NCBI GenBank assembly: GCA_965228475.1
Contig: OZ245817.1
Span: forward strand, 4,416,001 to 4,480,000
From: Myxococcota bacterium
Lineage (GTDB): Bacteria > Myxococcota_A > UBA9160 > JAFDDA01
Reading direction: 5' to 3'
Length of the DNA stretch: 64,000 nucleotides
This document shows, piece after piece, positions 1 through 64,000 of the stretch. Position 1 is the stretch's first letter. Every line of letters begins with the position of its first letter. The notes beneath the pieces are model-generated. The model made no database searches. It was not told the origin of the DNA and was given only the letters and a program-made list of their open reading frames with translations. A program made the translations under genes and the position numbers.

Positions 1-7
1 CTTTCCC

Positions 8-970
8 TTACGGGTGATGCGTCAGCTCAGGATCGATGCGGATGACACAGGGCCGTCCGAAATCGTCGTCCCGGATCTCGAAACGCCACTCGGGCGCCAT
101 CCAGATGATCTGGGCCCAGGGCAGCTGGGCCTCGTAGATCGCCTGGACCGAGATGTACTCGGTGAGCTCCGGGCATCGATCGTCGAGGATCGTGATGTCG
201 ACGGTGGTCGTTTGCTCGTGGGCAGGAAACGTGAAGGGCAACAGCTCCGGATAGGTCGTTACCGGCCCATCGAAGTCTTCCCCCGCCTTCGCGGTCGAGC
301 CGAAGGCGATCCAGAAGTCCAGAACCGGGATGGCGAAACGCCCAGAGTGCATGGCGTAGTAGTCCGTCACCGGTTCGTCGACCTTGAACATCTGCGAGAA
401 GGTGAGGGTCTCGGTCCGCGTGGGCGACTCGTCGAAGGGCGCGTTCTCCGCGGTGACGTCGATCAACGGAGGCCAGGCCGTGAACTGTGCACCCTGGATA
501 CAGATCGTTCCGTTCTGTTCCATCTGCGCCCACAGCGTATGGAGGCCGGGGTTGAGCGCGTAGCCCGGGGGCTCGTCGTCGAAGTCCGACGTGATCACGC
601 TGATGAAGGCGTACTGATCGGCGGTCTTCACCTGCTCGACGCCGCCGGTGGTGTTCCCGTCCAGCCACAGCGTGACGAAGGGGCCGAGCGCCGCGTTCGG
701 AAGAGTCCAGCTCAGCTCGAGGTTGCCCGACCCGTTGTGGTAGAGCGGCCATTCCGTGCCGAATGAGCCTGAGGTGACGAGGAACGGTTGGCAGCCCGCC
801 CCTTGAACGGCGCCGATCGAAGGCGGCTCCGGTGTTGCCGTCGGGCTGAGCGGGGATCCGCTGGGCTCGACCGGAACGACCCCGGAGAGCGAGGCAACGG
901 CAGGGAGAGCGAGAAAGAACGTCACCGAAGCCAGCAGTGCGGTGCGTTGGACGAGAGTTCCGAATTTCAT
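8..970 (-). CDS. Secreted protein with a C-terminal Calx-beta-like domain
   Basis: ORF 8..1012; ATG at 970 follows an AAGGA RBS. Signal peptide MKFGTLVQRTALLASVTFFLALPAVA. The C-terminal GSTAKAGEDF...FTFPAHEQTTTVDITILDDRCPELTEYI resembles Calx-beta. Confidence 0.65.
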   Translation of the reverse strand: MKFGTLVQRTALLASVTFFLALPAVASLSGVVPVEPSGSPLSPTATPEPPSIGAVQGAGCQPFLVTSGSFGTEWPLYHNGSGNLELSWTLPNAALGPFVTLWLDGNTTGGVEQVKTADQYAFISVITSDFDDEPPGYALNPGLHTLWAQMEQNGTICIQGAQFTAWPPLIDVTAENAPFDESPTRTETLTFSQMFKVDEPVTDYYAMHSGRFAIPVLDFWIAFGSTAKAGEDFDGPVTTYPELLPFTFPAHEQTTTVDITILDDRCPELTEYISVQAIYEAQLPWAQIIWMAPEWRFEIRDDDFGRPCVIRIDPELTHHP

Positions 971-1045
971 GGTGGGTTTCCTTGGTCGAGGGCCGGCCTG
1001 CGGGTGGGCCACGCCCGTCGAACGGGCCCACCCCTCCAGGCGAGT

Positions 1046-1537
1046 TCAGGGCTGTCGAGAGCCGAGCGGCGGGCGGCGAGCGCCGGCCAGGGCGACCACG
1101 ACGAGCAGGGCAAGGGCGGGCTCGGGCACACCGACGTGTCTTCCACTGAAGATGAAATCGCCGGACGGCGAGCCCCCGTCATGGACCGCCGAGTAGACGT
1201 CCATCCCGTTGCCGTGGGGGACGGTGCCGCTGAGCGACGTGCCGGTGGTTCCGGCGAAGAGCCAGGTCTCACCGTCCTCGTGGGTACTTCTCCCTGACCA
1301 GGCGAGCACACCTCCGGCTTCGCTGAAGAGGATGCTCACGTCCCAGAAACAATTCCCGGCGACGCAGGAGTTGAAGGCGACGTCCTGGCCGCCGTCGAGG
1401 ACGACTTCCAGACGCAGGCCGTAGCTCTCGGCGCTGTTGTCCTCGAACTCCACGTTGATGGTCACCGCCGACGCAGGGCCGGCGGCCAGAATCAGAGCCA
1501 ACCCGAGGACCGGCCAGGCAAAGGACCGAGCAGACAT
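1046..1537 (-). CDS. PEP-CTERM-type surface protein
   Basis: Signal peptide; C-terminal VPEPALALLVVVALAGARR; AGGAGG 7 nt before ATG 1537. Confidence 0.85.
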   Translation of the reverse strand: MSARSFAWPVLGLALILAAGPASAVTINVEFEDNSAESYGLRLEVVLDGGQDVAFNSCVAGNCFWDVSILFSEAGGVLAWSGRSTHEDGETWLFAGTTGTSLSGTVPHGNGMDVYSAVHDGGSPSGDFIFSGRHVGVPEPALALLVVVALAGARRPPLGSRQP

Positions 1538-1587
1538 GAGCACACCTCCTTGCCCTTTCGAGTCAATAAAACCGAAAGGACAATTTT

Positions 1588-1609
1588 AAATATACCGATC
1601 GGAATATTT
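1588..1609. promoter_or_regulatory. Palindromic operator-like site next to the sigma-54 -12 element
   Basis: AAATATACCGATCGGAATATTT is a near-perfect palindrome and resembles the sites at 2545-2589. Confidence 0.55.
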
Positions 1610-1624
1610 GCAACGGGCGTGCCA
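1609..1624 (-). promoter_or_regulatory. Sigma-54 (-24/-12) promoter of the PEP-CTERM gene
   Basis: The minus strand reads TGGCAC-GCCCG-TTGCA, an exact match to TGGCAC-N5-TTGCW, about 70 nt upstream of the start. Confidence 0.8.
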
Positions 1625-1743
1625 TCCGGGGCAGCGCACGGACTGCCGGGCGCAAGCCTTCGCCGGCGAAGGGATTTCCGAATGGCTGAGGAACGGAGCG
1701 AGCCCGGGGCGTTGGGAACGCCGGTTCCGTCCGAGCCGCAAAA

Positions 1744-1761
1744 TGGGAAAAACGTTTCCCA
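1744..1761. promoter_or_regulatory. Putative upstream activator sequence (bEBP site)
   Basis: Palindrome TGGGAAA-AACG-TTTCCCA about 120 nt upstream of the -24 box; the same motif recurs at 21411. Confidence 0.6.
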
Positions 1762-1833
1762 CGAGACGGATCATCGCCTCGACTCGCGGCGGTCGGCCAG
1801 GGGCTGGGATCGCCCTGAAAAGCCGGTCTGAGC

Positions 1834-2490
1834 CTACTTGCGGCGGTCCGAACTCGGCGGAGGCTCGCCGGACTCGAGCTCGGCGGCGTCTCGCTGGGCC
1901 TGCTCGACGATGGCCCGGACCGCGAACTGCGTCATCTCGCGGTAGATCTCCGGCGCGCGGCGGGTCCCCAGCCAGAGGGCCTCGGCTCCGTGGCCCAGCG
2001 CCGTGATCGCCTCGGCGGCCGGACGGCCGACCTCCTCAGGCAGGCCCAGGAACTCCTGGATGATGTTCACCCGGTGCTCGATGGAGAGCTTCGCCACGAC
2101 AGCATGGCCGTCGTTGACCATGGCGCTGGCCATCAGCTGCTGCATCGCGCTGGCGAAGGTTCGCAGCTCGGGCCGGAAGTGCAGAGCCAGCTGAGCGTCC
2201 AGCCGTTCGCTCCAGTCGCCGGGGGTCTGAGTGAGGATTCCGGTGAAGGCCTGGTGGGCTCGAGCGGCGATGGCTTGGAAGAGCCCCTCGCGCGAGCCGA
2301 AGTGGTGGAGGACCGAGGTCTTGCTGGTGTCCGCCTCGCGCGCGATGTCGGCCAAGGAGATGGCCATTCCCTGCTCGCCGATCAGACGGATCGTCGCGAG
2401 GAGGATCGCCTCCTTGGACTCCTCTCCCGCGCGCCCCTTCGGTCGCCCGGCCTTGCGGGCGGGCTTCGAAGGCGGGGATTCCGGAGCCAT
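1834..2490 (-). CDS. TetR/AcrR family transcriptional regulator
   Basis: HTH ILLATIRLIGEQGMAISLADIAREADTSKTSVLHHFGSREGL. Confidence 0.9.
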   Translation of the reverse strand: MAPESPPSKPARKAGRPKGRAGEESKEAILLATIRLIGEQGMAISLADIAREADTSKTSVLHHFGSREGLFQAIAARAHQAFTGILTQTPGDWSERLDAQLALHFRPELRTFASAMQQLMASAMVNDGHAVVAKLSIEHRVNIIQEFLGLPEEVGRPAAEAITALGHGAEALWLGTRRAPEIYREMTQFAVRAIVEQAQRDAAELESGEPPPSSDRRK

Positions 2491-2544
2491 TGAAAGAGGT
2501 TAGCAGTTCCCTCCTCTCTCTTTTTTCCTCAGCCTCGATTTTAT

Positions 2545-2589
2545 TAGACCATTCGCTCAATAGCATGTTAATAGATCAGTCAGTCTATT
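2545..2589. promoter_or_regulatory. Tandem TetR-type operators in an AT-rich divergent promoter
   Basis: TAGAC-CATTCG-CTCAA (2545-2560) and AATAGAT-CAGTCA-GTCTATT (2570-2589); consensus TAGAC-N6-GTCTA. Confidence 0.65.
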
Positions 2590-2603
2590 CAAAGGAGACT
2601 CCC

Positions 2604-5594
2604 ATGGCCCTTCTGCGCCTCTGGACCCTGCTCTGTTCCGTGCTCTTCCTTGCGGTGTCCCCCGCCCAGGCGGAGTCCGTCATTCCGGACCCGCCGGAAT
2701 GCTTGCCCGCCTCGGTCCTGGCTGCGCTCGAGGGGGCCGGCCTGCTCCCCACCGAAGAGGGCGAGGACGGAGACGTGGGCGCTGGGGGCGGCAGCCAGGG
2801 CGGCGGCGGGAATGACGGCATGCAAGGCTCGGACGGCGGCGCGACCGGGCCCGATCAGGGCGACGGGAGCGGGCACGACTCCGGTGACGGCGACCCGGAC
2901 GCTCCCTGGTGGACGAACATCCCCACCGACCTGCCCGAGGACTTCGAAGCCCCCTTCTACTGGATCTACTACTGGTCCAATGGCTACGGCCCGCCGCCTC
3001 CGGCCTGCGAGGACCTCCCGCCGCCGCCGGTCTCCTTCCTGTTCATCGAGATCACCGACCCGGAAGAAGACCCGTTCCACACGGTTCACGAGACCCAGAG
3101 CCTCGCCGGCGAAATCATCTCCGGCAACGGCTCCCCGCTCCAAGAGATCCAGTTCTTCAACCAGCGGAACCTGGACTGGGGCCTGGTCGACGTCTCCGGC
3201 GAAGCGTTCGACGTAGAGGGCATCGAACTCGAGATCGGGGAGAACCCGATCGTCGTCTTCGGCTCGAACGTAGCCGGCGCCTCGGACTCGGACACCATCA
3301 CGGTGATCCGCAAGGACAAGCACTGCAACACCCACCAGGGCAACGTGCTCTGCACGGAACCCTGGTGCGACGGCAGCTTGCCGATGTCGCTGATCAAGCC
3401 CCAGTACCGGACCTGGCTCGAGCAGCATCCGAGCGGGATCGGTGTGCTCTACCCGATGCACGGCGACTTCCCGCCGGCAACGGACCTTCCTCCCCCGCCG
3501 GCAGACCCGCTCGACGCAGAGCTCACCTACTCGGTCTTCCAGGAGAACGGTCAGCCGATGATCCGCTTCCACGCGGAGCTTCGCAGCTTCGACTCGCTGC
3601 CGACGCCCTTCACACTCGGGGAGGTGGCCGTGGAGGTCACGGCCTCCGGTGAGAACGGCGACACGACGATGCTGCTCACGCCGTTCTGCTACGACGACGC
3701 CGAGGCCTTCTACGACCTGAACGGCGAGGTCTTCGGCTACGTCGACGCCATCCTCCCCTACGACGGGACGACGACGGTTACGGCGACACTCGTCGAGGTC
3801 GACGACGAGGGCGAACCGATCGTCCCCACCGTCACCCTCGGCACCGACCGCAACACGTTCATTCCGAACGACAACCCGATCGCGACCACCGACCCCGTCC
3901 CGAACGGACTCGTGGCCCAGATCAACGACACCGGCCTCGACGCGGTGGCCGGTGCCTTCAGCGGCCAGGTCAGCACGCTGATCAAGGACGGCCTGGCGGA
4001 TACGGTTGGGGTGCCGCTACCGCAGTTCTCGTTCGAAACCACCTTCGAAGAGCTCGAGGTGACCTCCGTCGGTCTTGCGCTGAGCGAAACGAGCGCGCTC
4101 AACACGACCTTGGCGCTCAACGGTCTGAAAGGCCACCTGAAGGTCAACATTCCCATACTCGGGGATTGTCACATCTGGTTCGAGACCGACAGCGCCACCG
4201 TGGCGGCCAGCTTCACCCAGCTCCCCGCATCCGACGCCCACCAGATCGATCTCGCGCCCGCGGGTACAACGCTGTCGTTCTCGACGCCAACGTACGAATA
4301 CAGCGACAGTATCCTTTTCCCCGGCTGCGGCCCCGTCATGCTGTACCTCGGCCAGTCCATGGACGAGATCGTCGATGACATCATCACCGGGATCCTGGAA
4401 GGGGTCGACAAGGAACTCGAGCCGGGGCTCGAGAACGAGATCAACGGGCTCGGCCTGGGCTCGATGGTCGGAGACCTCCTGCAGGTGAAGTTCGACGGGA
4501 CCTTCTCGTCGATCGACGACTTGACTGCGATCGCCCGCTACAACGTCGACGCGCACTTCGAAGCCATCTCGGACAACGTGCTGGTGACGGAGTCCTTCGC
4601 GCCGCCGGATGATTTCATGCCCTTCGGCACGACCGCGCCGGGCGTCGGCGGCTTCGATCTCGGGGTGTATCTCACGCCCGCCGCCTTGAACCAGGTCCTG
4701 GCCGCGCGCACGAACGATGGCATGCTCAGTGGCCAGATCACGGAGCTGACACCGGGTCAGCCCCTCACGGTCGACCTGCTGAACACGTTCGGCGTTTTCT
4801 TCCCGGACGACGCGCAGAAGACCGACCCCGTCGTCGTGGAGCTCGTGCCCACGATGGCCCCCATGACGGACGGCGGGCCCGGGCCGGACGGCGACATGTA
4901 CCAGCTCGACATCTGGCAGCTCATCCTGAAGGTCCTCTGGACCGACGGTCAGGGAGAGGAAGTCGAAGTTCTTCGCGCGGCGGTGGACTTCTCCCTCGGG
5001 TTCGACATCGGGTTCCCCGAACCCTGGGCGCCTCCGGCCACCGAGCTCAGCCCGCCGACCGCACCGGCCGTAGTGAAAGTCCTCTTCGCTCCGTACGGAG
5101 TGAACGACTTCATCTTCCCGATTGCGGTGAGCGGCGTGCTGGCAACGAGCTTCGATGCTCTCGTGGGCGGCCTGTTCGGGGACGGCAACGGCGGCCCGAT
5201 CGGCGTCCTCGGACTGGACGTGGAGGGCGAGGGAGCCTTGCGAGCCGGGGACGCCATGGCGTTGCTCTTCGATCTCTCCATCGCACCGACGCAAGCCAAC
5301 CTCGTCTACGAGCAGGACGACATCGAGGACATCTCGGTGGAGTTCACGGTGACGTTCCCCTTCGACGGTGTCTCCTTCGCCTGGGACTTCGGCGACGGCG
5401 ATACGCAGACGACCTCGGGGCCGAGCGTCACCCACATCTACGGCGGCCTTCCGGGCTACAACGGGCTCCCGCCCGGCCTCCACGACTTCGGTGTGAAGGT
5501 GGACGTCACGCGGGAGAACGGCGCCGTGGTCTCGGGCAACACGGCCATCCTGATCTGCATCAAGGAGAACCCGGACGACGTCTGCGAGCAGTGA
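2604..5594 (+). CDS. Large acidic secreted protein: Ig-like region, putative BPI/LBP (TULIP)-like lipid-binding region, C-terminal PKD domain
   Basis: ATG 2604 follows AAAGGAG; signal peptide ends AQA; Gly/Asp linker. GLVAQINDTGLDAV and DLGVYLTPAALNQVL resemble the two BPI lobes. PKD motif FAWDFGDGDTQTTSGPSVTHIY. The BPI call is by eye. Confidence 0.7.
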   Translation: MALLRLWTLLCSVLFLAVSPAQAESVIPDPPECLPASVLAALEGAGLLPTEEGEDGDVGAGGGSQGGGGNDGMQGSDGGATGPDQGDGSGHDSGDGDPDAPWWTNIPTDLPEDFEAPFYWIYYWSNGYGPPPPACEDLPPPPVSFLFIEITDPEEDPFHTVHETQSLAGEIISGNGSPLQEIQFFNQRNLDWGLVDVSGEAFDVEGIELEIGENPIVVFGSNVAGASDSDTITVIRKDKHCNTHQGNVLCTEPWCDGSLPMSLIKPQYRTWLEQHPSGIGVLYPMHGDFPPATDLPPPPADPLDAELTYSVFQENGQPMIRFHAELRSFDSLPTPFTLGEVAVEVTASGENGDTTMLLTPFCYDDAEAFYDLNGEVFGYVDAILPYDGTTTVTATLVEVDDEGEPIVPTVTLGTDRNTFIPNDNPIATTDPVPNGLVAQINDTGLDAVAGAFSGQVSTLIKDGLADTVGVPLPQFSFETTFEELEVTSVGLALSETSALNTTLALNGLKGHLKVNIPILGDCHIWFETDSATVAASFTQLPASDAHQIDLAPAGTTLSFSTPTYEYSDSILFPGCGPVMLYLGQSMDEIVDDIITGILEGVDKELEPGLENEINGLGLGSMVGDLLQVKFDGTFSSIDDLTAIARYNVDAHFEAISDNVLVTESFAPPDDFMPFGTTAPGVGGFDLGVYLTPAALNQVLAARTNDGMLSGQITELTPGQPLTVDLLNTFGVFFPDDAQKTDPVVVELVPTMAPMTDGGPGPDGDMYQLDIWQLILKVLWTDGQGEEVEVLRAAVDFSLGFDIGFPEPWAPPATELSPPTAPAVVKVLFAPYGVNDFIFPIAVSGVLATSFDALVGGLFGDGNGGPIGVLGLDVEGEGALRAGDAMALLFDLSIAPTQANLVYEQDDIEDISVEFTVTFPFDGVSFAWDFGDGDTQTTSGPSVTHIYGGLPGYNGLPPGLHDFGVKVDVTRENGAVVSGNTAILICIKENPDDVCEQ

Positions 5595-5616
5595 CGCCCT
5601 TCCATGGTGTAAGTTG

Positions 5617-5646
5617 GAGCGGCCCTACCCCACGGTAGGGCCGCTC
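5617..5646 (+). terminator. Stem-loop, probable terminator
   Basis: GAGCGGCCCTACC-CCAC-GGTAGGGCCGCTC is a perfect 13-bp stem after the stop; there is no U-tract. Confidence 0.55.
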
Positions 5647-5675
5647 TGCGGGCGCGGTCAGCCTGGTGCGGGACG

Positions 5676-6341
5676 ATGCGGATGAAGTCGAAGCGCAAGA
5701 GAGGGCGGCCGCGCGGGAGCGATCCGGCGCCGAGCAAGGACGACATCCTCGAAGCCGCCGTCGCCTCGGTGGCGGAAGTGGGCCTGCAGCGCGCTTCGAT
5801 CTCCCACGTGGCGGAGAAGGCCGGCGCCAGCAAGACCTCCGTCCTCTACCATTTCCGTAATCGTGAGGGCCTCGTGGCCGCGCTGGCGCTCAAGGTCTTG
5901 AGCGACTTCCAGGAAGGCGTCTCCACCGGCTCGAAGCTCCCCAGGGGCGACGTCGCGCGCGCCGAGGCGGGCGTCCGGGCGTTCTTCAAGCCCGAGTACC
6001 GCGAATCGCTCGTCGTGATGCGCGAGCTCATGACCCAGGGCGCCTTCGACAAGCGCATGGGCGAGCTGGTGCGGTTCGCCGTCGAGACGCGCGTCCAGAT
6101 GATCGCGTCGCTGCTCGACCTCCCCACGCCCCTCGCGCTCTCCACCGCGCGCAACCTGGTGATGGCCGTGCAGGGTGCCGTCGACGCCTGGGTCTGCAGC
6201 GGAAGCCGCAACCCGGCGCCGTATTGCGAATCCGCGATCGAGACCGCGCGCGCCCTGATCGAGAGCGCCGGCAACCGGGCTCGGCTCGTCGCGATCCCCG
6301 ACGATGAAGAAGAGGAGTTCCCCGCCGACGACGAGGGCTAG
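5676..6341 (+). CDS. TetR/AcrR family regulator (paralogue of 1834..2490)
   Basis: HTH ASISHVAEKAGASKTSVLYHFRNREGL; shares the SKTSVLxHF helix and the N-terminal GRPxG. Confidence 0.9.
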   Translation: MRMKSKRKRGRPRGSDPAPSKDDILEAAVASVAEVGLQRASISHVAEKAGASKTSVLYHFRNREGLVAALALKVLSDFQEGVSTGSKLPRGDVARAEAGVRAFFKPEYRESLVVMRELMTQGAFDKRMGELVRFAVETRVQMIASLLDLPTPLALSTARNLVMAVQGAVDAWVCSGSRNPAPYCESAIETARALIESAGNRARLVAIPDDEEEEFPADDEG

Positions 6342-6368
6342 CGCCCTCGCCGTCGACGGAGGGGTGCC

Positions 6369-7118
6369 TCAGTCCTTGTAGCTCGGATCCAGGCGATCCA
6401 GCTGGCGGCGCATCGCCGGCCAGAGGAGCGCGTTCCCGACGACCGGCAGGCCGTTGCCCTGCTGGGCCGTCTTCTCGACGACGGCCGGCTCGACCTCGAC
6501 CGCGCCCTGGCTCCCGGAGAGCGTCCGCACCTGCATCGAGCACGCGCGCTCGAGGTAGTACATGCGGGTGAACGCTTCGGCGACGGTCGAGCCGACGGTC
6601 AGCGTGCCGTGGTTGTGGAGCAGCATCAGGTGCTTGTCGCCGATGTCCCGCACCAGGCGCTCGCGCTCGTCGAGGTCGAGGGCCACGCCTTCGTAGTCGT
6701 GATAGGCGATGTCCTCGCGCACGAGCAGCGCGGTCTGGTTCAGGGGCAGGAGCCCTTCCTTCTGGGTCGAAACCGCCGTGCCGTCGAGGGTGTGGAGGTG
6801 CAGCACGCACATCGCATCCTCGCGCGCCTGGTGGATCGCGCTGTGGATCACGAACCCGGCGGGGTTCACGGGGTGGCCCGAGTCGAGCACGACGTTCCCG
6901 TCGAGATCGATCTTCGCGAGGCTCGAGGCGGTGATCTCGTCGAAGAGCAGCCCGAAGGGGTTGATCAGGAAGTGGTGCTCGGGCCCGGGGACCCGGACGG
7001 AGATGTGGGTGAAGATCAGGTCGTCCCAGCCGAGCCGGGCCACCTGGCGGTAGCAGGCCGCGAGGTCCTCGCGGATCGCCCATTCTTCTTCGGATACCTG
7101 GTCGCGGATGGATGCCAT
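6369..7118 (-). CDS. Class II aldolase/adducin family protein
   Basis: DLIFTHISVRVPG, GFVIHSAIH, CVLHLHT, LLHNHG motifs. Confidence 0.92.
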   Translation of the reverse strand: MASIRDQVSEEEWAIREDLAACYRQVARLGWDDLIFTHISVRVPGPEHHFLINPFGLLFDEITASSLAKIDLDGNVVLDSGHPVNPAGFVIHSAIHQAREDAMCVLHLHTLDGTAVSTQKEGLLPLNQTALLVREDIAYHDYEGVALDLDERERLVRDIGDKHLMLLHNHGTLTVGSTVAEAFTRMYYLERACSMQVRTLSGSQGAVEVEPAVVEKTAQQGNGLPVVGNALLWPAMRRQLDRLDPSYKD

Positions 7119-7193
7119 GGGTTCGTCTCCTTCGTGTGGAGAGGATCCTATGGCAGCGGAACATCATTGAAAATTAGATCTTTGTCGCTTAAA

Positions 7194-7210
7194 CATAACG
7201 CAACGTTATG
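7194..7210. promoter_or_regulatory. LysR-type T-N11-A binding site
   Basis: Palindrome CATAACG-CAA-CGTTATG between the divergent aldolase and LysR genes. Confidence 0.75.
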
Positions 7211-7220
7211 GAGAAACGTC

Positions 7221-8132
7221 GTGGAGATCCGGCAATTGGAGCACCTGGTGGCCGCCGTGGAGCTCGGCACCCTGCGCGAGGCCGCCGAGCGCTGCCACAT
7301 CTCCCAGCCGGGCCTCTCCATGAGCCTGCGGCGGCTCGAGGATTTCCTCGGGGTGAAGGTGCTCGAGCGCGAGCCGCGCGGCGTCGTCCCCACCCGCTAC
7401 GGCGAGGTCCTCTGCCGCCACGCGAAGATCGTGCTCGCCCACGTGCGCCACGCCACCAGCGAGATCGAGAGCCTGCGCGGCGAGGGCGCCGGCGAGCTCC
7501 GCATCGGGGTCGGCGCGAGCTTCATGAACCGGGCGCTCGCGCGGGTGGTGGCGCGGCTCATCGAGAGCCGGCCGGGCTTCGCCCTCCACGTTTCCGAGGG
7601 CGTCGCCGAGGACCAGATCCCCCGCCTTGCCGAGGGCGAGCTCGACCTCGCCCTGGTGCGCTTCCCGTCGACGCCGCCGGACGCGACGCTCGTCTACGAA
7701 ACGCTCCATCGCCGCGAGCTGTGCGCCTGGGTGCGCGCCGGGCACCCGCTCGCCGAGCGGGCGCAGGAACTCACGCTCGAAGATCTCGTCCAGGCCCGGT
7801 GGAGCACGCCGGACGATGCGCCCCAGGAGATCGCGGGCCCGATCTACCGGGCGCTCCAGCGCGCCGGCTTCGCGACGCGCCCGACGGTGCAGACCAACTC
7901 GGTGCCGTTCCTGAAGCGGCTCGTGCTCGCGAGCGATTGTCTGGCGCTGCTGCCCGAGGGCGCCGTGGCGGACGAGGTCGCCGATGGGGAGCTCGTCGGG
8001 TTGAAGCTCCCGGGCGTCGATCTCAGCGACGAGGTGGGCGCCGTCTACCGGCGCGAGCTCGCGGAGCTTCCCGTCCTCGGCGAGATCGTCGAGGCCCTGC
8101 GCGAAGAGCTCCCACGCGCGGGGCTCGAGTGA
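7221..8132 (+). CDS. LysR family transcriptional regulator
   Basis: GTG start within ORF 6609..8132; EIRQLEHLVAAVELGTLREAAERCHISQPGLSMSLRRLE. Confidence 0.92.
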   Translation: MEIRQLEHLVAAVELGTLREAAERCHISQPGLSMSLRRLEDFLGVKVLEREPRGVVPTRYGEVLCRHAKIVLAHVRHATSEIESLRGEGAGELRIGVGASFMNRALARVVARLIESRPGFALHVSEGVAEDQIPRLAEGELDLALVRFPSTPPDATLVYETLHRRELCAWVRAGHPLAERAQELTLEDLVQARWSTPDDAPQEIAGPIYRALQRAGFATRPTVQTNSVPFLKRLVLASDCLALLPEGAVADEVADGELVGLKLPGVDLSDEVGAVYRRELAELPVLGEIVEALREELPRAGLE

Positions 8133-8157
8133 GGGGAAAGCCGGCGCGCGCGGCCCG

Positions 8158-8679
8158 CTAGCCCTCGTCGACGAGCTTCTCGAGGATGCCGTCGATCGCC
8201 TTTTCGGCGATCTCCACCATCTCGCCGTCGGTGCGGTCCTGGATGGGGTGCTGGACGAAGACGGCCGCCGGATCGGCGCCGAGGGCCCGGGCCTGGGCCT
8301 CCGCCGCGTCCACGAACTCCGTCGTCGCGACGAACACGCCGGGGATGCCGCGGGCTTCGAGGTCGACCGTGTCGTGCACACTGCACGACGTGCAGCTGCC
8401 TCAATCGGCGAGCGCTTCCACCACCGCATCGCACTCGACGGCGATCTCCTGACGGAGATCGGGCGGGGCGGGCTTCGTGAAGGTCGGCTTCTTGTAGCGG
8501 CGCACCTCGGCGCCGCGCTCGCGCAGGCCCTGCTCGAGCCGGTCGAGGAAGACGTCGCCGCGGGCCTTCGAGATGTCGAGCAGGCCGACGGTGCGGCCGG
8601 CCAGGGTGTCGAGCCGGGCCAGGCGCTCGCGCGTGGCCGCGCTCCGCTCACTCGTCGGGTCGAGGAGGATGCGGGTCAC
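8158..8679 (-). CDS. UGSC-family selenoprotein (in-frame UGA at 8401-8403 read as Sec; 173 aa)
   Basis: ORFs 8401..8679 and 8158..8379 are in the same frame. The junction GAT TGA GGC AGC TGC ACG TCG TGC AGT GTG CAC GAC reads D-U-G-S-C-T-S-C-S-V-H-D. Confidence 0.88.
8371..8389 (-). promoter_or_regulatory. Putative bacterial SECIS hairpin
   Basis: GTCGTGCA-GTG-TGCACGAC begins 11 nt 3' of the UGA; the loop starts with G. Confidence 0.65.
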
Positions 8680-8698
8680 GGGCGTACCCCAGGGTGCG

Positions 8699-10138
8699 TC
8701 ACGGCCGGATCTCCTTCATCACCGGGGTGCTGCCGACCTCGCCGGAGACCCACCCGGGGATGATCGCAGAGAAGAGTCCGGCGCCGCCACCGCAGTGCAC
8801 GATGCGCAGGCCGCCGGGCCGGAACTTCGGGAGCGTCGCGTCCTTCAGGCCTTCGGGAACACCCTCGGCGATGCCGCCCGCGCCGCGTACCAGCTCGGCC
8901 CCCGGGATCAGCAACAGCTCGCCGAGCTTCGCGATCAGGTCGTCCTTGCTCCAGCCGGCCTCGCGAAAGATGCGCGCGTGCTCGGGGCCGACGGCGAGGA
9001 TCGCGTCGAAGGCCATCACGAGCTTCGGGTGCGTGAGCGGGCGCAGCGCGGCGGCGTAGCTGCGCGAAAGCGACTCCGGGTCACGCGAGAGCTGGTCGAC
9101 GAGCGTGTTCGGGCCCTCGCCGCAGAAGGCGGTCACGGCGTCCTGCCCGGGCGCGGCGCCAAACTCGGTCGCCAGCGGCGTCCACGGCGAGTTCTCCTCG
9201 TCCTCGGCGAAGCAGAAGGAGAGCTTGCTCGGGTTGCCGTGGGCCGCGCGGTCGATCTCACCCGGGCGTCCGCCGCCGACGTTACGCACCACGAGCTGGA
9301 CGGCGCGGCCGATCGTCGAGTTCGCGCGGTTGCCCTGGCCGAAGACGTTCTTCCCGGAGTTCATGCCGATGCGCCTGCGGACCGGGCCGTTCACGACGAG
9401 GACGGGCGCGACGGGCATGGTCGTCGCGAGCACGCCGTGGATGTTGAACGCGTCCGTGCAGATCGCCTCGACGGCGGCGAGCACGACGGGCAGGTACTCG
9501 GGCTTGCAGCCGGCGAGCACCGCGTTGATCGCGACCTTCTCGACCGTGCACGGCACGAGGTCCGGCGGAACGGTCGCGACGATCTCGTCGGCCGCGCGCT
9601 CGGTGCCTTCGAGCATCGCGAGCACGCGCCGCTCGGTGGGCGGGACGAGCGGGAGGCCATCGCTCCAGCCGCGCTCGAAGAGGGCCTCCATCTCATCCTC
9701 GAGGGGCGCGAGCTCGACGCGGCGGGCGGAGAGCTTGTGCCCCTCGAAGCGCACGGCCAGATCCGGCGCGAGGTCCGGGTCCACGGACTTCGAGCCGCAG
9801 CCCGGACGCCACTCCGGGAGCTCGGGCCCGAGACCGGAGAGCCCCGTCAGCTGCTCCCAGTCGGCGCGGTGCCAGCCGAGCGCGCGCCCGACCTCGCGGC
9901 CGTCCTCGATGCGCAGGAGCGTCGGCACGGTCTCGATCCGGTGGTGGTAGGAGACGGCGAGGCCGGTGTCGTCGACGGGCGACACGCCCTCGGGGAAGGC
10001 GACGTCGTCCTGGGTGTAGACGGTGAGCTCGGTGCGCGCATCGAGATCCCGCAGGACCGGCGCGACGAGCTCGCACGTCGGGCACTCACGCTTCACGACC
10101 GCGACGAGGCCGGAGGGAAGGTCTCGAACCGTCTCCAT
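8699..10138 (-). CDS. Thioredoxin-like (CxxC) domain fused to a DGLP-VPPT domain; UGSC partner
   Basis: KRECPTC, IETVPTLLR, RPGCGSKS, GWSDGLPLVPPTERRV, EKVAINAVLAGCKPEY, GNRANSTIGRA. Confidence 0.8.
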   Translation of the reverse strand: METVRDLPSGLVAVVKRECPTCELVAPVLRDLDARTELTVYTQDDVAFPEGVSPVDDTGLAVSYHHRIETVPTLLRIEDGREVGRALGWHRADWEQLTGLSGLGPELPEWRPGCGSKSVDPDLAPDLAVRFEGHKLSARRVELAPLEDEMEALFERGWSDGLPLVPPTERRVLAMLEGTERAADEIVATVPPDLVPCTVEKVAINAVLAGCKPEYLPVVLAAVEAICTDAFNIHGVLATTMPVAPVLVVNGPVRRRIGMNSGKNVFGQGNRANSTIGRAVQLVVRNVGGGRPGEIDRAAHGNPSKLSFCFAEDEENSPWTPLATEFGAAPGQDAVTAFCGEGPNTLVDQLSRDPESLSRSYAAALRPLTHPKLVMAFDAILAVGPEHARIFREAGWSKDDLIAKLGELLLIPGAELVRGAGGIAEGVPEGLKDATLPKFRPGGLRIVHCGGGAGLFSAIIPGWVSGEVGSTPVMKEIRP

Positions 10139-10177
10139 GGGAAGCCTCCGACGGGAGAGCATACCTCGACTTCGGAG

Positions 10178-10205
10178 AGCTAGGCAGGAACGTCCCCCTG
10201 GTCAG
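10178..10205. repeat. REP-like repeat, single arm
   Basis: AGCTAGGCAGGAACGTCCCCCTGGTCAG is identical to the right arm of the element at 57200-57268. Confidence 0.8.
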
Positions 10206-10696
10206 GGGGTGGGGGAGGCGGGCGGGGGTGTCTGGCGTTCGCGCTCGGCGCGGGCGCGGCGGGTCTTCTTTCGCTCGACGATGTCGCCGTGCATCGGTGC
10301 GAGGCGGGCGAGCAGGCGGTTCTGGGCCCCGGTCGGCGTCCCCTCGGTCTCCATCGCGTCGATCAGGTCTTCGACGAGCGCGTTGAAGTCTCCCTCGCTG
10401 ACGCCCATGCCGCGGTGGACGTCCGCCATGCTGTCGCCGGTGTACTCGCAGGGTCCGTCGGAGACCTGACAGAGCTGGTCGATCAGGTGGCGGCGGAAGC
10501 GCGAAATCTTCGTCTCGGCGAAGTGGTGGACGATGCGCTCGTCGGCCGCGAGCTCGCGCAGGAAGGAATCCACGATCGCCTCGATCCCCGCGTGGCCACC
10601 GAGGTCGTCGAACAGGGTCCGCGGCTCCGCGCGCGGCAGCGCGCAGGCCGTGGCGAGCAGCCCCGCCAGCGCGATGCATCGCAACGGCGCCCTCAC
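10202..10696 (-). CDS. Group 1 truncated haemoglobin with lipoprotein signal
   Basis: GTG start overlaps the upstream stop; lipobox LATAC; TLFDDLGGHAGIEAIVD...DERIVHHF...GPCEYTGDSMADVHRGMGVSEGDFNALVEDL. Confidence 0.88.
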   Translation of the reverse strand: MRAPLRCIALAGLLATACALPRAEPRTLFDDLGGHAGIEAIVDSFLRELAADERIVHHFAETKISRFRRHLIDQLCQVSDGPCEYTGDSMADVHRGMGVSEGDFNALVEDLIDAMETEGTPTGAQNRLLARLAPMHGDIVERKKTRRARAERERQTPPPASPTP

Positions 10697-11574
10697 AGGC
10701 TCGCCTGCACGGAGAGGTACACGCCGTTCTGGCTCCGGAAACCGGCGATGTCGCCGAGCATCGCGTAGGAGGCGACGAGCCCGACGTGTTTGTTCGGGAA
10801 CCACGCGACGAAGACGTCCATCCAATCCGATTCCTTGGCGAACTTCAGGTTGCTTCCCTTCTGGCGATACTCGAAGCCGAGCGCGAGGCGCCGGTTCATG
10901 AAGAGAGCTGCCGAGCCCTCGAACAGGGCCCGGTAGCCGCCGCGCCGGTCGCCGCCGAAGCCGAGCAGGCCGAGTTCGTTGGCCCGGGTCGCGCGCACGG
11001 TTCCGTTCAAGACGAGGTTGCGGCCGAGCACGGCACCGAGGAAGAGCTTCGTCGCGGAGAGATAGGCGTCGACCCCCCAGTGTCTGCGAGCTCCGACGGC
11101 TTCGGGCAGGGCGAAGTCCATGTTGTGCTTGTACTGGACGCCGGCCGCGAACTGGGGCCAACCGCCGTAGACCACGTCGCCGAAGAGTCGGACCTTCGCG
11201 CTCGCGACGTTCATGCGCAGGCGCGTATCGAGCGGACGCACGAAGAAGCGCTGGTGGGCGAAAGAGAACTCGACGCGATTCCAGAAGCCGACCGAGGCAC
11301 CGTAGGACTCGAGTCTGAAGTCCGGCAGCCGGACGTTCGTCGCACTGATTCCGCCGCCGATCTGATCTTCGGTGCCGGTTCCCGCGATCACCGCCCAGGG
11401 AACGAGCCCGCCCCCGGCCGAGCCCTCGACCTGGGTCACGCCACCGGTCGCGAGCAGCCGCCCGCCGGCGGAAGCGAGGGTCGGCGTGAGCGCGATCGCC
11501 GCGAGCATCGCCGCGGCCAGGGCGCCCTGTCTACGCCGCCGGCTCCGTGAAGCCCCCTGCCTTCTGGTACGCAT
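10693..11574 (-). CDS. DUF3034 family protein (probable outer-membrane beta-barrel)
   Basis: GGRLLATGGVTQVEGSAGGGLVPWAVIAG; C-terminal GVYLSVQASL. Confidence 0.85.
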   Translation of the reverse strand: MRTRRQGASRSRRRRQGALAAAMLAAIALTPTLASAGGRLLATGGVTQVEGSAGGGLVPWAVIAGTGTEDQIGGGISATNVRLPDFRLESYGASVGFWNRVEFSFAHQRFFVRPLDTRLRMNVASAKVRLFGDVVYGGWPQFAAGVQYKHNMDFALPEAVGARRHWGVDAYLSATKLFLGAVLGRNLVLNGTVRATRANELGLLGFGGDRRGGYRALFEGSAALFMNRRLALGFEYRQKGSNLKFAKESDWMDVFVAWFPNKHVGLVASYAMLGDIAGFRSQNGVYLSVQASL

Positions 11575-13867
11575 CCATCCACTCCAAGAAATCCGGCTCG
11601 GCGAGGGGGCGGCTGATCCCGTAGCCCTGGGCGACGTCGCATCCGGCCCGGGCGAGCAGCCGCCAGACCAGCCGATCCTCCACGCCTTCGGCGACCACCC
11701 GGAGCCCGAGGGCGTGGGCGAGCTCCACGGTGGAGCGCACGATCACCTCGTCGGGCGTGCCCTCCCGCATGTGGCGAACGAACGCCTGATCGATTTTGAG
11801 TTCATCGACCGGAAGCCGCTTGAGTTGAGCCAGGGACGCCTGGCCGGTCCCGAAGTCGTCCAGGGAAACCCGGATGCCCGCGCCGCGCAGATCGCCGAGG
11901 ATCCGGGCGCCGCCCTCCGGGTCCGCCATCACCGCGCTCTCGGTGACTTCGACATGCAGACTGCCGGGTGCGAGCCCCGCTTCTCCGACGTGCCGACGGA
12001 TCCGCTGGGCGAGGCGCGGGTCGGCCAGGTCGTGGGCGGACAGGTTCACCCCGACCTTGATCTCGTAGCCCCGCGTGGCCCAGGCCGCGGCGCGTGTCGT
12101 CGCGTGGCGCAGCACCCATTCCGTCAACGCCCCGATGCTGCCCGCCTGCTCCGCGAGGGCGACGAAGAGGTCCGGGCGCATGGGGCCGAGCTGCGGGTGC
12201 TCCCAGCGGATCAGCGCCTCGACGCCCACGAGCTCGCCCGTCGCCATCTCGATCTTGGGCTGGTAGTGCATGTCGAGGGCGTCATCGACGATCGCCTGGC
12301 CGAGATCCGAAAGGATCGCGACCCGGCGACGATTGTCTTCCTCGTGGCCGGGCTCGAACTCGGCCAGCGGAAGGCGCTCCGCCTTCGCCGTCACCATCGC
12401 GAACTCCGCGCGTCGCAGGAGATCTTCGGCGGAGCCGCCATCCTCGGGTGCGCGCAAGACGCCGGCCGTCGCCCGGATGCCGACGCGCGCGCCGCCGTAG
12501 GTGAGGGGTTCCTCTAGATCCGCGAGAAAACCTCGAACCCGCTCGACGCCATCGGCGGAGCCGTCCTCCGGGAAGACGACCAGGAACTCGTCGCCGCCGA
12601 CCCGGGACACGAACCCGGAACCGGCGAGCCTCGTCTGAAGACGCTCGGCGACGGTCCGCAGGGCAGCGTCGCCCGCGGGCTGGCCGAGCGCCGCGTTCAC
12701 GTCCTTCAGCCGATCGATGTCGAGCAGCGCGATGCGTAGCGAGGCCCCGCTCTGCGCGCTCTCCTCGATCAGCCAGTCGAGCGCCGTCGGCGCGACGGTC
12801 CGGTTGGGGAGGCCGGTCAGGCCGTCGTGGGACGCCTGACGACGGATTTCCTGCTCGCGTTCGCGGATCGCCCCCTGCATCGTGCGGAAGGTCTCGGCGA
12901 GGACGCCGATCTCGTCGGCGCTCGAGACGGCGACCTCCGTCCCGTAGTCGCCGCTCGAGATCCGCTTGGCCGCGTCGGCGAGGGCACGGATGGGCCTCGC
13001 GAAGCTGCGCGCGCTCAGCATGGAACCGGCGAGCGCACCCGCCAGGCTGAGTGCGAACAGCACGAGGAGCTCGGCCCGCAGGGCTTCGTACGGCGCCATG
13101 GCTTCGGAATGGGACGTCTGGAGCACGGCGCCGGCGCCGCCGTTTCCGAACCTCACGGAGAGCGTGATCCAATCCGAACCCTCCGGCCGCGCCGGGACCG
13201 ACTCTGCGGGCAGGCCCTCGTGAGACGCCACCCACCGGCCGAGGCTTTCGCGCTCGGCCGCGGGCAAGGTCGAGGCCGGGAGCGCGTCACGAGCGCCCAC
13301 GAAGGAGACTTCGAGGCCGGAGAGCTCGCGCAGGGCCAGCGCGAGTTCGTCGTCGAGGGCAAAGCCCATGGCGACCCAGCCCACGCGGAGCGGCGCGTGG
13401 ACCGGAACCAGCACGACCTGGTGCGGAGCGCCGGCCAGCTCGAGGACCGTCGTCGTGGCTTCTCCCTCCGACCGGCCGACGAGGTGCGTGAAGACACCGT
13501 CGGCGGAGACCGGCGGGAAGGCCGCGGTCTGCCTGCCCTCGAGATCGAGCAACAGCGTGACGTCCGAACCGATCCGGCCGCCGTGGTTCTCGAGTACGGA
13601 CGCGATCGTCGGGACGTCCCGGGTCGCGACGGCGCGCTTGAAGCCGAAGTCGGAGGCGAGGATCTCGACACTCGAGAGAAGCTGACGCTCGCGGTCGGCC
13701 AGCAGGCGGTCGAAGTCGCGGCCACCGCGCTCGAGGGCCTCGTAGGCATGGTTCTCGGCGCTGCGCTCCGTCGCGGCAAGCACCAGCACGATGGTCACGC
13801 CCTGGCTCGCGAGGATCAGGCCGAGCATCCAACGCAGCAGGCGGGTTCGAACGCTCGCCGCGCTCAT
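11531..13867 (-). CDS. Membrane sensor with HAMP, GGDEF and EAL domains
   Basis: C-terminal part of ORF 11531..16378 starting at MSAASVRTRL; two TM segments, HAMP, HDGLTGLPNR, RVGGDEF, VEALIRW, SLDDFGTG. Confidence 0.92.
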   Translation of the reverse strand: MSAASVRTRLLRWMLGLILASQGVTIVLVLAATERSAENHAYEALERGGRDFDRLLADRERQLLSSVEILASDFGFKRAVATRDVPTIASVLENHGGRIGSDVTLLLDLEGRQTAAFPPVSADGVFTHLVGRSEGEATTTVLELAGAPHQVVLVPVHAPLRVGWVAMGFALDDELALALRELSGLEVSFVGARDALPASTLPAAERESLGRWVASHEGLPAESVPARPEGSDWITLSVRFGNGGAGAVLQTSHSEAMAPYEALRAELLVLFALSLAGALAGSMLSARSFARPIRALADAAKRISSGDYGTEVAVSSADEIGVLAETFRTMQGAIREREQEIRRQASHDGLTGLPNRTVAPTALDWLIEESAQSGASLRIALLDIDRLKDVNAALGQPAGDAALRTVAERLQTRLAGSGFVSRVGGDEFLVVFPEDGSADGVERVRGFLADLEEPLTYGGARVGIRATAGVLRAPEDGGSAEDLLRRAEFAMVTAKAERLPLAEFEPGHEEDNRRRVAILSDLGQAIVDDALDMHYQPKIEMATGELVGVEALIRWEHPQLGPMRPDLFVALAEQAGSIGALTEWVLRHATTRAAAWATRGYEIKVGVNLSAHDLADPRLAQRIRRHVGEAGLAPGSLHVEVTESAVMADPEGGARILGDLRGAGIRVSLDDFGTGQASLAQLKRLPVDELKIDQAFVRHMREGTPDEVIVRSTVELAHALGLRVVAEGVEDRLVWRLLARAGCDVAQGYGISRPLAEPDFLEWMDAYQKAGGFTEPAA

Positions 13868-14583
13868 CGCGCTCCCTTGCGGAAGAGGTGTTGGAGCGGA
13901 TCCTCTTCTTCGTGCGCCTCGTCCTCGTTCACCTCGTGTTTCGCTCGGGGATCCGGGGCGAGTTTCCCGGGGATTCTCAAGACGACTTCGTTGCCGGCCT
14001 CGAGGTCGAACGTGCCCAACGGGACGCCTTGCTCGGGAAGTCGCGGATGCAGGACCTGGACCCGGTGAGACCCGGGGCGCTTCAACCCGGTCGAAGCGCG
14101 ACCCCCTTCGTCGGTCACCGCATGGGCCGCGCCGTCGAGCACATAGACGTACCCGATCATGTGGTCGTGGATGTTGCAGCCGAGCACGACCGTACCGGCC
14201 GTCTCGAAGGTCACGGGGGGTGCCTCCACACCGGCGTAGAGCTTCAACTCGAAGGTCTTGGCGGTAGAGAAGGAGTAGACGTGGTGGCGGGTCTGGTCGC
14301 TGTTGGGGAAGGAGACCTGCGTTCCGCGCGGGACGGCCAGGACGTAGGGCGAGAACTGCTTCTCGCGCTGGTCCACGACGGCCCGCAACGCAGGCGCGAT
14401 GGCCGGCTCCGCTCCGAGAACCGCCACGACGGCGTTCGGGAGCGGAGCTCCCGAGACGTCCAGGACCTGCCAGCGCACCTCCGCAGCGGAGGCGAGGCTC
14501 GAGCCACAGCAGGCGAGCAGGAGAACCACGGCCCGGGCCAGCGGCAACGAGCGGCGGAAATCGCGACGCAGAAGCGCACCCAT
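13864..14583 (-). CDS. Secreted cupredoxin-like ('methylamine utilization') protein
   Basis: VDQREKQFSP, FPNSDQTRHHVYSFS, LGCNIHDHM (Cys/His/Met copper-ligand pattern). Confidence 0.85.
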   Translation of the reverse strand: MGALLRRDFRRSLPLARAVVLLLACCGSSLASAAEVRWQVLDVSGAPLPNAVVAVLGAEPAIAPALRAVVDQREKQFSPYVLAVPRGTQVSFPNSDQTRHHVYSFSTAKTFELKLYAGVEAPPVTFETAGTVVLGCNIHDHMIGYVYVLDGAAHAVTDEGGRASTGLKRPGSHRVQVLHPRLPEQGVPLGTFDLEAGNEVVLRIPGKLAPDPRAKHEVNEDEAHEEEDPLQHLFRKGAR

Positions 14584-14685
14584 CCGGGTGTCTTCGACGC
14601 TCTTCCGGACGGTCTTGAGATCGCCGCCGAAGTCCCGCCGGGAATGGCCGGAGCGTCCGGGGAAACCCCGAGACGCGGTCGCCGC

Positions 14686-15714
14686 CTAGAGCTTGCCGCG
14701 CTCGAGCAGGGCCTCGGCGATCTGCACCGCGTTGGTCGCGGCGCCCTTGCGCAGGTTGTCCGACGTCTGCCACAGCCAGAGCTTGTCGCTCGCCGTGTCG
14801 CGGCGGATGCGGCCCACGAGCACTTCGTCCGTCCCCTCGACGTCCGCCGCCGTGGGGAAGGCCATCGTGGCCGGGTCGTCCACCACGCGGCAGCCGGGGA
14901 ACGCGGCGATGGCCTCGCGCGCGGCCTCGGGCGTGATCGGCTTCTCCGTCTCCACGAGCACGGTGGCCGAGTGTCCGACCGGGACCGGAACCCGCACGCA
15001 GGTCATCGAGACGTCCACGTTCGGGAGACCCATGATCTTGCGGGTCTCGTCGAGGAGCTTGCGCTCCTCGTCGGTGTATCCGTCGTCGCGGAACGAACCG
15101 CACACGGGCACCGGGTTGTAGGCGATCTGGTGCGCGAAGACCTCGGGCGGCGGCACGGGCTCGCCCGCCTGCACGGCCTTCACCTGGGCGTCGAGCTCGT
15201 CGATGCCCGGCGTCCCCGAGCCCGAGACGGCCTGGAGCGTCGTCACGACGAGGCTCTTGAGCCCCGCCGCGCGGCGGATCGGCTCGACGGACATCACCAG
15301 CCCGGTGGTGGTGCAGTTCGGGTTCGCGACGATGCCGCGGTGCTTCTCGAGGGCGTCGGCGTTGATCTCCGGCACGACGAGCGGCACCTCGTCGTCCATG
15401 CGCCAGGTGCTCGACTTGTCGATCACGACCGCCCCGCGCTTCACGGCCTCCGGCGCGAGCTCCTTCGAGAGCCCGCCGGTCGCCGCGAAGAACACCAGGT
15501 CGACGCCCTCGAAGGCCTCGGGACAGGCGACCTCGACCTTCGCCTCCTGCCCCGCGAACGTCACCGTCGTGCCCGCGCTTCGCGTGCTCGCCAGCGGCTT
15601 GAGCTGGGAGACCGGGAAGTGGCGCTCTTCCAGCACCCCGAGGAGAACTTCCCCCACGGCACCGGTGGCGCCGACGACGGCGACGACGGGTTGTTTCTGC
15701 GAGACCTTGGACAC
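14686..15714 (-). CDS. asd: Aspartate-semialdehyde dehydrogenase
   Basis: VAVVGATGAVG, IVANPNCTT, QAVSGSG, TCVRVPVPVGHS, DNLRKGAATNAVQIAE; GTG 15714 follows AAGGAG. Confidence 0.96.
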   Translation of the reverse strand: MSKVSQKQPVVAVVGATGAVGEVLLGVLEERHFPVSQLKPLASTRSAGTTVTFAGQEAKVEVACPEAFEGVDLVFFAATGGLSKELAPEAVKRGAVVIDKSSTWRMDDEVPLVVPEINADALEKHRGIVANPNCTTTGLVMSVEPIRRAAGLKSLVVTTLQAVSGSGTPGIDELDAQVKAVQAGEPVPPPEVFAHQIAYNPVPVCGSFRDDGYTDEERKLLDETRKIMGLPNVDVSMTCVRVPVPVGHSATVLVETEKPITPEAAREAIAAFPGCRVVDDPATMAFPTAADVEGTDEVLVGRIRRDTASDKLWLWQTSDNLRKGAATNAVQIAEALLERGKL

Positions 15715-15802
15715 GACCTTCTCCTTGCGCGGGGCGCAAACCCTCCGTTTGCGCCGTATCCGGCTGGACGGCGATGATGGCGCATGTTTCAATCCACCGC
15801 CC

Positions 15803-16435
15803 ATGAGCGAGGAAGCCGGCGAGAGCGAGGAGACCGTCGCAGGGACGGAGGGCGAAGGCTCCCCCCCGACGCGCCTGGCCACGAGCCAGGTCAAGCGGCT
15901 CCGGCGCATCGTCGACGCGGCGTCGAAGCTCGCCGAGGAAGGCGGGTTCGAGGCCGTCCGGCTGCGCGACGTGGCCGAGGCTTCCGGGGTCGCCCTCGGC
16001 ACGCTCTACCGGTATTTCCGCAGCAAGGAAGACATCTTGGTGTTCGTCCTTGCCGAACAGGTCGACGGGCTCGAAGCCGCGCTCACCCGCCGGCCCCCCA
16101 CCGGCGCGACCCCCGCCGAGCGCGTGGGCGTCGTCTTCGGCCTGACCACCCGCGCCCTGACCGGCCGCCCGCACCTCGCCCGCGCGCTCCTGCGGGCGGT
16201 CTCCGCCGGCGAGCCCGAAACCAAGGAGAAGGTGGCTTCCTTCCATCTCCGGGTGAGCCGGATCGTGCTCGACGCCCTGCGCGGCGAGGGCGAAGCGACA
16301 CCGCGGCTCCACGGCGTGGCGACCATCCTCCAGCAGGTCTGGTTCGCTTCGCTCGTAGGCTGGACGGGCGGCCTGCACGACGCGAAGACCGTCATCCGCC
16401 AGACGGACGACGCCGCCGCCCTGCTTCTGGAGTAG
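15803..16435 (+). CDS. kstR: KstR-like TetR family regulator
   Basis: RIVDAASKLAEEGGFEAVRLRDVAEASGVALGTLYRYFRSK and C-terminal VWFASLVGW resemble mycobacterial KstR; steroid gene context. Confidence 0.75.
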   Translation: MSEEAGESEETVAGTEGEGSPPTRLATSQVKRLRRIVDAASKLAEEGGFEAVRLRDVAEASGVALGTLYRYFRSKEDILVFVLAEQVDGLEAALTRRPPTGATPAERVGVVFGLTTRALTGRPHLARALLRAVSAGEPETKEKVASFHLRVSRIVLDALRGEGEATPRLHGVATILQQVWFASLVGWTGGLHDAKTVIRQTDDAAALLLE

Positions 16436-16438
16436 CGG

Positions 16439-17158
16439 TCAGCCCTCTTCGCCGTAGTTCCGGACGCGGCACTCCTGGCCTTCGTCGCAGAGCTCGGCCA
16501 TCTCCCGCTCGAGCAGGCGGGTCCACTTCTCGATCAGGAACGTGTTGTAGGTGCCCGACGTCTCGGAGTCGAAGGCCTCGTGGCGCTCGTCGGTGTGGCG
16601 AAGCGTGATCTCGTAGACGCGCCGCAGGAACCCGTCGGTGCGCTTCTCGACGGGGATCGCGGCGATCTTCTGGTTGAGCCGGCGCGTGGCCACCTCGGCG
16701 ATCGCGAAGTGGATCTGCTCGTGCTGGAGGATGTACCAGTCCGGCGGGCGCCCGCCGAAGCTCATCGCGCCGACCGCAGCGAGCCCGAGGCGAGCCGCGC
16801 GCCCGACGGGGCTGATGATCTTGTTCCAGAACGAACAGTCGGGGCGCATCAGCGCGACGAACTCGCCGCTCGCCTCGTAGTCCTCGGCGGGGCGGATGAG
16901 CAGACAGACCTCGGCGTCGTGGGCGAAGTTCCCCCACGCCTTGTACGACGTCGCCGACTCGAAGTGATCCTTGGTGATGAGCTGGTAGCGGAGGACCGCG
17001 TCGCCGACCCAGGAGTCCGGGTCGCCGAAGACGCCGAGCTCCGCGTGCGCGCCCCCGGCTTCGGCCGTCTCGCTGACCGACGCCGCCCGGCCGGCGGGCT
17101 GCCGGCTGCAGCCCGTCACCAGGACGAGGAGCGAGAGCGCGAGGACCGTCCGACGCAT
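16439..17158 (-). CDS. Lipoprotein, DUF922-like (HExxH)
   Basis: Lipobox LVTGC; ILQHEQIHFAIAE...RRL; FDSET. Confidence 0.65.
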   Translation of the reverse strand: MRRTVLALSLLVLVTGCSRQPAGRAASVSETAEAGGAHAELGVFGDPDSWVGDAVLRYQLITKDHFESATSYKAWGNFAHDAEVCLLIRPAEDYEASGEFVALMRPDCSFWNKIISPVGRAARLGLAAVGAMSFGGRPPDWYILQHEQIHFAIAEVATRRLNQKIAAIPVEKRTDGFLRRVYEITLRHTDERHEAFDSETSGTYNTFLIEKWTRLLEREMAELCDEGQECRVRNYGEEG

Positions 17159-17172
17159 GCGCCCATTCTACA

Positions 17173-17204
17173 GACTGACCAGGGGGACGTTCCCCTGGTC
17201 AGTC
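17173..17204. repeat. REP-like palindrome, short variant
   Basis: GACTGACCAGGGG-GACGTT-CCCCTGGTCAGTC has the same ends as the element at 57200-57268. Confidence 0.8.
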
Positions 17205-18314
17205 GGCGGCGAGGGTACGACCCAATTCGGCGAGTTGGCGGTGCGCCGAGCCGAGGGTCAGCTCGATCTGGCGGGCCCACAGGTAGTAGCGGTGCACCGG
17301 GTAGTCGACGTCGACGCCCATGCCGCCGTGCAGATGGACCGCGGCGTAGGTCGCGTTGTGCCCCCCCTCGGCGGCCCAGTACTTGGCCACCGCGACGGCC
17401 TCCTCCGCGGGCTCGCCGGCCGCGAGCCGGCTCGAGGCCTGCCAGCTCGTGAGACGCATCGCCTCGATGCCGACGTAGGCATCCGCCGCGCGCTGGTGGA
17501 CGGCCTGGAAGCTTCCGATCGGGCGATCGAACTGTTCGCGCTGGGTCGTGTACTCGGCGGTGATGCGGATGGCGCGCTCCGCCACGCCGAGCGCCACGGC
17601 GCAGAGCGCGGCCTTCGCGCGCAGGGCCAGCCACGCGACGGCCGCCGCGCCCTCCTCCGGGCCCGCGAGCACGTCGTCGGCGTCGATGCGCGCACCGGAG
17701 AGCACGACGTGGGACTGCGGCTCGGAGTTCGTCGCCTCGACCGCCTGGAGCTCGACGCCATCCGCCGCCGGGTCGAGCAGGAAGAGCCCGATGCCCGTGT
17801 CGGTCCGGGCCGGGACGAGGATGCGCTCGGCCAGCGCGGCGAAGGGCACCGAGAGCTTCATGCCGTCGAGGCGCCAGCCGTCGCCGTCGCGCGAGGCCAC
17901 GGTGGCGGGCGTCGCCGGGTCTTCGTTCTCGGGCTCCGCGAGGGCCGCGGTCAGCACCGCATCGCCCGACGCGACGCGGGGCAGGAAGTGCGCCTTCTGC
18001 GCGTCGCTTCCGAACTCCTCGATCGGCAGCGCCCCGAGCACGAGCGTCGGAACGAGCGGCACCGGGGCGACCGCGCGGCCGCCCTCCTCGAGCAGCAGGG
18101 AGAGCTCCAGGAACCCCATGCCCATGCCCCCGTGCGCCTCGCCGATGGCGATGCCGAGCAGGTTCGACTTCGCGAGCTCGGCCCACAGCGTGCGGTCGAA
18201 GCACTCGCCGGCCTTTTCCAACTCGCGCAGGCGATCGTGCCCGCACAGGTCCGCGAAGATCTTCGCCGAGAGCTCGCGCAGGCTGTCCTGTTCGTCGGAG
18301 AACGAGAAGTCCAT
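17199..18314 (-). CDS. fadE27: Acyl-CoA dehydrogenase, FadE27/ChsE5-like subunit
   Basis: MDFSFSDEQ..., REQFDRPIGSFQAV, HLHGGMGVDVDYPVHRY; directly after the FadE26-like gene. Confidence 0.8.
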   Translation of the reverse strand: MDFSFSDEQDSLRELSAKIFADLCGHDRLRELEKAGECFDRTLWAELAKSNLLGIAIGEAHGGMGMGFLELSLLLEEGGRAVAPVPLVPTLVLGALPIEEFGSDAQKAHFLPRVASGDAVLTAALAEPENEDPATPATVASRDGDGWRLDGMKLSVPFAALAERILVPARTDTGIGLFLLDPAADGVELQAVEATNSEPQSHVVLSGARIDADDVLAGPEEGAAAVAWLALRAKAALCAVALGVAERAIRITAEYTTQREQFDRPIGSFQAVHQRAADAYVGIEAMRLTSWQASSRLAAGEPAEEAVAVAKYWAAEGGHNATYAAVHLHGGMGVDVDYPVHRYYLWARQIELTLGSAHRQLAELGRTLAAD

Positions 18315-18316
18315 GG

Positions 18317-19489
18317 CTAGTCCTTGTAGTGGGGCATGCCGAGGCCGGCCATCGCGATGATGTCGCGCTGGACCTCGTTGGTGCCGCCGCCGAAGGTGAG
18401 GATCAGCATCGAGCGGTACATCATCTCGATGCGGCCCATGAGCGCGGATTCGGGCGAGCCGCGCCGGATGGCGCCGTTCGCGCCGAGCACTTCGCCGAGC
18501 AGCCGGTAGCCGGCGATGTTGAACTCGCTGCCGAACACCTTGACCGCCGAGGCGTCGGCCATCGCGAGGTTGCCTTGGGTGAGCGCCCAGGCCTGTTTCC
18601 AGTTCATGAGCTTCAGCGTCTCGGCGTGGGCCTTCGCCTTGGCGAGGTTGAGCTGCACCCACGGCTCGTCGATCACGCGCTGGCCGTTGCGCTTCGTGTT
18701 GCGGGCCCACTCGACGACGAGCTCGACGTTGCGCTCGAGCGTCCCCGAGGCCATGAGCGAGACGCGCTCGTGGTTCAGCTGATTCACGATCAGGCCCCAG
18801 CCGCCGTTCTCCGGGCCGACCAGGTTCTCGACGGGGACGCGCACGTCGTCGTAGTACGTCGAGTTCGTCGAGATGCCGCCCACCGTCGGCGTCGGCGTCA
18901 TGCGGAAGCCTTCGGCATCGGTCGGGACGATGATCATCGAGATGCCGCGGTGCTTCGGGGCATCGGCGTCCGTGCGGCACGCGAGCCAGACGTAGTCGGC
19001 GTAGCCCGCGAGGCTCGTGAAGCTCTTCTGGCCGTTGATCACCCACTCGTCGCCGTCGCGCACGGCGCGGGTCACGAGCGAGCCGAGGTCGGTGCCGGCC
19101 CCCGGCTCGGAGTAGCCGATGCAGAAGAAGATCTCGCCGGCCAGGATCTTCGGCAGGAAGTAGCGGCGCTGCTCTTCGCTGCCGAACTGCATGAGCGTCG
19201 GGCCGACGGTGTTCAGCGTCAGGAAGGGGAGCGGAAAGCCCGAACGCTGCGCTTCGTCCGAAAACAGGTACTGCTCGATCGAGGAGCGCGCCTGGCCGCC
19301 GTACTCCTTCGGCCAGCCGATGCCGAGCAGACCGTCGCGGCCCATCTGCTTCATGGCGGCGCGGAAGAGCGGGCCGCCGCCCTCCGTACCGGAAATCTCC
19401 TCGACCATCTCCGGCGTCATGACCCGCTCGAAATACGTCCGCATCTCGTCGCGGAAGGCGCGCTGGTCGGGGGTGAGATCGATGTGCAT
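18317..19489 (-). CDS. fadE26: Acyl-CoA dehydrogenase, FadE26/ChsE4-like subunit
   Basis: IGYSEPGAGTDL, TSLAGYADYVWLA, QLNHERVSL, LILTFGGGTNEVQRDII. Confidence 0.82.
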   Translation of the reverse strand: MHIDLTPDQRAFRDEMRTYFERVMTPEMVEEISGTEGGGPLFRAAMKQMGRDGLLGIGWPKEYGGQARSSIEQYLFSDEAQRSGFPLPFLTLNTVGPTLMQFGSEEQRRYFLPKILAGEIFFCIGYSEPGAGTDLGSLVTRAVRDGDEWVINGQKSFTSLAGYADYVWLACRTDADAPKHRGISMIIVPTDAEGFRMTPTPTVGGISTNSTYYDDVRVPVENLVGPENGGWGLIVNQLNHERVSLMASGTLERNVELVVEWARNTKRNGQRVIDEPWVQLNLAKAKAHAETLKLMNWKQAWALTQGNLAMADASAVKVFGSEFNIAGYRLLGEVLGANGAIRRGSPESALMGRIEMMYRSMLILTFGGGTNEVQRDIIAMAGLGMPHYKD

Positions 19490-19571
19490 GGAAGGCTCCG
19501 TTCGCTCGAGGGGCCGTGGGCCGGCGGGGTCGGGGCCGGCGGCGAAGAACGCCATCATTCTACCTTGGAAT

Positions 19572-19585
19572 TAGAACGCGTTCTA
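19572..19585. promoter_or_regulatory. KstR operator
   Basis: Perfect palindrome TAGAACGCGTTCTA (TnnAACnnGTTnnA) between divergent fadE26-like and ferredoxin genes. Confidence 0.88.
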
Positions 19586-19665
19586 GTATCCTGTGGCCCC
19601 CCGGACGCCCTCGACGTGATAGCGTTCCGGCCTGATTTCCCTAGCGGGAACGGGAGGATGCCTGC

Positions 19666-19857
19666 ATGAAGATCATCGTGGACTACGACCTGTGCGAAGC
19701 CAACGCCGTCTGCATGGCCGAAGCGCCGGAAGTCTTCGAAGTGGACGACGACGACAACCTGAACATCCTCGACGAGAACCCGGGCGAAGCGCTGCGGGCG
19801 AAGGTCGAGGCCGCCGTGCGCCTGTGCCCGAAGCAGGCGCTCAAGCTCGAAGGCTGA
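19666..19857 (+). CDS. fdxD: Ferredoxin ([3Fe-4S] type, FdxD-like)
   Basis: DLCEANAVCMAEAPEVF...AVRLCPKQAL. Confidence 0.88.
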   Translation: MKIIVDYDLCEANAVCMAEAPEVFEVDDDDNLNILDENPGEALRAKVEAAVRLCPKQALKLEG

Positions 19858-19866
19858 GCCCCGGCC

Positions 19867-21048
19867 GTGGACTTCCGCGACTCCGAGAGCGAGGCCGCCT
19901 TCCGGACGGAAGCGCGCGCGTTCCTCGACGCCCACGCGCCGGACCCCGCGGAACTCTACGGCGAGGATCCGCTCGCGGCGTCGAACGTCGACGCCCACCG
20001 GGCGTGGCAGCGCACGCTCTACGAGCACGGCTGGGCCGGCCTCACCTGGCCGAAGGCCTACGGGGGCCGCGGCCTCGGCCCGATCGAGCAGATCATCTGG
20101 AACCAGGAGCTCGCGCGGAAGGAGGTCGGGCTCTCGATGTTCATGCCCGGCCTCGCGATGGCCGGGCCGACGCTCATCGCCCACGGCACCGAGGAACAGA
20201 AGCAGCGCTACCTCGAACCGCTGCTCCGCGGGGACGAGCTCTGGTGCCAGCTCTTCAGCGAGCCCGGGGCCGGGAGCGACCTCGCCGGGCTCGCCTGCCG
20301 CGCCGAGCGCGACGGCGACGAGTGGGTGATCCAGGGCCAGAAGACGTGGTCGTCGGGCGCCGAGGACTCCCAGTTCGGGATCCTCCTGTGCCGCACCGAC
20401 CCGACGGTGCCGAAGCACGAAGGCATCACCTACTTCCTGCTTCCGATGGATGCGCCGGGCGTCGAGGTCCGGCCGATCCGCCAGATGAACGATTCGACGC
20501 ACTTCGCCGATACCTTCCTGAACGAGGTGCGGATCCCGGACGCGTGCCGCCTCGGCCCCGTCGGGGGCGGCTGGTCCTGCGCGATGACCACGCTCCTGAA
20601 CGAGCGCATGGGCATGGGCGGCATGGAGACGTTCCGCTTCGAGGATCTGGCGGCGCTGGCGCGCGAGAACCGCGGCCGCCTGGACCCGGTGATGCGCGAC
20701 GACCTCGTGAAGGTCTGGGGCCACGGCAAGACGCTCGAGCTGCTGAACGCCCGCATCATCACCAAGCTCGGCCAGGGCGTGATGCCCGACGCCGAGAGTT
20801 CGGTCATGAAGCTCGCGATCGCACGGCTGATGAGCGAAGGCGCGGACATGGGCCTGCGCCTGCTCGGGCCGGACGCCCTGCTGCGGGCGGGCTCGTGGCA
20901 GAACCAGTTCCTGTTCGCCCCGGCCATGCACGTGGCCGGCGGCACGGACGAGATCCAGAAGAACGTCGCCGCCGAGCGCACGCTCGGCCTCCCGAAGGAG
21001 GAGCGGGGCGACCGCGAAACCGCCTTCCAGGATCTGCCCCGGAACTGA
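19867..21048 (+). CDS. Acyl-CoA dehydrogenase
   Basis: WCQLFSEPGAGSDLAGL, GQKTWSSGA, TTLLNER, AGGTDEIQKN. Confidence 0.92.
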   Translation: MDFRDSESEAAFRTEARAFLDAHAPDPAELYGEDPLAASNVDAHRAWQRTLYEHGWAGLTWPKAYGGRGLGPIEQIIWNQELARKEVGLSMFMPGLAMAGPTLIAHGTEEQKQRYLEPLLRGDELWCQLFSEPGAGSDLAGLACRAERDGDEWVIQGQKTWSSGAEDSQFGILLCRTDPTVPKHEGITYFLLPMDAPGVEVRPIRQMNDSTHFADTFLNEVRIPDACRLGPVGGGWSCAMTTLLNERMGMGGMETFRFEDLAALARENRGRLDPVMRDDLVKVWGHGKTLELLNARIITKLGQGVMPDAESSVMKLAIARLMSEGADMGLRLLGPDALLRAGSWQNQFLFAPAMHVAGGTDEIQKNVAAERTLGLPKEERGDRETAFQDLPRN

Positions 21049-21070
21049 CCGCCCGCTATCCTCCGGGGCG

Positions 21071-21355
21071 ATGTCCGAGAGCCCCTACGAAGTCCGCTGC
21101 CATCACTGCGACGTGAGCTTCCCGGTCGGCACGAAGACCTGCCTGCACTGCGGCGAGCGGGTGGGCGGGGGCCCGTTCTTCCGGATCGGCACCGACCCGA
21201 CGGAGTCGGTCTTCGAGCAGGAACCGGTCTTCGGCGAGGCGGAGGCGGCCGAGGAACCCGACGCCCCGCGGCGGCCCTTCCGCTTCGGGGTCACCATGAT
21301 CTGGCTCGCGGCCCTCGTCCTCTCGGCCGCCCAGCGGGCCTGCCAGGGGAACTAG
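21071..21355 (+). CDS. Small zinc-ribbon protein with a C-terminal hydrophobic segment
   Basis: CHHC...CLHCG; C-terminal TMIWLAALVLSAA. Confidence 0.65.
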   Translation: MSESPYEVRCHHCDVSFPVGTKTCLHCGERVGGGPFFRIGTDPTESVFEQEPVFGEAEAAEEPDAPRRPFRFGVTMIWLAALVLSAAQRACQGN

Positions 21356-21410
21356 CCCCAAGGGGACCTTCCGACCACGGGTCCCCGCTTCCGACCGCGA
21401 GTCGCCGGGA

Positions 21411-21428
21411 TGGGAAAGGGTTTTCCCT
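21411..21428. promoter_or_regulatory. Putative upstream activator sequence (bEBP site)
   Basis: TGGGAAA-GGGT-TTTCCCT about 116 nt upstream of the -24 box at 21544. Confidence 0.6.
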
Positions 21429-21543
21429 TCGCGCGCACCCAGTTTTCCCTCCCGGCCAAGAGTCCACATCCGGGAAACCCGCCAAGGTCCTGATTTCCTT
21501 TCATTTTCACGCGCCTGGCCGCGGTGGGGCGGCGAGCCCCAGT

Positions 21544-21559
21544 TGGCTCGAAACTTGCT
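21544..21559 (+). promoter_or_regulatory. Sigma-54 (-24/-12) promoter
   Basis: TGGCTC-GAAAC-TTGCT, 50 nt upstream of the PEP-CTERM gene start. Confidence 0.72.
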
Positions 21560-21608
21560 CTCTTTTCGGTTGCTTCTCTCTTGCTGCTCGAAGACAAGGA
21601 TGCGACCC

Positions 21609-22343
21609 ATGCGATTCCGCGCCCTCCCGATCCTCGCCACTGCCCTGCTCGTCGCCGGCCCGGCCTCGGCCCTCACGAGCTACGGGGACTTCAGCGGCGC
21701 CGACCTGGACTTCATCGACGTGAACGAGACGTCCCTGTTCGGCGACCCGGAGCCCTTGTTCGGCGCGCCGACCACGGCCGGGAACTCGCTCTTGTTCTTC
21801 CCGACGACCTTCACGGCCACCAGCGCTGGAGGCGGCGTCGACGGCACGGGCTCCCTTCTGAACCTCACCCTCGAGGCCACGGGCGGGAACACGCTCACGA
21901 CCTTCTCGATCACCGAGTTCGGTGACACCTCGCTCTTCGGCGCGGGGACGGCGGCCACCGGAAGCTTCATCGGCCTCTCCGGCTTCCTGACCGTCACGGA
22001 GGATCTGAGCGGATCCATCACGCCCGTCGTGATTCCCTTTACCGGCGTCGTGACGCCGACGACCGTGCCCGCTGGCACCTTCACGCTGCCGACCAACCCG
22101 GGCGTGACCCTCTGGACGGCGAGCGTGGTCATCGACATCACGAGCTACGTGCCGGACGCGACCGTCGCCGAGCTTCAGCTCAACAACGTGCTCAACGCTG
22201 CGAGCGAAGCCGGCACGAGCGCCCTGATCCAGAAGAAGGTCGTGAGCGGCCCGTCGGTCATTATCACGGTGCCCGAGCCGGCCACCCTCGCGGTGATCGC
22301 CATCGGCCTCCTGGGCGCGCTCGGCCTTCGCCGCCGCGCCTAG
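21609..22343 (+). CDS. PEP-CTERM surface protein
   Basis: Signal peptide; C-terminal VPEPATLAVIAIGLLGALGLRRRA. Confidence 0.92.
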   Translation: MRFRALPILATALLVAGPASALTSYGDFSGADLDFIDVNETSLFGDPEPLFGAPTTAGNSLLFFPTTFTATSAGGGVDGTGSLLNLTLEATGGNTLTTFSITEFGDTSLFGAGTAATGSFIGLSGFLTVTEDLSGSITPVVIPFTGVVTPTTVPAGTFTLPTNPGVTLWTASVVIDITSYVPDATVAELQLNNVLNAASEAGTSALIQKKVVSGPSVIITVPEPATLAVIAIGLLGALGLRRRA

Positions 22344-22470
22344 GCTTCGGAAGTTTTTCTGCATGTGTTTTTGGGGAACTGGGAGACCAGCGTAAGGAAG
22401 GGTGCGCTCAGCGCCTGACATAGTGCTCCGTCGCTGTTGCTGGTTTCGTTGGGGGGTGAAGGAGCTCGTG

Positions 22471-25224
22471 GTGAAGTTGTTCGTTTCTCTTGGCGCAGTC
22501 TTTGCGCTGTTGGTGGCCCAGCCCGCACGGGCCACGGTCAATCACGGGGATTTCCTCGGAACCAGCGTCGATTTCATCGCCGTCTCCGAGACCACCCAGA
22601 CCGCCGGCGACCCGGAGCCGATCTGGGGCGCGCCGTCGATCGGCGGTTCGGGCGACCAGCTCGTCTTCTTCCCCGCCGCGTTCACCTCGTCCTGCTCCCT
22701 CGGCAGTTCGGACGTCACCACCTCGATCCTCACGACGACGATCACCGCCCAGCCCGGCGGCCACATCGACAACGTGACCCTGGTCGAGTCCGGCGACGCC
22801 ACGCTCACCGTGTTCCCGCCCTTCGGCGACCCGTCGACGAACGTGACGGCCGCGCTCACGGGCACCGTCACCGTCACCGAGACGACGAGCGGCCCGATCG
22901 CCCCGGTCGTGATCCCCTTCACCGGGAGCTTCACGCCGAGCGACACGTTCTCCCTGCCGATCAACTTCGGCCTCTCCACCTGGTCCGGCTCGATCAGCGT
23001 CGACGTCGCTTCCGTCGTGCCGCTCGCGACGGTGGCCGAGCTCTCCCTCGACAACACGCTCACTTCGAACTGCGGCCCGGGCAACACGAGCGCCCTGATC
23101 CAGAAGAAGGTCGTGAGCGGCCCGAGCGTGGCCATCCTGGTGAACCCGATCGAGTGCGAGCTCGAGCTCGACAAGACCTGCTGCGTCACCCAGCCCGCCC
23201 TGCCCGACCTCGGCAGCTGCGAGGGCGACATGACGCGGGTCGTGTTCGAGTACACCGGCGACAAGTGCTGGAAGTCGAACAACGACCAGGGCCACGCCTT
23301 CCGCTGCTACGGGCGGCGCCCCGTGGGCGACTCGGCGGACCTGACCTTCCTGCGTGACGCCGCGACGCTGTCCGCGACGCCGATGACCGACATCGACCGC
23401 GGCGACCTCATCGAGATCACGAGCAGCACGGGCACGCTCCCGAACAAGCTCAAGATGAAGATCCGCGACGATTGGTGGCGGCGTCAGATCGTGAAGATCG
23501 ACACCTCCTGCGAGAAGGCCTTCGCCTGCGACGACCAGTTCGGCGCCTTCAAGGTCGTCGAGTTCGAGAGCACCGAGGGCGGCCTCGTGGACTGCAACGC
23601 GCCTCCGGGGCCGCCGGTCTGCGCCGTCTCCGGCGACCCGGCGGGAACGCCGTGTGACGCGAAGCTCGTGGACGTGGTCTACGAGTACACCGGCCAGGAC
23701 TGCCAGGATCCGCTCGCGAACGGCCAGAACGGCGAAGCGAGCTGCTCGGGCGACGCCACCGGCGGAAGCAACGTCGGCATCGTTTATGCCGGCCAGCACG
23801 CCTGGCGCCACCGGGTCTCGCCGGCCAGCGGCATCAACGACGGCGACCGCATCCGCGTGACCTCGCGGCACCGCGGCAGCCTGTTCCCGAACCAGAAGTA
23901 CCTGATCACCGACGACAGCGGCGTGCTGCAGGAGATCGAGCTCCACACCTCGTGCTCCGAGCCCCTCGCCCTCGGCGACGAGTTCGGCAGCCTGAAGGTG
24001 GTCGAGTTCACGACGAAGAACGGCACGCGCGTGGCGCTCGGCAGCGGCGACGACGGCCCCTTCGACGCCTGCGAAGTGCCGCTCTCGCCGCCGGGACCGC
24101 ACTGCACGAGCGACCTCCAGGAGCTGACGCTGGTCTACATCGGCGACTACCTGGGTGAAGGCTGCACCGTGAGCAACTCCCAGAGCGGCTACGCCCACTG
24201 CACGGGCGACGCCGATCCGGGCGATCCGGTCTCGGTGGTCCCGGGCGCCGGCCTCGAGGCCGACCCGCTCGACACCATCGAGTTCGGCGACCTCGTGACC
24301 TTCACGGCCACGAGCGGTGGCGACCTGCCGAACTTCGTGACCCTCGACGTCACGGGCGCCGGCGGCAGCCAGTGGATCCAGATCAAGACCTCGTGCCACA
24401 AGCCCCTGAGCCTCGGAGACCGCTTCGGCTCCTTCGTGGTCTTCGGGATGGACCGTGAGGACGAGGGCGCGATCAGCCTCGGTGGCAACGTCCAGTACCA
24501 GTACACGGTCACGAACCCGGGCACCTCGACGGTCGACAACGTGTCGATCGACGACGACCAGCTCGGCCTGATCACGAGCGGCGTCTCCCTCGCCCCGGGC
24601 GAGAGCCAGACGTTCGTGCAGCCCGCGACGCTCTACGGCACCACCACGAACGTGGCGACGGCCACGGGCGACGTGGCCGGGGACGTCTGCGCCCCGGGCG
24701 TCGATCAGGTGACGATCGGCGTGACGGCGCCGCCCCAGGGCTCCTTCCGATGCGCCTGCTACCAGTCGCTGACGGAGGTCACCCTGGTGTGGGACGGCGA
24801 GGACACCGTCGACATCGTGGCCTGGGACGGAAGCCCCGGCGGCACGATGCTCGCCATGGTGGACGACGTGGCACCGGGCGAGGCCGTGACGGTCACCGGG
24901 TTCACCCAGGACGATTCGATCTGGGAGATCTTCGACGAGACCGGAACGACCAAACTCGGCGAGTCGACCTTCGAACTCACCTGCCGCGACAAGGCGATGA
25001 ACGGCATCGAGGACTGCGGCAAGCGGGTGGGCGACGGGAAGTACAACGACCCGGGCTTCATCAACGACTGGCTCGTCGAGGGCATGGTCGACGACGACGA
25101 GACCCTGGTCTGCTCGCCGCTGCTCGCGGGGCCGCCGCCGGCCTGCGGCTTCGGTCCGGAGCTCCTGCTGATCCTGCCGGGACTCATGTTCTGGCACCGC
25201 CGCAGCCTGCGCGAAGAGGCCTAG
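22471..25224 (+). CDS. Large secreted Cys-rich repeat protein with a Cys-containing C-terminal membrane anchor
   Basis: GTG follows GGAG. The N-terminal domain is paralogous to the upstream PEP-CTERM protein. Three repeats end in TSC...GDxFGxxxV; there is a YQYTVTNPG (DUF11-like) module; the tail is ACGFGPELLLILPGLMFWHRR. Confidence 0.85.
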   Translation: MKLFVSLGAVFALLVAQPARATVNHGDFLGTSVDFIAVSETTQTAGDPEPIWGAPSIGGSGDQLVFFPAAFTSSCSLGSSDVTTSILTTTITAQPGGHIDNVTLVESGDATLTVFPPFGDPSTNVTAALTGTVTVTETTSGPIAPVVIPFTGSFTPSDTFSLPINFGLSTWSGSISVDVASVVPLATVAELSLDNTLTSNCGPGNTSALIQKKVVSGPSVAILVNPIECELELDKTCCVTQPALPDLGSCEGDMTRVVFEYTGDKCWKSNNDQGHAFRCYGRRPVGDSADLTFLRDAATLSATPMTDIDRGDLIEITSSTGTLPNKLKMKIRDDWWRRQIVKIDTSCEKAFACDDQFGAFKVVEFESTEGGLVDCNAPPGPPVCAVSGDPAGTPCDAKLVDVVYEYTGQDCQDPLANGQNGEASCSGDATGGSNVGIVYAGQHAWRHRVSPASGINDGDRIRVTSRHRGSLFPNQKYLITDDSGVLQEIELHTSCSEPLALGDEFGSLKVVEFTTKNGTRVALGSGDDGPFDACEVPLSPPGPHCTSDLQELTLVYIGDYLGEGCTVSNSQSGYAHCTGDADPGDPVSVVPGAGLEADPLDTIEFGDLVTFTATSGGDLPNFVTLDVTGAGGSQWIQIKTSCHKPLSLGDRFGSFVVFGMDREDEGAISLGGNVQYQYTVTNPGTSTVDNVSIDDDQLGLITSGVSLAPGESQTFVQPATLYGTTTNVATATGDVAGDVCAPGVDQVTIGVTAPPQGSFRCACYQSLTEVTLVWDGEDTVDIVAWDGSPGGTMLAMVDDVAPGEAVTVTGFTQDDSIWEIFDETGTTKLGESTFELTCRDKAMNGIEDCGKRVGDGKYNDPGFINDWLVEGMVDDDETLVCSPLLAGPPPACGFGPELLLILPGLMFWHRRSLREEA

Positions 25225-25258
25225 GCGCAAGGGATCGGTAGGTCCAGTGCAAGAACGC

Positions 25259-25284
25259 AACGCCCCGGCTTCGGCCGGGGCGTT
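25259..25284 (+). terminator. Intrinsic terminator-like hairpin
   Basis: AACGCCCCGGC-TTCG-GCCGGGGCGTT. Confidence 0.7.
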
Positions 25285-25362
25285 CGCGTTTCAGGGCCCG
25301 CGCGAGTCCGCAGGACCCGCCGATTCCGCCCACACGCCGGGCCGCGAAGGTAAGATGTCGCC

Positions 25363-26136
25363 GTGCTGCCCTACATCGAACAGCCCGTCCTCGACCTCGG
25401 CTTCTACCGCATCGAAGCGTTCCCCGTCCTCGCGCTCCTCGCGATCGTGGCGCAGTTCCAGATCACGCTGCGGCGCGCGCCGACGGCGGGCATCTCCCGG
25501 CGCGACGCCTCCTCGCTCTGCGGCTGGGCCATCGCCCTCGGCCTCGTCGCCGCCCACGTCTTCGACGTCATCGCCTACCAGCCCCAAGCGCTCCTCGAGA
25601 ACCCGATCATCCTGTTCACGATCTGGAGCAGCCTCTCGTCCTTCGGCGGAATGCTCGGCGGCATCGGGGGGCTGGCCTTCCTCATGCACCGCCGGGGCAT
25701 GAGCGCCGAGGACCAGATCCGCTTCGTCGACACCCTGATCTACGCCCTGCCCTTCACCCTGGCGATCGGCCGCTTCGGCTGCGGGCTCCTGCACGATCAC
25801 CCGGGCCGCGCCTCGACCCACTGGCTGGCCGTCGACTTCCCCGACGTCTCGCGCTTCGACACCGGGCTGCTCGAATCCTTCTACACCGCGGCGATCGCGG
25901 CGCTCTTCCTCGTGCTCGGGCGCAAGCCGCGGCCGGCGGGCTTCTTCATCGGCGCCTTCTTCCTGCTCTATGGGCCGGTGCGCTTCCAGCTCGACGCCCT
26001 GCGCATCATGGAGGCGCGCTACCTCGGCTGGACGCCGGGCCAGTACCTCTCCATCGTGGCGACGGTGGTGGGCGCGGGCGTGCTCTTCTGGGCGCTGCGG
26101 CGCGGCTCGGTTCAGGAGCGGCGCACGGCGGTCTGA
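25363..26136 (+). CDS. Prolipoprotein diacylglyceryl transferase (Lgt) family protein, divergent
   Basis: Multi-TM; SLSSFGGMLGG, AIGRFGC, YGPVRFQLDALR, TPGQYLS. Confidence 0.8.
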   Translation: MLPYIEQPVLDLGFYRIEAFPVLALLAIVAQFQITLRRAPTAGISRRDASSLCGWAIALGLVAAHVFDVIAYQPQALLENPIILFTIWSSLSSFGGMLGGIGGLAFLMHRRGMSAEDQIRFVDTLIYALPFTLAIGRFGCGLLHDHPGRASTHWLAVDFPDVSRFDTGLLESFYTAAIAALFLVLGRKPRPAGFFIGAFFLLYGPVRFQLDALRIMEARYLGWTPGQYLSIVATVVGAGVLFWALRRGSVQERRTAV

Positions 26137-26726
26137 TAGGCCCAGACCGCCACGATCAGACCCGCCGGCAGATCCACGAACCAGTGCTGCCGGGTCGCCA
26201 TCGTCGCGTAGAAGATCAGACCGCCCCAGACGAGCCCGGCCGCGAGGAGCAGCGGCTTCTTCCGGCCGAACACGTGGGCGGCGAAGAGCAACGAATACAC
26301 GGTCAATCCCGCGTGCAGGGACGGGAACGAGTTCGAAGGGCGGTCGACGCCGACGATCGCCCGGTAGACCGCGTGGTCCGGTACCTCCGCCGGCCGCGGC
26401 CCCTCGACGGGCATGAGCAGGAAGAACGCGAAGCACACGAAGCAGAGCCGGAAGAGGCCCTTCGCATAGCGAAGGAGATCCGCGCGGCGCTCGGCCAGGA
26501 GGGGCGCGAGCGGAACGAGCAGCGCGAGGGAGGCATAGGGCCATACCCAGGCCGGGTCGAAGGCGACGAGGCCGTCGATGGGGGTCGCGGGCACGTCGCG
26601 CGTCGGGAAGAGATGAACGCGCTGGAGGGTGAAGTAGGGGACGCAGATCCCGACGGCGAGCCCGAGCCAGACGGCGACCTTGGTGCGGAGTTCGGCGCCG
26701 AAGCGAGCGGCCAGGCTAGAAGCCAA
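26112..26726 (-). CDS. PAP2-superfamily membrane phosphatase/phosphotransferase
   Basis: NSFPSLHAG and TRQHWFVD motifs; multi-TM. Confidence 0.82.
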   Translation of the reverse strand: MASSLAARFGAELRTKVAVWLGLAVGICVPYFTLQRVHLFPTRDVPATPIDGLVAFDPAWVWPYASLALLVPLAPLLAERRADLLRYAKGLFRLCFVCFAFFLLMPVEGPRPAEVPDHAVYRAIVGVDRPSNSFPSLHAGLTVYSLLFAAHVFGRKKPLLLAAGLVWGGLIFYATMATRQHWFVDLPAGLIVAVWAYQTAVRRS

Positions 26727-27822
26727 GTTCGTCCGCGATGCGCGCCCGGTGCCAGGTGGCGTCCCCGAGCAGCTCGAGGCTCGACCGCGCGCGCTTGTAA
26801 TAGTGGTGCGGGGCGGCTTCGTCGGTCACGCCGATCCCGCCGTGGATCTGGATGTTGCTCGCCGCGCACTGCTGGTAGGCCTCGCTGCAGAGCGACTTGG
26901 CGAGGCTCGCGGCCTGGGGCAGCTCGGCGTCGCCTTCGGCGCAGGCCCAGGCGGCCCAGTAGGCCGCCGTCCGCGCGCCCTCGAGGGCGAGCAGCATGTC
27001 CGCACACCTGTGCTTGATCGCCTGGAACGCGCCGATCGGACGGCCGAACTGCATGCGCTCCTTGGCGTAGGCCACGGCCATCTCGAGGCACGCCTCGGCG
27101 CCGCCGAGGCACTCGAGGGCGAGCTGCGCGGCCGCCTCGTCGAGGGCCCGCGCGAGGCCGGCCGCGGCGTCGCCGCCGACCCGCACCGCCCGCGCCCCGT
27201 CGAGCTCGAGGTCCGCGAGCCGGCGCGTCGGGTCGAGGGTGGGCTGCGCGCTCGCCTTCGTTCCCGGAGCACCGGCCTCGAGCGCGAAGAGCGCCAGGCC
27301 GTCGGGCGCCCGCGCCACGACGAGCAGCAGGTCCGCCGTGTGGCCATCGACGACGAAACGTTTCGCGCCGTCGAGCATGAAGACGTCCCCGTCGGCGCGG
27401 GCCGTCATCGTGACGTCCGAGACGTCCCAGCTCGAACCCTCGACCCAGGCGAGGGTGGCCGTGCGCCGTCCGGAGGCGACGTCCGGCAGCCAGGCCGCGT
27501 GGTCCGCAGCGTCGCCGACGTGAACCAGCGCCGGCGTCGCGAGGCAGGCGGTCGCGAAGAACGGCGTGCAGGCGAGGGTGCGCCCGAGCTCCTCCTGGAC
27601 GATGCCGAGTTCCAGGGGCCCGAAGCCCTGGCCGCCGTGGGCCTCGGCGATGGCGATCCCGGGCAGGCCGAGCTCTTCGCTCATGGCCTTCCATAGCGCC
27701 GGGGCCCAGCCCTCGGCGCGGGCGCTCGCCTCGCGAACCTCGCTGAGCGGCGAGCGCTCGGCGAGGAAGCGCCGGATCTCGGCGCGGAAGGCTTCCTGTT
27801 CTTCACCGAATGCGAAGTTCAT
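26716..27822 (-). CDS. Acyl-CoA dehydrogenase
   Basis: MNFAFGEEQ, RMQFGRPIGAFQAIKHRCAD, IQIHGGIG. Confidence 0.92.
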   Translation of the reverse strand: MNFAFGEEQEAFRAEIRRFLAERSPLSEVREASARAEGWAPALWKAMSEELGLPGIAIAEAHGGQGFGPLELGIVQEELGRTLACTPFFATACLATPALVHVGDAADHAAWLPDVASGRRTATLAWVEGSSWDVSDVTMTARADGDVFMLDGAKRFVVDGHTADLLLVVARAPDGLALFALEAGAPGTKASAQPTLDPTRRLADLELDGARAVRVGGDAAAGLARALDEAAAQLALECLGGAEACLEMAVAYAKERMQFGRPIGAFQAIKHRCADMLLALEGARTAAYWAAWACAEGDAELPQAASLAKSLCSEAYQQCAASNIQIHGGIGVTDEAAPHHYYKRARSSLELLGDATWHRARIADELGF

Positions 27823-27969
27823 GGGCGGGAGGAGCCAGCGATGAGGGCGGCGGGAGGGCCGGGCGTCATGGTGGCGGGAGGGTAAGGGGCCTTCGAGAAG
27901 TCGGCCCCCGCCAATCCACCCCGGGCGGGTTCCTGTTACACCGGAGCAGTCTGACGGGGGCCGTCGAAA

Positions 27970-28005
27970 TAGAACCTGTTACAATTATTATTAGAACACG
28001 TTCCA
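27970..28005. promoter_or_regulatory. Tandem KstR operators
   Basis: TAGAACCTGTTACA (27970-27983) and TAGAACACGTTCCA (27992-28005) in the divergent promoter of two acyl-CoA dehydrogenase genes. Confidence 0.85.
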
Positions 28006-28082
28006 GCCCGTTGTGCAACCATGAATCGGAGCGGGCCGGCCGCCGAGGCCGCCCCCCACAGAAAAAGCCTTCGAGGACGAGC

Positions 28083-29267
28083 ATGTACGTCGATTTCACC
28101 GCCGAGCAGGACGCCCTTCGCATGCGCATCCGCGCCTACTACGAGGGGCTCCTGACCCCCGAGATCCGGGCGGAGCTGGCGGCGGAGGAGGACGGCGGCG
28201 CCGGCGGAACGGCCTACCGGCGGGTCGTCGCCCAGATGGGCAAGGACGGCTGGCTCGGCGTCGGCTGGCCCGAGGAGTACGGCGGCCAGGGCTTCACCCC
28301 GATCGAGCAGTTCATCTTCTGGGACGAGACCTACCGCGCGCGGGCGCCGCTTCCGATCATCCCGGTCAACACGATCGGCCCGGCGATCATGCAGTTCGGC
28401 AACGAGGTGCAGAAGAAGGAGTACCTCCCGCCGATCCTGCGCGGCGAACTCCACTTCGGCGTCGGCTACACCGAGCCCGGCTCGGGCACGGACCTGGCCT
28501 CTCTCACCACCCGGGCCGACCGCGTCGGCGACGAGTACATCGTGAACGGTCAGAAGATCTTCACGACCCACGGCCACGACTGCGACTACATCTGGCTCGC
28601 GGCGCGCACGGACCCGGATGCGCCGAAGCACAAGGGCATCTCGATCCTGCTCGTCCCGACGAGCGCCGAGGGCTACTCGGTCACGCCGATCCACACCCTC
28701 GGCGGCGAGCGGACCAACGCCACCTACTACGAGAACGTGCGCGTGCCCGTGAGCAATCTGGTCGGGCCCGAGAACGGCGGGTGGTCGCTCGTCGTCTCTC
28801 AGCTGAACCACGAGCGCATCACCCTCGCGACGCCCGGCACCGCCGACCGCCTGCTCGAGGAGGTCTGGCGCTGGGCCGCCGCGACCGATTCACCCGAGGG
28901 CGGGAAGATGATCGAGCGCGAGTGGGTGCAGACGAACCTCGCCCGGATCTACGCGAAGCTCGAAGCGCTGAAGCTCCTGAACTGGCGCTCCGCGTGGTCC
29001 CTCACCGCGGGGCACCCGCGCATGGAGGAGGCCAGTGCCGTCAAGGTGATGGGGACGGAGTTCTTCGTCGAGTGCTACCGGCTGCTGCTCGAGATCACTG
29101 GCGAGGCGGGGCTCGTGCGCGGCGGGGAGCCGGGCATGCTCTTCGGCGGGCTGCTCGAGCACGCCTATCGCAGCGCGGTCACGCTGACCTTCGGCGGCGG
29201 GGTGAACGAGGTCCAGCGCGACATCATCGCCATGGCCGGCCTCTCGCTGCCGCGGGCGCGGCGCTAG
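28083..29267 (+). CDS. fadE29: Acyl-CoA dehydrogenase, FadE29/ChsE2-like
   Basis: GYTEPGSGTDLASL, GQKIFTTHGHDCDYIWLA, TNATYYENVRVP, TFGGGVNEVQRD. Confidence 0.75.
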   Translation: MYVDFTAEQDALRMRIRAYYEGLLTPEIRAELAAEEDGGAGGTAYRRVVAQMGKDGWLGVGWPEEYGGQGFTPIEQFIFWDETYRARAPLPIIPVNTIGPAIMQFGNEVQKKEYLPPILRGELHFGVGYTEPGSGTDLASLTTRADRVGDEYIVNGQKIFTTHGHDCDYIWLAARTDPDAPKHKGISILLVPTSAEGYSVTPIHTLGGERTNATYYENVRVPVSNLVGPENGGWSLVVSQLNHERITLATPGTADRLLEEVWRWAAATDSPEGGKMIEREWVQTNLARIYAKLEALKLLNWRSAWSLTAGHPRMEEASAVKVMGTEFFVECYRLLLEITGEAGLVRGGEPGMLFGGLLEHAYRSAVTLTFGGGVNEVQRDIIAMAGLSLPRARR

Positions 29268-29319
29268 TTCTCACACGCGGCGCTAGTTCTCACACGCGGC
29301 GCTAGTTCTCACACGCGGC
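29257..29319. repeat. 19-bp tandem repeat (3.3 copies)
   Basis: CGCGGCGCTAGTTCTCACA x3 plus CGCGGC; a further partial copy GCGGCGCTAGTTC at 29334-29346. Confidence 0.92.
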
Positions 29320-29339
29320 TCCAGCTCGCGCGTGCGGCG

Positions 29340-30101
29340 CTAGTTCGCGGCGCCGAACACCTTCTTCAGGAGATCCGTGCTGCGGGCCGCCGGCTCCTTG
29401 CGGATCTTCGTTTCTTCCTGCGCGAGCACGGTGAACAGGCCCGAGAGCGCGCCGTCGGTCACGTGGTTGCGCAGGTCCGGCGGCTGCTGCCTCGAGAAGG
29501 CGGAGAGCGGGTTCGCCTCGTAACGGGCGACGAGGTCGTCGTAGAGCTTCACGAGGCCGACGGCCGACATCTTCTCCTCGACGATCGGCGCGAAGCGCCC
29601 GCGCAGCTCGTCGGAGGTCGTGCGCCGGAAGTAGTCCGTCGCGGCGGTGTCGCCGCCCTCGAGGATCCCGAAGGCATCCTCGATCGTCATCTGCTGGACG
29701 CCGTTCCAGAAGACCGAGGCCGCCTCCCCCGCCGCCTGCTCCGCCGCGCGGTTCATGGCGATCTCGAGCTCGTCGACCTGGCGCCCCATGCCGACGGCGC
29801 GCAGCGTCTTGGTCATCGTCCCGAGGGATTCGGGCGTGTGGATGCGGATCAGCTCGTTCGCGAGGAAGCCGTCGAGCTTCGAAGTGCTCGCGACCGTCCG
29901 GTCCGTTCCGACGCGCAGGGCCTCCTTCAGGCCCGCCACGACGGTCCCCGCATCGAGGGCGGCGTTCTGGGTCACCCCCGCCTGCTCGAGCACGGCGTTC
30001 AGGTCCGAGAACTTCGGCCCGCCGTCGGCGCAGCCCGTCACGAAGACGAACGGCAGGACTGCGAACCAGCTGGCGGAGCCGAGCGAGAACCGATCATGCA
30101 T
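29340..30101 (-). CDS. DUF4197 family lipoprotein
   Basis: Lipobox VTGC; GLKEALRVGT, MNRAAEQA, TAATDYFRRTT, EETKIRKEPAARSTDLLKKVFG. Confidence 0.9.
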   Translation of the reverse strand: MHDRFSLGSASWFAVLPFVFVTGCADGGPKFSDLNAVLEQAGVTQNAALDAGTVVAGLKEALRVGTDRTVASTSKLDGFLANELIRIHTPESLGTMTKTLRAVGMGRQVDELEIAMNRAAEQAAGEAASVFWNGVQQMTIEDAFGILEGGDTAATDYFRRTTSDELRGRFAPIVEEKMSAVGLVKLYDDLVARYEANPLSAFSRQQPPDLRNHVTDGALSGLFTVLAQEETKIRKEPAARSTDLLKKVFGAAN

Positions 30102-30124
30102 CCACGTGCCCTCCTGGCCCTTGC

Positions 30125-30487
30125 TTAGCGCATGTCGTCGAGGGCGGCGGCAGCGGCCTTCTCGGCGTCGTCGGCCTCTTCCTCGATCGCATCGCCGAGG
30201 TCTTCGGCGCCCTGCTCGATGCCGGCGGCCACGTCGGTCGCCGTCTCCTCGGCGGCGGCCGCGACGTCCCGAGCCGCATCTTCCGCGGCGTCGACCATCT
30301 CACGAGCCGCTTCGGTGCCCTCTTCGACGGCGCGCTCGGCCGCTTCCTTGGCTTCCGCGGCGGCTTCCTTCGCACGTGTCTCCATCCGGGCCATGGCGTC
30401 CGGCGTCGTCGCGTCTTCCTGCGCGTCTCCGCAGCCGATCATGGTGAACCCGAGCACGGCGGCGAGCAGCATTCCCTTGCGAACCAT
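30125..30487 (-). CDS. Small Ala/Glu-rich lipoprotein
   Basis: GGAGGG RBS; MVRKGMLLAAVLGFTMIGC lipobox; low-complexity helical body. Confidence 0.7.
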   Translation of the reverse strand: MVRKGMLLAAVLGFTMIGCGDAQEDATTPDAMARMETRAKEAAAEAKEAAERAVEEGTEAAREMVDAAEDAARDVAAAAEETATDVAAGIEQGAEDLGDAIEEEADDAEKAAAAALDDMR

Positions 30488-30576
30488 GTTCATTCCCTCC
30501 TGAGGACGCGATCGGTCCTCGCACAAAGATCGGGGCGACGCCCGAAGGCGCCGCCCCGAAGTGGCGGACAGTCGTT

Positions 30577-31557
30577 CTAGCGGACCCGGACGCCCAGAGC
30601 CTCGACCGTCGCGATCGTCAGGTTGCCCGTGGGCAGACCCTTCGCACGCTGGAAGGCGTTCACGGCGGTCATGGTCTGGCCACCGAGCTGGCCGTCGATC
30701 GGGCCCGGCTCGTGGCCGGCGGCCTGCAGCGCGCGCTGGATGTCGCGCACGATGCCGGGCGAAACGTTCGTCTCGCACAGGATCTCACGCCAGGCCATCT
30801 GGCCCTCGGTCACCTTCGCGGTGCGGGTCACGGTCTGGTACTCGGCCGGGATCTCGATCGTGCGGCTCTTCTCCGGCTCGACCAGGCGTCGAACGCGGAC
30901 CGTCTCGTACTTGGCCGGGATCTCGATCTTGCGCGTCGTCGGCCCCGCCGTCATCACGCGCTTGCGCACGGACTTGTACTCCTCGGGGATGGCGATCTCA
31001 CGCGTGGTCGCCGCCGACTTCAGGACGCGCTTGCGCACGACCTTGTAGGTCGCCGGAACCTCGACGAGGCACAGGATCTCGCCCGTCGTGTTGTTGACGC
31101 GCTCGATCGGGCCGCGGCCCTTCTTCCAGACGGTGTGGGCGGGCTGGTCGAGCACGCGCTCTTCCGTCCACTCGTAGACGGCCGGAACCTCGACGATCTG
31201 CTTGCTGGCCGGCTTCACGAGGACCTCTTCCGTGCGCCACTCGTACTGGGCCGGAACGACCTCGAGCCGCTCGGAGGCTTCCTGCACGAGAACCTGCTCG
31301 GTGGCCCACTCGTAGCGAGCCGGGATGACCTCGATCTTGGTGCTGGCTTCGCGCTTCAGCACGTCGTAGGAGTCCGTGCGGAACGTCGCCGGAACGAACA
31401 CGCGGGCGTAGCACTCGCCGGGGTTCGCCGAGGGCGGAAGCAGGTCGGCACCGACGAACTTCGCCGGGGCGGCGCCGACGGGCGGCGCATCTTGGGCGCT
31501 CGCCATCGGGGCGACGCCGAGGGCGACGACGGCCGCCAGGGTGGTCGTGAACTTCAT
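30577..31557 (-). CDS. Secreted peptidoglycan-binding protein with PAxY repeats
   Basis: Signal peptide; repeated (V/I)PAxY motifs; C-terminal IQRALQAAGHEPGPIDGQLGGQTMTAVNAFQRAKGL (PG_binding_1). Confidence 0.88.
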   Translation of the reverse strand: MKFTTTLAAVVALGVAPMASAQDAPPVGAAPAKFVGADLLPPSANPGECYARVFVPATFRTDSYDVLKREASTKIEVIPARYEWATEQVLVQEASERLEVVPAQYEWRTEEVLVKPASKQIVEVPAVYEWTEERVLDQPAHTVWKKGRGPIERVNNTTGEILCLVEVPATYKVVRKRVLKSAATTREIAIPEEYKSVRKRVMTAGPTTRKIEIPAKYETVRVRRLVEPEKSRTIEIPAEYQTVTRTAKVTEGQMAWREILCETNVSPGIVRDIQRALQAAGHEPGPIDGQLGGQTMTAVNAFQRAKGLPTGNLTIATVEALGVRVR

Positions 31558-31694
31558 GGGGGATCCTCTTTCGTTTCAGTGGTTCGGGTCACGACCCGGC
31601 GCCTCGCGCCGGGTCCGCATTCAACCGGTGCGGTTCTTCTTCCGCACCCGGCACAATGCTTCGTGTTTCCGGAACGTCACGAAAACGATCGGCC

Positions 31695-32036
31695 CTACTC
31701 ACTTTCCCGAAGCGGCGGGGTTTCGCGAGGGGGATCGGCCTCGGGAGCCTCGGGGCGAACCGCCGTGGCGAGGCGCCGCGCGACGGGCAGGACCGTCGAG
31801 GAGAAGAATCCGAGGGTGCAGAGGTCGACGAGGTCGTGCGCCATCAGGCGGACGTTCACCCGCGCGCGAACGCGCTCGACGAGCCCCGGCGGCTCGGGGC
31901 TCTCGTCCTCGCCCAGGCTCGAGAGCAGCAGCCGGGCGACGGTGCGGTCCCAGACCGGCGACCCTTCGGAAGAGAGGCCCGGGGCTTCCGGGTCGAGGGG
32001 AGAGTCGCCCGGAGCGCCCGGCTCCGGGCGAGACAT
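31695..32036 (-). CDS. Small hypothetical protein, paralogue of 35912..36163 (CrfX-like?)
   Basis: Starts 1 nt after the upstream stop; LVERVRARVNVRLMAHDLVDLCTLGF aligns with LPEKTIQKVRALITTRDLIDLTTLVF. Confidence 0.55.
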   Translation of the reverse strand: MSRPEPGAPGDSPLDPEAPGLSSEGSPVWDRTVARLLLSSLGEDESPEPPGLVERVRARVNVRLMAHDLVDLCTLGFFSSTVLPVARRLATAVRPEAPEADPPRETPPLRESE

Positions 32037-32037
32037 C

Positions 32038-32445
32038 TCAGTACTCGACCTTGCGCGGGAGCTCCGCGGCCTGGGCCACCCAATCCGTGACCTGCTTGGC
32101 GGAGGGAACCTGGCGGGTGAGCTTCTTTTCCTCGTTCACCTCGGCCATCTTGGCGGCGAGGTTCTCGGCGTTGCGCTGGGCGAGCTCCTTCACCGTGTCG
32201 ACGCCCGAGCACTCGAGCAGCTCCGCGTACTCGCCGGCGACGCCCTTGATGCGGAAGAGATCGGCCATGTTCACCCAGCCGAGCACGAGCTTGTCGGAGA
32301 GGTCGCACTTCTCCGCGATCTCCTTGCGGCCCTTGGGCGTGCAGCCCTTCTCGAGCAGGTCGTCCGTGGTCTTGATGCCCGCGGCCTCGAGCTTCTCGCC
32401 GTAGGCGGGGCCGATGCCTTCGATCTCCTGGATGGGCTTTCCCAT
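32038..32445 (-). CDS. DUF4332 family (HhH) protein
   Basis: IEGIGPAYGEKL, WVNMADLFRIKGV, GVDTVKELAQRN. Confidence 0.88.
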   Translation of the reverse strand: MGKPIQEIEGIGPAYGEKLEAAGIKTTDDLLEKGCTPKGRKEIAEKCDLSDKLVLGWVNMADLFRIKGVAGEYAELLECSGVDTVKELAQRNAENLAAKMAEVNEEKKLTRQVPSAKQVTDWVAQAAELPRKVEY

Positions 32446-32596
32446 TGCGTTCCTCCTTGGTTGCGGGCCTGTCCATCGGACCCGCTGCGGGCAGCATATC
32501 TCGCTGCGCCGACGGGTCCGGCGGGAACGGGCAAACCGCCCGACGTTTTCTCGGAGTTCAATGCAACGGACGGCGGCGGCGTCACACCGCGGGAGG

Positions 32597-35074
32597 TCAG
32601 GCCAGGGACGAGGCGTCGAAGAGCGGCTCGGGACGGCCCCCGGGGCCCGTCCGCCACGGGGTCCAGACCAGCAGGATCGGCTCGACGGCCAGGTCGCCCT
32701 TGCGCGGACGGACCGTACGCGTCTTCACCTCGACCGCCTCGACGTCGACGGGCATCTCGAAGGCGGCCAGGGCGTCCTTGAACTCGGCCTCGAGCGCCTC
32801 GAGCTTCTCGACCAGGGCGGCGTGCTTTTCCACGGCCCGCTCGACGTCGCCCCGCTCCTGGGAGACGCGGCCCATCGTCCGCGCCGTCGTCGCCGCGCGC
32901 CCGACGGTGCCGACGCTCTTCACCTTGCGGCCGAACAGGGCGCCGATCACGGTCGCCCCCATCGAGACCATCGTCTTCATCTTCTGGTGCTTGACCTGCT
33001 CCTGCTCCTTCTCGATGCGCGCCTCGGCCGTGCGGATGCGCTCCTCGAGCCGGGCCAGTTTCGGCCCGTAGCGCTTGCGGAGCTTCTCGACCTCGAGATC
33101 GCGCTTCTCCCGCAGGGCGTGGCGGAGGCTCCCCCGGAACTCGGCCTCGCTCTCGCCGGGCTTCGACCAGCGCTTGAGCTTCGTGTGGCCATAGAGGGTC
33201 AGCGGGTGCTCACGGTAGAGGGAACTCTTGAGCCGCTTCCCCCAGGTCCCGTAGCTCTTCGCGCGCTGGGCCTTGCCCGGCAGCGGATCGAAGGAACCCG
33301 TGGCCGGAGGCTCCCCCTCGAGCGGGGGCAGCGAGGGCAGGACCTCCGCGTCCGTCCACGGATCCGAAGCGACCGGCTCGTCGAGCAGGGCCAGGGCGTG
33401 GACGTCGCGCCAGAAATCGACGCCGGAGGTGCGGTCCGCATAGTGGAGCTGGGCCGAGCCGAGCAGCGCGGGGCGCCAGAAGATCTCCCCCGCGCCCGAC
33501 GGCCCCGGGACGAGGAAGCGTTCGGCCACCTCGGGCGGGAGGATCGGGCGGCCTTCGGCTTCGGCCTCCGCGGGCACCGGCGCGCTCTGGCTCTTCGCCG
33601 CGCGCTTGCGCTTCGTCTTCTTCGCGACCTTCTTCTTGGCCTGCTCCGCCTTCGGCGCGTCGGCGCCGGCGAGCTCGCGGATCTGTTGGCGCGTGAGCGG
33701 CCCGCGCAGGTACGAGAGCGCCCAGCGCGTGTGGAACAGGACCGGCGCGTCCTCGTGCACGTTGTTCATCAGGAAGACGCGGCTCTTCAGGCCCGAGAGC
33801 ATGCGATCCATCTCGGCCCGGTCGAAGCTCGCGCCGGAGGAGGTGGCCGCACCTTCGAGGCCGTCGAGCACGCGCAGCTTGTCGCGCTCCGCCTGGAGCC
33901 GGCCGAGGAACCAGGTGCCGCAGTTCGCGAGGCCCTTGTAGTCGAGATCCACGGGGTTCTGCGTCGAGAGCACGCAGCCCACGCCGAAGGCACGCGCCTG
34001 CTTCAAGAGCGTGAGCATCGGGCGCTTCGAGGGCGGCTCGGCGCTCGGCGGGAAGTAGCCGAAGATCTCGTCCATGTAGAGCAGCGCGCGCAGGCTCGAC
34101 GTGCCGGGCTGGCCGCGCATCCACGCGACGAGCTCGTTCAGGAGCTGGGTCACGAAGAACATCCGCTCGCGGTCCGAGAGGTGCGCGATCGAGAGCACCG
34201 CGATGCGCGGGCGGCCGTCCTCGGCATAGAGCAGGCTCCCGATGTCGAGAGGCTCGCCCTCCATCCACGCCGCGAAGCCCGGCGAGGCGAGCAGGTTGTT
34301 CATGCGCATGGCGAGCTCGAAGCGGTCGTCGGCGGGGAAGAAGCTCTCGAGGTCGAGGACGCCGAGGCGATCGAAGGGCGGTTGCTGGATCTCGGCCACG
34401 AGGCGGGCGAAGTCGAGGTCGCGGCCTTCGCGCCAGGCCCGGTCGAGCAGGTTCGAGAGCAGGATGTGCTCGCGGCTGCGGATCGGGTCCGCATCCACGT
34501 CGAGCAGCGAGAGCAGGCCCGAGACCGTGGCGGCGACGCGGTCGGCCATGGCGTCCGGATCCTCGGCGAGCTCCGGCGGCGGCGCGGCGAGCGAGCGCAG
34601 CACGCGCAGCGGCCGGCCCGCGCGGCTGCCGGGTGTATAGATCGTGAGGTCGGCGCGCTCGCGCAGGCGGCGGATGCGCTTGCCGTCCTGCCCCCAGCTC
34701 GCGAGCCCGTCCTTCCAGAGCTTCGCGGTCTTGGCCGCGTGGGAGGCGACCGTCTCGCCCTTGCGCGCGGCCTCCGCCGGGTCGATCCACGGCTCGAAGG
34801 AGGCGGCGTCGAGCTTCGGGAAGGTGAGCAGGAGGTTGCCGAGGTCGCCCTTCGGATCGATCGCGAGCGCCGGGATGCCGTCGATGGCCGCCTCTTCGAG
34901 GAGCGAGAGACAAAGCCCCGTCTTCCCGCTGCCCGTCATGCCGACGCACAGGGCGTGGGTCGTCAGATCCTTCGAGTCGTAGAGCAGCAGCTCGTCGCGG
35001 GTCTCCCCGGCCTCCGCATCCCACGTCTTGCCGAGATAGAACGAACCGAGCTTCTCGAAATCGACCTTCGCCAA
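32597..35074 (-). CDS. HerA/FtsK-like P-loop ATPase (DUF87/DUF853-like)
   Basis: Walker A GMTGSGKT, IDPKGD, Walker B LYMDE, LLKQARAFG, TQNPVDLDYK; C-terminal coiled coil. Confidence 0.88.
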   Translation of the reverse strand: MAKVDFEKLGSFYLGKTWDAEAGETRDELLLYDSKDLTTHALCVGMTGSGKTGLCLSLLEEAAIDGIPALAIDPKGDLGNLLLTFPKLDAASFEPWIDPAEAARKGETVASHAAKTAKLWKDGLASWGQDGKRIRRLRERADLTIYTPGSRAGRPLRVLRSLAAPPPELAEDPDAMADRVAATVSGLLSLLDVDADPIRSREHILLSNLLDRAWREGRDLDFARLVAEIQQPPFDRLGVLDLESFFPADDRFELAMRMNNLLASPGFAAWMEGEPLDIGSLLYAEDGRPRIAVLSIAHLSDRERMFFVTQLLNELVAWMRGQPGTSSLRALLYMDEIFGYFPPSAEPPSKRPMLTLLKQARAFGVGCVLSTQNPVDLDYKGLANCGTWFLGRLQAERDKLRVLDGLEGAATSSGASFDRAEMDRMLSGLKSRVFLMNNVHEDAPVLFHTRWALSYLRGPLTRQQIRELAGADAPKAEQAKKKVAKKTKRKRAAKSQSAPVPAEAEAEGRPILPPEVAERFLVPGPSGAGEIFWRPALLGSAQLHYADRTSGVDFWRDVHALALLDEPVASDPWTDAEVLPSLPPLEGEPPATGSFDPLPGKAQRAKSYGTWGKRLKSSLYREHPLTLYGHTKLKRWSKPGESEAEFRGSLRHALREKRDLEVEKLRKRYGPKLARLEERIRTAEARIEKEQEQVKHQKMKTMVSMGATVIGALFGRKVKSVGTVGRAATTARTMGRVSQERGDVERAVEKHAALVEKLEALEAEFKDALAAFEMPVDVEAVEVKTRTVRPRKGDLAVEPILLVWTPWRTGPGGRPEPLFDASSLA

Positions 35075-35096
35075 GGGACCCTCCTCGGCCCCTAGC

Positions 35097-35915
35097 TTAC
35101 TTGATCACCTCGTCGACGAGGCGGGCGTTCGGCACGCGGAAGGTCTTCTCGCCGTCCCGGAAGACCGTGTGCACGGGGCCGATCTCCTCGACCACGCCGC
35201 GCTCGCCGGCGACTTCGAGCTGCCGCTCGGTCGGCAGCGTCTGCCGGAGATAGTGGCCGGCGAGGATGCCGCGCATGACCGTCTGGGCCCCGAGGGCGAA
35301 GGCGAGCCCCATGCCGGCCATGACCGCCGCCACCGTGACGGTGATGACCGTCGTCAGGATCTGGGTGTCGACGCCGAGCTGCTCGAGCGTCACCACGCCG
35401 ACCATGACGACGATCGCGGTGCGGGCCACGGCGCCGAGGCCTTCGGCGTAGGAGAGGTTCGCCGCCGCGCCGCCCGAGGTGACGAGGTTCCCGACGAAGC
35501 GCGCGAGGAAGACGCCGGCCGCGAGCACCAGCGCCGCGGAGATCACGCTCGGGATGTACCCGAAGATCCGGGCGATCGCGTTCGAGACGGCCTCCATGCC
35601 GAGAATCTGCGCGCAGGCCATCAGCACCGAGATCATAACGAGCCAGTAGACGACGCCCCCGAGGATCTCGCTCGGCGTCGAGGTCATGGACGTGCGCTCG
35701 AGCGCCCGGTTCAGGCCCGTTCGATCGAGGACCGCATCGAGCCCGGCGCGGACCGACCGCTCGAGCACGGCGCGCACCAGCCGTGCAAAGAGCCAACCGA
35801 TGAGCAGCACGACGAGCGCGCCGACCAGCTTCGGCAGGAACAGCACGGCCGTCTCGATCGATTGTTGAACCATCCCGAGCAGCAGCTCGCGGATCTCGGT
35901 GAATTGCTCGGTCAT
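35097..35915 (-). CDS. Small-conductance mechanosensitive channel-like protein (CmpX-like)
   Basis: FLPKLVGALVVLLIGW and YIPSVISAALVL TM repeats; LAFALG; GVVEEIG; VPNARL. Confidence 0.85.
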   Translation of the reverse strand: MTEQFTEIRELLLGMVQQSIETAVLFLPKLVGALVVLLIGWLFARLVRAVLERSVRAGLDAVLDRTGLNRALERTSMTSTPSEILGGVVYWLVMISVLMACAQILGMEAVSNAIARIFGYIPSVISAALVLAAGVFLARFVGNLVTSGGAAANLSYAEGLGAVARTAIVVMVGVVTLEQLGVDTQILTTVITVTVAAVMAGMGLAFALGAQTVMRGILAGHYLRQTLPTERQLEVAGERGVVEEIGPVHTVFRDGEKTFRVPNARLVDEVIK

Positions 35916-36163
35916 CGGTCTTCTCCCGGGTCTTGTTCCGGTTCGTGCCCCAGGAGCGCCGCGATCAGGTCGATCAACGGCGCACAGAAGCGCAGCACGA
36001 ACACGAGCGTGGTGAGGTCGATCAGGTCCCTCGTGGTGATCAATGCACGGACCTTCTGAATCGTCTTTTCCGGCAGGTCCTCGGGCGTCTCGGAGGCGTC
36101 CTCGCGCAGGAGCTCGAGGAGCTCCTCCGCGACCTGCTCGTCGGGTCGGGGATCACTGGCCAT
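35912..36163 (-). CDS. Small protein coupled to the ECF sigma gene (CrfX-like, candidate anti-sigma)
   Basis: Overlaps both the sigma gene stop and the channel gene start; one hydrophobic segment. Confidence 0.65.
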   Translation of the reverse strand: MASDPRPDEQVAEELLELLREDASETPEDLPEKTIQKVRALITTRDLIDLTTLVFVLRFCAPLIDLIAALLGHEPEQDPGEDR

Positions 36164-36731
36164 CGTCTCCCCCCCTTCCTTCTTTGCCGGCGATGCGCCG
36201 CTCGTAGAGCTCCCGCAGGCGCTTGGCGCCCCGGGAGACCCTCATCTTGGCGGCGGACTCCGAGAGATCGAGCTCGGCCGCGATCTCCCCGAAAGTGTGC
36301 CCGTCCACGAAGCGCATGAGCAGGGGAATCCGCGTCCCCGGGTCGAGTTCGTCGAGCATCTCGAGGACGACGGCGCGCAGGGCCGGGTCCGTCGGGGTCG
36401 GACTCTGCGTCCGGGGCACCTCCACGGCGACGGCCTCGCGCTTGCGCTCGAGCTGGCTGCGCTTGCGCAGGAGCATCCGGCAGGCGTTGAGCGTCACGAC
36501 GTTCAGCCAGTGGCCGAACGGGCGTTCGAAGCGGTAGGCCGGGAGGTTCTTGAAGGCCGCCAGGAAGACGTCCTGGACGGCCTCTTCCGCATCGGCCTGG
36601 GAGCGCAGGATCCGGTAGGCGCGCTGGTAGATGCGCGGCGAGTGCCGCCGCACCAGGACGTCGAAGGACTTCGTTCCGTACGGGAGCTCGCCTTGCGCGC
36701 GCTCGACGAGCTCCCGATCCGGATCCAACAC
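36153..36731 (-). CDS. ECF RNA polymerase sigma factor (SigX-like)
   Basis: DAEEAVQDVFL (region 2), FGEIAAELDLSESAAKMRVSRG (region 4); N-terminal ELVERAQGELPYGTKSFDVLVRRH. Confidence 0.9.
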   Translation of the reverse strand: MLDPDRELVERAQGELPYGTKSFDVLVRRHSPRIYQRAYRILRSQADAEEAVQDVFLAAFKNLPAYRFERPFGHWLNVVTLNACRMLLRKRSQLERKREAVAVEVPRTQSPTPTDPALRAVVLEMLDELDPGTRIPLLMRFVDGHTFGEIAAELDLSESAAKMRVSRGAKRLRELYERRIAGKEGRGGDDGQ

Positions 36732-36737
36732 GTTCTA
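36724..36737. promoter_or_regulatory. KstR-like operator overlapping the sigma factor start codon
   Basis: TCCAACACGTTCTA fits TnnAACnnGTTnnA. Confidence 0.5.
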
Positions 36738-36751
36738 GAGCAGGGTTCGCT

Positions 36752-37165
36752 TCAGGAAGCGCGCTGCGCGAGCAGGTCGCGAATCTCGGTGAGGAGCACC
36801 TCTTCCTTCGGCGGCTCCTTCGGCTTCTCCTCTTCCTTCTCCTTGAGCGAGTTCACGCCCTTCACGAGCAGGAAGACGGCGAAGGCGACGATCATGAAGT
36901 CGAGGGCCGTGTTGATGAACGCGCCGTACTTGATCGTGGCGGCACCGGCGGCCTCGGCGGCCTCGAGACTCTCGTAGCTCCCACCGCCGAGCGTGACGAA
37001 GAGATTCGAGAAATCGACCCCGCCGACCAGCTCACCGATGGGCGGCATCATCATGCCCTGGGTGAACGCGTTGACGACGTCCTTGAACGCGGCGCCCATG
37101 ATGATGCCGACGGCCATGTCGAACACGTTGCCCTTGGCAACGAACTTCTTGAACTCCTCCAACAT
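36752..37165 (-). CDS. mscL: Large-conductance mechanosensitive channel
   Basis: [27 protein letters not shown]...[12 protein letters not shown]. Confidence 0.97.
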
Positions 37166-37291
37166 GCGGACCCCTCCCTGCGCGGGCCCTGAAACGCCCG
37201 CGCCTTGCGATTTTTCGGCGCACGCCTGCCATCGGGGCCCGCGCCTCGCCGCCCATGTAATGCGGGGACGGGAGAAAAAGCAACGAAGGGG

Positions 37292-38149
37292 TCAGCCGAG
37301 GGCGGGATTTTCCTTCGGCGGCGCCAGCGAGCCGCGGGTTCGGCTCCAGACCTGGGTGAACTCCGCCCCGAAGAAGAGGATCTGCGAGGAGTAGTAGACC
37401 CAGAGCAGCACCACGACGAGCGAGCCGGCGGCGCCGTAGACCGAGGTCGCCGAGGTCTGGCCGAGGTAGAGCCCGATCAGCTCCTTGCCGACGGCGAACA
37501 GCAGCGCCGTGCCCGCCGCGCCGGCCCAGACGTCGCGCCAGGCGATCTTCGTGTCCGGCAGGTACTTGAAGATCAGCGCGAAGAGCAGGGTCACGACGCC
37601 GAAGGAGACGACGAGGTTCGCGCCGCGGGCGAGCACGTCGGCGCCCGGGAAGAGGCCCGAGAGCCACGTGTCGAGCGCCGAGACGGCGGCCGTCAGCACG
37701 AGCGAGACCAACAGCAGGAAGCCGACGACGAGGATCATCGAGAAGGTCGTGAGCCGCGCGAGGAAGTAGGCGCCCCAGCCCTGGTTCGGGTCGGCCTCGA
37801 CGTCCCAGACGGTGTTCATGGCGTCCTGGAGTTCGCCGAACACCGTCGACGCCCCGAGGATCATCGTCGCCAGTCCGATCACCGTCGCCGCGACGCCTTC
37901 CTTGGGCTGGTTCGCGTTGGCGATCATCTGCTGGACGCCGGCGGCACCGTCCTCCCCGAGCATGCCCTCGAGCTGGGCGAGGATCTCGCCCTCGGCCGCG
38001 CGCTCCCCGAAGAAGAAGCCGATCCCGGCGATCACCAGGACCAGCAGCGGCGCCAGCGAGAAGACGGTGTAGTAGGCCAGCGCGGCGCCGAGCCGGAGGC
38101 AGCGGTCCTCGCTCCACTCGCTGTAGGTGAGCTTGAGCAACTCGAACAT
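37292..38149 (-). CDS. YihY/BrkB family membrane protein
   Basis: GAALAYYTVFSLAPLL; YGAAGSLVVVLLWVYYSSQILFFGAEF. Confidence 0.93.
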   Translation of the reverse strand: MFELLKLTYSEWSEDRCLRLGAALAYYTVFSLAPLLVLVIAGIGFFFGERAAEGEILAQLEGMLGEDGAAGVQQMIANANQPKEGVAATVIGLATMILGASTVFGELQDAMNTVWDVEADPNQGWGAYFLARLTTFSMILVVGFLLLVSLVLTAAVSALDTWLSGLFPGADVLARGANLVVSFGVVTLLFALIFKYLPDTKIAWRDVWAGAAGTALLFAVGKELIGLYLGQTSATSVYGAAGSLVVVLLWVYYSSQILFFGAEFTQVWSRTRGSLAPPKENPALG

Positions 38150-38210
38150 GGACGGATCCCCCGGGGGAATGCGGCGGACGCTTGCGATGGAGCGCCATCC
38201 GGAGATAAAA

Positions 38211-38224
38211 TAGAACGTGTTCTA
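38211..38224. promoter_or_regulatory. KstR operator
   Basis: TAGAACGTGTTCTA about 70 nt upstream of the chsH2-like gene. Confidence 0.88.
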
Positions 38225-38295
38225 CCCGGAGCGGCCGGCCCCATCCACGGAGAGCCGCTCCCCCTGCCTACTACTAGAGAGGCGTCGAGGTGTCC

Positions 38296-39282
38296 ATGAG
38301 CAACCCCGCCGAAGCCAAGCGGGAGCTTGAAGCGAAGCTCCAGGAATTCGTCGGCCAGGAGACCGGGCCGGCGACGCTCGGGCTCGACACGGTCAACGAG
38401 CCGATGATCCGGCACTGGTGCGAGACCATGGGCGACGCGAACCCCGTCTACACCGACGCCGGCGTGGCCGAGAAGTCCGCCCACGGCGGCATCGTGGCGC
38501 CGCCGACCATGATGCAGGCCTGGATCATGCGCGGCGTCAGCATGGCGCGGCCGCCGGCCGGGGACGTCACCGACCGCCAGAACGAACTCCACGCCCTGCT
38601 CACCGAGAGCGGCTACCCCTCGGTCGTCGCCACGAACTGCGAGCAGGAGTACCACCGCTACCTGAAGCCCGGCGACGAAGTCGCGGCGAGCACCGTGATC
38701 GAATCCGTCTCCGAGCAGAAGGCCACGGCCCTCGGCATCGGATACTTCATCGACACGCGCACGAAGTTCGAGGTCGACGGAGAAGAGGTCGGCTGGATGA
38801 CCTTCCGCGTGCTGAAGTTCAAGCCGAACGCGGCGCCGGCCGCGGCGGCCAGCGACGAAGACGCGGGCGGGCCCATGTCCGGCACGCCGAAGCGGCTGCG
38901 TCCCAGCCTCGGCCACGACAACCAGTGGTGGTGGGAGGCCGTCGACGCGGGGAAGTTCCTCGTGCAGAAGTGCTCCTCGTGCGGCGTCGTGCGCCACCCG
39001 CCGCGCGCGATGTGCGGCGAGTGCCAGTCGATCGAGTGGGAGGGCGTCGAGGCCGAGATGAAGGGCACCGTGCACAGCTTCACGGTGATCCATCATCCGC
39101 AGGTGCCCGGATACGAATATCCCCTCGTCTCGGCGCTGATCGACCTCGAGATCGGCACGCGCTTCGTCTCGAACGTGGTCGGCTGCGACCCGGCCGACGT
39201 GCACGTCGGAATGAAGGTCGTCGGAACGATCGAGGCGGTCGACGACGAAATGAACCTCCCGATCTTCCGGCCGGCGAACTGA
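38296..39282 (+). CDS. chsH2: Steroid enoyl-CoA hydratase subunit ChsH2-like (MaoC-like plus DUF35 Zn-ribbon/OB fold)
   Basis: VNEPMIRHWCETMGDANPVY, APPTMMQAWIM, SVVATNCEQEYHRYL; CSSC...HPPRAMCGEC. Confidence 0.88.
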   Translation: MSNPAEAKRELEAKLQEFVGQETGPATLGLDTVNEPMIRHWCETMGDANPVYTDAGVAEKSAHGGIVAPPTMMQAWIMRGVSMARPPAGDVTDRQNELHALLTESGYPSVVATNCEQEYHRYLKPGDEVAASTVIESVSEQKATALGIGYFIDTRTKFEVDGEEVGWMTFRVLKFKPNAAPAAAASDEDAGGPMSGTPKRLRPSLGHDNQWWWEAVDAGKFLVQKCSSCGVVRHPPRAMCGECQSIEWEGVEAEMKGTVHSFTVIHHPQVPGYEYPLVSALIDLEIGTRFVSNVVGCDPADVHVGMKVVGTIEAVDDEMNLPIFRPAN

Positions 39283-39283
39283 G

Positions 39284-40402
39284 ATGGATTTCGACTACAG
39301 CGACGAACAGGAATCCATCCGCGATCTCGCCCGCGAGATCCTCGAGAACGAGATCGACGCCGACCGTCTGAAGGAGATCGGCGCGAGCGACGCCTGGTTC
39401 GACGAGGCGCTGTGGAAGCAGCTCGGCGAAGCGAACCTGCTCGGCGTGGCCGTGCCCGAAGCCCACGGCGGGATGGGGTTCGGCTTCGAGGAGCTCTGCG
39501 TCCTGCTGGTCGAGCAGGGGCGTGCGCTCGCCCCCGTCCCGCTCCATGCGACGGCGACGGCGGGGCTGGCCCTGGCGCGCGCGGGGAGTGCCGCGCAGCA
39601 GGAGGCCTGGCTCCCGGGTGTGGCGAGCGGCGAGGCGATCTTCGCCCTGGCACTGGACGATGCCGCCTCGGTCTCGCCCGAAGCTCCGGCCACGCGTGCC
39701 GAACCCAAGGGCGACGCGTTCACGCTCACGGGCACGAAGCGGTTCGTGCCCTCCGCGCATCTCGCGAAGCGCCTCGTCGTTCCTGCGAGCATCGCGGACG
39801 GCGCCGCGCTGTTCCTCGTCGCTCCCGATGCGCCCGGCGTGACGCTGACCCGGCAGCGCGCCTCCAGCGGCGAGCCGCTCTTCGCACTGACCCTCGACGG
39901 CGCCGCCGCCGAACGCATCGGGGATTCGGACGGAGCCATCGTTCGCTGGCTGCACGAAGCCGCGACGATCGGCCTGTGCGCCCTCCAGACGGGCGTCTCC
40001 GAGAAGGCGCTCGAGATCACCACGGGCTACGTGCGCGAACGCGAGCAGTTCGGCGGGCCGATCGGCGCCTTCCAGGCCGTGCAGCACCGCTGTGCGGACG
40101 GCTACATCGACCTCGAATCGATCCGCTGGACGATGTGGCGCGCGGCCTCCCGGCTGGCCCGCGGCCTCGCGGTTCCGCGCGAAGCGGCCGTCGCGAAGTT
40201 CTGGGCGGCGGACGGCGGCTCGCGCGTCGCCGGCTCGGCGCAGCACCTCCACGGCGGCATCGGTGTCGACGTCGACTACCCGATCCACCGCTACTTCCTG
40301 TGGACGAAGGCCCTCGAGTTCCGGCTCGGCGCCGCCACGCCCACCCTGGTCCAACTCGGCCGCGACCTCGCCGCCGCACCCCCGGAGCCCGCCCGCGCAT
40401 GA
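39284..40402 (+). CDS. Acyl-CoA dehydrogenase, FadE28/FadE27-type subunit
   Basis: MDFDYSDEQ, REQFGGPIGAFQAV, HLHGGIGVDVDYPIHRY; igr-like context. Confidence 0.88.
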   Translation: MDFDYSDEQESIRDLAREILENEIDADRLKEIGASDAWFDEALWKQLGEANLLGVAVPEAHGGMGFGFEELCVLLVEQGRALAPVPLHATATAGLALARAGSAAQQEAWLPGVASGEAIFALALDDAASVSPEAPATRAEPKGDAFTLTGTKRFVPSAHLAKRLVVPASIADGAALFLVAPDAPGVTLTRQRASSGEPLFALTLDGAAAERIGDSDGAIVRWLHEAATIGLCALQTGVSEKALEITTGYVREREQFGGPIGAFQAVQHRCADGYIDLESIRWTMWRAASRLARGLAVPREAAVAKFWAADGGSRVAGSAQHLHGGIGVDVDYPIHRYFLWTKALEFRLGAATPTLVQLGRDLAAAPPEPARA

Positions 40403-40812
40403 GCCAGACGCTTTCCTACGCCGAAGTCTCCGTCGGCGACGAACTGCCGGCCCTCGACGTGCCCCTCGACACGACCCTGATCGTGAGCACGGCCATCGCC
40501 TCGCGCGACTTCACGCCCGTGCACCACGACAAGGCCGCGGCCCAGGCCCAGGGCATGGGCGACGTCTTCATGAACATCCTCACCACGAACGGCTTCGTCG
40601 GCCGCTTCGTGACGGACTGGGCGGGCCCCGATGCGGTGCTCAAGAACGTCGCGATCAAGCTCGGCGCACCGAATCTGCCGGGCGACACCATGAAGATGCG
40701 CGGCAAGGTCGAGAGCAAGGACGGAGGCGTCGTGTCCGTCTCCGTCGTGGGCAAGAACAATTGGGGCGACCACGTCACGGGCACCGTGAAGCTGTCGCTG
40801 CCGGGAGCCTAG
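40399..40812 (+). CDS. chsH1: MaoC-family hydratase ChsH1-like
   Basis: TTLIVSTAIASRDFTPVHHD, DVFMNILTTNGFVGRFVTDWAGP. Confidence 0.88.
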   Translation: MSQTLSYAEVSVGDELPALDVPLDTTLIVSTAIASRDFTPVHHDKAAAQAQGMGDVFMNILTTNGFVGRFVTDWAGPDAVLKNVAIKLGAPNLPGDTMKMRGKVESKDGGVVSVSVVGKNNWGDHVTGTVKLSLPGA

Positions 40813-40814
40813 GC

Positions 40815-41984
40815 ATGCCGACGACGCTCAAGGACGAAGCCGCCATCGTCGGCATCGGGCAGACCGAGTTCAGCAAGAACTCCGGCCGGTCGGAGGTGCA
40901 GCTCGCGAGCGAGGCGATCGCCGCCGCCATCGCCGACGCCGGCCTCGAGCCGAGCCAGATCGACGGCCTCACCACCTTCACGATGGACACGAGCGACGAG
41001 ATCGAGGTCGCCCGCGCCGTCGGCATCGGCGACATCACCTTCTTCAGCCGCATTCCGTACGGCGGCGGCGCCGCCATCGGCGTGATGCACCAGGCGGCCA
41101 TGGCCGTCGCGACGGGCACCGCCAAGTACGTCGTCGTCTACCGCGACCTGAACGGCCGCTCGGGTCAGCGCTACGGCGAGGGCATCGCCAACGGGCCCAC
41201 CACGAGCGATCTCATCCACTGGAGCTGGTACATGCCCTGGGGCCTCATGACCCCCGCCAGCTGGGTCGCCATGTTCGCCACGCGCTACATGCACGAGACG
41301 GGCACGAAGAGCACGGACCTCGCCGAGGTCGCGGTGCAGCAGCGCAAGCACGCGGTGAACAACCCGGCGGCGTTCTTCTACCAGCAGCCGCTCACGATCG
41401 AGGAGCACCAGGCCTCGCGCATGATCGCCGAGCCGCTCCACCTCTATGATTGCTGCCAGGAGACCGACGGCGCGACGGCCTGCATCGTGACGACGCCCGA
41501 GCGCGCCCGCGACCTCGCCCAGCCGGGCGTCGTGATCCGCGCCGTGGCCCAGGCCGCGGGCGCCGACGCCGAGCAGATGACGAGCTTCTACCGCGAGGAC
41601 CTGACGCGTCTCGTCGAGATGGAGATGGTCGGAAAGCAGCTCTGGGAGACGAGCGGCCTCGGCCCGAACGACATCGACGCCGCGGTGCTCTACGACGCCT
41701 TCACCCCGAACGTGCTCTGGCAGCTCGAGGCCTTCGGCTTCTGCGGCTTCGGCGAGGCGAAGGACTTCGTGAAGGACGGCGCCTTCGGGCTCGGCGGGCG
41801 CCTGCCCACGAACACCCACGGCGGTCAGCTCTCCGAAGCGTATCTGCACGGCATGAACGGCGTGAACGAAGGCGTCCGGCTCGTGCGCGGCACGTCCCAC
41901 AATCAACCCGAGAAGAACGACCACGTGCTCGTCACCGCCGGCGTCGGCGTCCCCACGAGTGGCATGGTGCTCGGAAAGCTCTAG
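40815..41984 (+). CDS. ltp2: Steroid side-chain aldolase Ltp2-like (thiolase fold)
   Basis: AAIVGIGQTEFSKNSGRSE, DCCQETDG, LYDAFTP, NTHGGQLSEAYLHGMNG. Confidence 0.88.
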   Translation: MPTTLKDEAAIVGIGQTEFSKNSGRSEVQLASEAIAAAIADAGLEPSQIDGLTTFTMDTSDEIEVARAVGIGDITFFSRIPYGGGAAIGVMHQAAMAVATGTAKYVVVYRDLNGRSGQRYGEGIANGPTTSDLIHWSWYMPWGLMTPASWVAMFATRYMHETGTKSTDLAEVAVQQRKHAVNNPAAFFYQQPLTIEEHQASRMIAEPLHLYDCCQETDGATACIVTTPERARDLAQPGVVIRAVAQAAGADAEQMTSFYREDLTRLVEMEMVGKQLWETSGLGPNDIDAAVLYDAFTPNVLWQLEAFGFCGFGEAKDFVKDGAFGLGGRLPTNTHGGQLSEAYLHGMNGVNEGVRLVRGTSHNQPEKNDHVLVTAGVGVPTSGMVLGKL

Positions 41985-43175
<1,191 letters not shown>

Positions 43176-43179
43176 CGAT

Positions 43180-44100
43180 ATGGGTTCTTTGGACGGAAAG
43201 GTCGCGGTCGTCACCGGCGCCGCGCACGGACTCGGACGGCTCCACGCGCTCGGCCTCGCGGCCGAGGGCGCGAAGGTGGTGGTGAACGATCTCGGCGTCG
43301 CCGCCGACGGCTCGGGCCGGGACGACAGCGCCGCCCAGGCCGTGGTCGACGAGATCAAGAGTGCCGGCGGCGAGGCCCTGGCCCACTCGGGCGACGTCGC
43401 GAACTTCGCCGATGCGGAAGGCATGATCCGCGCCGCCATCGACACCTACGGCGACCTCGACATCCTGATCAACAACGCCGGCTTCACCCGCGACGGCACG
43501 ATCTTCAACCTCACCGAGGACGAGTTCGATTCCGTCATGCGCGTCCACGTGAAGGGCCACTTCGCGCCCTCGAAGTTCGCCATGGCCCACTGGCGCGCGA
43601 AGTCGAAGGAAGCGGGCGGCCCGGTCTACGGCCGGCTCGTCTCGACGGCGAGCGAGTCGTTCCTATTCGCCCCGCCCGGCCAGCCGAACTACTCGGCCGC
43701 CAAGGCCGGCATCGTCGCCATGACCATGGGCCTCGCGCAGCTCGGCCAGCGCTACGGCGTGACGGCCAACGTCGTTCTCCCGCGCGCGCGCACGCGCATG
43801 ACCCTGGTCGGCCCGACCGCGGCGATCTTCCAGAAGCCCGAGGAAGGCTTCGACAACTTCGCCCCGGAGAATTCGAGCCCGCTCTTCGTGTACCTGTGCA
43901 CGCCCCAGGCCGAGCGCATCTCGGGCCACGTCTTCGTGGTCTGGGGCCAGCAGGTGAAGGTGGTCGGCCGCCCGGACCCGAACGCCGCGATGTTCCAGAC
44001 CGGCGAGCACTGGAACCTCGAGACCCTCCACGCCGAGCTCGGCCCCCACTTCGAGAAGCTCGAGCCCGTCACCGACGGCTACAGCGTCCCGGCGATGTAG
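43180..44100 (+). CDS. SDR oxidoreductase (3-hydroxyacyl-CoA dehydrogenase, Rv3502c/Hsd4A-like)
   Basis: TGAAHGLG, NNAGFTRD, YSAAKAG, PRARTRMT. Confidence 0.88.
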   Translation: MGSLDGKVAVVTGAAHGLGRLHALGLAAEGAKVVVNDLGVAADGSGRDDSAAQAVVDEIKSAGGEALAHSGDVANFADAEGMIRAAIDTYGDLDILINNAGFTRDGTIFNLTEDEFDSVMRVHVKGHFAPSKFAMAHWRAKSKEAGGPVYGRLVSTASESFLFAPPGQPNYSAAKAGIVAMTMGLAQLGQRYGVTANVVLPRARTRMTLVGPTAAIFQKPEEGFDNFAPENSSPLFVYLCTPQAERISGHVFVVWGQQVKVVGRPDPNAAMFQTGEHWNLETLHAELGPHFEKLEPVTDGYSVPAM

Positions 44101-44127
44101 GGAGCGGGGCGCCGCCTCCGAGCTCCG

Positions 44128-44166
44128 AAGAACGCCCCTGGCCCCCGGCCGGGGGCGTTCTTTCTT
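44128..44166 (+). terminator. Intrinsic terminator
   Basis: AAGAACGCCCCTGGCC-CCC-GGCCGGGGGCGTTCTT followed by TCTT. Confidence 0.75.
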
Positions 44167-44186
44167 GGGCGGATCGGGCTCCCCCG

Positions 44187-44212
44187 TGACATTTCGAGAT
44201 GCGGGGCTCCAC
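44187..44212 (+). promoter_or_regulatory. Conserved bipartite (ECF-like) promoter motif, copy 1
   Basis: TGACATTT-N14-CCAC, 9 nt before GGAGGA. Confidence 0.6.
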
Positions 44213-44232
44213 CCAATCGCAGGAGGACCCGA

Positions 44233-44865
44233 ATGCCCCGCCCGCTTGCTCACTGCCTCGCCCTGCTGCCGCTGCTGCTCGCGCCCTCCGCGCAGGCGGC
44301 CAGCATCCAGATCCTGACCCAGCTCACGAGCAACCCGGCCTTCATCCTCGGGCCCCAGGCGGGGATCTTCACGCCGGGCGAGGACGTGCTGATCGAGATC
44401 ACCTTCGACGAGATGGCGGTCGACGGAAATCCCTCGATGGGGATCGGCACCTTCCTCTCCGCGGTGAGCCAGCTCGACGTGAGCTTCCAGACGTCGGGGC
44501 TCTCCTTCCAGTTCGGCAACCCGCTGTCGTCGATCGGGACGGCCGACGACATGCCGTCGGGCACGGACTCCGTCGCCTTCAGCTCCTCCAGCCGAATCGG
44601 GGGCAGCATGCCGGGCGGCGTGCCGGCCTCGATCTCGGTACTCCTCGTCCAGATGGGCGGCGCCGGTGACCTGGTCGTGAACGACCGCCCGGCGACGGGG
44701 CCCGTCGCCTTCACGAGTGCCACCTTCGACCTCAACACCACCGGCATCGGCGCAACGAACATGCTGCTCGAAGGCGGCACGGTCGTGGTCCCCGAGCCGG
44801 GCAGCGCCGGCCTCCTCTTGCTGGCTGGCGTCGCGGGCGCGGCGATCCGCTTCCGACGCCGCTAG
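44233..44865 (+). CDS. PEP-CTERM surface protein
   Basis: Signal peptide; VPEPGSAGLLLLAGVAGAAIRFRRR. Confidence 0.92.
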   Translation: MPRPLAHCLALLPLLLAPSAQAASIQILTQLTSNPAFILGPQAGIFTPGEDVLIEITFDEMAVDGNPSMGIGTFLSAVSQLDVSFQTSGLSFQFGNPLSSIGTADDMPSGTDSVAFSSSSRIGGSMPGGVPASISVLLVQMGGAGDLVVNDRPATGPVAFTSATFDLNTTGIGATNMLLEGGTVVVPEPGSAGLLLLAGVAGAAIRFRRR

Positions 44866-45107
44866 CCGCGCTCGGTGGGTTCCGCGGGGCCACCTTCAGC
44901 GGGCTCTGCGTCCTCGCCGCGCTTGCGCATCCGGCCGATCAGCAGCGCCACGAGCGCCAGCAGCGCTTCGTCCACGAACGGCAACGGGTCCGGAACGAAG
45001 ACGTTCACCGCGGCCAGGGCGAGCACCAGCCCGAACAGCACGGGGAAGCGCCGGCGCGACGCCCAGCGGACGAGCGGTGCGAGGAAGGCGGTTCGGGCCA
45101 GAGCCAT
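44862..45107 (-). CDS. Small membrane protein (DUF6116-like)
   Basis: RFPVLFGLVLALAAVNVFVPDPLPFVDEALL. Confidence 0.7.
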   Translation of the reverse strand: MALARTAFLAPLVRWASRRRFPVLFGLVLALAAVNVFVPDPLPFVDEALLALVALLIGRMRKRGEDAEPAEGGPAEPTERG

Positions 45108-45117
45108 CTCCCGACGT

Positions 45118-45143
45118 TGCCACTTTCGACCCCGGGTCACCAC
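45118..45143 (+). promoter_or_regulatory. Conserved bipartite promoter motif, copy 2
   Basis: TGCCACTT-N14-CCAC, 10 nt before GGAGGA. Confidence 0.6.
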
Positions 45144-45165
45144 CAAGCTGGGTGGAGGACCCGAA

Positions 45166-45846
45166 GTGAAGCCCCGATCTGCCCCGCTCGCCCTGGCCCT
45201 CGCTCTCACCTTCGCGCTCGCGAAGCCCAGCGCGGCCGCCATCATCCAGGTCGAGATCGCGTCGACCCTGAGCCAGATCTTCTCCACCGACCACACCCTG
45301 CCCATGATGGTGGGGGACGAGATCGTCGTCCGCTTCCAGCTCGACGATGCGGTGCCGGACCTGAACCCCGTCGCGGGTTCGGGCCAGTTCCAGAACGCGA
45401 TCGTCCAGGCCTCGGTGGAGTTTCCGGAGCAGGGCCTCTTCTTCGACTTCCCGCTCGGCAGCTTCAGCGTGCTCACGACCCTCGACAACCAGCCGAGCGG
45501 GCCCATCACCACCGACGCCTTCGCCTTCAACTCCCTCGGAGACTCGGTCGGCGGGGACATGCTGGACGGGGATACCCCGAACTCGATGATCTTCGGCTTC
45601 GCCCAGGCTCTCTTCGGCAGCGACCCGACCCTGGTCGTGAACGATCGCCTGAACCCGCCCTTCAGCTTCGACGGCCTCGGCGCCTCCCAGGTCACGCTGG
45701 TCGGGCCGATCGGCACGACGGGCGCGAACTTCGTCGACACCTTCGGCCTGAACGCCGGAAGCGCCGTCGTGGTGCCGGTGCCCGAGCCGGCGCTGGGCGC
45801 CCTGGCCCTGGTTTCGATCTTCGGCCTCGTCCGCCGCCGCACCTGA
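45166..45846 (+). CDS. PEP-CTERM surface protein
   Basis: GTG follows GGAGGA; signal peptide; VPEPALGALALVSIFGLVRRRT. Confidence 0.92.
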   Translation: MKPRSAPLALALALTFALAKPSAAAIIQVEIASTLSQIFSTDHTLPMMVGDEIVVRFQLDDAVPDLNPVAGSGQFQNAIVQASVEFPEQGLFFDFPLGSFSVLTTLDNQPSGPITTDAFAFNSLGDSVGGDMLDGDTPNSMIFGFAQALFGSDPTLVVNDRLNPPFSFDGLGASQVTLVGPIGTTGANFVDTFGLNAGSAVVVPVPEPALGALALVSIFGLVRRRT

Positions 45847-45867
45847 AGAGAGCGATTGCCGCGGGCC

Positions 45868-45893
45868 TGACACTTCCGGCGCCGAGCCACCAC
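45868..45893 (+). promoter_or_regulatory. Conserved bipartite promoter motif, copy 3
   Basis: TGACACTT-N14-CCAC, 8 nt before GGAGGA. Confidence 0.6.
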
Positions 45894-45911
45894 GAGGTAT
45901 CGGAGGATCCC

Positions 45912-46592
45912 GTGAAGCCTACGCTCGCCGCTCTCGCTCTCGCCCTGACCGTCCCTTTCACCCAGGCCGCCAACGCCGCCACCGTCTCGGTCGAAATCGA
46001 TACGACGATCTTCGCCGTGGTCAGCTCTCGCGCCATCCCGATCACGATGGGTGAGAACCTGGTCATCCAGTTCAGCTACGACGACGCGGTCGAAGACACC
46101 CAGCTCACCGACGGCTTCGGCCAGTTCGAGAACGCGGTCTCCTCCCTGAGCGTGGTGTTCCCGGACGACGGCCTGTCCCTCACGTTCAACGGAGGAGACA
46201 GCGAGATCGCGACGATCGACGACTTCGGTTCGCCGGGCTCCGAGCTCGACACCTTCACGATCACCGATCTGCAGGACGTGAGCGGGGTCATCCTGCCCGG
46301 AGACGTCATCGATCAGGTCGAGATCGTCTTCGTGGAGCTGGGGGGTGGATCGAACCCGACGCTCATCGTCGATGACGCCCTGAACCCGCCCTTCGATTTC
46401 GACGGCGGCTTCGGCTCGAGCATCTCGGCCGTCATCGTGACCGGCACGACCGCCGCGGGCGCACCCTTCGACGACACCTTCGTCATGGCCTCGGGCTTCG
46501 CCACCGTCGTTCCGGAGCCGGCCGCCGCCGCCCTCGTCGCGCTCGCGCTCGGCGCGGCCGGCGGACTGCGACGAAGGCAGCTCGCAGCCTAG
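45912..46592 (+). CDS. PEP-CTERM surface protein
   Basis: GTG follows GGAGGA; signal peptide; VPEPAAAALVALALGAAGGLRRRQ. Confidence 0.92.
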   Translation: MKPTLAALALALTVPFTQAANAATVSVEIDTTIFAVVSSRAIPITMGENLVIQFSYDDAVEDTQLTDGFGQFENAVSSLSVVFPDDGLSLTFNGGDSEIATIDDFGSPGSELDTFTITDLQDVSGVILPGDVIDQVEIVFVELGGGSNPTLIVDDALNPPFDFDGGFGSSISAVIVTGTTAAGAPFDDTFVMASGFATVVPEPAAAALVALALGAAGGLRRRQLAA

Positions 46593-46605
46593 GGGCGTCT
46601 TCTCT

Positions 46606-47160
46606 TCACTCGCCGAGCAGCTGCTCGCAGGCGAGTCCCACCCGCTCCATCACGCCGGACTGATCGAACAGCCCGCCCGTCCAGCCGACGAGCGAGGCGA
46701 ACCAGACGTTCTGCAGGATCCCGGCGACGTTGCGGTCGCGCTCCGTCACGGCGGCGTCTCCGCAGATCACCTCGGTGATGAGCTCGCTGTTGCGATCGTG
46801 GAAGGCCGCCGTGGTCTCGTGCATCTCGGGGCTTCCGGTCGCAAGCGCCCGGATGACGGCGCGGGCGAAGTTCGGGCGCGAGAGCACCCCTCGGTTGGCG
46901 GCGCGGAAGAAGGCGAGCGCCCGCTCGCGCGGCGTGTTTCCCTTCGGCGGCCGGCGGCGGATCGCCTTCTGGAGCGCCTCCATCTCGCGCGCCAGCGCGG
47001 CACCGAGCAGGTCTTCCTTCCCTCGGAAGTGACGGTAGACGGTGCCGAGGGCGACGCCGGCCTCGCTCGCCACCTCGCGAAGTCGGACCGCCTCGAAGCC
47101 GCCCTTCTCCGCCAGGTCGATCGTCGCTGCGACGATGCGTTCGCGTCGGTCCTCCGCCAC
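46606..47160 (-). CDS. kstR: KstR-like TetR family regulator (paralogue of 15803..16435)
   Basis: RRERIVAATIDLAEKGGFEAVRLREVASEAGVALGTVYRHFRGKEDLL; ILQNVWFASLVGWTGGL; last gene of the ltp3/ltp4 operon. Confidence 0.75.
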   Translation of the reverse strand: MAEDRRERIVAATIDLAEKGGFEAVRLREVASEAGVALGTVYRHFRGKEDLLGAALAREMEALQKAIRRRPPKGNTPRERALAFFRAANRGVLSRPNFARAVIRALATGSPEMHETTAAFHDRNSELITEVICGDAAVTERDRNVAGILQNVWFASLVGWTGGLFDQSGVMERVGLACEQLLGE

Positions 47161-47169
47161 GGCCGGCGC

Positions 47170-48324
47170 CTAGGGCTTCTCCGCGCCGACGATCCACATC
47201 GCGAAGAACTGGGAACCGCCGCCGTAGGCATGGCCGAGCGCGCGCTTCGCGCCGTCGACCTGGTGCTCCCCGGCCATGCCGCGCACCTGCATCGCGGCTT
47301 CGGCGAAGCGGATCATGCCCGACGCGCCGATCGGGTTCGAGGAGAGCACGCCACCCGACATGTTGACCGGGAGGTCGCCGTCGAGCGCGGTCGCACCTTC
47401 GTAGGTCATCTTCCAGCCTTCCCCGGCCGGCGCGAAGCCGAGGTTCTCCATCCACATGGGCTCGAACCAGCTGAACGGGACGTAGATCTCCGCGCAGTCG
47501 AGGTCCTGGCGCGGGTTCTGGATGCCGGCCTTGGCGTAGAGCTCCTTGGCGCACTCCCGGCCCGCGTGCGGGTTCACCTGATCGCGCCCGGCGAACTGCG
47601 TCGGCTCGCTGCGCATGGCGGTGCCGTGCACCCAGGCCGGGTTCTTCGTGCTGGAGGCGCCCTGCTCGTTCGAGAGCACCATCGCGCACGCGCCGTCCGA
47701 GGACGGGCAGGTCTCGAGGTAGCGGATCGGGTCCCACAGCATGGGCGAGTTGGCGATCGCCTCGAAGGTGACGTCCGGCACCTTCAGGTGCGCGTAGGGG
47801 TTCTTGAGCGCGTTCAGCCGGTCCTTCAGCGCGACGCGGATGCCCGTGTCGTCCGGCGCCTCGGAGCGTGCCATGTAGGCCCGGATCAGCGGCGCGAAGT
47901 AGCCGCCCGCGCCCGCCACCACCGCCACCGAGAACGGCATCGAGATGGTGAGCGCCCACATGGCGTTGCTCTCGGACTGCTTCTCGTAGGCCACCGTGAG
48001 CACGCGCTCGTGGATGCCGGCCTCGATCAGGCTCGAGGCCACGCAGGCCGTGCTGCCGCCGACGCTGCCCGCCGTGTGCACGCGCAGCATGGGCTTCCCC
48101 ACGGCGCCGAGAGCGTCCGCCAGGAAGAGCTCGGGCATCATCACGCCCTCGAACATGTCGGGGGCCTTGCCGACGACGACGGCGTCGATGTCGCCCCAGT
48201 CGCAGCCCGCGTCCTCGAGGGCGCGCTGCGCCGCTTCGCGCACGAGGCCCTGCTGAGAGACGTCGCCTCGGTTCGCGTCGTGCTTGGTCTGGCCGATCCC
48301 GACCACCGCGCAACGTTCCGCCAT
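47170..48324 (-). CDS. ltp3: Thiolase-fold protein Ltp3-like
   Basis: VVGKAPDMFEGVMMPELFL, RVHTAGSVGGST, ETCPSSDGACA, GHAYGGGSQFFAMW. Confidence 0.88.
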   Translation of the reverse strand: MAERCAVVGIGQTKHDANRGDVSQQGLVREAAQRALEDAGCDWGDIDAVVVGKAPDMFEGVMMPELFLADALGAVGKPMLRVHTAGSVGGSTACVASSLIEAGIHERVLTVAYEKQSESNAMWALTISMPFSVAVVAGAGGYFAPLIRAYMARSEAPDDTGIRVALKDRLNALKNPYAHLKVPDVTFEAIANSPMLWDPIRYLETCPSSDGACAMVLSNEQGASSTKNPAWVHGTAMRSEPTQFAGRDQVNPHAGRECAKELYAKAGIQNPRQDLDCAEIYVPFSWFEPMWMENLGFAPAGEGWKMTYEGATALDGDLPVNMSGGVLSSNPIGASGMIRFAEAAMQVRGMAGEHQVDGAKRALGHAYGGGSQFFAMWIVGAEKP

Positions 48325-49376
48325 CACTCGCCCTCCAGGACGCACACGAGGTTCTGCTGCAGGCAGGGGCCCGAGGTCGCGTGCGCCACGCCCCGGCCGG
48401 CCGATCCGTCGAGGATGCGGTTCGCCACCTCACCGATGCGCGTGAGCCCCGCGCTCATGATGGGGTGCGCCGAAAGAACCCCCCCGGACGGGTTCACGTC
48501 GCAGTCGCCCGCGAGCCCGAGCGCCTCGGTCACCAACCGCTCCTGGTGACTGAAGGGCGCGTAGACCTCGGCCACGTCGACCCCGCCCTTGCCGACGCCG
48601 GCCTTCTCGGCCGCGATCTGCGTGGACGCCGACACCGTGAGGTCGCGCGCACCGAGCGAGTGCGGCTCGATGCGGTGGTCGAAGCCGCGGATCCAGGCCG
48701 GGCGCTTCGCCACGCTCTTCGCGAGGTCCGCCGATGCGATCACCAGGGCCGACGCGCCGTCGGTGATCGGCGGGCAGTCGTGCTGGCGCAGCGGGTTCGC
48801 GACGTAGGGCTCGGCGAGCAGCGCGTCGACGTCGAAGTCGCCCACCAGGTGCGCGTTCGGGTTCGACCTGCCCTTGGCCCGGTTGCGCACCGCGATCTCC
48901 GCCATCTCGCGCTCGCTGATGCGGCCGGCGTCGAGCATCTTGCGCGCCTGGAGCGCGGCCATGTGGATCGCGCTGGGCCAGAGCGGCGTCAGCAGGTAGG
49001 GGTCGAGCTGCAGCGTCACCACGTCGGCCGGGCTCCCCATGGAGCTCTTGCCGAAGCCGTAGACCAGCGCCGACTCGCACTGACCGGTCTGGATCTTGAC
49101 CCAGGCCTCGTAGAGCGCCCAGGCGCCGTCCATCTCGACGTGGCTCTCGGCGATCGGCGGCCAGGCGCCCACCGCGTCGAGGGCCATCACGAAGGAGAAG
49201 GGCTGCCCGGCGATGTAGTCGCAGCTGCCGGAGCAGACGAACCCGATCTCTTCTCGGGGGATGCCCGACGCCTCGACCGCGCGCGGAATCACGTCGAGCA
49301 GCATCTCGACCTCGTTGCGCGAGTCGCTGCGAACGCTCGGGACCTGGGCGAAGGAAACGACGGCGACGTCGCGCAT
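48324..49376 (-). CDS. ltp4: Thiolase-fold protein Ltp4-like
   Basis: CSGSCDYIAGQPFSF, PPIAESHVEMDGAWALYEAW, AHATSGPCLQQNLVCV. Confidence 0.88.
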   Translation of the reverse strand: MRDVAVVSFAQVPSVRSDSRNEVEMLLDVIPRAVEASGIPREEIGFVCSGSCDYIAGQPFSFVMALDAVGAWPPIAESHVEMDGAWALYEAWVKIQTGQCESALVYGFGKSSMGSPADVVTLQLDPYLLTPLWPSAIHMAALQARKMLDAGRISEREMAEIAVRNRAKGRSNPNAHLVGDFDVDALLAEPYVANPLRQHDCPPITDGASALVIASADLAKSVAKRPAWIRGFDHRIEPHSLGARDLTVSASTQIAAEKAGVGKGGVDVAEVYAPFSHQERLVTEALGLAGDCDVNPSGGVLSAHPIMSAGLTRIGEVANRILDGSAGRGVAHATSGPCLQQNLVCVLEGE

Positions 49377-49861
49377 CACAGGTGCTCCTGGAAGGATTCG
49401 ATCGGGACGTCCGGCTCGCCCGTCGGCTCGAAGTATTCGATGCTGCGCAGGGTCGGCCCGAGCTCGGCCTTGGGCACCCAGTGAGCCTTCACACGCATGC
49501 CCATGCGCACCTCTTCGGGCTCGCAGCCGTGGATCACGTGGAAGAAGGGGATGTCGGCCCCGTCGAGCAACACGTGGGCGGCCACGAAGGGCGGATCCAC
49601 CGAGAGGTTCTCGGCCGGGATGCGCACGACGCAGAACGTCGTGACGGTGCCCGTGTCCTTCACCTCGACCTCGTCGGTCAGCGCGACGGCATCCGCGGGG
49701 CAGCTGCCGCGCGGCGGCACGTAGACCTTGCCGCTCACCGGGCTGCGGCGGCCGAGGATCTTGCCCTGGGCGAGGCCGTGCAGGAAGACCTGCGCCGCCT
49801 CGCCGGCCGTGAACGTGTACTCGAGGTGGATCGGCGTGATGATCGTTTCGACCTTGGCCAT
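49376..49861 (-). CDS. DUF35 Zn-ribbon/OB-fold protein (like the C-half of Rv3521)
   Basis: GKVYVPPRGSCP, GTVTTFCVV, LLDGADIPFFH, EVRMGMRVKAHW, IEYFEPTGEPD. Confidence 0.85.
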   Translation of the reverse strand: MAKVETIITPIHLEYTFTAGEAAQVFLHGLAQGKILGRRSPVSGKVYVPPRGSCPADAVALTDEVEVKDTGTVTTFCVVRIPAENLSVDPPFVAAHVLLDGADIPFFHVIHGCEPEEVRMGMRVKAHWVPKAELGPTLRSIEYFEPTGEPDVPIESFQEHL

Positions 49862-49863
49862 GA

Positions 49864-50328
49864 CTAGGCGCCCTCCCCTGCATCCGCCTGGGGAACGAAA
49901 CACTCGAGGTCCCGGATGCCACCCGCGGGCTCGCTCTTGAATCGCGCGGTGACGCGCATGCCGGTCGACATGGCGCTCTCGGAGCCCGCGTCGACGCAGT
50001 GCAACAGCTCGGTGTCGGCGCCGTCGATCTGGATCAGGGCGAAGGCGAAGGGCTTCGCGAGCGCGTGGCGATCCTGCGGCTCGCTCACCCAGGTCCAGCT
50101 GCGGACGGTGCCGCCGGGCCCGACGTCGACCATCTCCCCGGTCGCTGCGCCGGTCTCGGGGTCGTACTCCGCGGGCGGGCACAGCACGCGGCCGCCCGAG
50201 GTCCTCGCGCCGAGGAGCTTTCCATCCTGGAGAGCGGAGAAGAACGCGCCCATCACCGGGCCCACGCTGCGCCGGTAGTCGTACTCGACGACGTGCGTGG
50301 CGGTGAGGGGAGACTGGCTCTGGGCCAT
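49864..50328 (-). CDS. DUF35 OB-fold protein (like the N-half of Rv3521)
   Basis: YRRSVGPVMGAFF, GRVLCPPAEYDPETG, PFAFALIQIDGADT, MSTGMRV. Confidence 0.85.
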   Translation of the reverse strand: MAQSQSPLTATHVVEYDYRRSVGPVMGAFFSALQDGKLLGARTSGGRVLCPPAEYDPETGAATGEMVDVGPGGTVRSWTWVSEPQDRHALAKPFAFALIQIDGADTELLHCVDAGSESAMSTGMRVTARFKSEPAGGIRDLECFVPQADAGEGA

Positions 50329-50392
50329 CGGGGTAACCTCCCGTGATCACTCGACTTTCGGGCCCGCGGGGGACTCGCCTGCCGAGCGTAAT

Positions 50393-50406
50393 TGAAACAC
50401 GTTCTA
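50393..50406. promoter_or_regulatory. KstR operator
   Basis: TGAAACACGTTCTA about 65 nt upstream of the DUF35-ltp4-ltp3-kstR operon. Confidence 0.82.
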
Positions 50407-50546
50407 CCTCGGCCACCCGCCCGGGTCAAGCACGGAGGCAGGGGGCGCCGCCGAAGGCACGCCGGGGAGGTTCCGGTTCCCTGACGACCGCCGGTCCCCC
50501 AGAATGCCCGGCGGTTTCATCCGCAACGAAACGTCCCGAGGCCCGC

Positions 50547-51758
50547 GTGAAGATCCGCCGCTACGAGAACCCCTACATGGTCGTGAACGCGGAGCGGCCG
50601 ATGCCCGACGGCACCCGCTGCGAACCGCTCCAGCTCCCGACCCAGGACCGGGCCGTCACCGAAGGCTGGCTCTGGCAGCGCGGCGGAGAGGACACCGTGG
50701 TGTGTCTCATGCACCCGCGGGCGAACTTCGCGCGCCACTACCTCGTGCCGCACCTGGTCGAAGCCGGCTTTGCGGTGCTCTGCCAGAACAGCCGCTGGCT
50801 CGGCAACGATTCGACGCTCGTCCACGAAACCCTGCTGCTCGACGTCGCCGAGGGCGTGCGCGCGGTGCGGGAACGTTTCGACCGCGTCGTACTGTGCGGG
50901 AACTCCGGCGGCGGCTCGCTCTACGCGTTCTACCTCGACCAGGCGGCGGCCGCGTCGGGGGAACGCTTCACCGACACCGCGGCCGGCGAGCCCTTCGACC
51001 TGAACCGCTTCGACCTCCCCGGCGCCGACGCTGTCGTCTTCCTCGCGGCCCACCCGGGCGAGGGCCACTTCCTGCTCCACGCCATCGACCCCTCGGTGAC
51101 GGACGAAGGCGACCTGCTCTCCTGCGACCCGTCCCTCGATCTGTTCGCGCCGGAGAACGGGTTCGTCGAGCCGCCGGGCGAGAGCCGCTATGCGCCGGAG
51201 TTCCTGGAGCGCTACCGCGCCGCGCAGCACGCCCGCGTCGCCCGCATCGACGAACGGGCGCGCGCCTTCGTCGCTCGCCGGCGGGAGGCGCGCGCGAAGT
51301 TCCGCGAAGCGCCCGACGCCGCGAACCGGCGCACCTCCATCGCCACGGACTACTTCGTCGTCCACCGGACCGACGCCGACCCGCGCTGCGTCGACCTGAG
51401 CCTCGACCCCTCCGCTCGCGACTACGGCTCGATCTGGGGCCACCGCCCGGACTGGACGAACTACGGCCCGGTCGGCTTCGGCCGGGTGGTCACGCCGGAC
51501 GCCTGGCTCTCCACCTGGTCCGGCCTCGCCTCCCGGGCGGAGATCGCCCGAACGGGGCCGCGAATCACGCTCCCCGCCCTCGTCGTCGGCTACGCCGGGG
51601 ACAACAGCATCTTCCCCGAGGACCAGGAGCGCATCGTCGCCTCACTCGGTTCGCAGGACGTGCAGCGGGTGGACGTCCCGGGAGACCACTACGGGTTTCC
51701 CCCCAGCGAGGGGCGCGCGGCGGCGGCCGCGGCCGTCGTCGACTGGCTCCGGCGCTAG
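50547..51758 (+). CDS. Alpha/beta-hydrolase fold protein
   Basis: Nucleophile elbow LCGNSGGGSL; C-terminal PGDHYGF. Start approximate. Confidence 0.8.
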   Translation: MKIRRYENPYMVVNAERPMPDGTRCEPLQLPTQDRAVTEGWLWQRGGEDTVVCLMHPRANFARHYLVPHLVEAGFAVLCQNSRWLGNDSTLVHETLLLDVAEGVRAVRERFDRVVLCGNSGGGSLYAFYLDQAAAASGERFTDTAAGEPFDLNRFDLPGADAVVFLAAHPGEGHFLLHAIDPSVTDEGDLLSCDPSLDLFAPENGFVEPPGESRYAPEFLERYRAAQHARVARIDERARAFVARRREARAKFREAPDAANRRTSIATDYFVVHRTDADPRCVDLSLDPSARDYGSIWGHRPDWTNYGPVGFGRVVTPDAWLSTWSGLASRAEIARTGPRITLPALVVGYAGDNSIFPEDQERIVASLGSQDVQRVDVPGDHYGFPPSEGRAAAAAAVVDWLRR

Positions 51759-51847
51759 GCACCTCCAGTTTTCAAGCGCTCCGCCCATCGCGCCGAAAGA
51801 GAACTCACCACTGCTGACCCGTTTCGGGCCAGCGCCGAGGACTCTCC

Positions 51848-53395
51848 GTGTCGGCCGCACCGTCCACGACGAAGACCAAGCCCCTTCCGAAGGAGCTCAG
51901 CGAAGCGAAGAACCTGCCCTCGCTCCCCGCGGTGGCGATGGAGGTGCTTCGGCTCTCGCGCAGCGACCGCGCCGAGTTCCAGGACTACGCCCGGATCCTC
52001 ACCAAGGACCCGGCCCTCGCGGCGAAGCTGCTGAAGCTCGCGAACTCTCCGATGTTCGGGCTGCCGCGCCCCGTGACGGCGCTGCAGGAAGCGACGAGCG
52101 TGCTCGGCCTGCGGACAGTGCAGATCATGGCGATCAGCTTCTCGCTCGTCGGCGGCCTGCCGAAGGACGGCGGCTGCAAGTCCTTCCGCCACGACGAGTT
52201 TTGGCGCAGGAGCATCCTGTTCTCCGTCGCCGCGCGCGAACTCGCGATGCAGTGCGATCGCAAGCTCTGCGACGAAGCGTTCCTGTGCGGCGTGCTCTCG
52301 CACATCGGCCAGCTCGTGATGGCCCACGGCATCCCGATGCAGTACGAGCGCGCCCTGCGCCGCTGCGACGGCTGGCCCTCGGCGGAAGACGAGCGGCGCA
52401 CGCTCGGCTTCGATCACCACCAGGTCGCCGATGGGCTGCTCACCCAGTGGAACATTCCCGACGCGATCCGGGTGCCGGTCGCCGCCTGGGGCGACCCGTC
52501 GGCCTGCTCGGACGCCAAGCCCGAAACGAGCCTGCTCTGCCAGGTCCTCGCCGCCGCGGGCGACATCGTCGCCCTCGCCGCGGGCGACGACGGCGGCGCC
52601 GCCCTCGCGAGGCTCCACGGGCGCGCCGACGCCCTCGGCGTCACGCGCCAGCAGCTCGACACCCTGGTGCTCGTCCTCGAGCACCGCGCTCACGACGCCA
52701 TGAGCGTGCTCGAGATGAAGCTCCCGGCCGGGAAGGACCACTACACACTGCTCGCCGAGGCGCGCGAGCAGATGGTCGAACTTTCCCTGGGTGCGGGCGC
52801 CGAGCTGAAGCGTTCGGACCGCCGCATCGGAGCACTCCAGAACCACGTGCGCCGGCTCCAGAAGCAGCTCACACGCGACCCGCTGACCGGCCTCTCGAAC
52901 CGCGAGCACATGGACGACCTGCTCGAGAGCGAGGTCGAGACGCGCCGCAAGGGCAAGGGTGAAGACTGGCTCGGCCTGCTGCGGATCCGCATCGACGGCT
53001 TTCACGATCTCGTGGACAGCCGGGGCAACGCGGTCGGCGAGGAGGTGCTGCGCGTGGTCGCCCAGGCGATCGGCGGCACGAGCCGGGCCTCGGACATGCC
53101 CGCCCGGACCGACGAAGAGGAGTTCGCGGTGATCGCGCCGAACTCCACCGAAGAAGGGCTGCGCGGCTTCGGCGAGCGGCTGCGGAAGTTCGTCGGCGAG
53201 CTCGAGATCCATGCCAAGGGGCGCGTCCTCCGCGCCACCATCAGCGTCGGCGGAGCGCTCTTCGACGGCGCGAAGGGTGACGGCGACACGCGGGAACTGT
53301 TCGCCCTCGCGGGCAGCGAACTCGCCGCGGCACACGAGGCCGGCGGCGACCGCGTCGCCATCGCGAGCACGCCGGTCGGCAAGAGCGAGGGCTAG
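51848..53395 (+). CDS. HDOD plus degenerate GGDEF domain protein
   Basis: LPSLPAVAMEVL, DPALAAKLLKLANSPMFG, FWRRS; DPLTGLSNR; the active-site motif reads RTDEEEF. Confidence 0.88.
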   Translation: MSAAPSTTKTKPLPKELSEAKNLPSLPAVAMEVLRLSRSDRAEFQDYARILTKDPALAAKLLKLANSPMFGLPRPVTALQEATSVLGLRTVQIMAISFSLVGGLPKDGGCKSFRHDEFWRRSILFSVAARELAMQCDRKLCDEAFLCGVLSHIGQLVMAHGIPMQYERALRRCDGWPSAEDERRTLGFDHHQVADGLLTQWNIPDAIRVPVAAWGDPSACSDAKPETSLLCQVLAAAGDIVALAAGDDGGAALARLHGRADALGVTRQQLDTLVLVLEHRAHDAMSVLEMKLPAGKDHYTLLAEAREQMVELSLGAGAELKRSDRRIGALQNHVRRLQKQLTRDPLTGLSNREHMDDLLESEVETRRKGKGEDWLGLLRIRIDGFHDLVDSRGNAVGEEVLRVVAQAIGGTSRASDMPARTDEEEFAVIAPNSTEEGLRGFGERLRKFVGELEIHAKGRVLRATISVGGALFDGAKGDGDTRELFALAGSELAAAHEAGGDRVAIASTPVGKSEG

Positions 53396-53431
53396 CCCCG
53401 GCGCCGGCCGGCCGCGCAGGAACCCGCGCGG

Positions 53432-53953
53432 CTACGCGTTGGCGCGGTGGAAGCGGACGCTTGGGTCGGGCTCGTGCTCGGGGTTCGGGTCCGTGAGCGC
53501 CGCCTCGGCGCGCGCCCGGTCCTCGGCGGTGAACGGTTCCAGGGTCAGGCACCACTCGACGGTCGTCCCGTTCGGATCCTCGGTGTAGATCGACTTGCAG
53601 AAACCGTGCTCGACCTCGACCGTGTCGTGCCCGGTCTCGAGCCAGCGGGCGAGCGCCGCGCCGTACTCGGCCTCGCTCTTCGCCTCGTAGGCGATGTGGT
53701 TCACCCAGGGCGGGAGCCCGCAGCCGCGCGAGAGATCGCTCGACCAGTCCTCGCGCACCTCGGCGTCGTCGTGGATCTCCCAGAAGGCGATCAGGCCGTT
53801 GCCACCCGTCTCGTAGAAGAAGTGCTTGGCCCAGCCGCCGCCCGGGGTCTTGCCGACGACGACCTTCACGAGCTCGAAGCCCATGCTCTCGGTGTAGAAG
53901 CGGTGGTTGGCTTCGGTGTCCCGGCAGGCCATCGCGACGTGGTGGAAACCCAT
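53432..53953 (-). CDS. VOC/glyoxalase family protein
   Basis: GFHHVAMAC, WVNHIAY, SIYTEDPNGTTVE. Confidence 0.9.
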   Translation of the reverse strand: MGFHHVAMACRDTEANHRFYTESMGFELVKVVVGKTPGGGWAKHFFYETGGNGLIAFWEIHDDAEVREDWSSDLSRGCGLPPWVNHIAYEAKSEAEYGAALARWLETGHDTVEVEHGFCKSIYTEDPNGTTVEWCLTLEPFTAEDRARAEAALTDPNPEHEPDPSVRFHRANA

Positions 53954-54092
53954 GGCTCGTCCTCCCGCGAAGATCATACCCCGCGGGCCTCCCGGGCTGG
54001 AAGGAAGCCGTGGGCGGGCCCGCCGGCCCGCTCGAGGCCCTGGTGTGGTTCGGGTTCAAGCCCGGGCCGCCCCTCACCGATAGGCAGGGGAG

Positions 54093-54428
54093 ATGCAGGA
54101 ACCCGACGACCGCCAGCACCCGCGCCACCTGGCCAAGCTCACCGTCGAGGTGCGCTCGGAACTGGACGCCATGATCACGGGCAGCATCCAGGACCTCAGC
54201 ATGGCCGGGATCTACGTCCTCTGCAGCCAGCGCCTGCCCGTCGGGACCGGCTGCGAGATCGCCATCGAGGGTGCCGACCCGGAAGGGCCCGAATGGATCC
54301 GGGCCCACGGCCGGGTCGTCCACGTCCAGCTCGACGGCATGGGCATCCAGATCACCGAGCTCGACCTGACGGATCTCGAAGAGCTCCGGCGCCTCGTCGA
54401 GGCCCGCCAGGCCAACGCCACCGAATAG
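54093..54428 (+). CDS. Stand-alone PilZ domain protein
   Basis: RQHPR (RxxxR) and DLSMAG (DxSxxG) motifs. Confidence 0.85.
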   Translation: MQEPDDRQHPRHLAKLTVEVRSELDAMITGSIQDLSMAGIYVLCSQRLPVGTGCEIAIEGADPEGPEWIRAHGRVVHVQLDGMGIQITELDLTDLEELRRLVEARQANATE

Positions 54429-54580
54429 CCGGCGAGAAACAGCCGGCGAAGCCTGCCCCTGCGGCGACCGGCCTTTCCTGGCTCGGCCCGGCCGATTCCC
54501 CGCCTCTGACAACCTTCCTGCCCGCGACGGGTTCCAAGGGCCGTGTGCTCCCGGCTATCGTCCGGGTCGAAGGAGCCCCC

Positions 54581-55366
54581 GTGAAGCCGACCCCCCTCCG
54601 CGGCGTCCTCAGCCTCTGCGTGCTGTGGGCCGCCGTGGCCGCCGCCCCCGCCGCTCGCGCCGAGCGCGTCGAGTTCGCCACCGAGGATGGCTTCACGCTC
54701 GTCGGCGATCTGCGGGCGGGCAAGCCCGACGCGCCCGCCATCATCCTGCTCCACATGTACAAGTCCGACCGCAAGGCCTGGGCACCGCTCGTCCCGAAGC
54801 TGCGCGCGGCGGGGTACACGGTGCTGGCGATCGACCAGCGAGCCCACGGCGAGTCCGTCGTGCGCGGCGAGAGCACCCTGCGGGTGGAGGAGCTTCCGCG
54901 CGGGAGCTTCGGCGACTTCGTCCGCGCCGGACCGAGCGACGTGGCGGCCGCGAGGCTGCTCCTGGCAAAACGCGGTCTCGGCAAGGGCAAGCTCGCCCTC
55001 GTCGGCGCGTCCTACGGGTGCAGCGTCGCGCTGCTGTCCTCGACGTCCCAGGACGGCATCCACGCCCTCGTCCTGCTCTCACCGGGGACGGCCTACTTCG
55101 GCGTCGAGGTCACGGAGCCCGCGGCGGCCTTCCCAGGGCCGATCTTCGGCGTCGCGGCGGAGGACGACCCGGGCAGCGCCCGCGCCACGCGCAGCTTGCT
55201 CGAGGCCCACGCCGAGGCGCAGGCCGCGAGCCCGGCCGAAGGCGGCGCACCGATGGACGACCTCCTGATCTTCCCGACGGGCGGGCACGGGACGCGGCTC
55301 TTCGGTCCGCGCCCCGAAGTCGCGAAGCGCATCGTCGATTTCCTCGGCGACGCTCTGGCACCCTGA
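54581..55366 (+). CDS. Secreted alpha/beta hydrolase
   Basis: GTG follows AAGGAG; signal peptide; LAIDQRAHGES, VGASYG, GGHGT. Confidence 0.88.
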   Translation: MKPTPLRGVLSLCVLWAAVAAAPAARAERVEFATEDGFTLVGDLRAGKPDAPAIILLHMYKSDRKAWAPLVPKLRAAGYTVLAIDQRAHGESVVRGESTLRVEELPRGSFGDFVRAGPSDVAAARLLLAKRGLGKGKLALVGASYGCSVALLSSTSQDGIHALVLLSPGTAYFGVEVTEPAAAFPGPIFGVAAEDDPGSARATRSLLEAHAEAQAASPAEGGAPMDDLLIFPTGGHGTRLFGPRPEVAKRIVDFLGDALAP

Positions 55367-55404
55367 GTTAATCTCGGGGCTTCCTTCCTCGTCGGGAGAC
55401 CCCC

Positions 55405-55938
55405 ATGAACGGCATCGATCCCTACGTCCTTCCGGGTGTGGCCGCGGCCATCGCACTTCTCGTCGGCATCCTCATCGGACGCGCCGGCCGCCCGGCCCGC
55501 AAGCGCTGGCTCGCGCTCGAAGCCGAACTCGCGGAGCGCAACGATCGCATCGAATCGTTGTCGGTCGCGCGAGCGGAACTCGAAGCGCACCGCGAGGAGC
55601 TCGGCGTGCGGCTGATCGCCGCCGAACGCGAAGCCGAGCAGCGGCGCGAGCAGCTCACGGACTACCAGAAGCAGGTCGTCGGCCACTTCAACGAGACCTC
55701 GGACCTGCTGAAGGGGATGACGCTCCAGTACCGGAACATCTACCAGCACCTCTCCGCGGGGGCCGAGGCCCTCTGCCCGGAGGGAACGCCGCGGCTCGAG
55801 CGCGACACGCCGATCGACGGGCTCCTCGGCACCGCTCCGGAGGAGACCGAGCCGGGCTCCCCCGAGGAGGACGCCGAGTCCTCCGAGGCGGTGCACCGGG
55901 ACGCCCCCCTGCAGGTGGATCCGCGCCCGGAAGCGTAA
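55405..55938 (+). CDS. DUF1043 (YhcB/ZapG)-like membrane-anchored coiled-coil protein
   Basis: N-terminal TM; YQKQVVGHFNETSDLL...YRNIYQHLSAGAEAL. Confidence 0.78.
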   Translation: MNGIDPYVLPGVAAAIALLVGILIGRAGRPARKRWLALEAELAERNDRIESLSVARAELEAHREELGVRLIAAEREAEQRREQLTDYQKQVVGHFNETSDLLKGMTLQYRNIYQHLSAGAEALCPEGTPRLERDTPIDGLLGTAPEETEPGSPEEDAESSEAVHRDAPLQVDPRPEA

Positions 55939-56008
55939 TGCTTTCGATGAGTTGGCGGCGTGCTAGCCTCCGTTGACTCGCGAATCAAGCGCACCACAGG
56001 AGAAAGCA

Positions 56009-57199
56009 ATGGGACGCAAGGTCTACGTCGTCGGCGTGGGAATGACGAAGTTCGAGAAGCCCGGATCCAAGGACTGGGACTACCCGGACATGGCGAAGGA
56101 AGCGGGCACCCGCGCCCTCGAGGACGCCGGCGTCCCTTACGACCAGATCGAGCAGGCGGCCGTCGGCTACTGCTACGGCGACTCCACCTGCGGTGAGCGC
56201 GCGGTCTACACGCTCGGCCTGACCGGCATCCCCATCTACAACGTGAACAACAACTGCTCGACGGGCTCGACGGCGCTGTTCATGGCGAAGCAGTTCATCG
56301 AGGGCGGCCTGGCCGATTGCACCCTGGCCCTCGGCTTCGAAAAGATGGAAAAGGGCTCCCTCGGCATCAAGTACACCGACCGCACCAACCCGATGGACAA
56401 GCACGCGCAGGCCATGATCGAGAAGCGCGGCTTCGCCAAGGCTCCGGCGGCCGCACAGTTCTTCGGCAACGCCGGCCGCGAGCACATGGAGAAGTACGGC
56501 ACCACGGCCGAGCACTTCGCCAAGATCGGCTGGAAGAACCACAAGCACTCGGTGAACAACCCGTACTCCCAGTTCCAGGACGAGTACAGCCTCGAAGACA
56601 TCAAGAACGCGCCGATGGTCTACGACCCGCTGACGAAGCTCCAGTGCTGCCCGACGAGCGACGGCGCCGGCGCCGCGGTGCTCGCAAGCGAGGACTTCGT
56701 GAAGAAGCACGGGCTCGAGGCCAAGGCCGTCGAGATCATCGGCATGTCCATGACGACCGACTACGCGAGCAGCTTCGAGAAGAGCGACATCAAGCTCGTC
56801 GGCTCGGACATGACGAAGAACGCGGCGCAGAAGGTCTACGAGCAGAGCGGCTACGGCGCCGAGAACGTCGACGTCGTCGAGCTGCACGATTGCTTCGCCG
56901 CGAACGAGCTCATCACCTACGAGGCGCTCGGCCTGTGCGGTGAAGGCAAGGCCGGCGAGTTCGTGGACTCGGGCGCCCAGACCTACGGCGGCAAGGTCGT
57001 CGTGAACCCGTCGGGCGGCCTGATCTCGAAGGGCCACCCGCTCGGCGCCACGGGCCTCGCCCAGTGCGCCGAACTGAACTGGCAGCTCCGCGGCGAGGCC
57101 GACGCGCGCCAGGTCGACGGCGCGAAGATCGCCCTCCAGCACAACCTCGGCCTCGGCGGCGCGGCCGTGGTGACGATGTACAAGAAGGCCAGCCTCTAG
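56009..57199 (+). CDS. SCP2/SCP-x-type thiolase (lipid-transfer protein)
   Basis: [57 protein letters not shown]. Confidence 0.93.
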
Positions 57200-57268
57200 G
57201 ACTGACCAGGGGGACGTTCCTGCCTAGCTGCCGAGGGCAGCTAGGCAGGAACGTCCCCCTGGTCAGTC
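57200..57268. repeat. REP/REPIN-like perfect inverted repeat (33-bp arms, 3-nt loop)
   Basis: GACTGACCAGGGGGACGTTCCTGCCTAGCTGCC-GAG-its reverse complement; fills the gap between convergent genes. Confidence 0.9.
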
Positions 57269-57269
57269 T

Positions 57270-57908
57270 TCAGTACTGGACGATCGGTGCCTTGTGGCGC
57301 CAGGTGTCGCCTTCGAGCATGCCGAGCATGGCGTGGGCGCAATCGGCGAAGTGGATCTTCGAGAAGCCGCTGAAGGCGTCGAAGCCGAGGCGGTAGCGGC
57401 CGGTTCGCGGCCCCTGCCGCATCTGGAGCGGGCGGACCCCGTACCAGGCGACGTCGCGGGCGGCCTCGAGCAGCTCGAGCTGGTGCTGCTTGTCCCGCGC
57501 CCGAAGGCCGAGGAACGTCGAAGAGAACCACACGACGAAGCGGGCGCCGAAGGTCACGGTGTCGTCGGGGACGAGCGTGCCGCCACCCCCACACCAGATG
57601 AAGCGGCCCGCGCCGTTCGAACGCAGCGCCGCCAGAACGTGCCGTGTGGCGTCGGTGCAGAGGTCTTCCGGCGAGCGTCGGTCGACGCCGAGGGCGAAGA
57701 GGACCCCGTCGGTCCCGGCGGGAATCGCCCGCGCGACGGTATCGGCATCGAGGGCGTCTCCGGTCACCACCGTCACCCGCGGCTTCGACTCCGCCGGGAG
57801 CTTCTCGGGCGAGCGCACCAGAACGGTGACTTCGTGGCCCGCTTCGATGGATTGGCGGAGGCACTCGCTCCCGAGCGCCCCCGTCGCACCGAGGATCGTG
57901 ACCTTCAC
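57270..57908 (-). CDS. NAD(P)H-binding atypical SDR (flavin reductase-like)
   Basis: KVTILGATGALG, VLVRSPEKL, VVTGDALD, IHFADCA. Confidence 0.88.
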   Translation of the reverse strand: MKVTILGATGALGSECLRQSIEAGHEVTVLVRSPEKLPAESKPRVTVVTGDALDADTVARAIPAGTDGVLFALGVDRRSPEDLCTDATRHVLAALRSNGAGRFIWCGGGGTLVPDDTVTFGARFVVWFSSTFLGLRARDKQHQLELLEAARDVAWYGVRPLQMRQGPRTGRYRLGFDAFSGFSKIHFADCAHAMLGMLEGDTWRHKAPIVQY

Positions 57909-58423
57909 CCGAGGAGCGCCTCGTAGGAAGTGGCGATGAGCGCCTCGGCATCCACGCCGAGCTCTTTCATCAGCCAGGCGACCTTGCGCTCCTCGTCGGG
58001 GACCGAGGCCGGGCTCCCGTCGAAGACCGCTTCGAGCTCCATGAAGGTCCCGAGCGTCTCGACTTCGTCGAGGTGGATGCGGACGTTCTCGAAGAGCCAG
58101 ATCTCGCGGCGCTTCGCGACGATCCGGTGGACGCCGAGCATCTCGCCGAGCAGCGCCTTCAGGCCCGCGGGGTCCGGGACGGGAATCACCTGGTAGTCCG
58201 CGCGGCGCGGCCCGTCTTCGTCCGGGCGCTGGTACGGGATGAGCTGGGCGCCCGAGAGGCTCGATTCGCGCAGCTTCAAGCGGCCCGAGGGGACGCGGAA
58301 GTAGGTATCGACCTGATCGTCCACGCCGACGGTCTCGGTGGCGAGCCTGGCGGCTCTTTCGCGAAACGCCGCGGCGTCGGCGACGGGCGCCTTGATCTCG
58401 AGGTTCGCGCTCACGCCGCGCAC
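57905..58423 (-). CDS. CYTH / class IV adenylate cyclase family protein
   Basis: NLEIKA, QVDTYF, GRLKLRE, RIHLDEVETLGTFMELE. Confidence 0.9.
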   Translation of the reverse strand: MRGVSANLEIKAPVADAAAFRERAARLATETVGVDDQVDTYFRVPSGRLKLRESSLSGAQLIPYQRPDEDGPRRADYQVIPVPDPAGLKALLGEMLGVHRIVAKRREIWLFENVRIHLDEVETLGTFMELEAVFDGSPASVPDEERKVAWLMKELGVDAEALIATSYEALLG

Positions 58424-58440
58424 CGTAGCGAAGCACCGCC

Positions 58441-60093
58441 GTGATAGGCTGCCGAGCCGTGCCCCGGTCGTGCATCGCCCTCGCCCTCCTCTGCTCGATC
58501 CTCGCGGCTCGCGCCGCGGCCGAACCCGATCCGCGTTGGAACGTGCTGCTGCTCGTCGCGGAGGATCTCGGCCCCCGGATCGGCGCCTACGGCGATGCGC
58601 TGGCGCACACCCCGACGATCGACCGCCTGGCCGAGCGCGGAACGCGCTTCAGCCGCGCCTTCACGACGTCCGGAGTCTGCGCACCGAGCCGCGCGGCGAT
58701 CGTGATGGGCGTGCATCAGAACCACTTCGGTGCGGGCCACATGCGCGCTGCCGCCGGGGGCTACGTCGCCGCCCCGCCCGGGGAGTGGAAGGCTTTTCCG
58801 GAACTACTGCGCGCCGCCGGATACCACGTCGTGAACAACGGCAAGACCGACTACCAGATGAGCACGCGGCTCGGTGGCGTCTACGGGGGCCCGGAGAGCA
58901 TCTGGGACGACGAGAACACCGAAGACTGGCGCGAGCGGCGCGACGGCCAGCCCTTCTTCGCCTATCTCACCTACCTCGGCACCCACGAGAGCCAGGTGTG
59001 GCCGACCTGGGACTTCACGAGCCTCCCGAAGCTCCTGATGGGCTTCCTGCGCGTTCCGAACCACCTGCGCTGGCCGCGCGAGACGGACCCGGCGCGCGTC
59101 GCCGTGCCGCCCTACTACCCGGACACGCCGACCGTCCGTGCGGACCTCGCCCGCCACTACAACAACGTCGCCGGTCTCGACGCTTGGGTGGCGGACGTGC
59201 TGCGCAAGCTCCGCGACGACGGCCTCGCCGACCGGACGGTCGTGATCTTCACCAGCGACCACGGCGACGGCCTGCCGCGCGCGAAACGCTGGCTCTACGA
59301 CTCGGGGATCCACGTTCCGTTGATCGTGGTCTGGCCCGGCGTCACCTCGGCCGGCTCGGTGAACGCCGAGCTCGTGAGCGGCGTCGACCTCGCACCGACG
59401 ATCCTCTCGGCCGCGGGGCTCCCGATTCCCGAGCACATGGAGGGCCGCGTCTTCCTCGGACCGGAGGCGGCGCCCGAGCCCCCCTACGTCTTCGCGGCGC
59501 GCGACCGCATCGACGAGAGCCCGGACCGCGTCCGCGCCGTGCGGGACCGCCGCTTCAAGTACGTGCGGCACCTCCTGCCCGACCAGCCCTACGTCCTCCC
59601 CTCGGACTTCCGGAACCAGATGCCGATGATGCGGGAGCTCCTCGCCCTCGATGAAGCGGGAGCCCTCGAGGGCGCCCCGGCCCTCTGGCTGCGCGATCGG
59701 CGCGATGCGGAGGAGCTCTTCGACACCGAGGCCGACCCCCACGAGATCCGGAACCTGGCCGGTGATCCGGCCTACGCCGCAACCCTCGACCGGCTGCGCA
59801 CCGCGCTCGACGCGTGGCTCGCCTCGGGGCGTGACCTGGGACTCCTCCCGGAAGCCGAGATCGCCGAGCGCTTCTGGCCGGGAGGGGAACAGCCCGAGAC
59901 GCCGCCGCCGCGTTTCGAGCGCCGCGGAGACGGCTGGCACCTGTCGAGTGCGACCGAAGGCGCATCCCTGCTGTGGCGGACGAAGTCGGAGAAACGCTGG
60001 ACGCCCTACGTCGCCCCCGTCGCGGCCGAGGCCATCGAGGCGCGTGCCGTGCGCTACGGCTGGGCGGCGAGCCGCGTGGTCTCGGCGCCCTAG
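58441..60093 (+). CDS. Secreted sulfatase (FGly, Cys-type)
   Basis: NVLLLVAEDL, VCAPSRAAIVMG (CxPxR), FTSDHG, LYDSGIHVPLIV. Start approximate. Confidence 0.93.
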   Translation: MIGCRAVPRSCIALALLCSILAARAAAEPDPRWNVLLLVAEDLGPRIGAYGDALAHTPTIDRLAERGTRFSRAFTTSGVCAPSRAAIVMGVHQNHFGAGHMRAAAGGYVAAPPGEWKAFPELLRAAGYHVVNNGKTDYQMSTRLGGVYGGPESIWDDENTEDWRERRDGQPFFAYLTYLGTHESQVWPTWDFTSLPKLLMGFLRVPNHLRWPRETDPARVAVPPYYPDTPTVRADLARHYNNVAGLDAWVADVLRKLRDDGLADRTVVIFTSDHGDGLPRAKRWLYDSGIHVPLIVVWPGVTSAGSVNAELVSGVDLAPTILSAAGLPIPEHMEGRVFLGPEAAPEPPYVFAARDRIDESPDRVRAVRDRRFKYVRHLLPDQPYVLPSDFRNQMPMMRELLALDEAGALEGAPALWLRDRRDAEELFDTEADPHEIRNLAGDPAYAATLDRLRTALDAWLASGRDLGLLPEAEIAERFWPGGEQPETPPPRFERRGDGWHLSSATEGASLLWRTKSEKRWTPYVAPVAAEAIEARAVRYGWAASRVVSAP

Positions 60094-60695
60094 GCGCCCT
60101 GGACCTCCGGCTGGTGCACCAGATCCACCAGCCGCTCGATGCGGCGGTCGCCGTCGATGCCGAGGCCGATGAAGTGGATGCCAGCGGCCGCGGCGGCTTC
60201 GCGGTCGAAGCGAGAGTCGCCGACCATCCAGGCGTCCGCCGTCGCGACGCCGAGCTTTTCGCAGGCGAGGAGCAGCATGTCGGGCTCGGGCTTCTCGGCG
60301 GCGTCGCTCGCGCCGATGATCAGATCGGGCTCGAGCCCCGCGCCGCGGATCGTCTCGCGGGCGAGCGCACTCGCCGTGTTGGTCACGACGGCGTGGGCGA
60401 TCCCGCGGGTCGCGAGCGCATTGAAGACGGGGGTCGCCTCCGGGCTCACGAGCACGTGCCGGGCATGGTCGAGGAAGTGCGCGTCGAAGTAGGCCTCGAG
60501 CTCCGCCGGCGGCATGCCCCCGAAGAACTGCTCCGCATCCGCTTCGACGCCCTGGCCGAACGAGGCATCGTAGACGTCGCGCGGGAGGGGCGGATGGCCG
60601 AACTCCCGCGCCGCCGCGCACAGGACGTGGTACCAGGCGTCCCGGCTGTCGATCAGCACGCCGTCGAGATCGAAGAGAACTGCCGCGAGAGCCAT
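60090..60695 (-). CDS. HAD family hydrolase
   Basis: LFDLDGVLIDS, VVTN, KPEPD, MVGDSRFD. Confidence 0.92.
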   Translation of the reverse strand: MALAAVLFDLDGVLIDSRDAWYHVLCAAAREFGHPPLPRDVYDASFGQGVEADAEQFFGGMPPAELEAYFDAHFLDHARHVLVSPEATPVFNALATRGIAHAVVTNTASALARETIRGAGLEPDLIIGASDAAEKPEPDMLLLACEKLGVATADAWMVGDSRFDREAAAAAGIHFIGLGIDGDRRIERLVDLVHQPEVQGA

Positions 60696-60741
60696 CGCAT
60701 AGATATAGAATGGGCCGCCCACGTGGGCCAGGGGGGTACGC

Positions 60742-62139
60742 TTGTCCGATCGACCGAGTCCGGTGTCCGCAGTGCCCGAAGACGCCCGGCTGAGCTTCGC
60801 CCGCAAGACGGCGTACGGCTTCGGCGACTTCACGATCAACACCGTGCTCGCCTCGCTCTCGTTGGTCTACACGCTCTTCTTCCTCACGGAGTACGCGGAG
60901 CTCCGTCCGGCGCTGGCGGGGCTCGTCCCGCTGATCGGGCGCGTCGTCGACGCCTTCACCGACCCGCTCATGGGCCGCATCTCCGACCAGACGCGCTGGA
61001 AGGCCGGCCGCCGCCGCCCCTACTTCCTGCTCGGCTTCCTCCCCTTCGGCGTGTCCTTCGCCATGCTCTGGGCGCCGGCCCCCTTCGAAGACCAGTTCGC
61101 GCGCTTCCTCCACTACACCGGCTGGTACGTCCTGCTCTCGCTCTCGATGACGATGCTCGCCGTACCGTACCTCTCGCTCATCCCGGAGATGGCGCGGAGC
61201 TACGACGCCCGCACCTCCCTGAACGTCTTCCGCTCGATCGGTTCCATCTTCGGCACCTTCGCGGCCATCGCCGTGCGGCCCGTGGCGGAGGCGCTCGGCG
61301 GGGGTTCGCTCTCGGTCGAAGCCTTCACCTGGCTCGGCGTCGTGTACGGCGTGATGGTCGCCCTGCCCTGGCTCGTCGTCTGGTACGGAACCTGGGAGCG
61401 CCCCGACTACCAGCAGCGCGACGCGTCCCTCTCCTTCCGCGAGGGGCTCCAGGCGCTCGTCCGGCACAAGAGCTACATGCAGCTCGTCGGGCTCTACCTG
61501 ATGAGCCGCATCGCGATGGATCTGATCGGCGTGGTGCTGATCCTCTACTACACCCACGTGATCGGACGCAGCGGCGACTTCGAGATCACGATGGGCCTGT
61601 TCATCGTCGCGACCATGGTGGCGACGCCGGTCTGGTTCAAGGTCTCCCAGCGCATGGACAAAGCGACGGCCTTCCAGATCGGCGCGACCTGGTGGGCCCT
61701 CGGCACCCTCGGCTTCTGGTTCGCGACGCCGGAATGGCCGCGTTGGGTCCTGCTCGCCCTCGCCCCGGTGATCGGCTTCGGCTACGCAGCGGCGGATCTC
61801 ATGCCCTGGTCGATGGTCGCCGACGTCGTCGACGAGGACGATCTCGAGAACGGCGAGCGCCGCGAAGGGCTCTACAACGGCTTCTTCACGTTCCTGCGCA
61901 AGCTCGGCGGCGCCTCGGCGGCCTTCATCGCAGGTCTCGTGCTCGATCTCGCCGGCCTGCCGGCGGGGCGCGACGCCGTGGCCCCGGAATCCGCGCTCAC
62001 CGCCATCCGCCTGCTCGCCTCGGTCGGAACCGCCGCGCTGATCTTCGCCGGCGTGTGGATGGCGAGCGGCTACCCGCTGACGCGGGAGCGTCACGGGGAG
62101 ATCCTCGACGAGCTCGAAAGGCGAAACGCGAAGATCTGA
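60742..62139 (+). CDS. MFS transporter, GPH/MelB family
   Basis: RVVDAFTDPLMGRISDQTRWKAGRRRPY; GERREGLY. Confidence 0.92.
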   Translation: MSDRPSPVSAVPEDARLSFARKTAYGFGDFTINTVLASLSLVYTLFFLTEYAELRPALAGLVPLIGRVVDAFTDPLMGRISDQTRWKAGRRRPYFLLGFLPFGVSFAMLWAPAPFEDQFARFLHYTGWYVLLSLSMTMLAVPYLSLIPEMARSYDARTSLNVFRSIGSIFGTFAAIAVRPVAEALGGGSLSVEAFTWLGVVYGVMVALPWLVVWYGTWERPDYQQRDASLSFREGLQALVRHKSYMQLVGLYLMSRIAMDLIGVVLILYYTHVIGRSGDFEITMGLFIVATMVATPVWFKVSQRMDKATAFQIGATWWALGTLGFWFATPEWPRWVLLALAPVIGFGYAAADLMPWSMVADVVDEDDLENGERREGLYNGFFTFLRKLGGASAAFIAGLVLDLAGLPAGRDAVAPESALTAIRLLASVGTAALIFAGVWMASGYPLTRERHGEILDELERRNAKI

Positions 62140-62169
62140 CCGCGGCGAAGGCCTAGCCGCCGCGAAGAG

Positions 62170-63792
62170 CTAGCTCTCGACCGGAAGCACCTCGAGGGTC
62201 CGGCTGCCGCGAACGACGCGGAAGCGCGCGAAGGTGTACGCCTCGGCGTTCTCGTCGAAGGTGTCGATGCCGCGGAACTCGCAGATCGTCTCCTCGGGCG
62301 TCACTTCGACGACGGCGTAGCCCTGCTCGACCATGTCCACGCCCTTCATGTAGGGGTCGTTGTTCAGCTTGAACAGGTCCTCGGCGATGCGAAGCGTCTC
62401 CTCGGGCGCGATCGTGCGCGGGTCCGGATCCGCGGTGAGCGAGCCGGTGACGAAGTCGACCGCGGCGGTCGGCGAGGCCGGATCGTCGAAGTCGGGCATC
62501 AGCTCGCAGGCGAGATAGAAGTGGGTGTGCCCGCTCGTGAAGACCACGTTCTCGACGCCGAGCGAGAGGAAGGCTTCCAGCAGCTCGCGGCGCTCGGCCT
62601 GGTAGTCGTCCCAGGCCTCGTTCGAGACGTAGGCGCCGGCGTTGCGGTGGGGCTGGGGATCCTCGCGGTTCGGGTCGTTGTCGGCATCGAGTACGCGCCA
62701 GGGATTCATGTTGTACGGATTCCCGACCAGCTGCCAGGCGGCGTCCGAAGCCGCCATCTCGGAGAGCAGCCAGGCCTTCTGCTCCGCACCGAGGGTCGTG
62801 CGGCCGGGCGCGAACATGTCCTCGACTCCGGGCAGCGTCGAGACCTGGGCGTCGAGGCCGAAGAGCACGCCGAGCTGGTTCGGCAGGACCTCGGGGTCCC
62901 GGAACATGCGCACGTCGATCATGTTGACGTCCGCGAGCCGGCCCCACTGGAAGCGGCGATGGGCGTGGTCGTTCGCGGGCTGGATCATCGGCATGTTCTC
63001 GAACCAGGCCCTGCGGCCCGCCGCAAGCCGCACGGGGTCGCCGGTCGAATCGACGCCGTTGTAGAACTCTCCGTCGTCCCACATGGCCACGAGCGGCACC
63101 TTCGCGTGCATCTCCTGCAGCAGCGGGTTGCTCTTGAAGAGCGCCCAGCGGTCGCGGTAGTCGTCGAGGGAGACCGTGGCGAAGTCGTTCACGTAGATGT
63201 AGTCGCCGAGATGCATCATGAAATCGACGTCGTCGTTCGCGATGGCCCGGTGCGCGACGTAGAAGCTCTCCGTCCGCTGCTGGCAGCTCGCGAAGGCGTA
63301 GCGCATGCGGTCGGGCTCGCTGTCGGGCAGGGGCGCCGTGCGGAGGCGCCCGACCGGGGAGGCCATGTCCCCGGCGAAGAAGCCGTAGTAGTACCAGCGG
63401 TCGGGCGCGAGGCCCGTCACCGCGTGGTGCACCGAGAACGCCTTGTGGGGGCCGGTGGTCGTGACCCCGCCGGTCACGATCCGCTGGAGCGCCTCGTCCT
63501 CGGCTACGACCCACAGGACGTTGTTCCCGTCGTAGACGGGCGGCGGGACCGCGCGCGTCCAGATGACCGCGCCGTCCGGCGCAGGGTCGCCGCTCGCGAC
63601 CCCCTCGCGAAAGATCGTCTCGAAGGTGCGGCAGCCGGACAGTCCACCCGTGAATGCGGGAGCGAGGCCGATGCCGATCCCGAGGGCGCCGAGCTGGCGG
63701 AGGAAATCCCGCCGCGAGACGCCGCCGCGCGCGACGGCGGTCTGGACGTCGAGGTAGCGGTCGATCCAACGGACTCGGGGACGGTCGCTCAT
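62170..63792 (-). CDS. phoD: Alkaline phosphatase D family, Tat-exported lipoprotein
   Basis: SRRDFL Tat motif and LSGC lipobox; GVASGDP, IWTR, FASCQ, HLGDYIY, WDDGE, WDDYQAER. Confidence 0.9.
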   Translation of the reverse strand: MSDRPRVRWIDRYLDVQTAVARGGVSRRDFLRQLGALGIGIGLAPAFTGGLSGCRTFETIFREGVASGDPAPDGAVIWTRAVPPPVYDGNNVLWVVAEDEALQRIVTGGVTTTGPHKAFSVHHAVTGLAPDRWYYYGFFAGDMASPVGRLRTAPLPDSEPDRMRYAFASCQQRTESFYVAHRAIANDDVDFMMHLGDYIYVNDFATVSLDDYRDRWALFKSNPLLQEMHAKVPLVAMWDDGEFYNGVDSTGDPVRLAAGRRAWFENMPMIQPANDHAHRRFQWGRLADVNMIDVRMFRDPEVLPNQLGVLFGLDAQVSTLPGVEDMFAPGRTTLGAEQKAWLLSEMAASDAAWQLVGNPYNMNPWRVLDADNDPNREDPQPHRNAGAYVSNEAWDDYQAERRELLEAFLSLGVENVVFTSGHTHFYLACELMPDFDDPASPTAAVDFVTGSLTADPDPRTIAPEETLRIAEDLFKLNNDPYMKGVDMVEQGYAVVEVTPEETICEFRGIDTFDENAEAYTFARFRVVRGSRTLEVLPVES

Positions 63793-63917
63793 GAAGACTC
63801 CTCGGAAGGAGTCACTCTACCACCGCGGCCGCCGAGGGCGTGCGACGGTCGAGATGATGATTTACTGAACTGAACCTCATGAGCGGCAGGAGATGCGCAT
63901 CGCGCCAGCGTGAAAGG

Positions 63918-64000
63918 CTAGATCAGTTCCGCACCGCGCAGCGTGTCGTCGATCAGGCGCTCGACGGCCGGGTCCAGCAGGAACGTCATGTGCGAACCGT
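63918..64000 (-). CDS. 3' end of a gene entering from beyond the window (possibly an alpha/beta hydrolase)
   Basis: The minus frame reads ...GSHMTFLLDPAVERLIDDTLRGAELI-stop. Confidence 0.45.
   Translation of the reverse strand, partial: GSHMTFLLDPAVERLIDDTLRGAELI

Follow-up and report, generated by a model that had tools for sequence, protein, structure and literature searches.

Operators of the KstR type and two KstR-like TetR repressors in a 64,000-nucleotide stretch of a Myxococcota genome (assembly GCA_965228475.1; the whole stretch is termed the window) probably constitute a switch for sterol side-chain degradation that is old and vertically inherited within the host's order. On the evidence of sites, genes, fold, conservation and host, the palindromes are predicted operators of both repressors, each of which would bind TnnAACnnGTTnnA as a dimer over promoters, as suggested by their co-occurrence, and repress operons whose products (FadE26/27, FadE28/29-type, ChsH1/H2, Ltp2, Ltp3/4, FadA5 and Hsd4A) would shorten the steroid side chain by beta-oxidation. 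We infer that an early acyl-CoA product of this pathway lifts repression and that the genes are expressed when the cell has access to a foreign sterol. An outside source of the substrate is expected because no squalene or oxidosqualene cyclase was found in the genome, for which reason endogenous sterol remodelling was dropped as a role of the regulon. Control would cover the side chain and not A/B-ring cleavage, unlike in mycobacteria, and the circuit is also predicted in other Myxococcota classes and in Binatia.

All six 14-mer palindromes of the original prediction were recovered at their coordinates (Table 1), compared with 0.07 expected by chance, and none of 100 shuffles reached six. Five are intergenic and precede four side-chain beta-oxidation loci, as had been claimed, while the sixth (36724) scores lowest (15.6 bits vs 21.7–26.0 for the others) and has no steroid gene beside it. 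Both the motif and its target positions match those published for KstR, whose operator and targets Rv3503c/3504, Rv3520c/3521 and Rv3515c/3516 were described by Kendall 2007 (PMC1995591), supporting identity of these sequences with the KstR operator, and a matrix trained on the window recovers the published KstR target sites in G149, a genome with a mycobacterial-type cluster. Sigma-70-like promoter matches touch the 27970 and 27992 operators (match at 27964–27991) and the 38211 operator (38182–38211); none was found at the 19572 and 50393 operators. Several of these arrangements recur in relatives: an operator lies upstream of fadE26-like loci in 18/29 relatives' loci, the 22-bp pair also stands 5′ of the orthologue of the 28083 gene in G041, and the L022 orthologue of the 15803 repressor gene has an upstream site scoring the same as the 15777 site.

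Table 1 Repressors, operators and side-chain genes, in window coordinates
Feature	Position	Strand	Basis or context
Degenerate operator, one good half-site	15777..15790	.	~26 bp 5′ of kstR-like gene 1; PWM 10.3 bits
KstR-like TetR repressor 1, 210 aa	15803..16435	+	Reciprocal best hit, G149 KstR
FadE27 (ChsE5)-like acyl-CoA dehydrogenase subunit	17199..18314	-	Reciprocal best hit G149, 40%
FadE26 (ChsE4)-like acyl-CoA dehydrogenase subunit	18317..19489	-	Reciprocal best hit G149, 56%
Operator	19572..19585	.	Between divergent fadE26/27 and ferredoxin; position of Rv3503c/Rv3504 site
Ferredoxin, FdxD-like by position	19666..19857	+	Fer4_13
Acyl-CoA dehydrogenase	19867..21048	+	37% to G149 FadE34-like protein
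Acyl-CoA dehydrogenase small subunit	26716..27822	-	Without clear orthologue
Tandem operators, 22 bp apart	27970..28005	.	Flank sigma-70-like -10 box
FadE26/FadE29-type large subunit	28083..29267	+	FadE29 name by gene order only
Pattern match, doubtful operator	36724..36737	.	Overlaps predicted GTG start of ECF sigma-factor gene
Operator	38211..38224	.	Touches -10 box of chsH2 operon
ChsH2, hydratase and DUF35 domain	38296..39282	+	4WNB, 6OK1_B; Pfam; reciprocal best hit G149
FadE27/FadE28-type small subunit	39284..40402	+	FadE28 name by gene order only
ChsH1, MaoC hydratase	40399..40812	+	46% best hit, one way; Pfam
Ltp2-type aldolase	40815..41984	+	Over NCBIfam cut-off
FadA5-type steroid 3-ketoacyl-CoA thiolase	41997..43175	+	NF005889 603 bits, cut-off 515
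Hsd4A-like short-chain dehydrogenase	43180..44100	+	43% best hit; under both NCBIfam cut-offs
KstR-like TetR repressor 2, 184 aa	46606..47160	-	Last gene of ltp4-ltp3 operon
Ltp3	47170..48324	-	Over NCBIfam cut-off; reciprocal best hit G149, 65%
Ltp4	48324..49376	-	Over NCBIfam cut-off; reciprocal best hit G149, 54%
Two DUF35 OB-fold genes (split Rv3521-like)	49376..50328	-	G149 comparison, Pfam
Operator	50393..50406	.	Before OB-OB-ltp4-ltp3-kstR operon; position of Rv3520c/Rv3521 site
Alpha/beta-hydrolase-like protein, candidate regulon member	50547..51758	+	Divergent from OB-OB-ltp4-ltp3-kstR operon; ESM Atlas features, score 0.99

The assignment of the 15803 and 46606 genes as KstR-like was upheld: M. 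tuberculosis KstR is the best solved-structure match of both proteins (E 5e-26 and 8e-22), and among the genome's 51 matches to NF033703 these two score highest (121 and 117 bits; next 49), which makes them, on these profiles, the only KstR-like proteins of the genome. Both fall under the NF033703 equivalog cut-off of 280 bits, as do 7/8 actinobacterial matches (122–201 bits). TetR_N and TetR_C_20 domains are present, and the predicted model of the 15803 protein superposes on KstR (5FMP) with Z 26.2 and rmsd 1.5 Å over 183 aligned residues, compared with Z 17.7 for the next unrelated TetR. Identity to G149 KstR is 52–54% in the N-terminal part, where the recognition-helix motif V-A-x-G-T-x-Y varies little or not at all over 19 actinobacterial and 84 other rows, and 24% in the ligand domain. 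KstR is released from DNA by 3-oxo-4-cholestenoic acid or its CoA ester; in the ligand domain of the two proteins the conserved Trp is kept, while the Arg six residues before it, presumably the contact for the 3-oxo group, is replaced by Thr or Gly; this Arg occurs in 15/19 actinobacterial vs 2/84 other rows. The repressors form a sister clade of actinobacterial KstR, and their ligand pocket has diverged.

Enzyme names were assigned from NCBIfam cut-offs and reciprocal best hits to the mycobacterial-type cluster of G149, and most of those originally proposed stood: FadE26/27, ChsH2 and Ltp3/4 as reciprocal best hits, Ltp2, Ltp3, Ltp4 and FadA5 over cut-offs, and ChsH1 as a one-way best hit. 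For the FadE28/29 label gene order is the sole basis (in L043 the 28083-type gene is the first gene, ahead of chsH2); the 28083 protein shares 52% identity with FadE26 and 47% with FadE29, and together with the 39284 protein forms a pair nearer FadE27/26 than FadE28/29. The LNHER motif is kept in the FadE26-like protein (4X28_A match, E 5e-142), the Cys/His/Cys motifs in the FadA5-type thiolase, and the catalytic pair Tyr294 and Tyr344 in the Ltp2-type aldolase, where His296 is replaced by Ala (residue roles in PMC12329534). The ferredoxin gene is divergent from fadE26 in 11/29 relatives' loci, and the 19867 acyl-CoA dehydrogenase gene follows it 3′ in several relatives too. A Pfam search of the 50547 protein gave no match. 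Presence of the side-chain beta-oxidation gene set in the host is supported by these homologies.

The host genome is a single 5.0-Mb contig encoding LpxC (343 bits, cut-off 187) and BamA (548 bits, cut-off 297), and its RpoB has UBA4427 together with two Myxococcota-titled genomes as its sister group (SH-aLRT 99). By these markers the host, an uncultured relative of the myxobacteria, is a diderm member of the Myxococcota, class UBA9160, near UBA4427, in agreement with the diderm host originally proposed, for which a marker-gene classification had been suggested as a check. The five PEP-CTERM genes cited for that proposal correspond to five PEP-CTERM-like C-termini in the window (93 genome-wide); its plural sigma-54 promoters reduce to one consensus match within the window.

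Outside the window, 6/13 site-bearing transcription units hold a steroid-cluster homologue vs 80/2025 site-free units (divergent units share sites, so that these counts overstate significance), suggesting that the motif is commoner at steroid genes than elsewhere, a point on which the original prediction had staked itself; the other 7/13 units have no such homologue. Genes preceded by a site there include an EchA19-like gene, a P450 gene of the CYP125/124 type and a nitronate-monooxygenase-like gene. A full C/D-ring gene set (ipdA/B/C/F, echA20, fadA6, fadD3 and fadE30-33-like genes, 38–67% identity to G149) lies elsewhere in the genome than the window, and one 20-bit site (C1:3505573) stands before a 13-gene unit containing ipdAB. 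No KstR-type site was found within 1500 bp upstream of ipdA in 29 loci, a range that would miss the C1:3505573 site too. The absence of ring-cleavage genes (kstD, kshA, hsa) from the window held and extends to the whole genome, in which neither the A/B-ring enzymes (kstD, kshAB, hsaA-G) nor mce4 have orthologues; three KshA-family Rieske proteins show 31–32% identity, and HsaC reaches 64 bits vs a cut-off of 366, with no tblastn match. Among ring-gene regions taken from relatives, 0/12 carry the operator. A search of the genome for a KstR2 orthologue found none (best 55 bits). We take AnCAAGnnCTTGnT to be the KstR2 operator pattern; it finds two G149 sites, at the expected places, and none in the host genome or in 30 ipdA loci. 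The host shares the enzyme set of the KstR2/HIP (C/D-ring) regulon (PMC5380842) but has neither its regulator nor its sites. With A/B-ring genes, mce4 and KstR2 missing genome-wide and the ligand domain diverged, the description of the KstR circuit as 'intact' had to be abandoned.

The KstR-like repressor was found in 34/40 relatives. In 24/28 relatives' loci the 400 bp upstream of the repressor gene contain an operator (downstream in 2/29), as they do in 44/53 named non-actinobacterial loci (downstream in 0/52), although kin are non-independent and such locus counts overstate significance. Ltp3 occurs in 27/29 repressor-positive genomes, and 25/35 encode IpdA without an above-cut-off HsaA. 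The tree of KstR against Actinobacteria, called for originally, was inferred as a quick tree in which the repressors follow host families (minimum of 9 changes for 10 families) and are split from actinobacterial KstR with SH-aLRT 100; the outgroup TetRs were too distant to root it, one falling inside the ingroup. Since most relatives carry it, the KstR-type control circuit is, as judged from genomes, not confined to Actinobacteria, and because the repressor tree follows host families apart from actinobacterial KstR, the circuit appears to be an old, inherited, order-wide trait rather than a recent import. The Ltp tree, also called for, is less decisive: Ltp3 forms a deep polytomy in which Actinobacteria are not kept on one side, making transfer between phyla at some depth likely.

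That the genes were recently acquired from an actinobacterium by horizontal transfer, or that the assembly is chimeric, was already disfavoured and is barely credible. All three plasmid-collection records with homologues are actinobacterial, and the Ltp3 tree sets Actinobacteria on more than one side; against this stand the presence of LpxC, BamA and a Myxococcota-type RpoB on one and the same contig, a GC3 of 0.90–0.97 for 17 genes (genome median 0.93), the recurrence in L022 of the gene order adjoining asd, and the repressor's spread and separation from actinobacterial KstR. The data support a non-actinobacterial host and a non-chimeric assembly, contrary to a possibility that the original prediction had raised. 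It is very unlikely that the operators are real but read by another regulator, the KstR-like genes having other targets, for which one could cite the lack of a strong site directly before either repressor gene in the host or in two same-family loci, the 51 TetR-like matches and the other TetR genes adjoining sites 546150 and 3505573. In the rest of the order, however, a site lies 26–175 bp before the KstR-like gene in 24/26 loci, and in the host gene 46606 ends a site-headed operon while gene 15803 keeps its degenerate site.

The same repressors and operators could instead serve a non-sterol branched or cyclic lipid with a different effector, candidate substrates being hopanoid, isoprenoid or other triterpenoid side chains. 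We consider this improbable, if less so than the foregoing. It would fit the diverged ligand domain and lost Arg, the missing A/B-ring pathway, the His296 replacement in the regulated Ltp2 and the many unregulated paralogues (no site of at least 10 bits was found at the closest paralogues of Ltp2, FadA5, EchA19, FadD19, Cyp142 and FadE34, all located elsewhere), but not the retained C3-specific tyrosine pair of Ltp2 or the presence of ChsH1/H2 and a complete C/D-ring set, whose enzymes act on steroid-derived HIP (PMC5380842). A sterol side-chain switch remains our preferred reading. More speculatively, and with a low chance of being right, the KstR switch and the side-chain and C/D-ring modules may form an ancient core present in the class ancestor (and Binatia) that was the source, not the recipient, of the actinobacterial system; the host and similar members would then either cleave the A/B rings in a way not described before, with divergent Rieske proteins and KstD-like proteins such as that at C1:3544173, or use ring-cleaved steroids from neighbours, and would respond to an effector other than a 3-oxo-4-ene.

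The system shares with the KstR regulon of Mycobacterium and Rhodococcus (Rv3574/MSMEG_6042) the operator, TetR fold, recognition helix, self-regulation and targets (fadE26/27 with ferredoxin, Rv3521-ltp4-ltp3, chsH/ltp2, fadA5, an echA19-like gene and a P450 gene). It differs in its diderm Myxococcota host, two paralogous repressors, a ligand domain 24% identical, the lack of kstD, kshA, hsa and mce4 targets, and operons scattered among PEP-CTERM and housekeeping genes. Side-chain enzymes in Gram-negatives are already known from Comamonas (ChsE1E2/ChsH1H2/Ltp2, PMC12502768), and homologous enzymes also occur in the Gram-negative, proteobacterial Shy/Sal system (PMC12329534); we found no report of a KstR-type regulator and operator in Comamonas-type systems, and according to a review KstR is absent from the proteobacterial degraders (PMC8399759). 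In literature that takes in few subscription journals, neither KstR nor the breakdown of steroids was found reported for Myxococcota, UBA9160 or Binatota. According to published surveys of genomes and metagenomes, aerobic degradation of steroids is limited to Actinobacteria and Proteobacteria. Neither a KshA nor an HsaC orthologue, the criterion of Holert 2018 for aerobic degraders of the 9,10-seco type as approximated here, was found in the host genome, and organisms like this host would probably be missed because one such survey demanded a KshA or HsaC match (PMC5790920). A widespread, still uncultured order that has kept repressor, operator and target positions suggests overlooked consumers of sterol side chains, and its repressors represent natural variants of the ligand pocket of a well-studied repressor. 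The absence of A/B-ring genes beside the presence of C/D-ring genes is a directly testable mismatch, and the finding would push the beginnings of the KstR circuit far back.

Exactly six matches to TnnAACnnGTTnnA lie in the window, as originally predicted, where 0.07 are expected and none of 100 shuffles reaches six; the equation of this motif with the KstR operator agrees with the published operator in the available text of PMC1995591. Genome-wide, 15 of 32 exact matches are intergenic, with an intergenic share of the genome of only 10%, and 11 permuted palindromes used as a control gave 0-4 intergenic matches each. A matrix trained on five intergenic window sites (threshold 15 bits) found 18 genomic sites, of which 15 are intergenic, 10 of these not used in training; 30 column-shuffled matrices gave a mean of 1.4 and a maximum of 5. 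Genes were called with our own dicodon model (4358 genes), in which start codons are predictions; site 36724, which lies over the start predicted for an ECF sigma gene, is a doubtful operator. From the fadE29-like gene to the next operator the distance is ~10 kb in the window and ~3 kb in G041, a genome with an orthologue of the tandem-operator locus. Tandem operators spaced by exactly 22 bp occur in the window and in loci L042, L046, L047, L050, L051, L054, L059, L073 and L120; this spacing was seen in 9 of 12 close operator pairs in the loci scanned, mostly in one related clade and before the repressor gene.

The two TetR genes were rightly called KstR-like: KstR is the best match of both among solved structures, and they are the only strong ones (121 and 117 bits; next 49) among 51 genomic matches to NF033703, though below its cut-off of 280. 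They share about 50% identity. For the 15803 protein, an AlphaFold model (pLDDT 92.6) superposes on KstR at Z 26.2 (rmsd 1.5 A), with unrelated TetRs from Z 17.7 down. Compared with the KstR of G149, the reference genome with an unannotated mycobacterial-type steroid cluster, which passes the NF033703 cut-off (336 bits), their DNA-binding part is 52-54% identical and their ligand part 24%. The pocket Trp is conserved in the repressor alignment, and an Arg six residues before it, which we take to contact the steroid 3-oxo group, is present in 15/19 actinobacterial rows vs 2/84 others.

Target positions are shared too: a site separating ferredoxin from fadE26 and another ahead of Rv3521-ltp4-ltp3 are common to the window, G149 and the list in PMC1995591, as far as its available text goes. 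Outside the window, 6/13 site-bearing transcription units hold a cluster homologue vs 80/2025 others (Fisher p 6e-6, its significance exaggerated by sites common to two divergent units).

Genes in the G149 cluster were named by mycobacterial gene order, with NCBIfam and PDB checks where possible. The predicted side-chain enzymes stood for FadE26, FadE27, ChsH2, Ltp3 and Ltp4, which, like Rv3521 and KstR, are reciprocal best hits to G149, and for Ltp2 and FadA5, which pass curated cut-offs, as do Ltp3 and Ltp4; the FadE28/29 labels have only gene order, in locus L043, as their basis. Window Ltp2 retains Tyr294 and Tyr344, with Ala in place of His296; the tyrosines are catalytic and replacing His296 costs 14-fold, according to the available text of PMC12329534. 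The closest genomic matches to G149 Ltp2, FadA5, EchA19, FadD19, Cyp142 and FadE34 lie outside the window loci and have no site. Three consecutive PEP-CTERM-like genes separate the chsH and ltp operons, and a loose pattern finds 93 such C-termini in the genome.

Feature coordinates (window, or C1, the single contig of host genome G000; L, fetched loci)
Feature	Position	Remarks
Operator sites	window 19572, 27970, 27992, 36724, 38211, 50393	
Tandem operators	window 27970-28005	
KstR-like TetR genes	window 15803, 46606	
ECF sigma gene, mscL	window 36153-37165	between fadE29-like gene and chsH2
PEP-CTERM-like genes	window 1046-1465, 21609-22343, 44233-44865, 45166-45846, 45912-46592	
Large secreted-looking protein	window 22513-25224	three DUF7467 domains
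Large secreted-looking protein	window 2604-5594	no Pfam match
Second hsd4B-OB-ltp2 cluster	C1:2411504-2413932	nearer mycobacterial Ltp2 (66%, YDHF intact); no operator
C/D-ring (HIP) set	C1:3507689-3519042, 3533670-3537359	complete; 38-67% identity; IpdA E 9e-107 to 6CO6; parts covered by L007, L015
TetR gene, 20-bit KstR-type site	C1:3505573	head of C/D-ring unit
Divergent KstD-family flavoprotein	L015:8173-9831 (C1:3544173-3545831)	7 kb from fadD3; adjoins P450
KshA-family Rieske oxygenases	L016:7757-8728, L017:3960-4886, L018:6297-7256	31-32% to mycobacterial-type KshA; none with strong operator
855-aa protein	L008:4662-7229	no Pfam or NCBIfam match; 20-bit site 101 bp upstream
MMPL/sterol-sensing-domain protein	L012:5913-8249	15-bit site
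EchA19-like gene		outside window; site upstream; 53% identity
CYP125/124-type P450		outside window; site upstream
Nitronate-monooxygenase-like gene		outside window; site upstream; reciprocal best hit to G149
F420-type LLM gene		outside window; site upstream
Acyl-CoA ligase/dehydrogenase pair		outside window; site upstream
MMPL-family gene		outside window; site upstream

The host, a single contig of 5,006,157 bases (96% complete, 2% contaminated), is diderm and non-actinobacterial as supposed: LpxC and BamA score above cut-off, 17 regulon genes have a GC3 that is usual for the genome, and in a quick RpoB tree (21 rows) its sister group consists of three genomes with the titles Myxococcota, Myxococcales and UBA4427 (SH-aLRT 99). 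According to preprint 10.64898/2026.07.10.737566, UBA4427 belongs to class Vahlivitia, formerly UBA9160, of Myxococcota_A; the main text of this preprint, where available, does not mention steroids or sterols.

A repressor profile, A1, built from 46 of the available sequences, matches 34/40 relatives in 12 families and, in a phylum sample, 15/18 same-order, 3/3 same-class and 16/99 other genomes. Among the best 80 of 574 loci in a GTDB scan, titles of Myxococcota, delta-proteobacteria and Binatia predominate, followed by Acidimicrobiia and Streptomyces; these loci therefore allow no statement on Proteobacteria. The repressor gene has a site in the 400 bp before it in 24/28 relatives' loci (downstream 2/29; loci available for 30 of 38 profile matches), 44/53 named non-actinobacterial loci (0/52) and 23/27 actinobacterial loci (3/27); fadE26-like genes have one upstream in 18/29 loci and downstream in 0/29. 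The KstR-like genes of Streptomyces loci L075-L101 have a TAGAACAAGTT-type site some 130-370 bp in front of them, and most of these loci have no steroid genes nearby. The repressor tree (94 rows; outgroups, identical rows, L084, our own duplicate and 16 Streptomyces rows were left out) splits 17 actinobacterial from 77 other rows (SH-aLRT 100), and the 10 families of its 24 same-order rows need 9 changes, vs 16-17 in the five shuffles listed; adding outgroups did not resolve its root. The Ltp3 tree (41 rows) does not separate them: Actinobacteria need 4 changes and are one-sided in 0% of 200 bootstrap trees, although no starred branch requires this. An old exchange between phyla, in either direction, seems likely from these sequences. 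Eight records (L024, L029, L037, L038, L047, L050, L051, L066) titled Spirochaetales, Gammaproteobacteria, Rickettsiales or Opitutales have repressors nested among Myxococcota, and the L037 genome has RpoB of Myxococcota type; their titles look unreliable and they were left out of the count of further phyla. L084, a Candidatus Hydrogenedens record with a repressor, three operators and OB-ltp4-ltp3-fadE26 genes, possibly represents a further phylum with the system.

The lack of ring-cleavage genes noted for the window extends to the whole genome, which has no orthologue of KstD (best 306 bits vs cut-off 789; 29-30% identity), HsaA (132 vs 450), HsaC (64 vs 366), HsaE or HsaG. With neither KstR2 nor its operator found and mce4 matches of only 25-30%, the claim of an intact KstR circuit is not supported. 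IpdA was found in 30 of 41 genomes, HsaA passed its cut-off in 7, and no genome had a KstD that did so, with 12 reaching ≥500 bits; 35 repressor-positive genomes yielded FadE26-like genes in 32, IpdA in 28 and HsaA in 6, shortfalls that mean not found rather than absent because several genomes are incomplete. No site was found in the relatives' ring-gene regions (0/12). The KstD-family flavoprotein retains the tyrosines aligned to AcmB (7P18) and has a Tyr-x-Ser motif, which we take to be that of delta-4-5-alpha dehydrogenases; matches to this family are frequently on the ipdA contig in relatives. The three Rieske oxygenases are candidates for a ring or side-chain hydroxylation, and the L008 and L012 proteins for uptake parts replacing Mce4.

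In their available texts, PMC4810484 and PMC5790920 assign the 9,10-seco pathway to Actinobacteria and Proteobacteria, the latter survey requiring KshA or HsaC; PMC5380842 defines the C/D-ring enzymes, and PMC12502768 describes side-chain enzymes in Comamonas. Our literature search found no report of a KstR-type regulon in Myxococcota. The feature is real. It resembles the KstR regulon in operator, fold and target positions and differs in lacking the ring-cleavage arm and scoring below the curated cut-off; it probably works in a KstR-like way, but is filed as a sister-clade variant because the curated membership score failed and that arm is lacking. The sites stand at promoters, two in the window touching sigma-70-like boxes, and their pairing with repressors of KstR fold is conserved. 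Repressor dimers would keep these genes silent and be released when an acyl-CoA intermediate from the oxidation of a sterol side chain binds to them. The cell would gain propionyl- and acetyl-CoA from sterols that would be foreign, because no squalene/oxidosqualene cyclase was found in the genome; it may release the intact nucleus, use cross-fed ring-cleaved products via its own C/D-ring enzymes, or open the A/B rings by another route.
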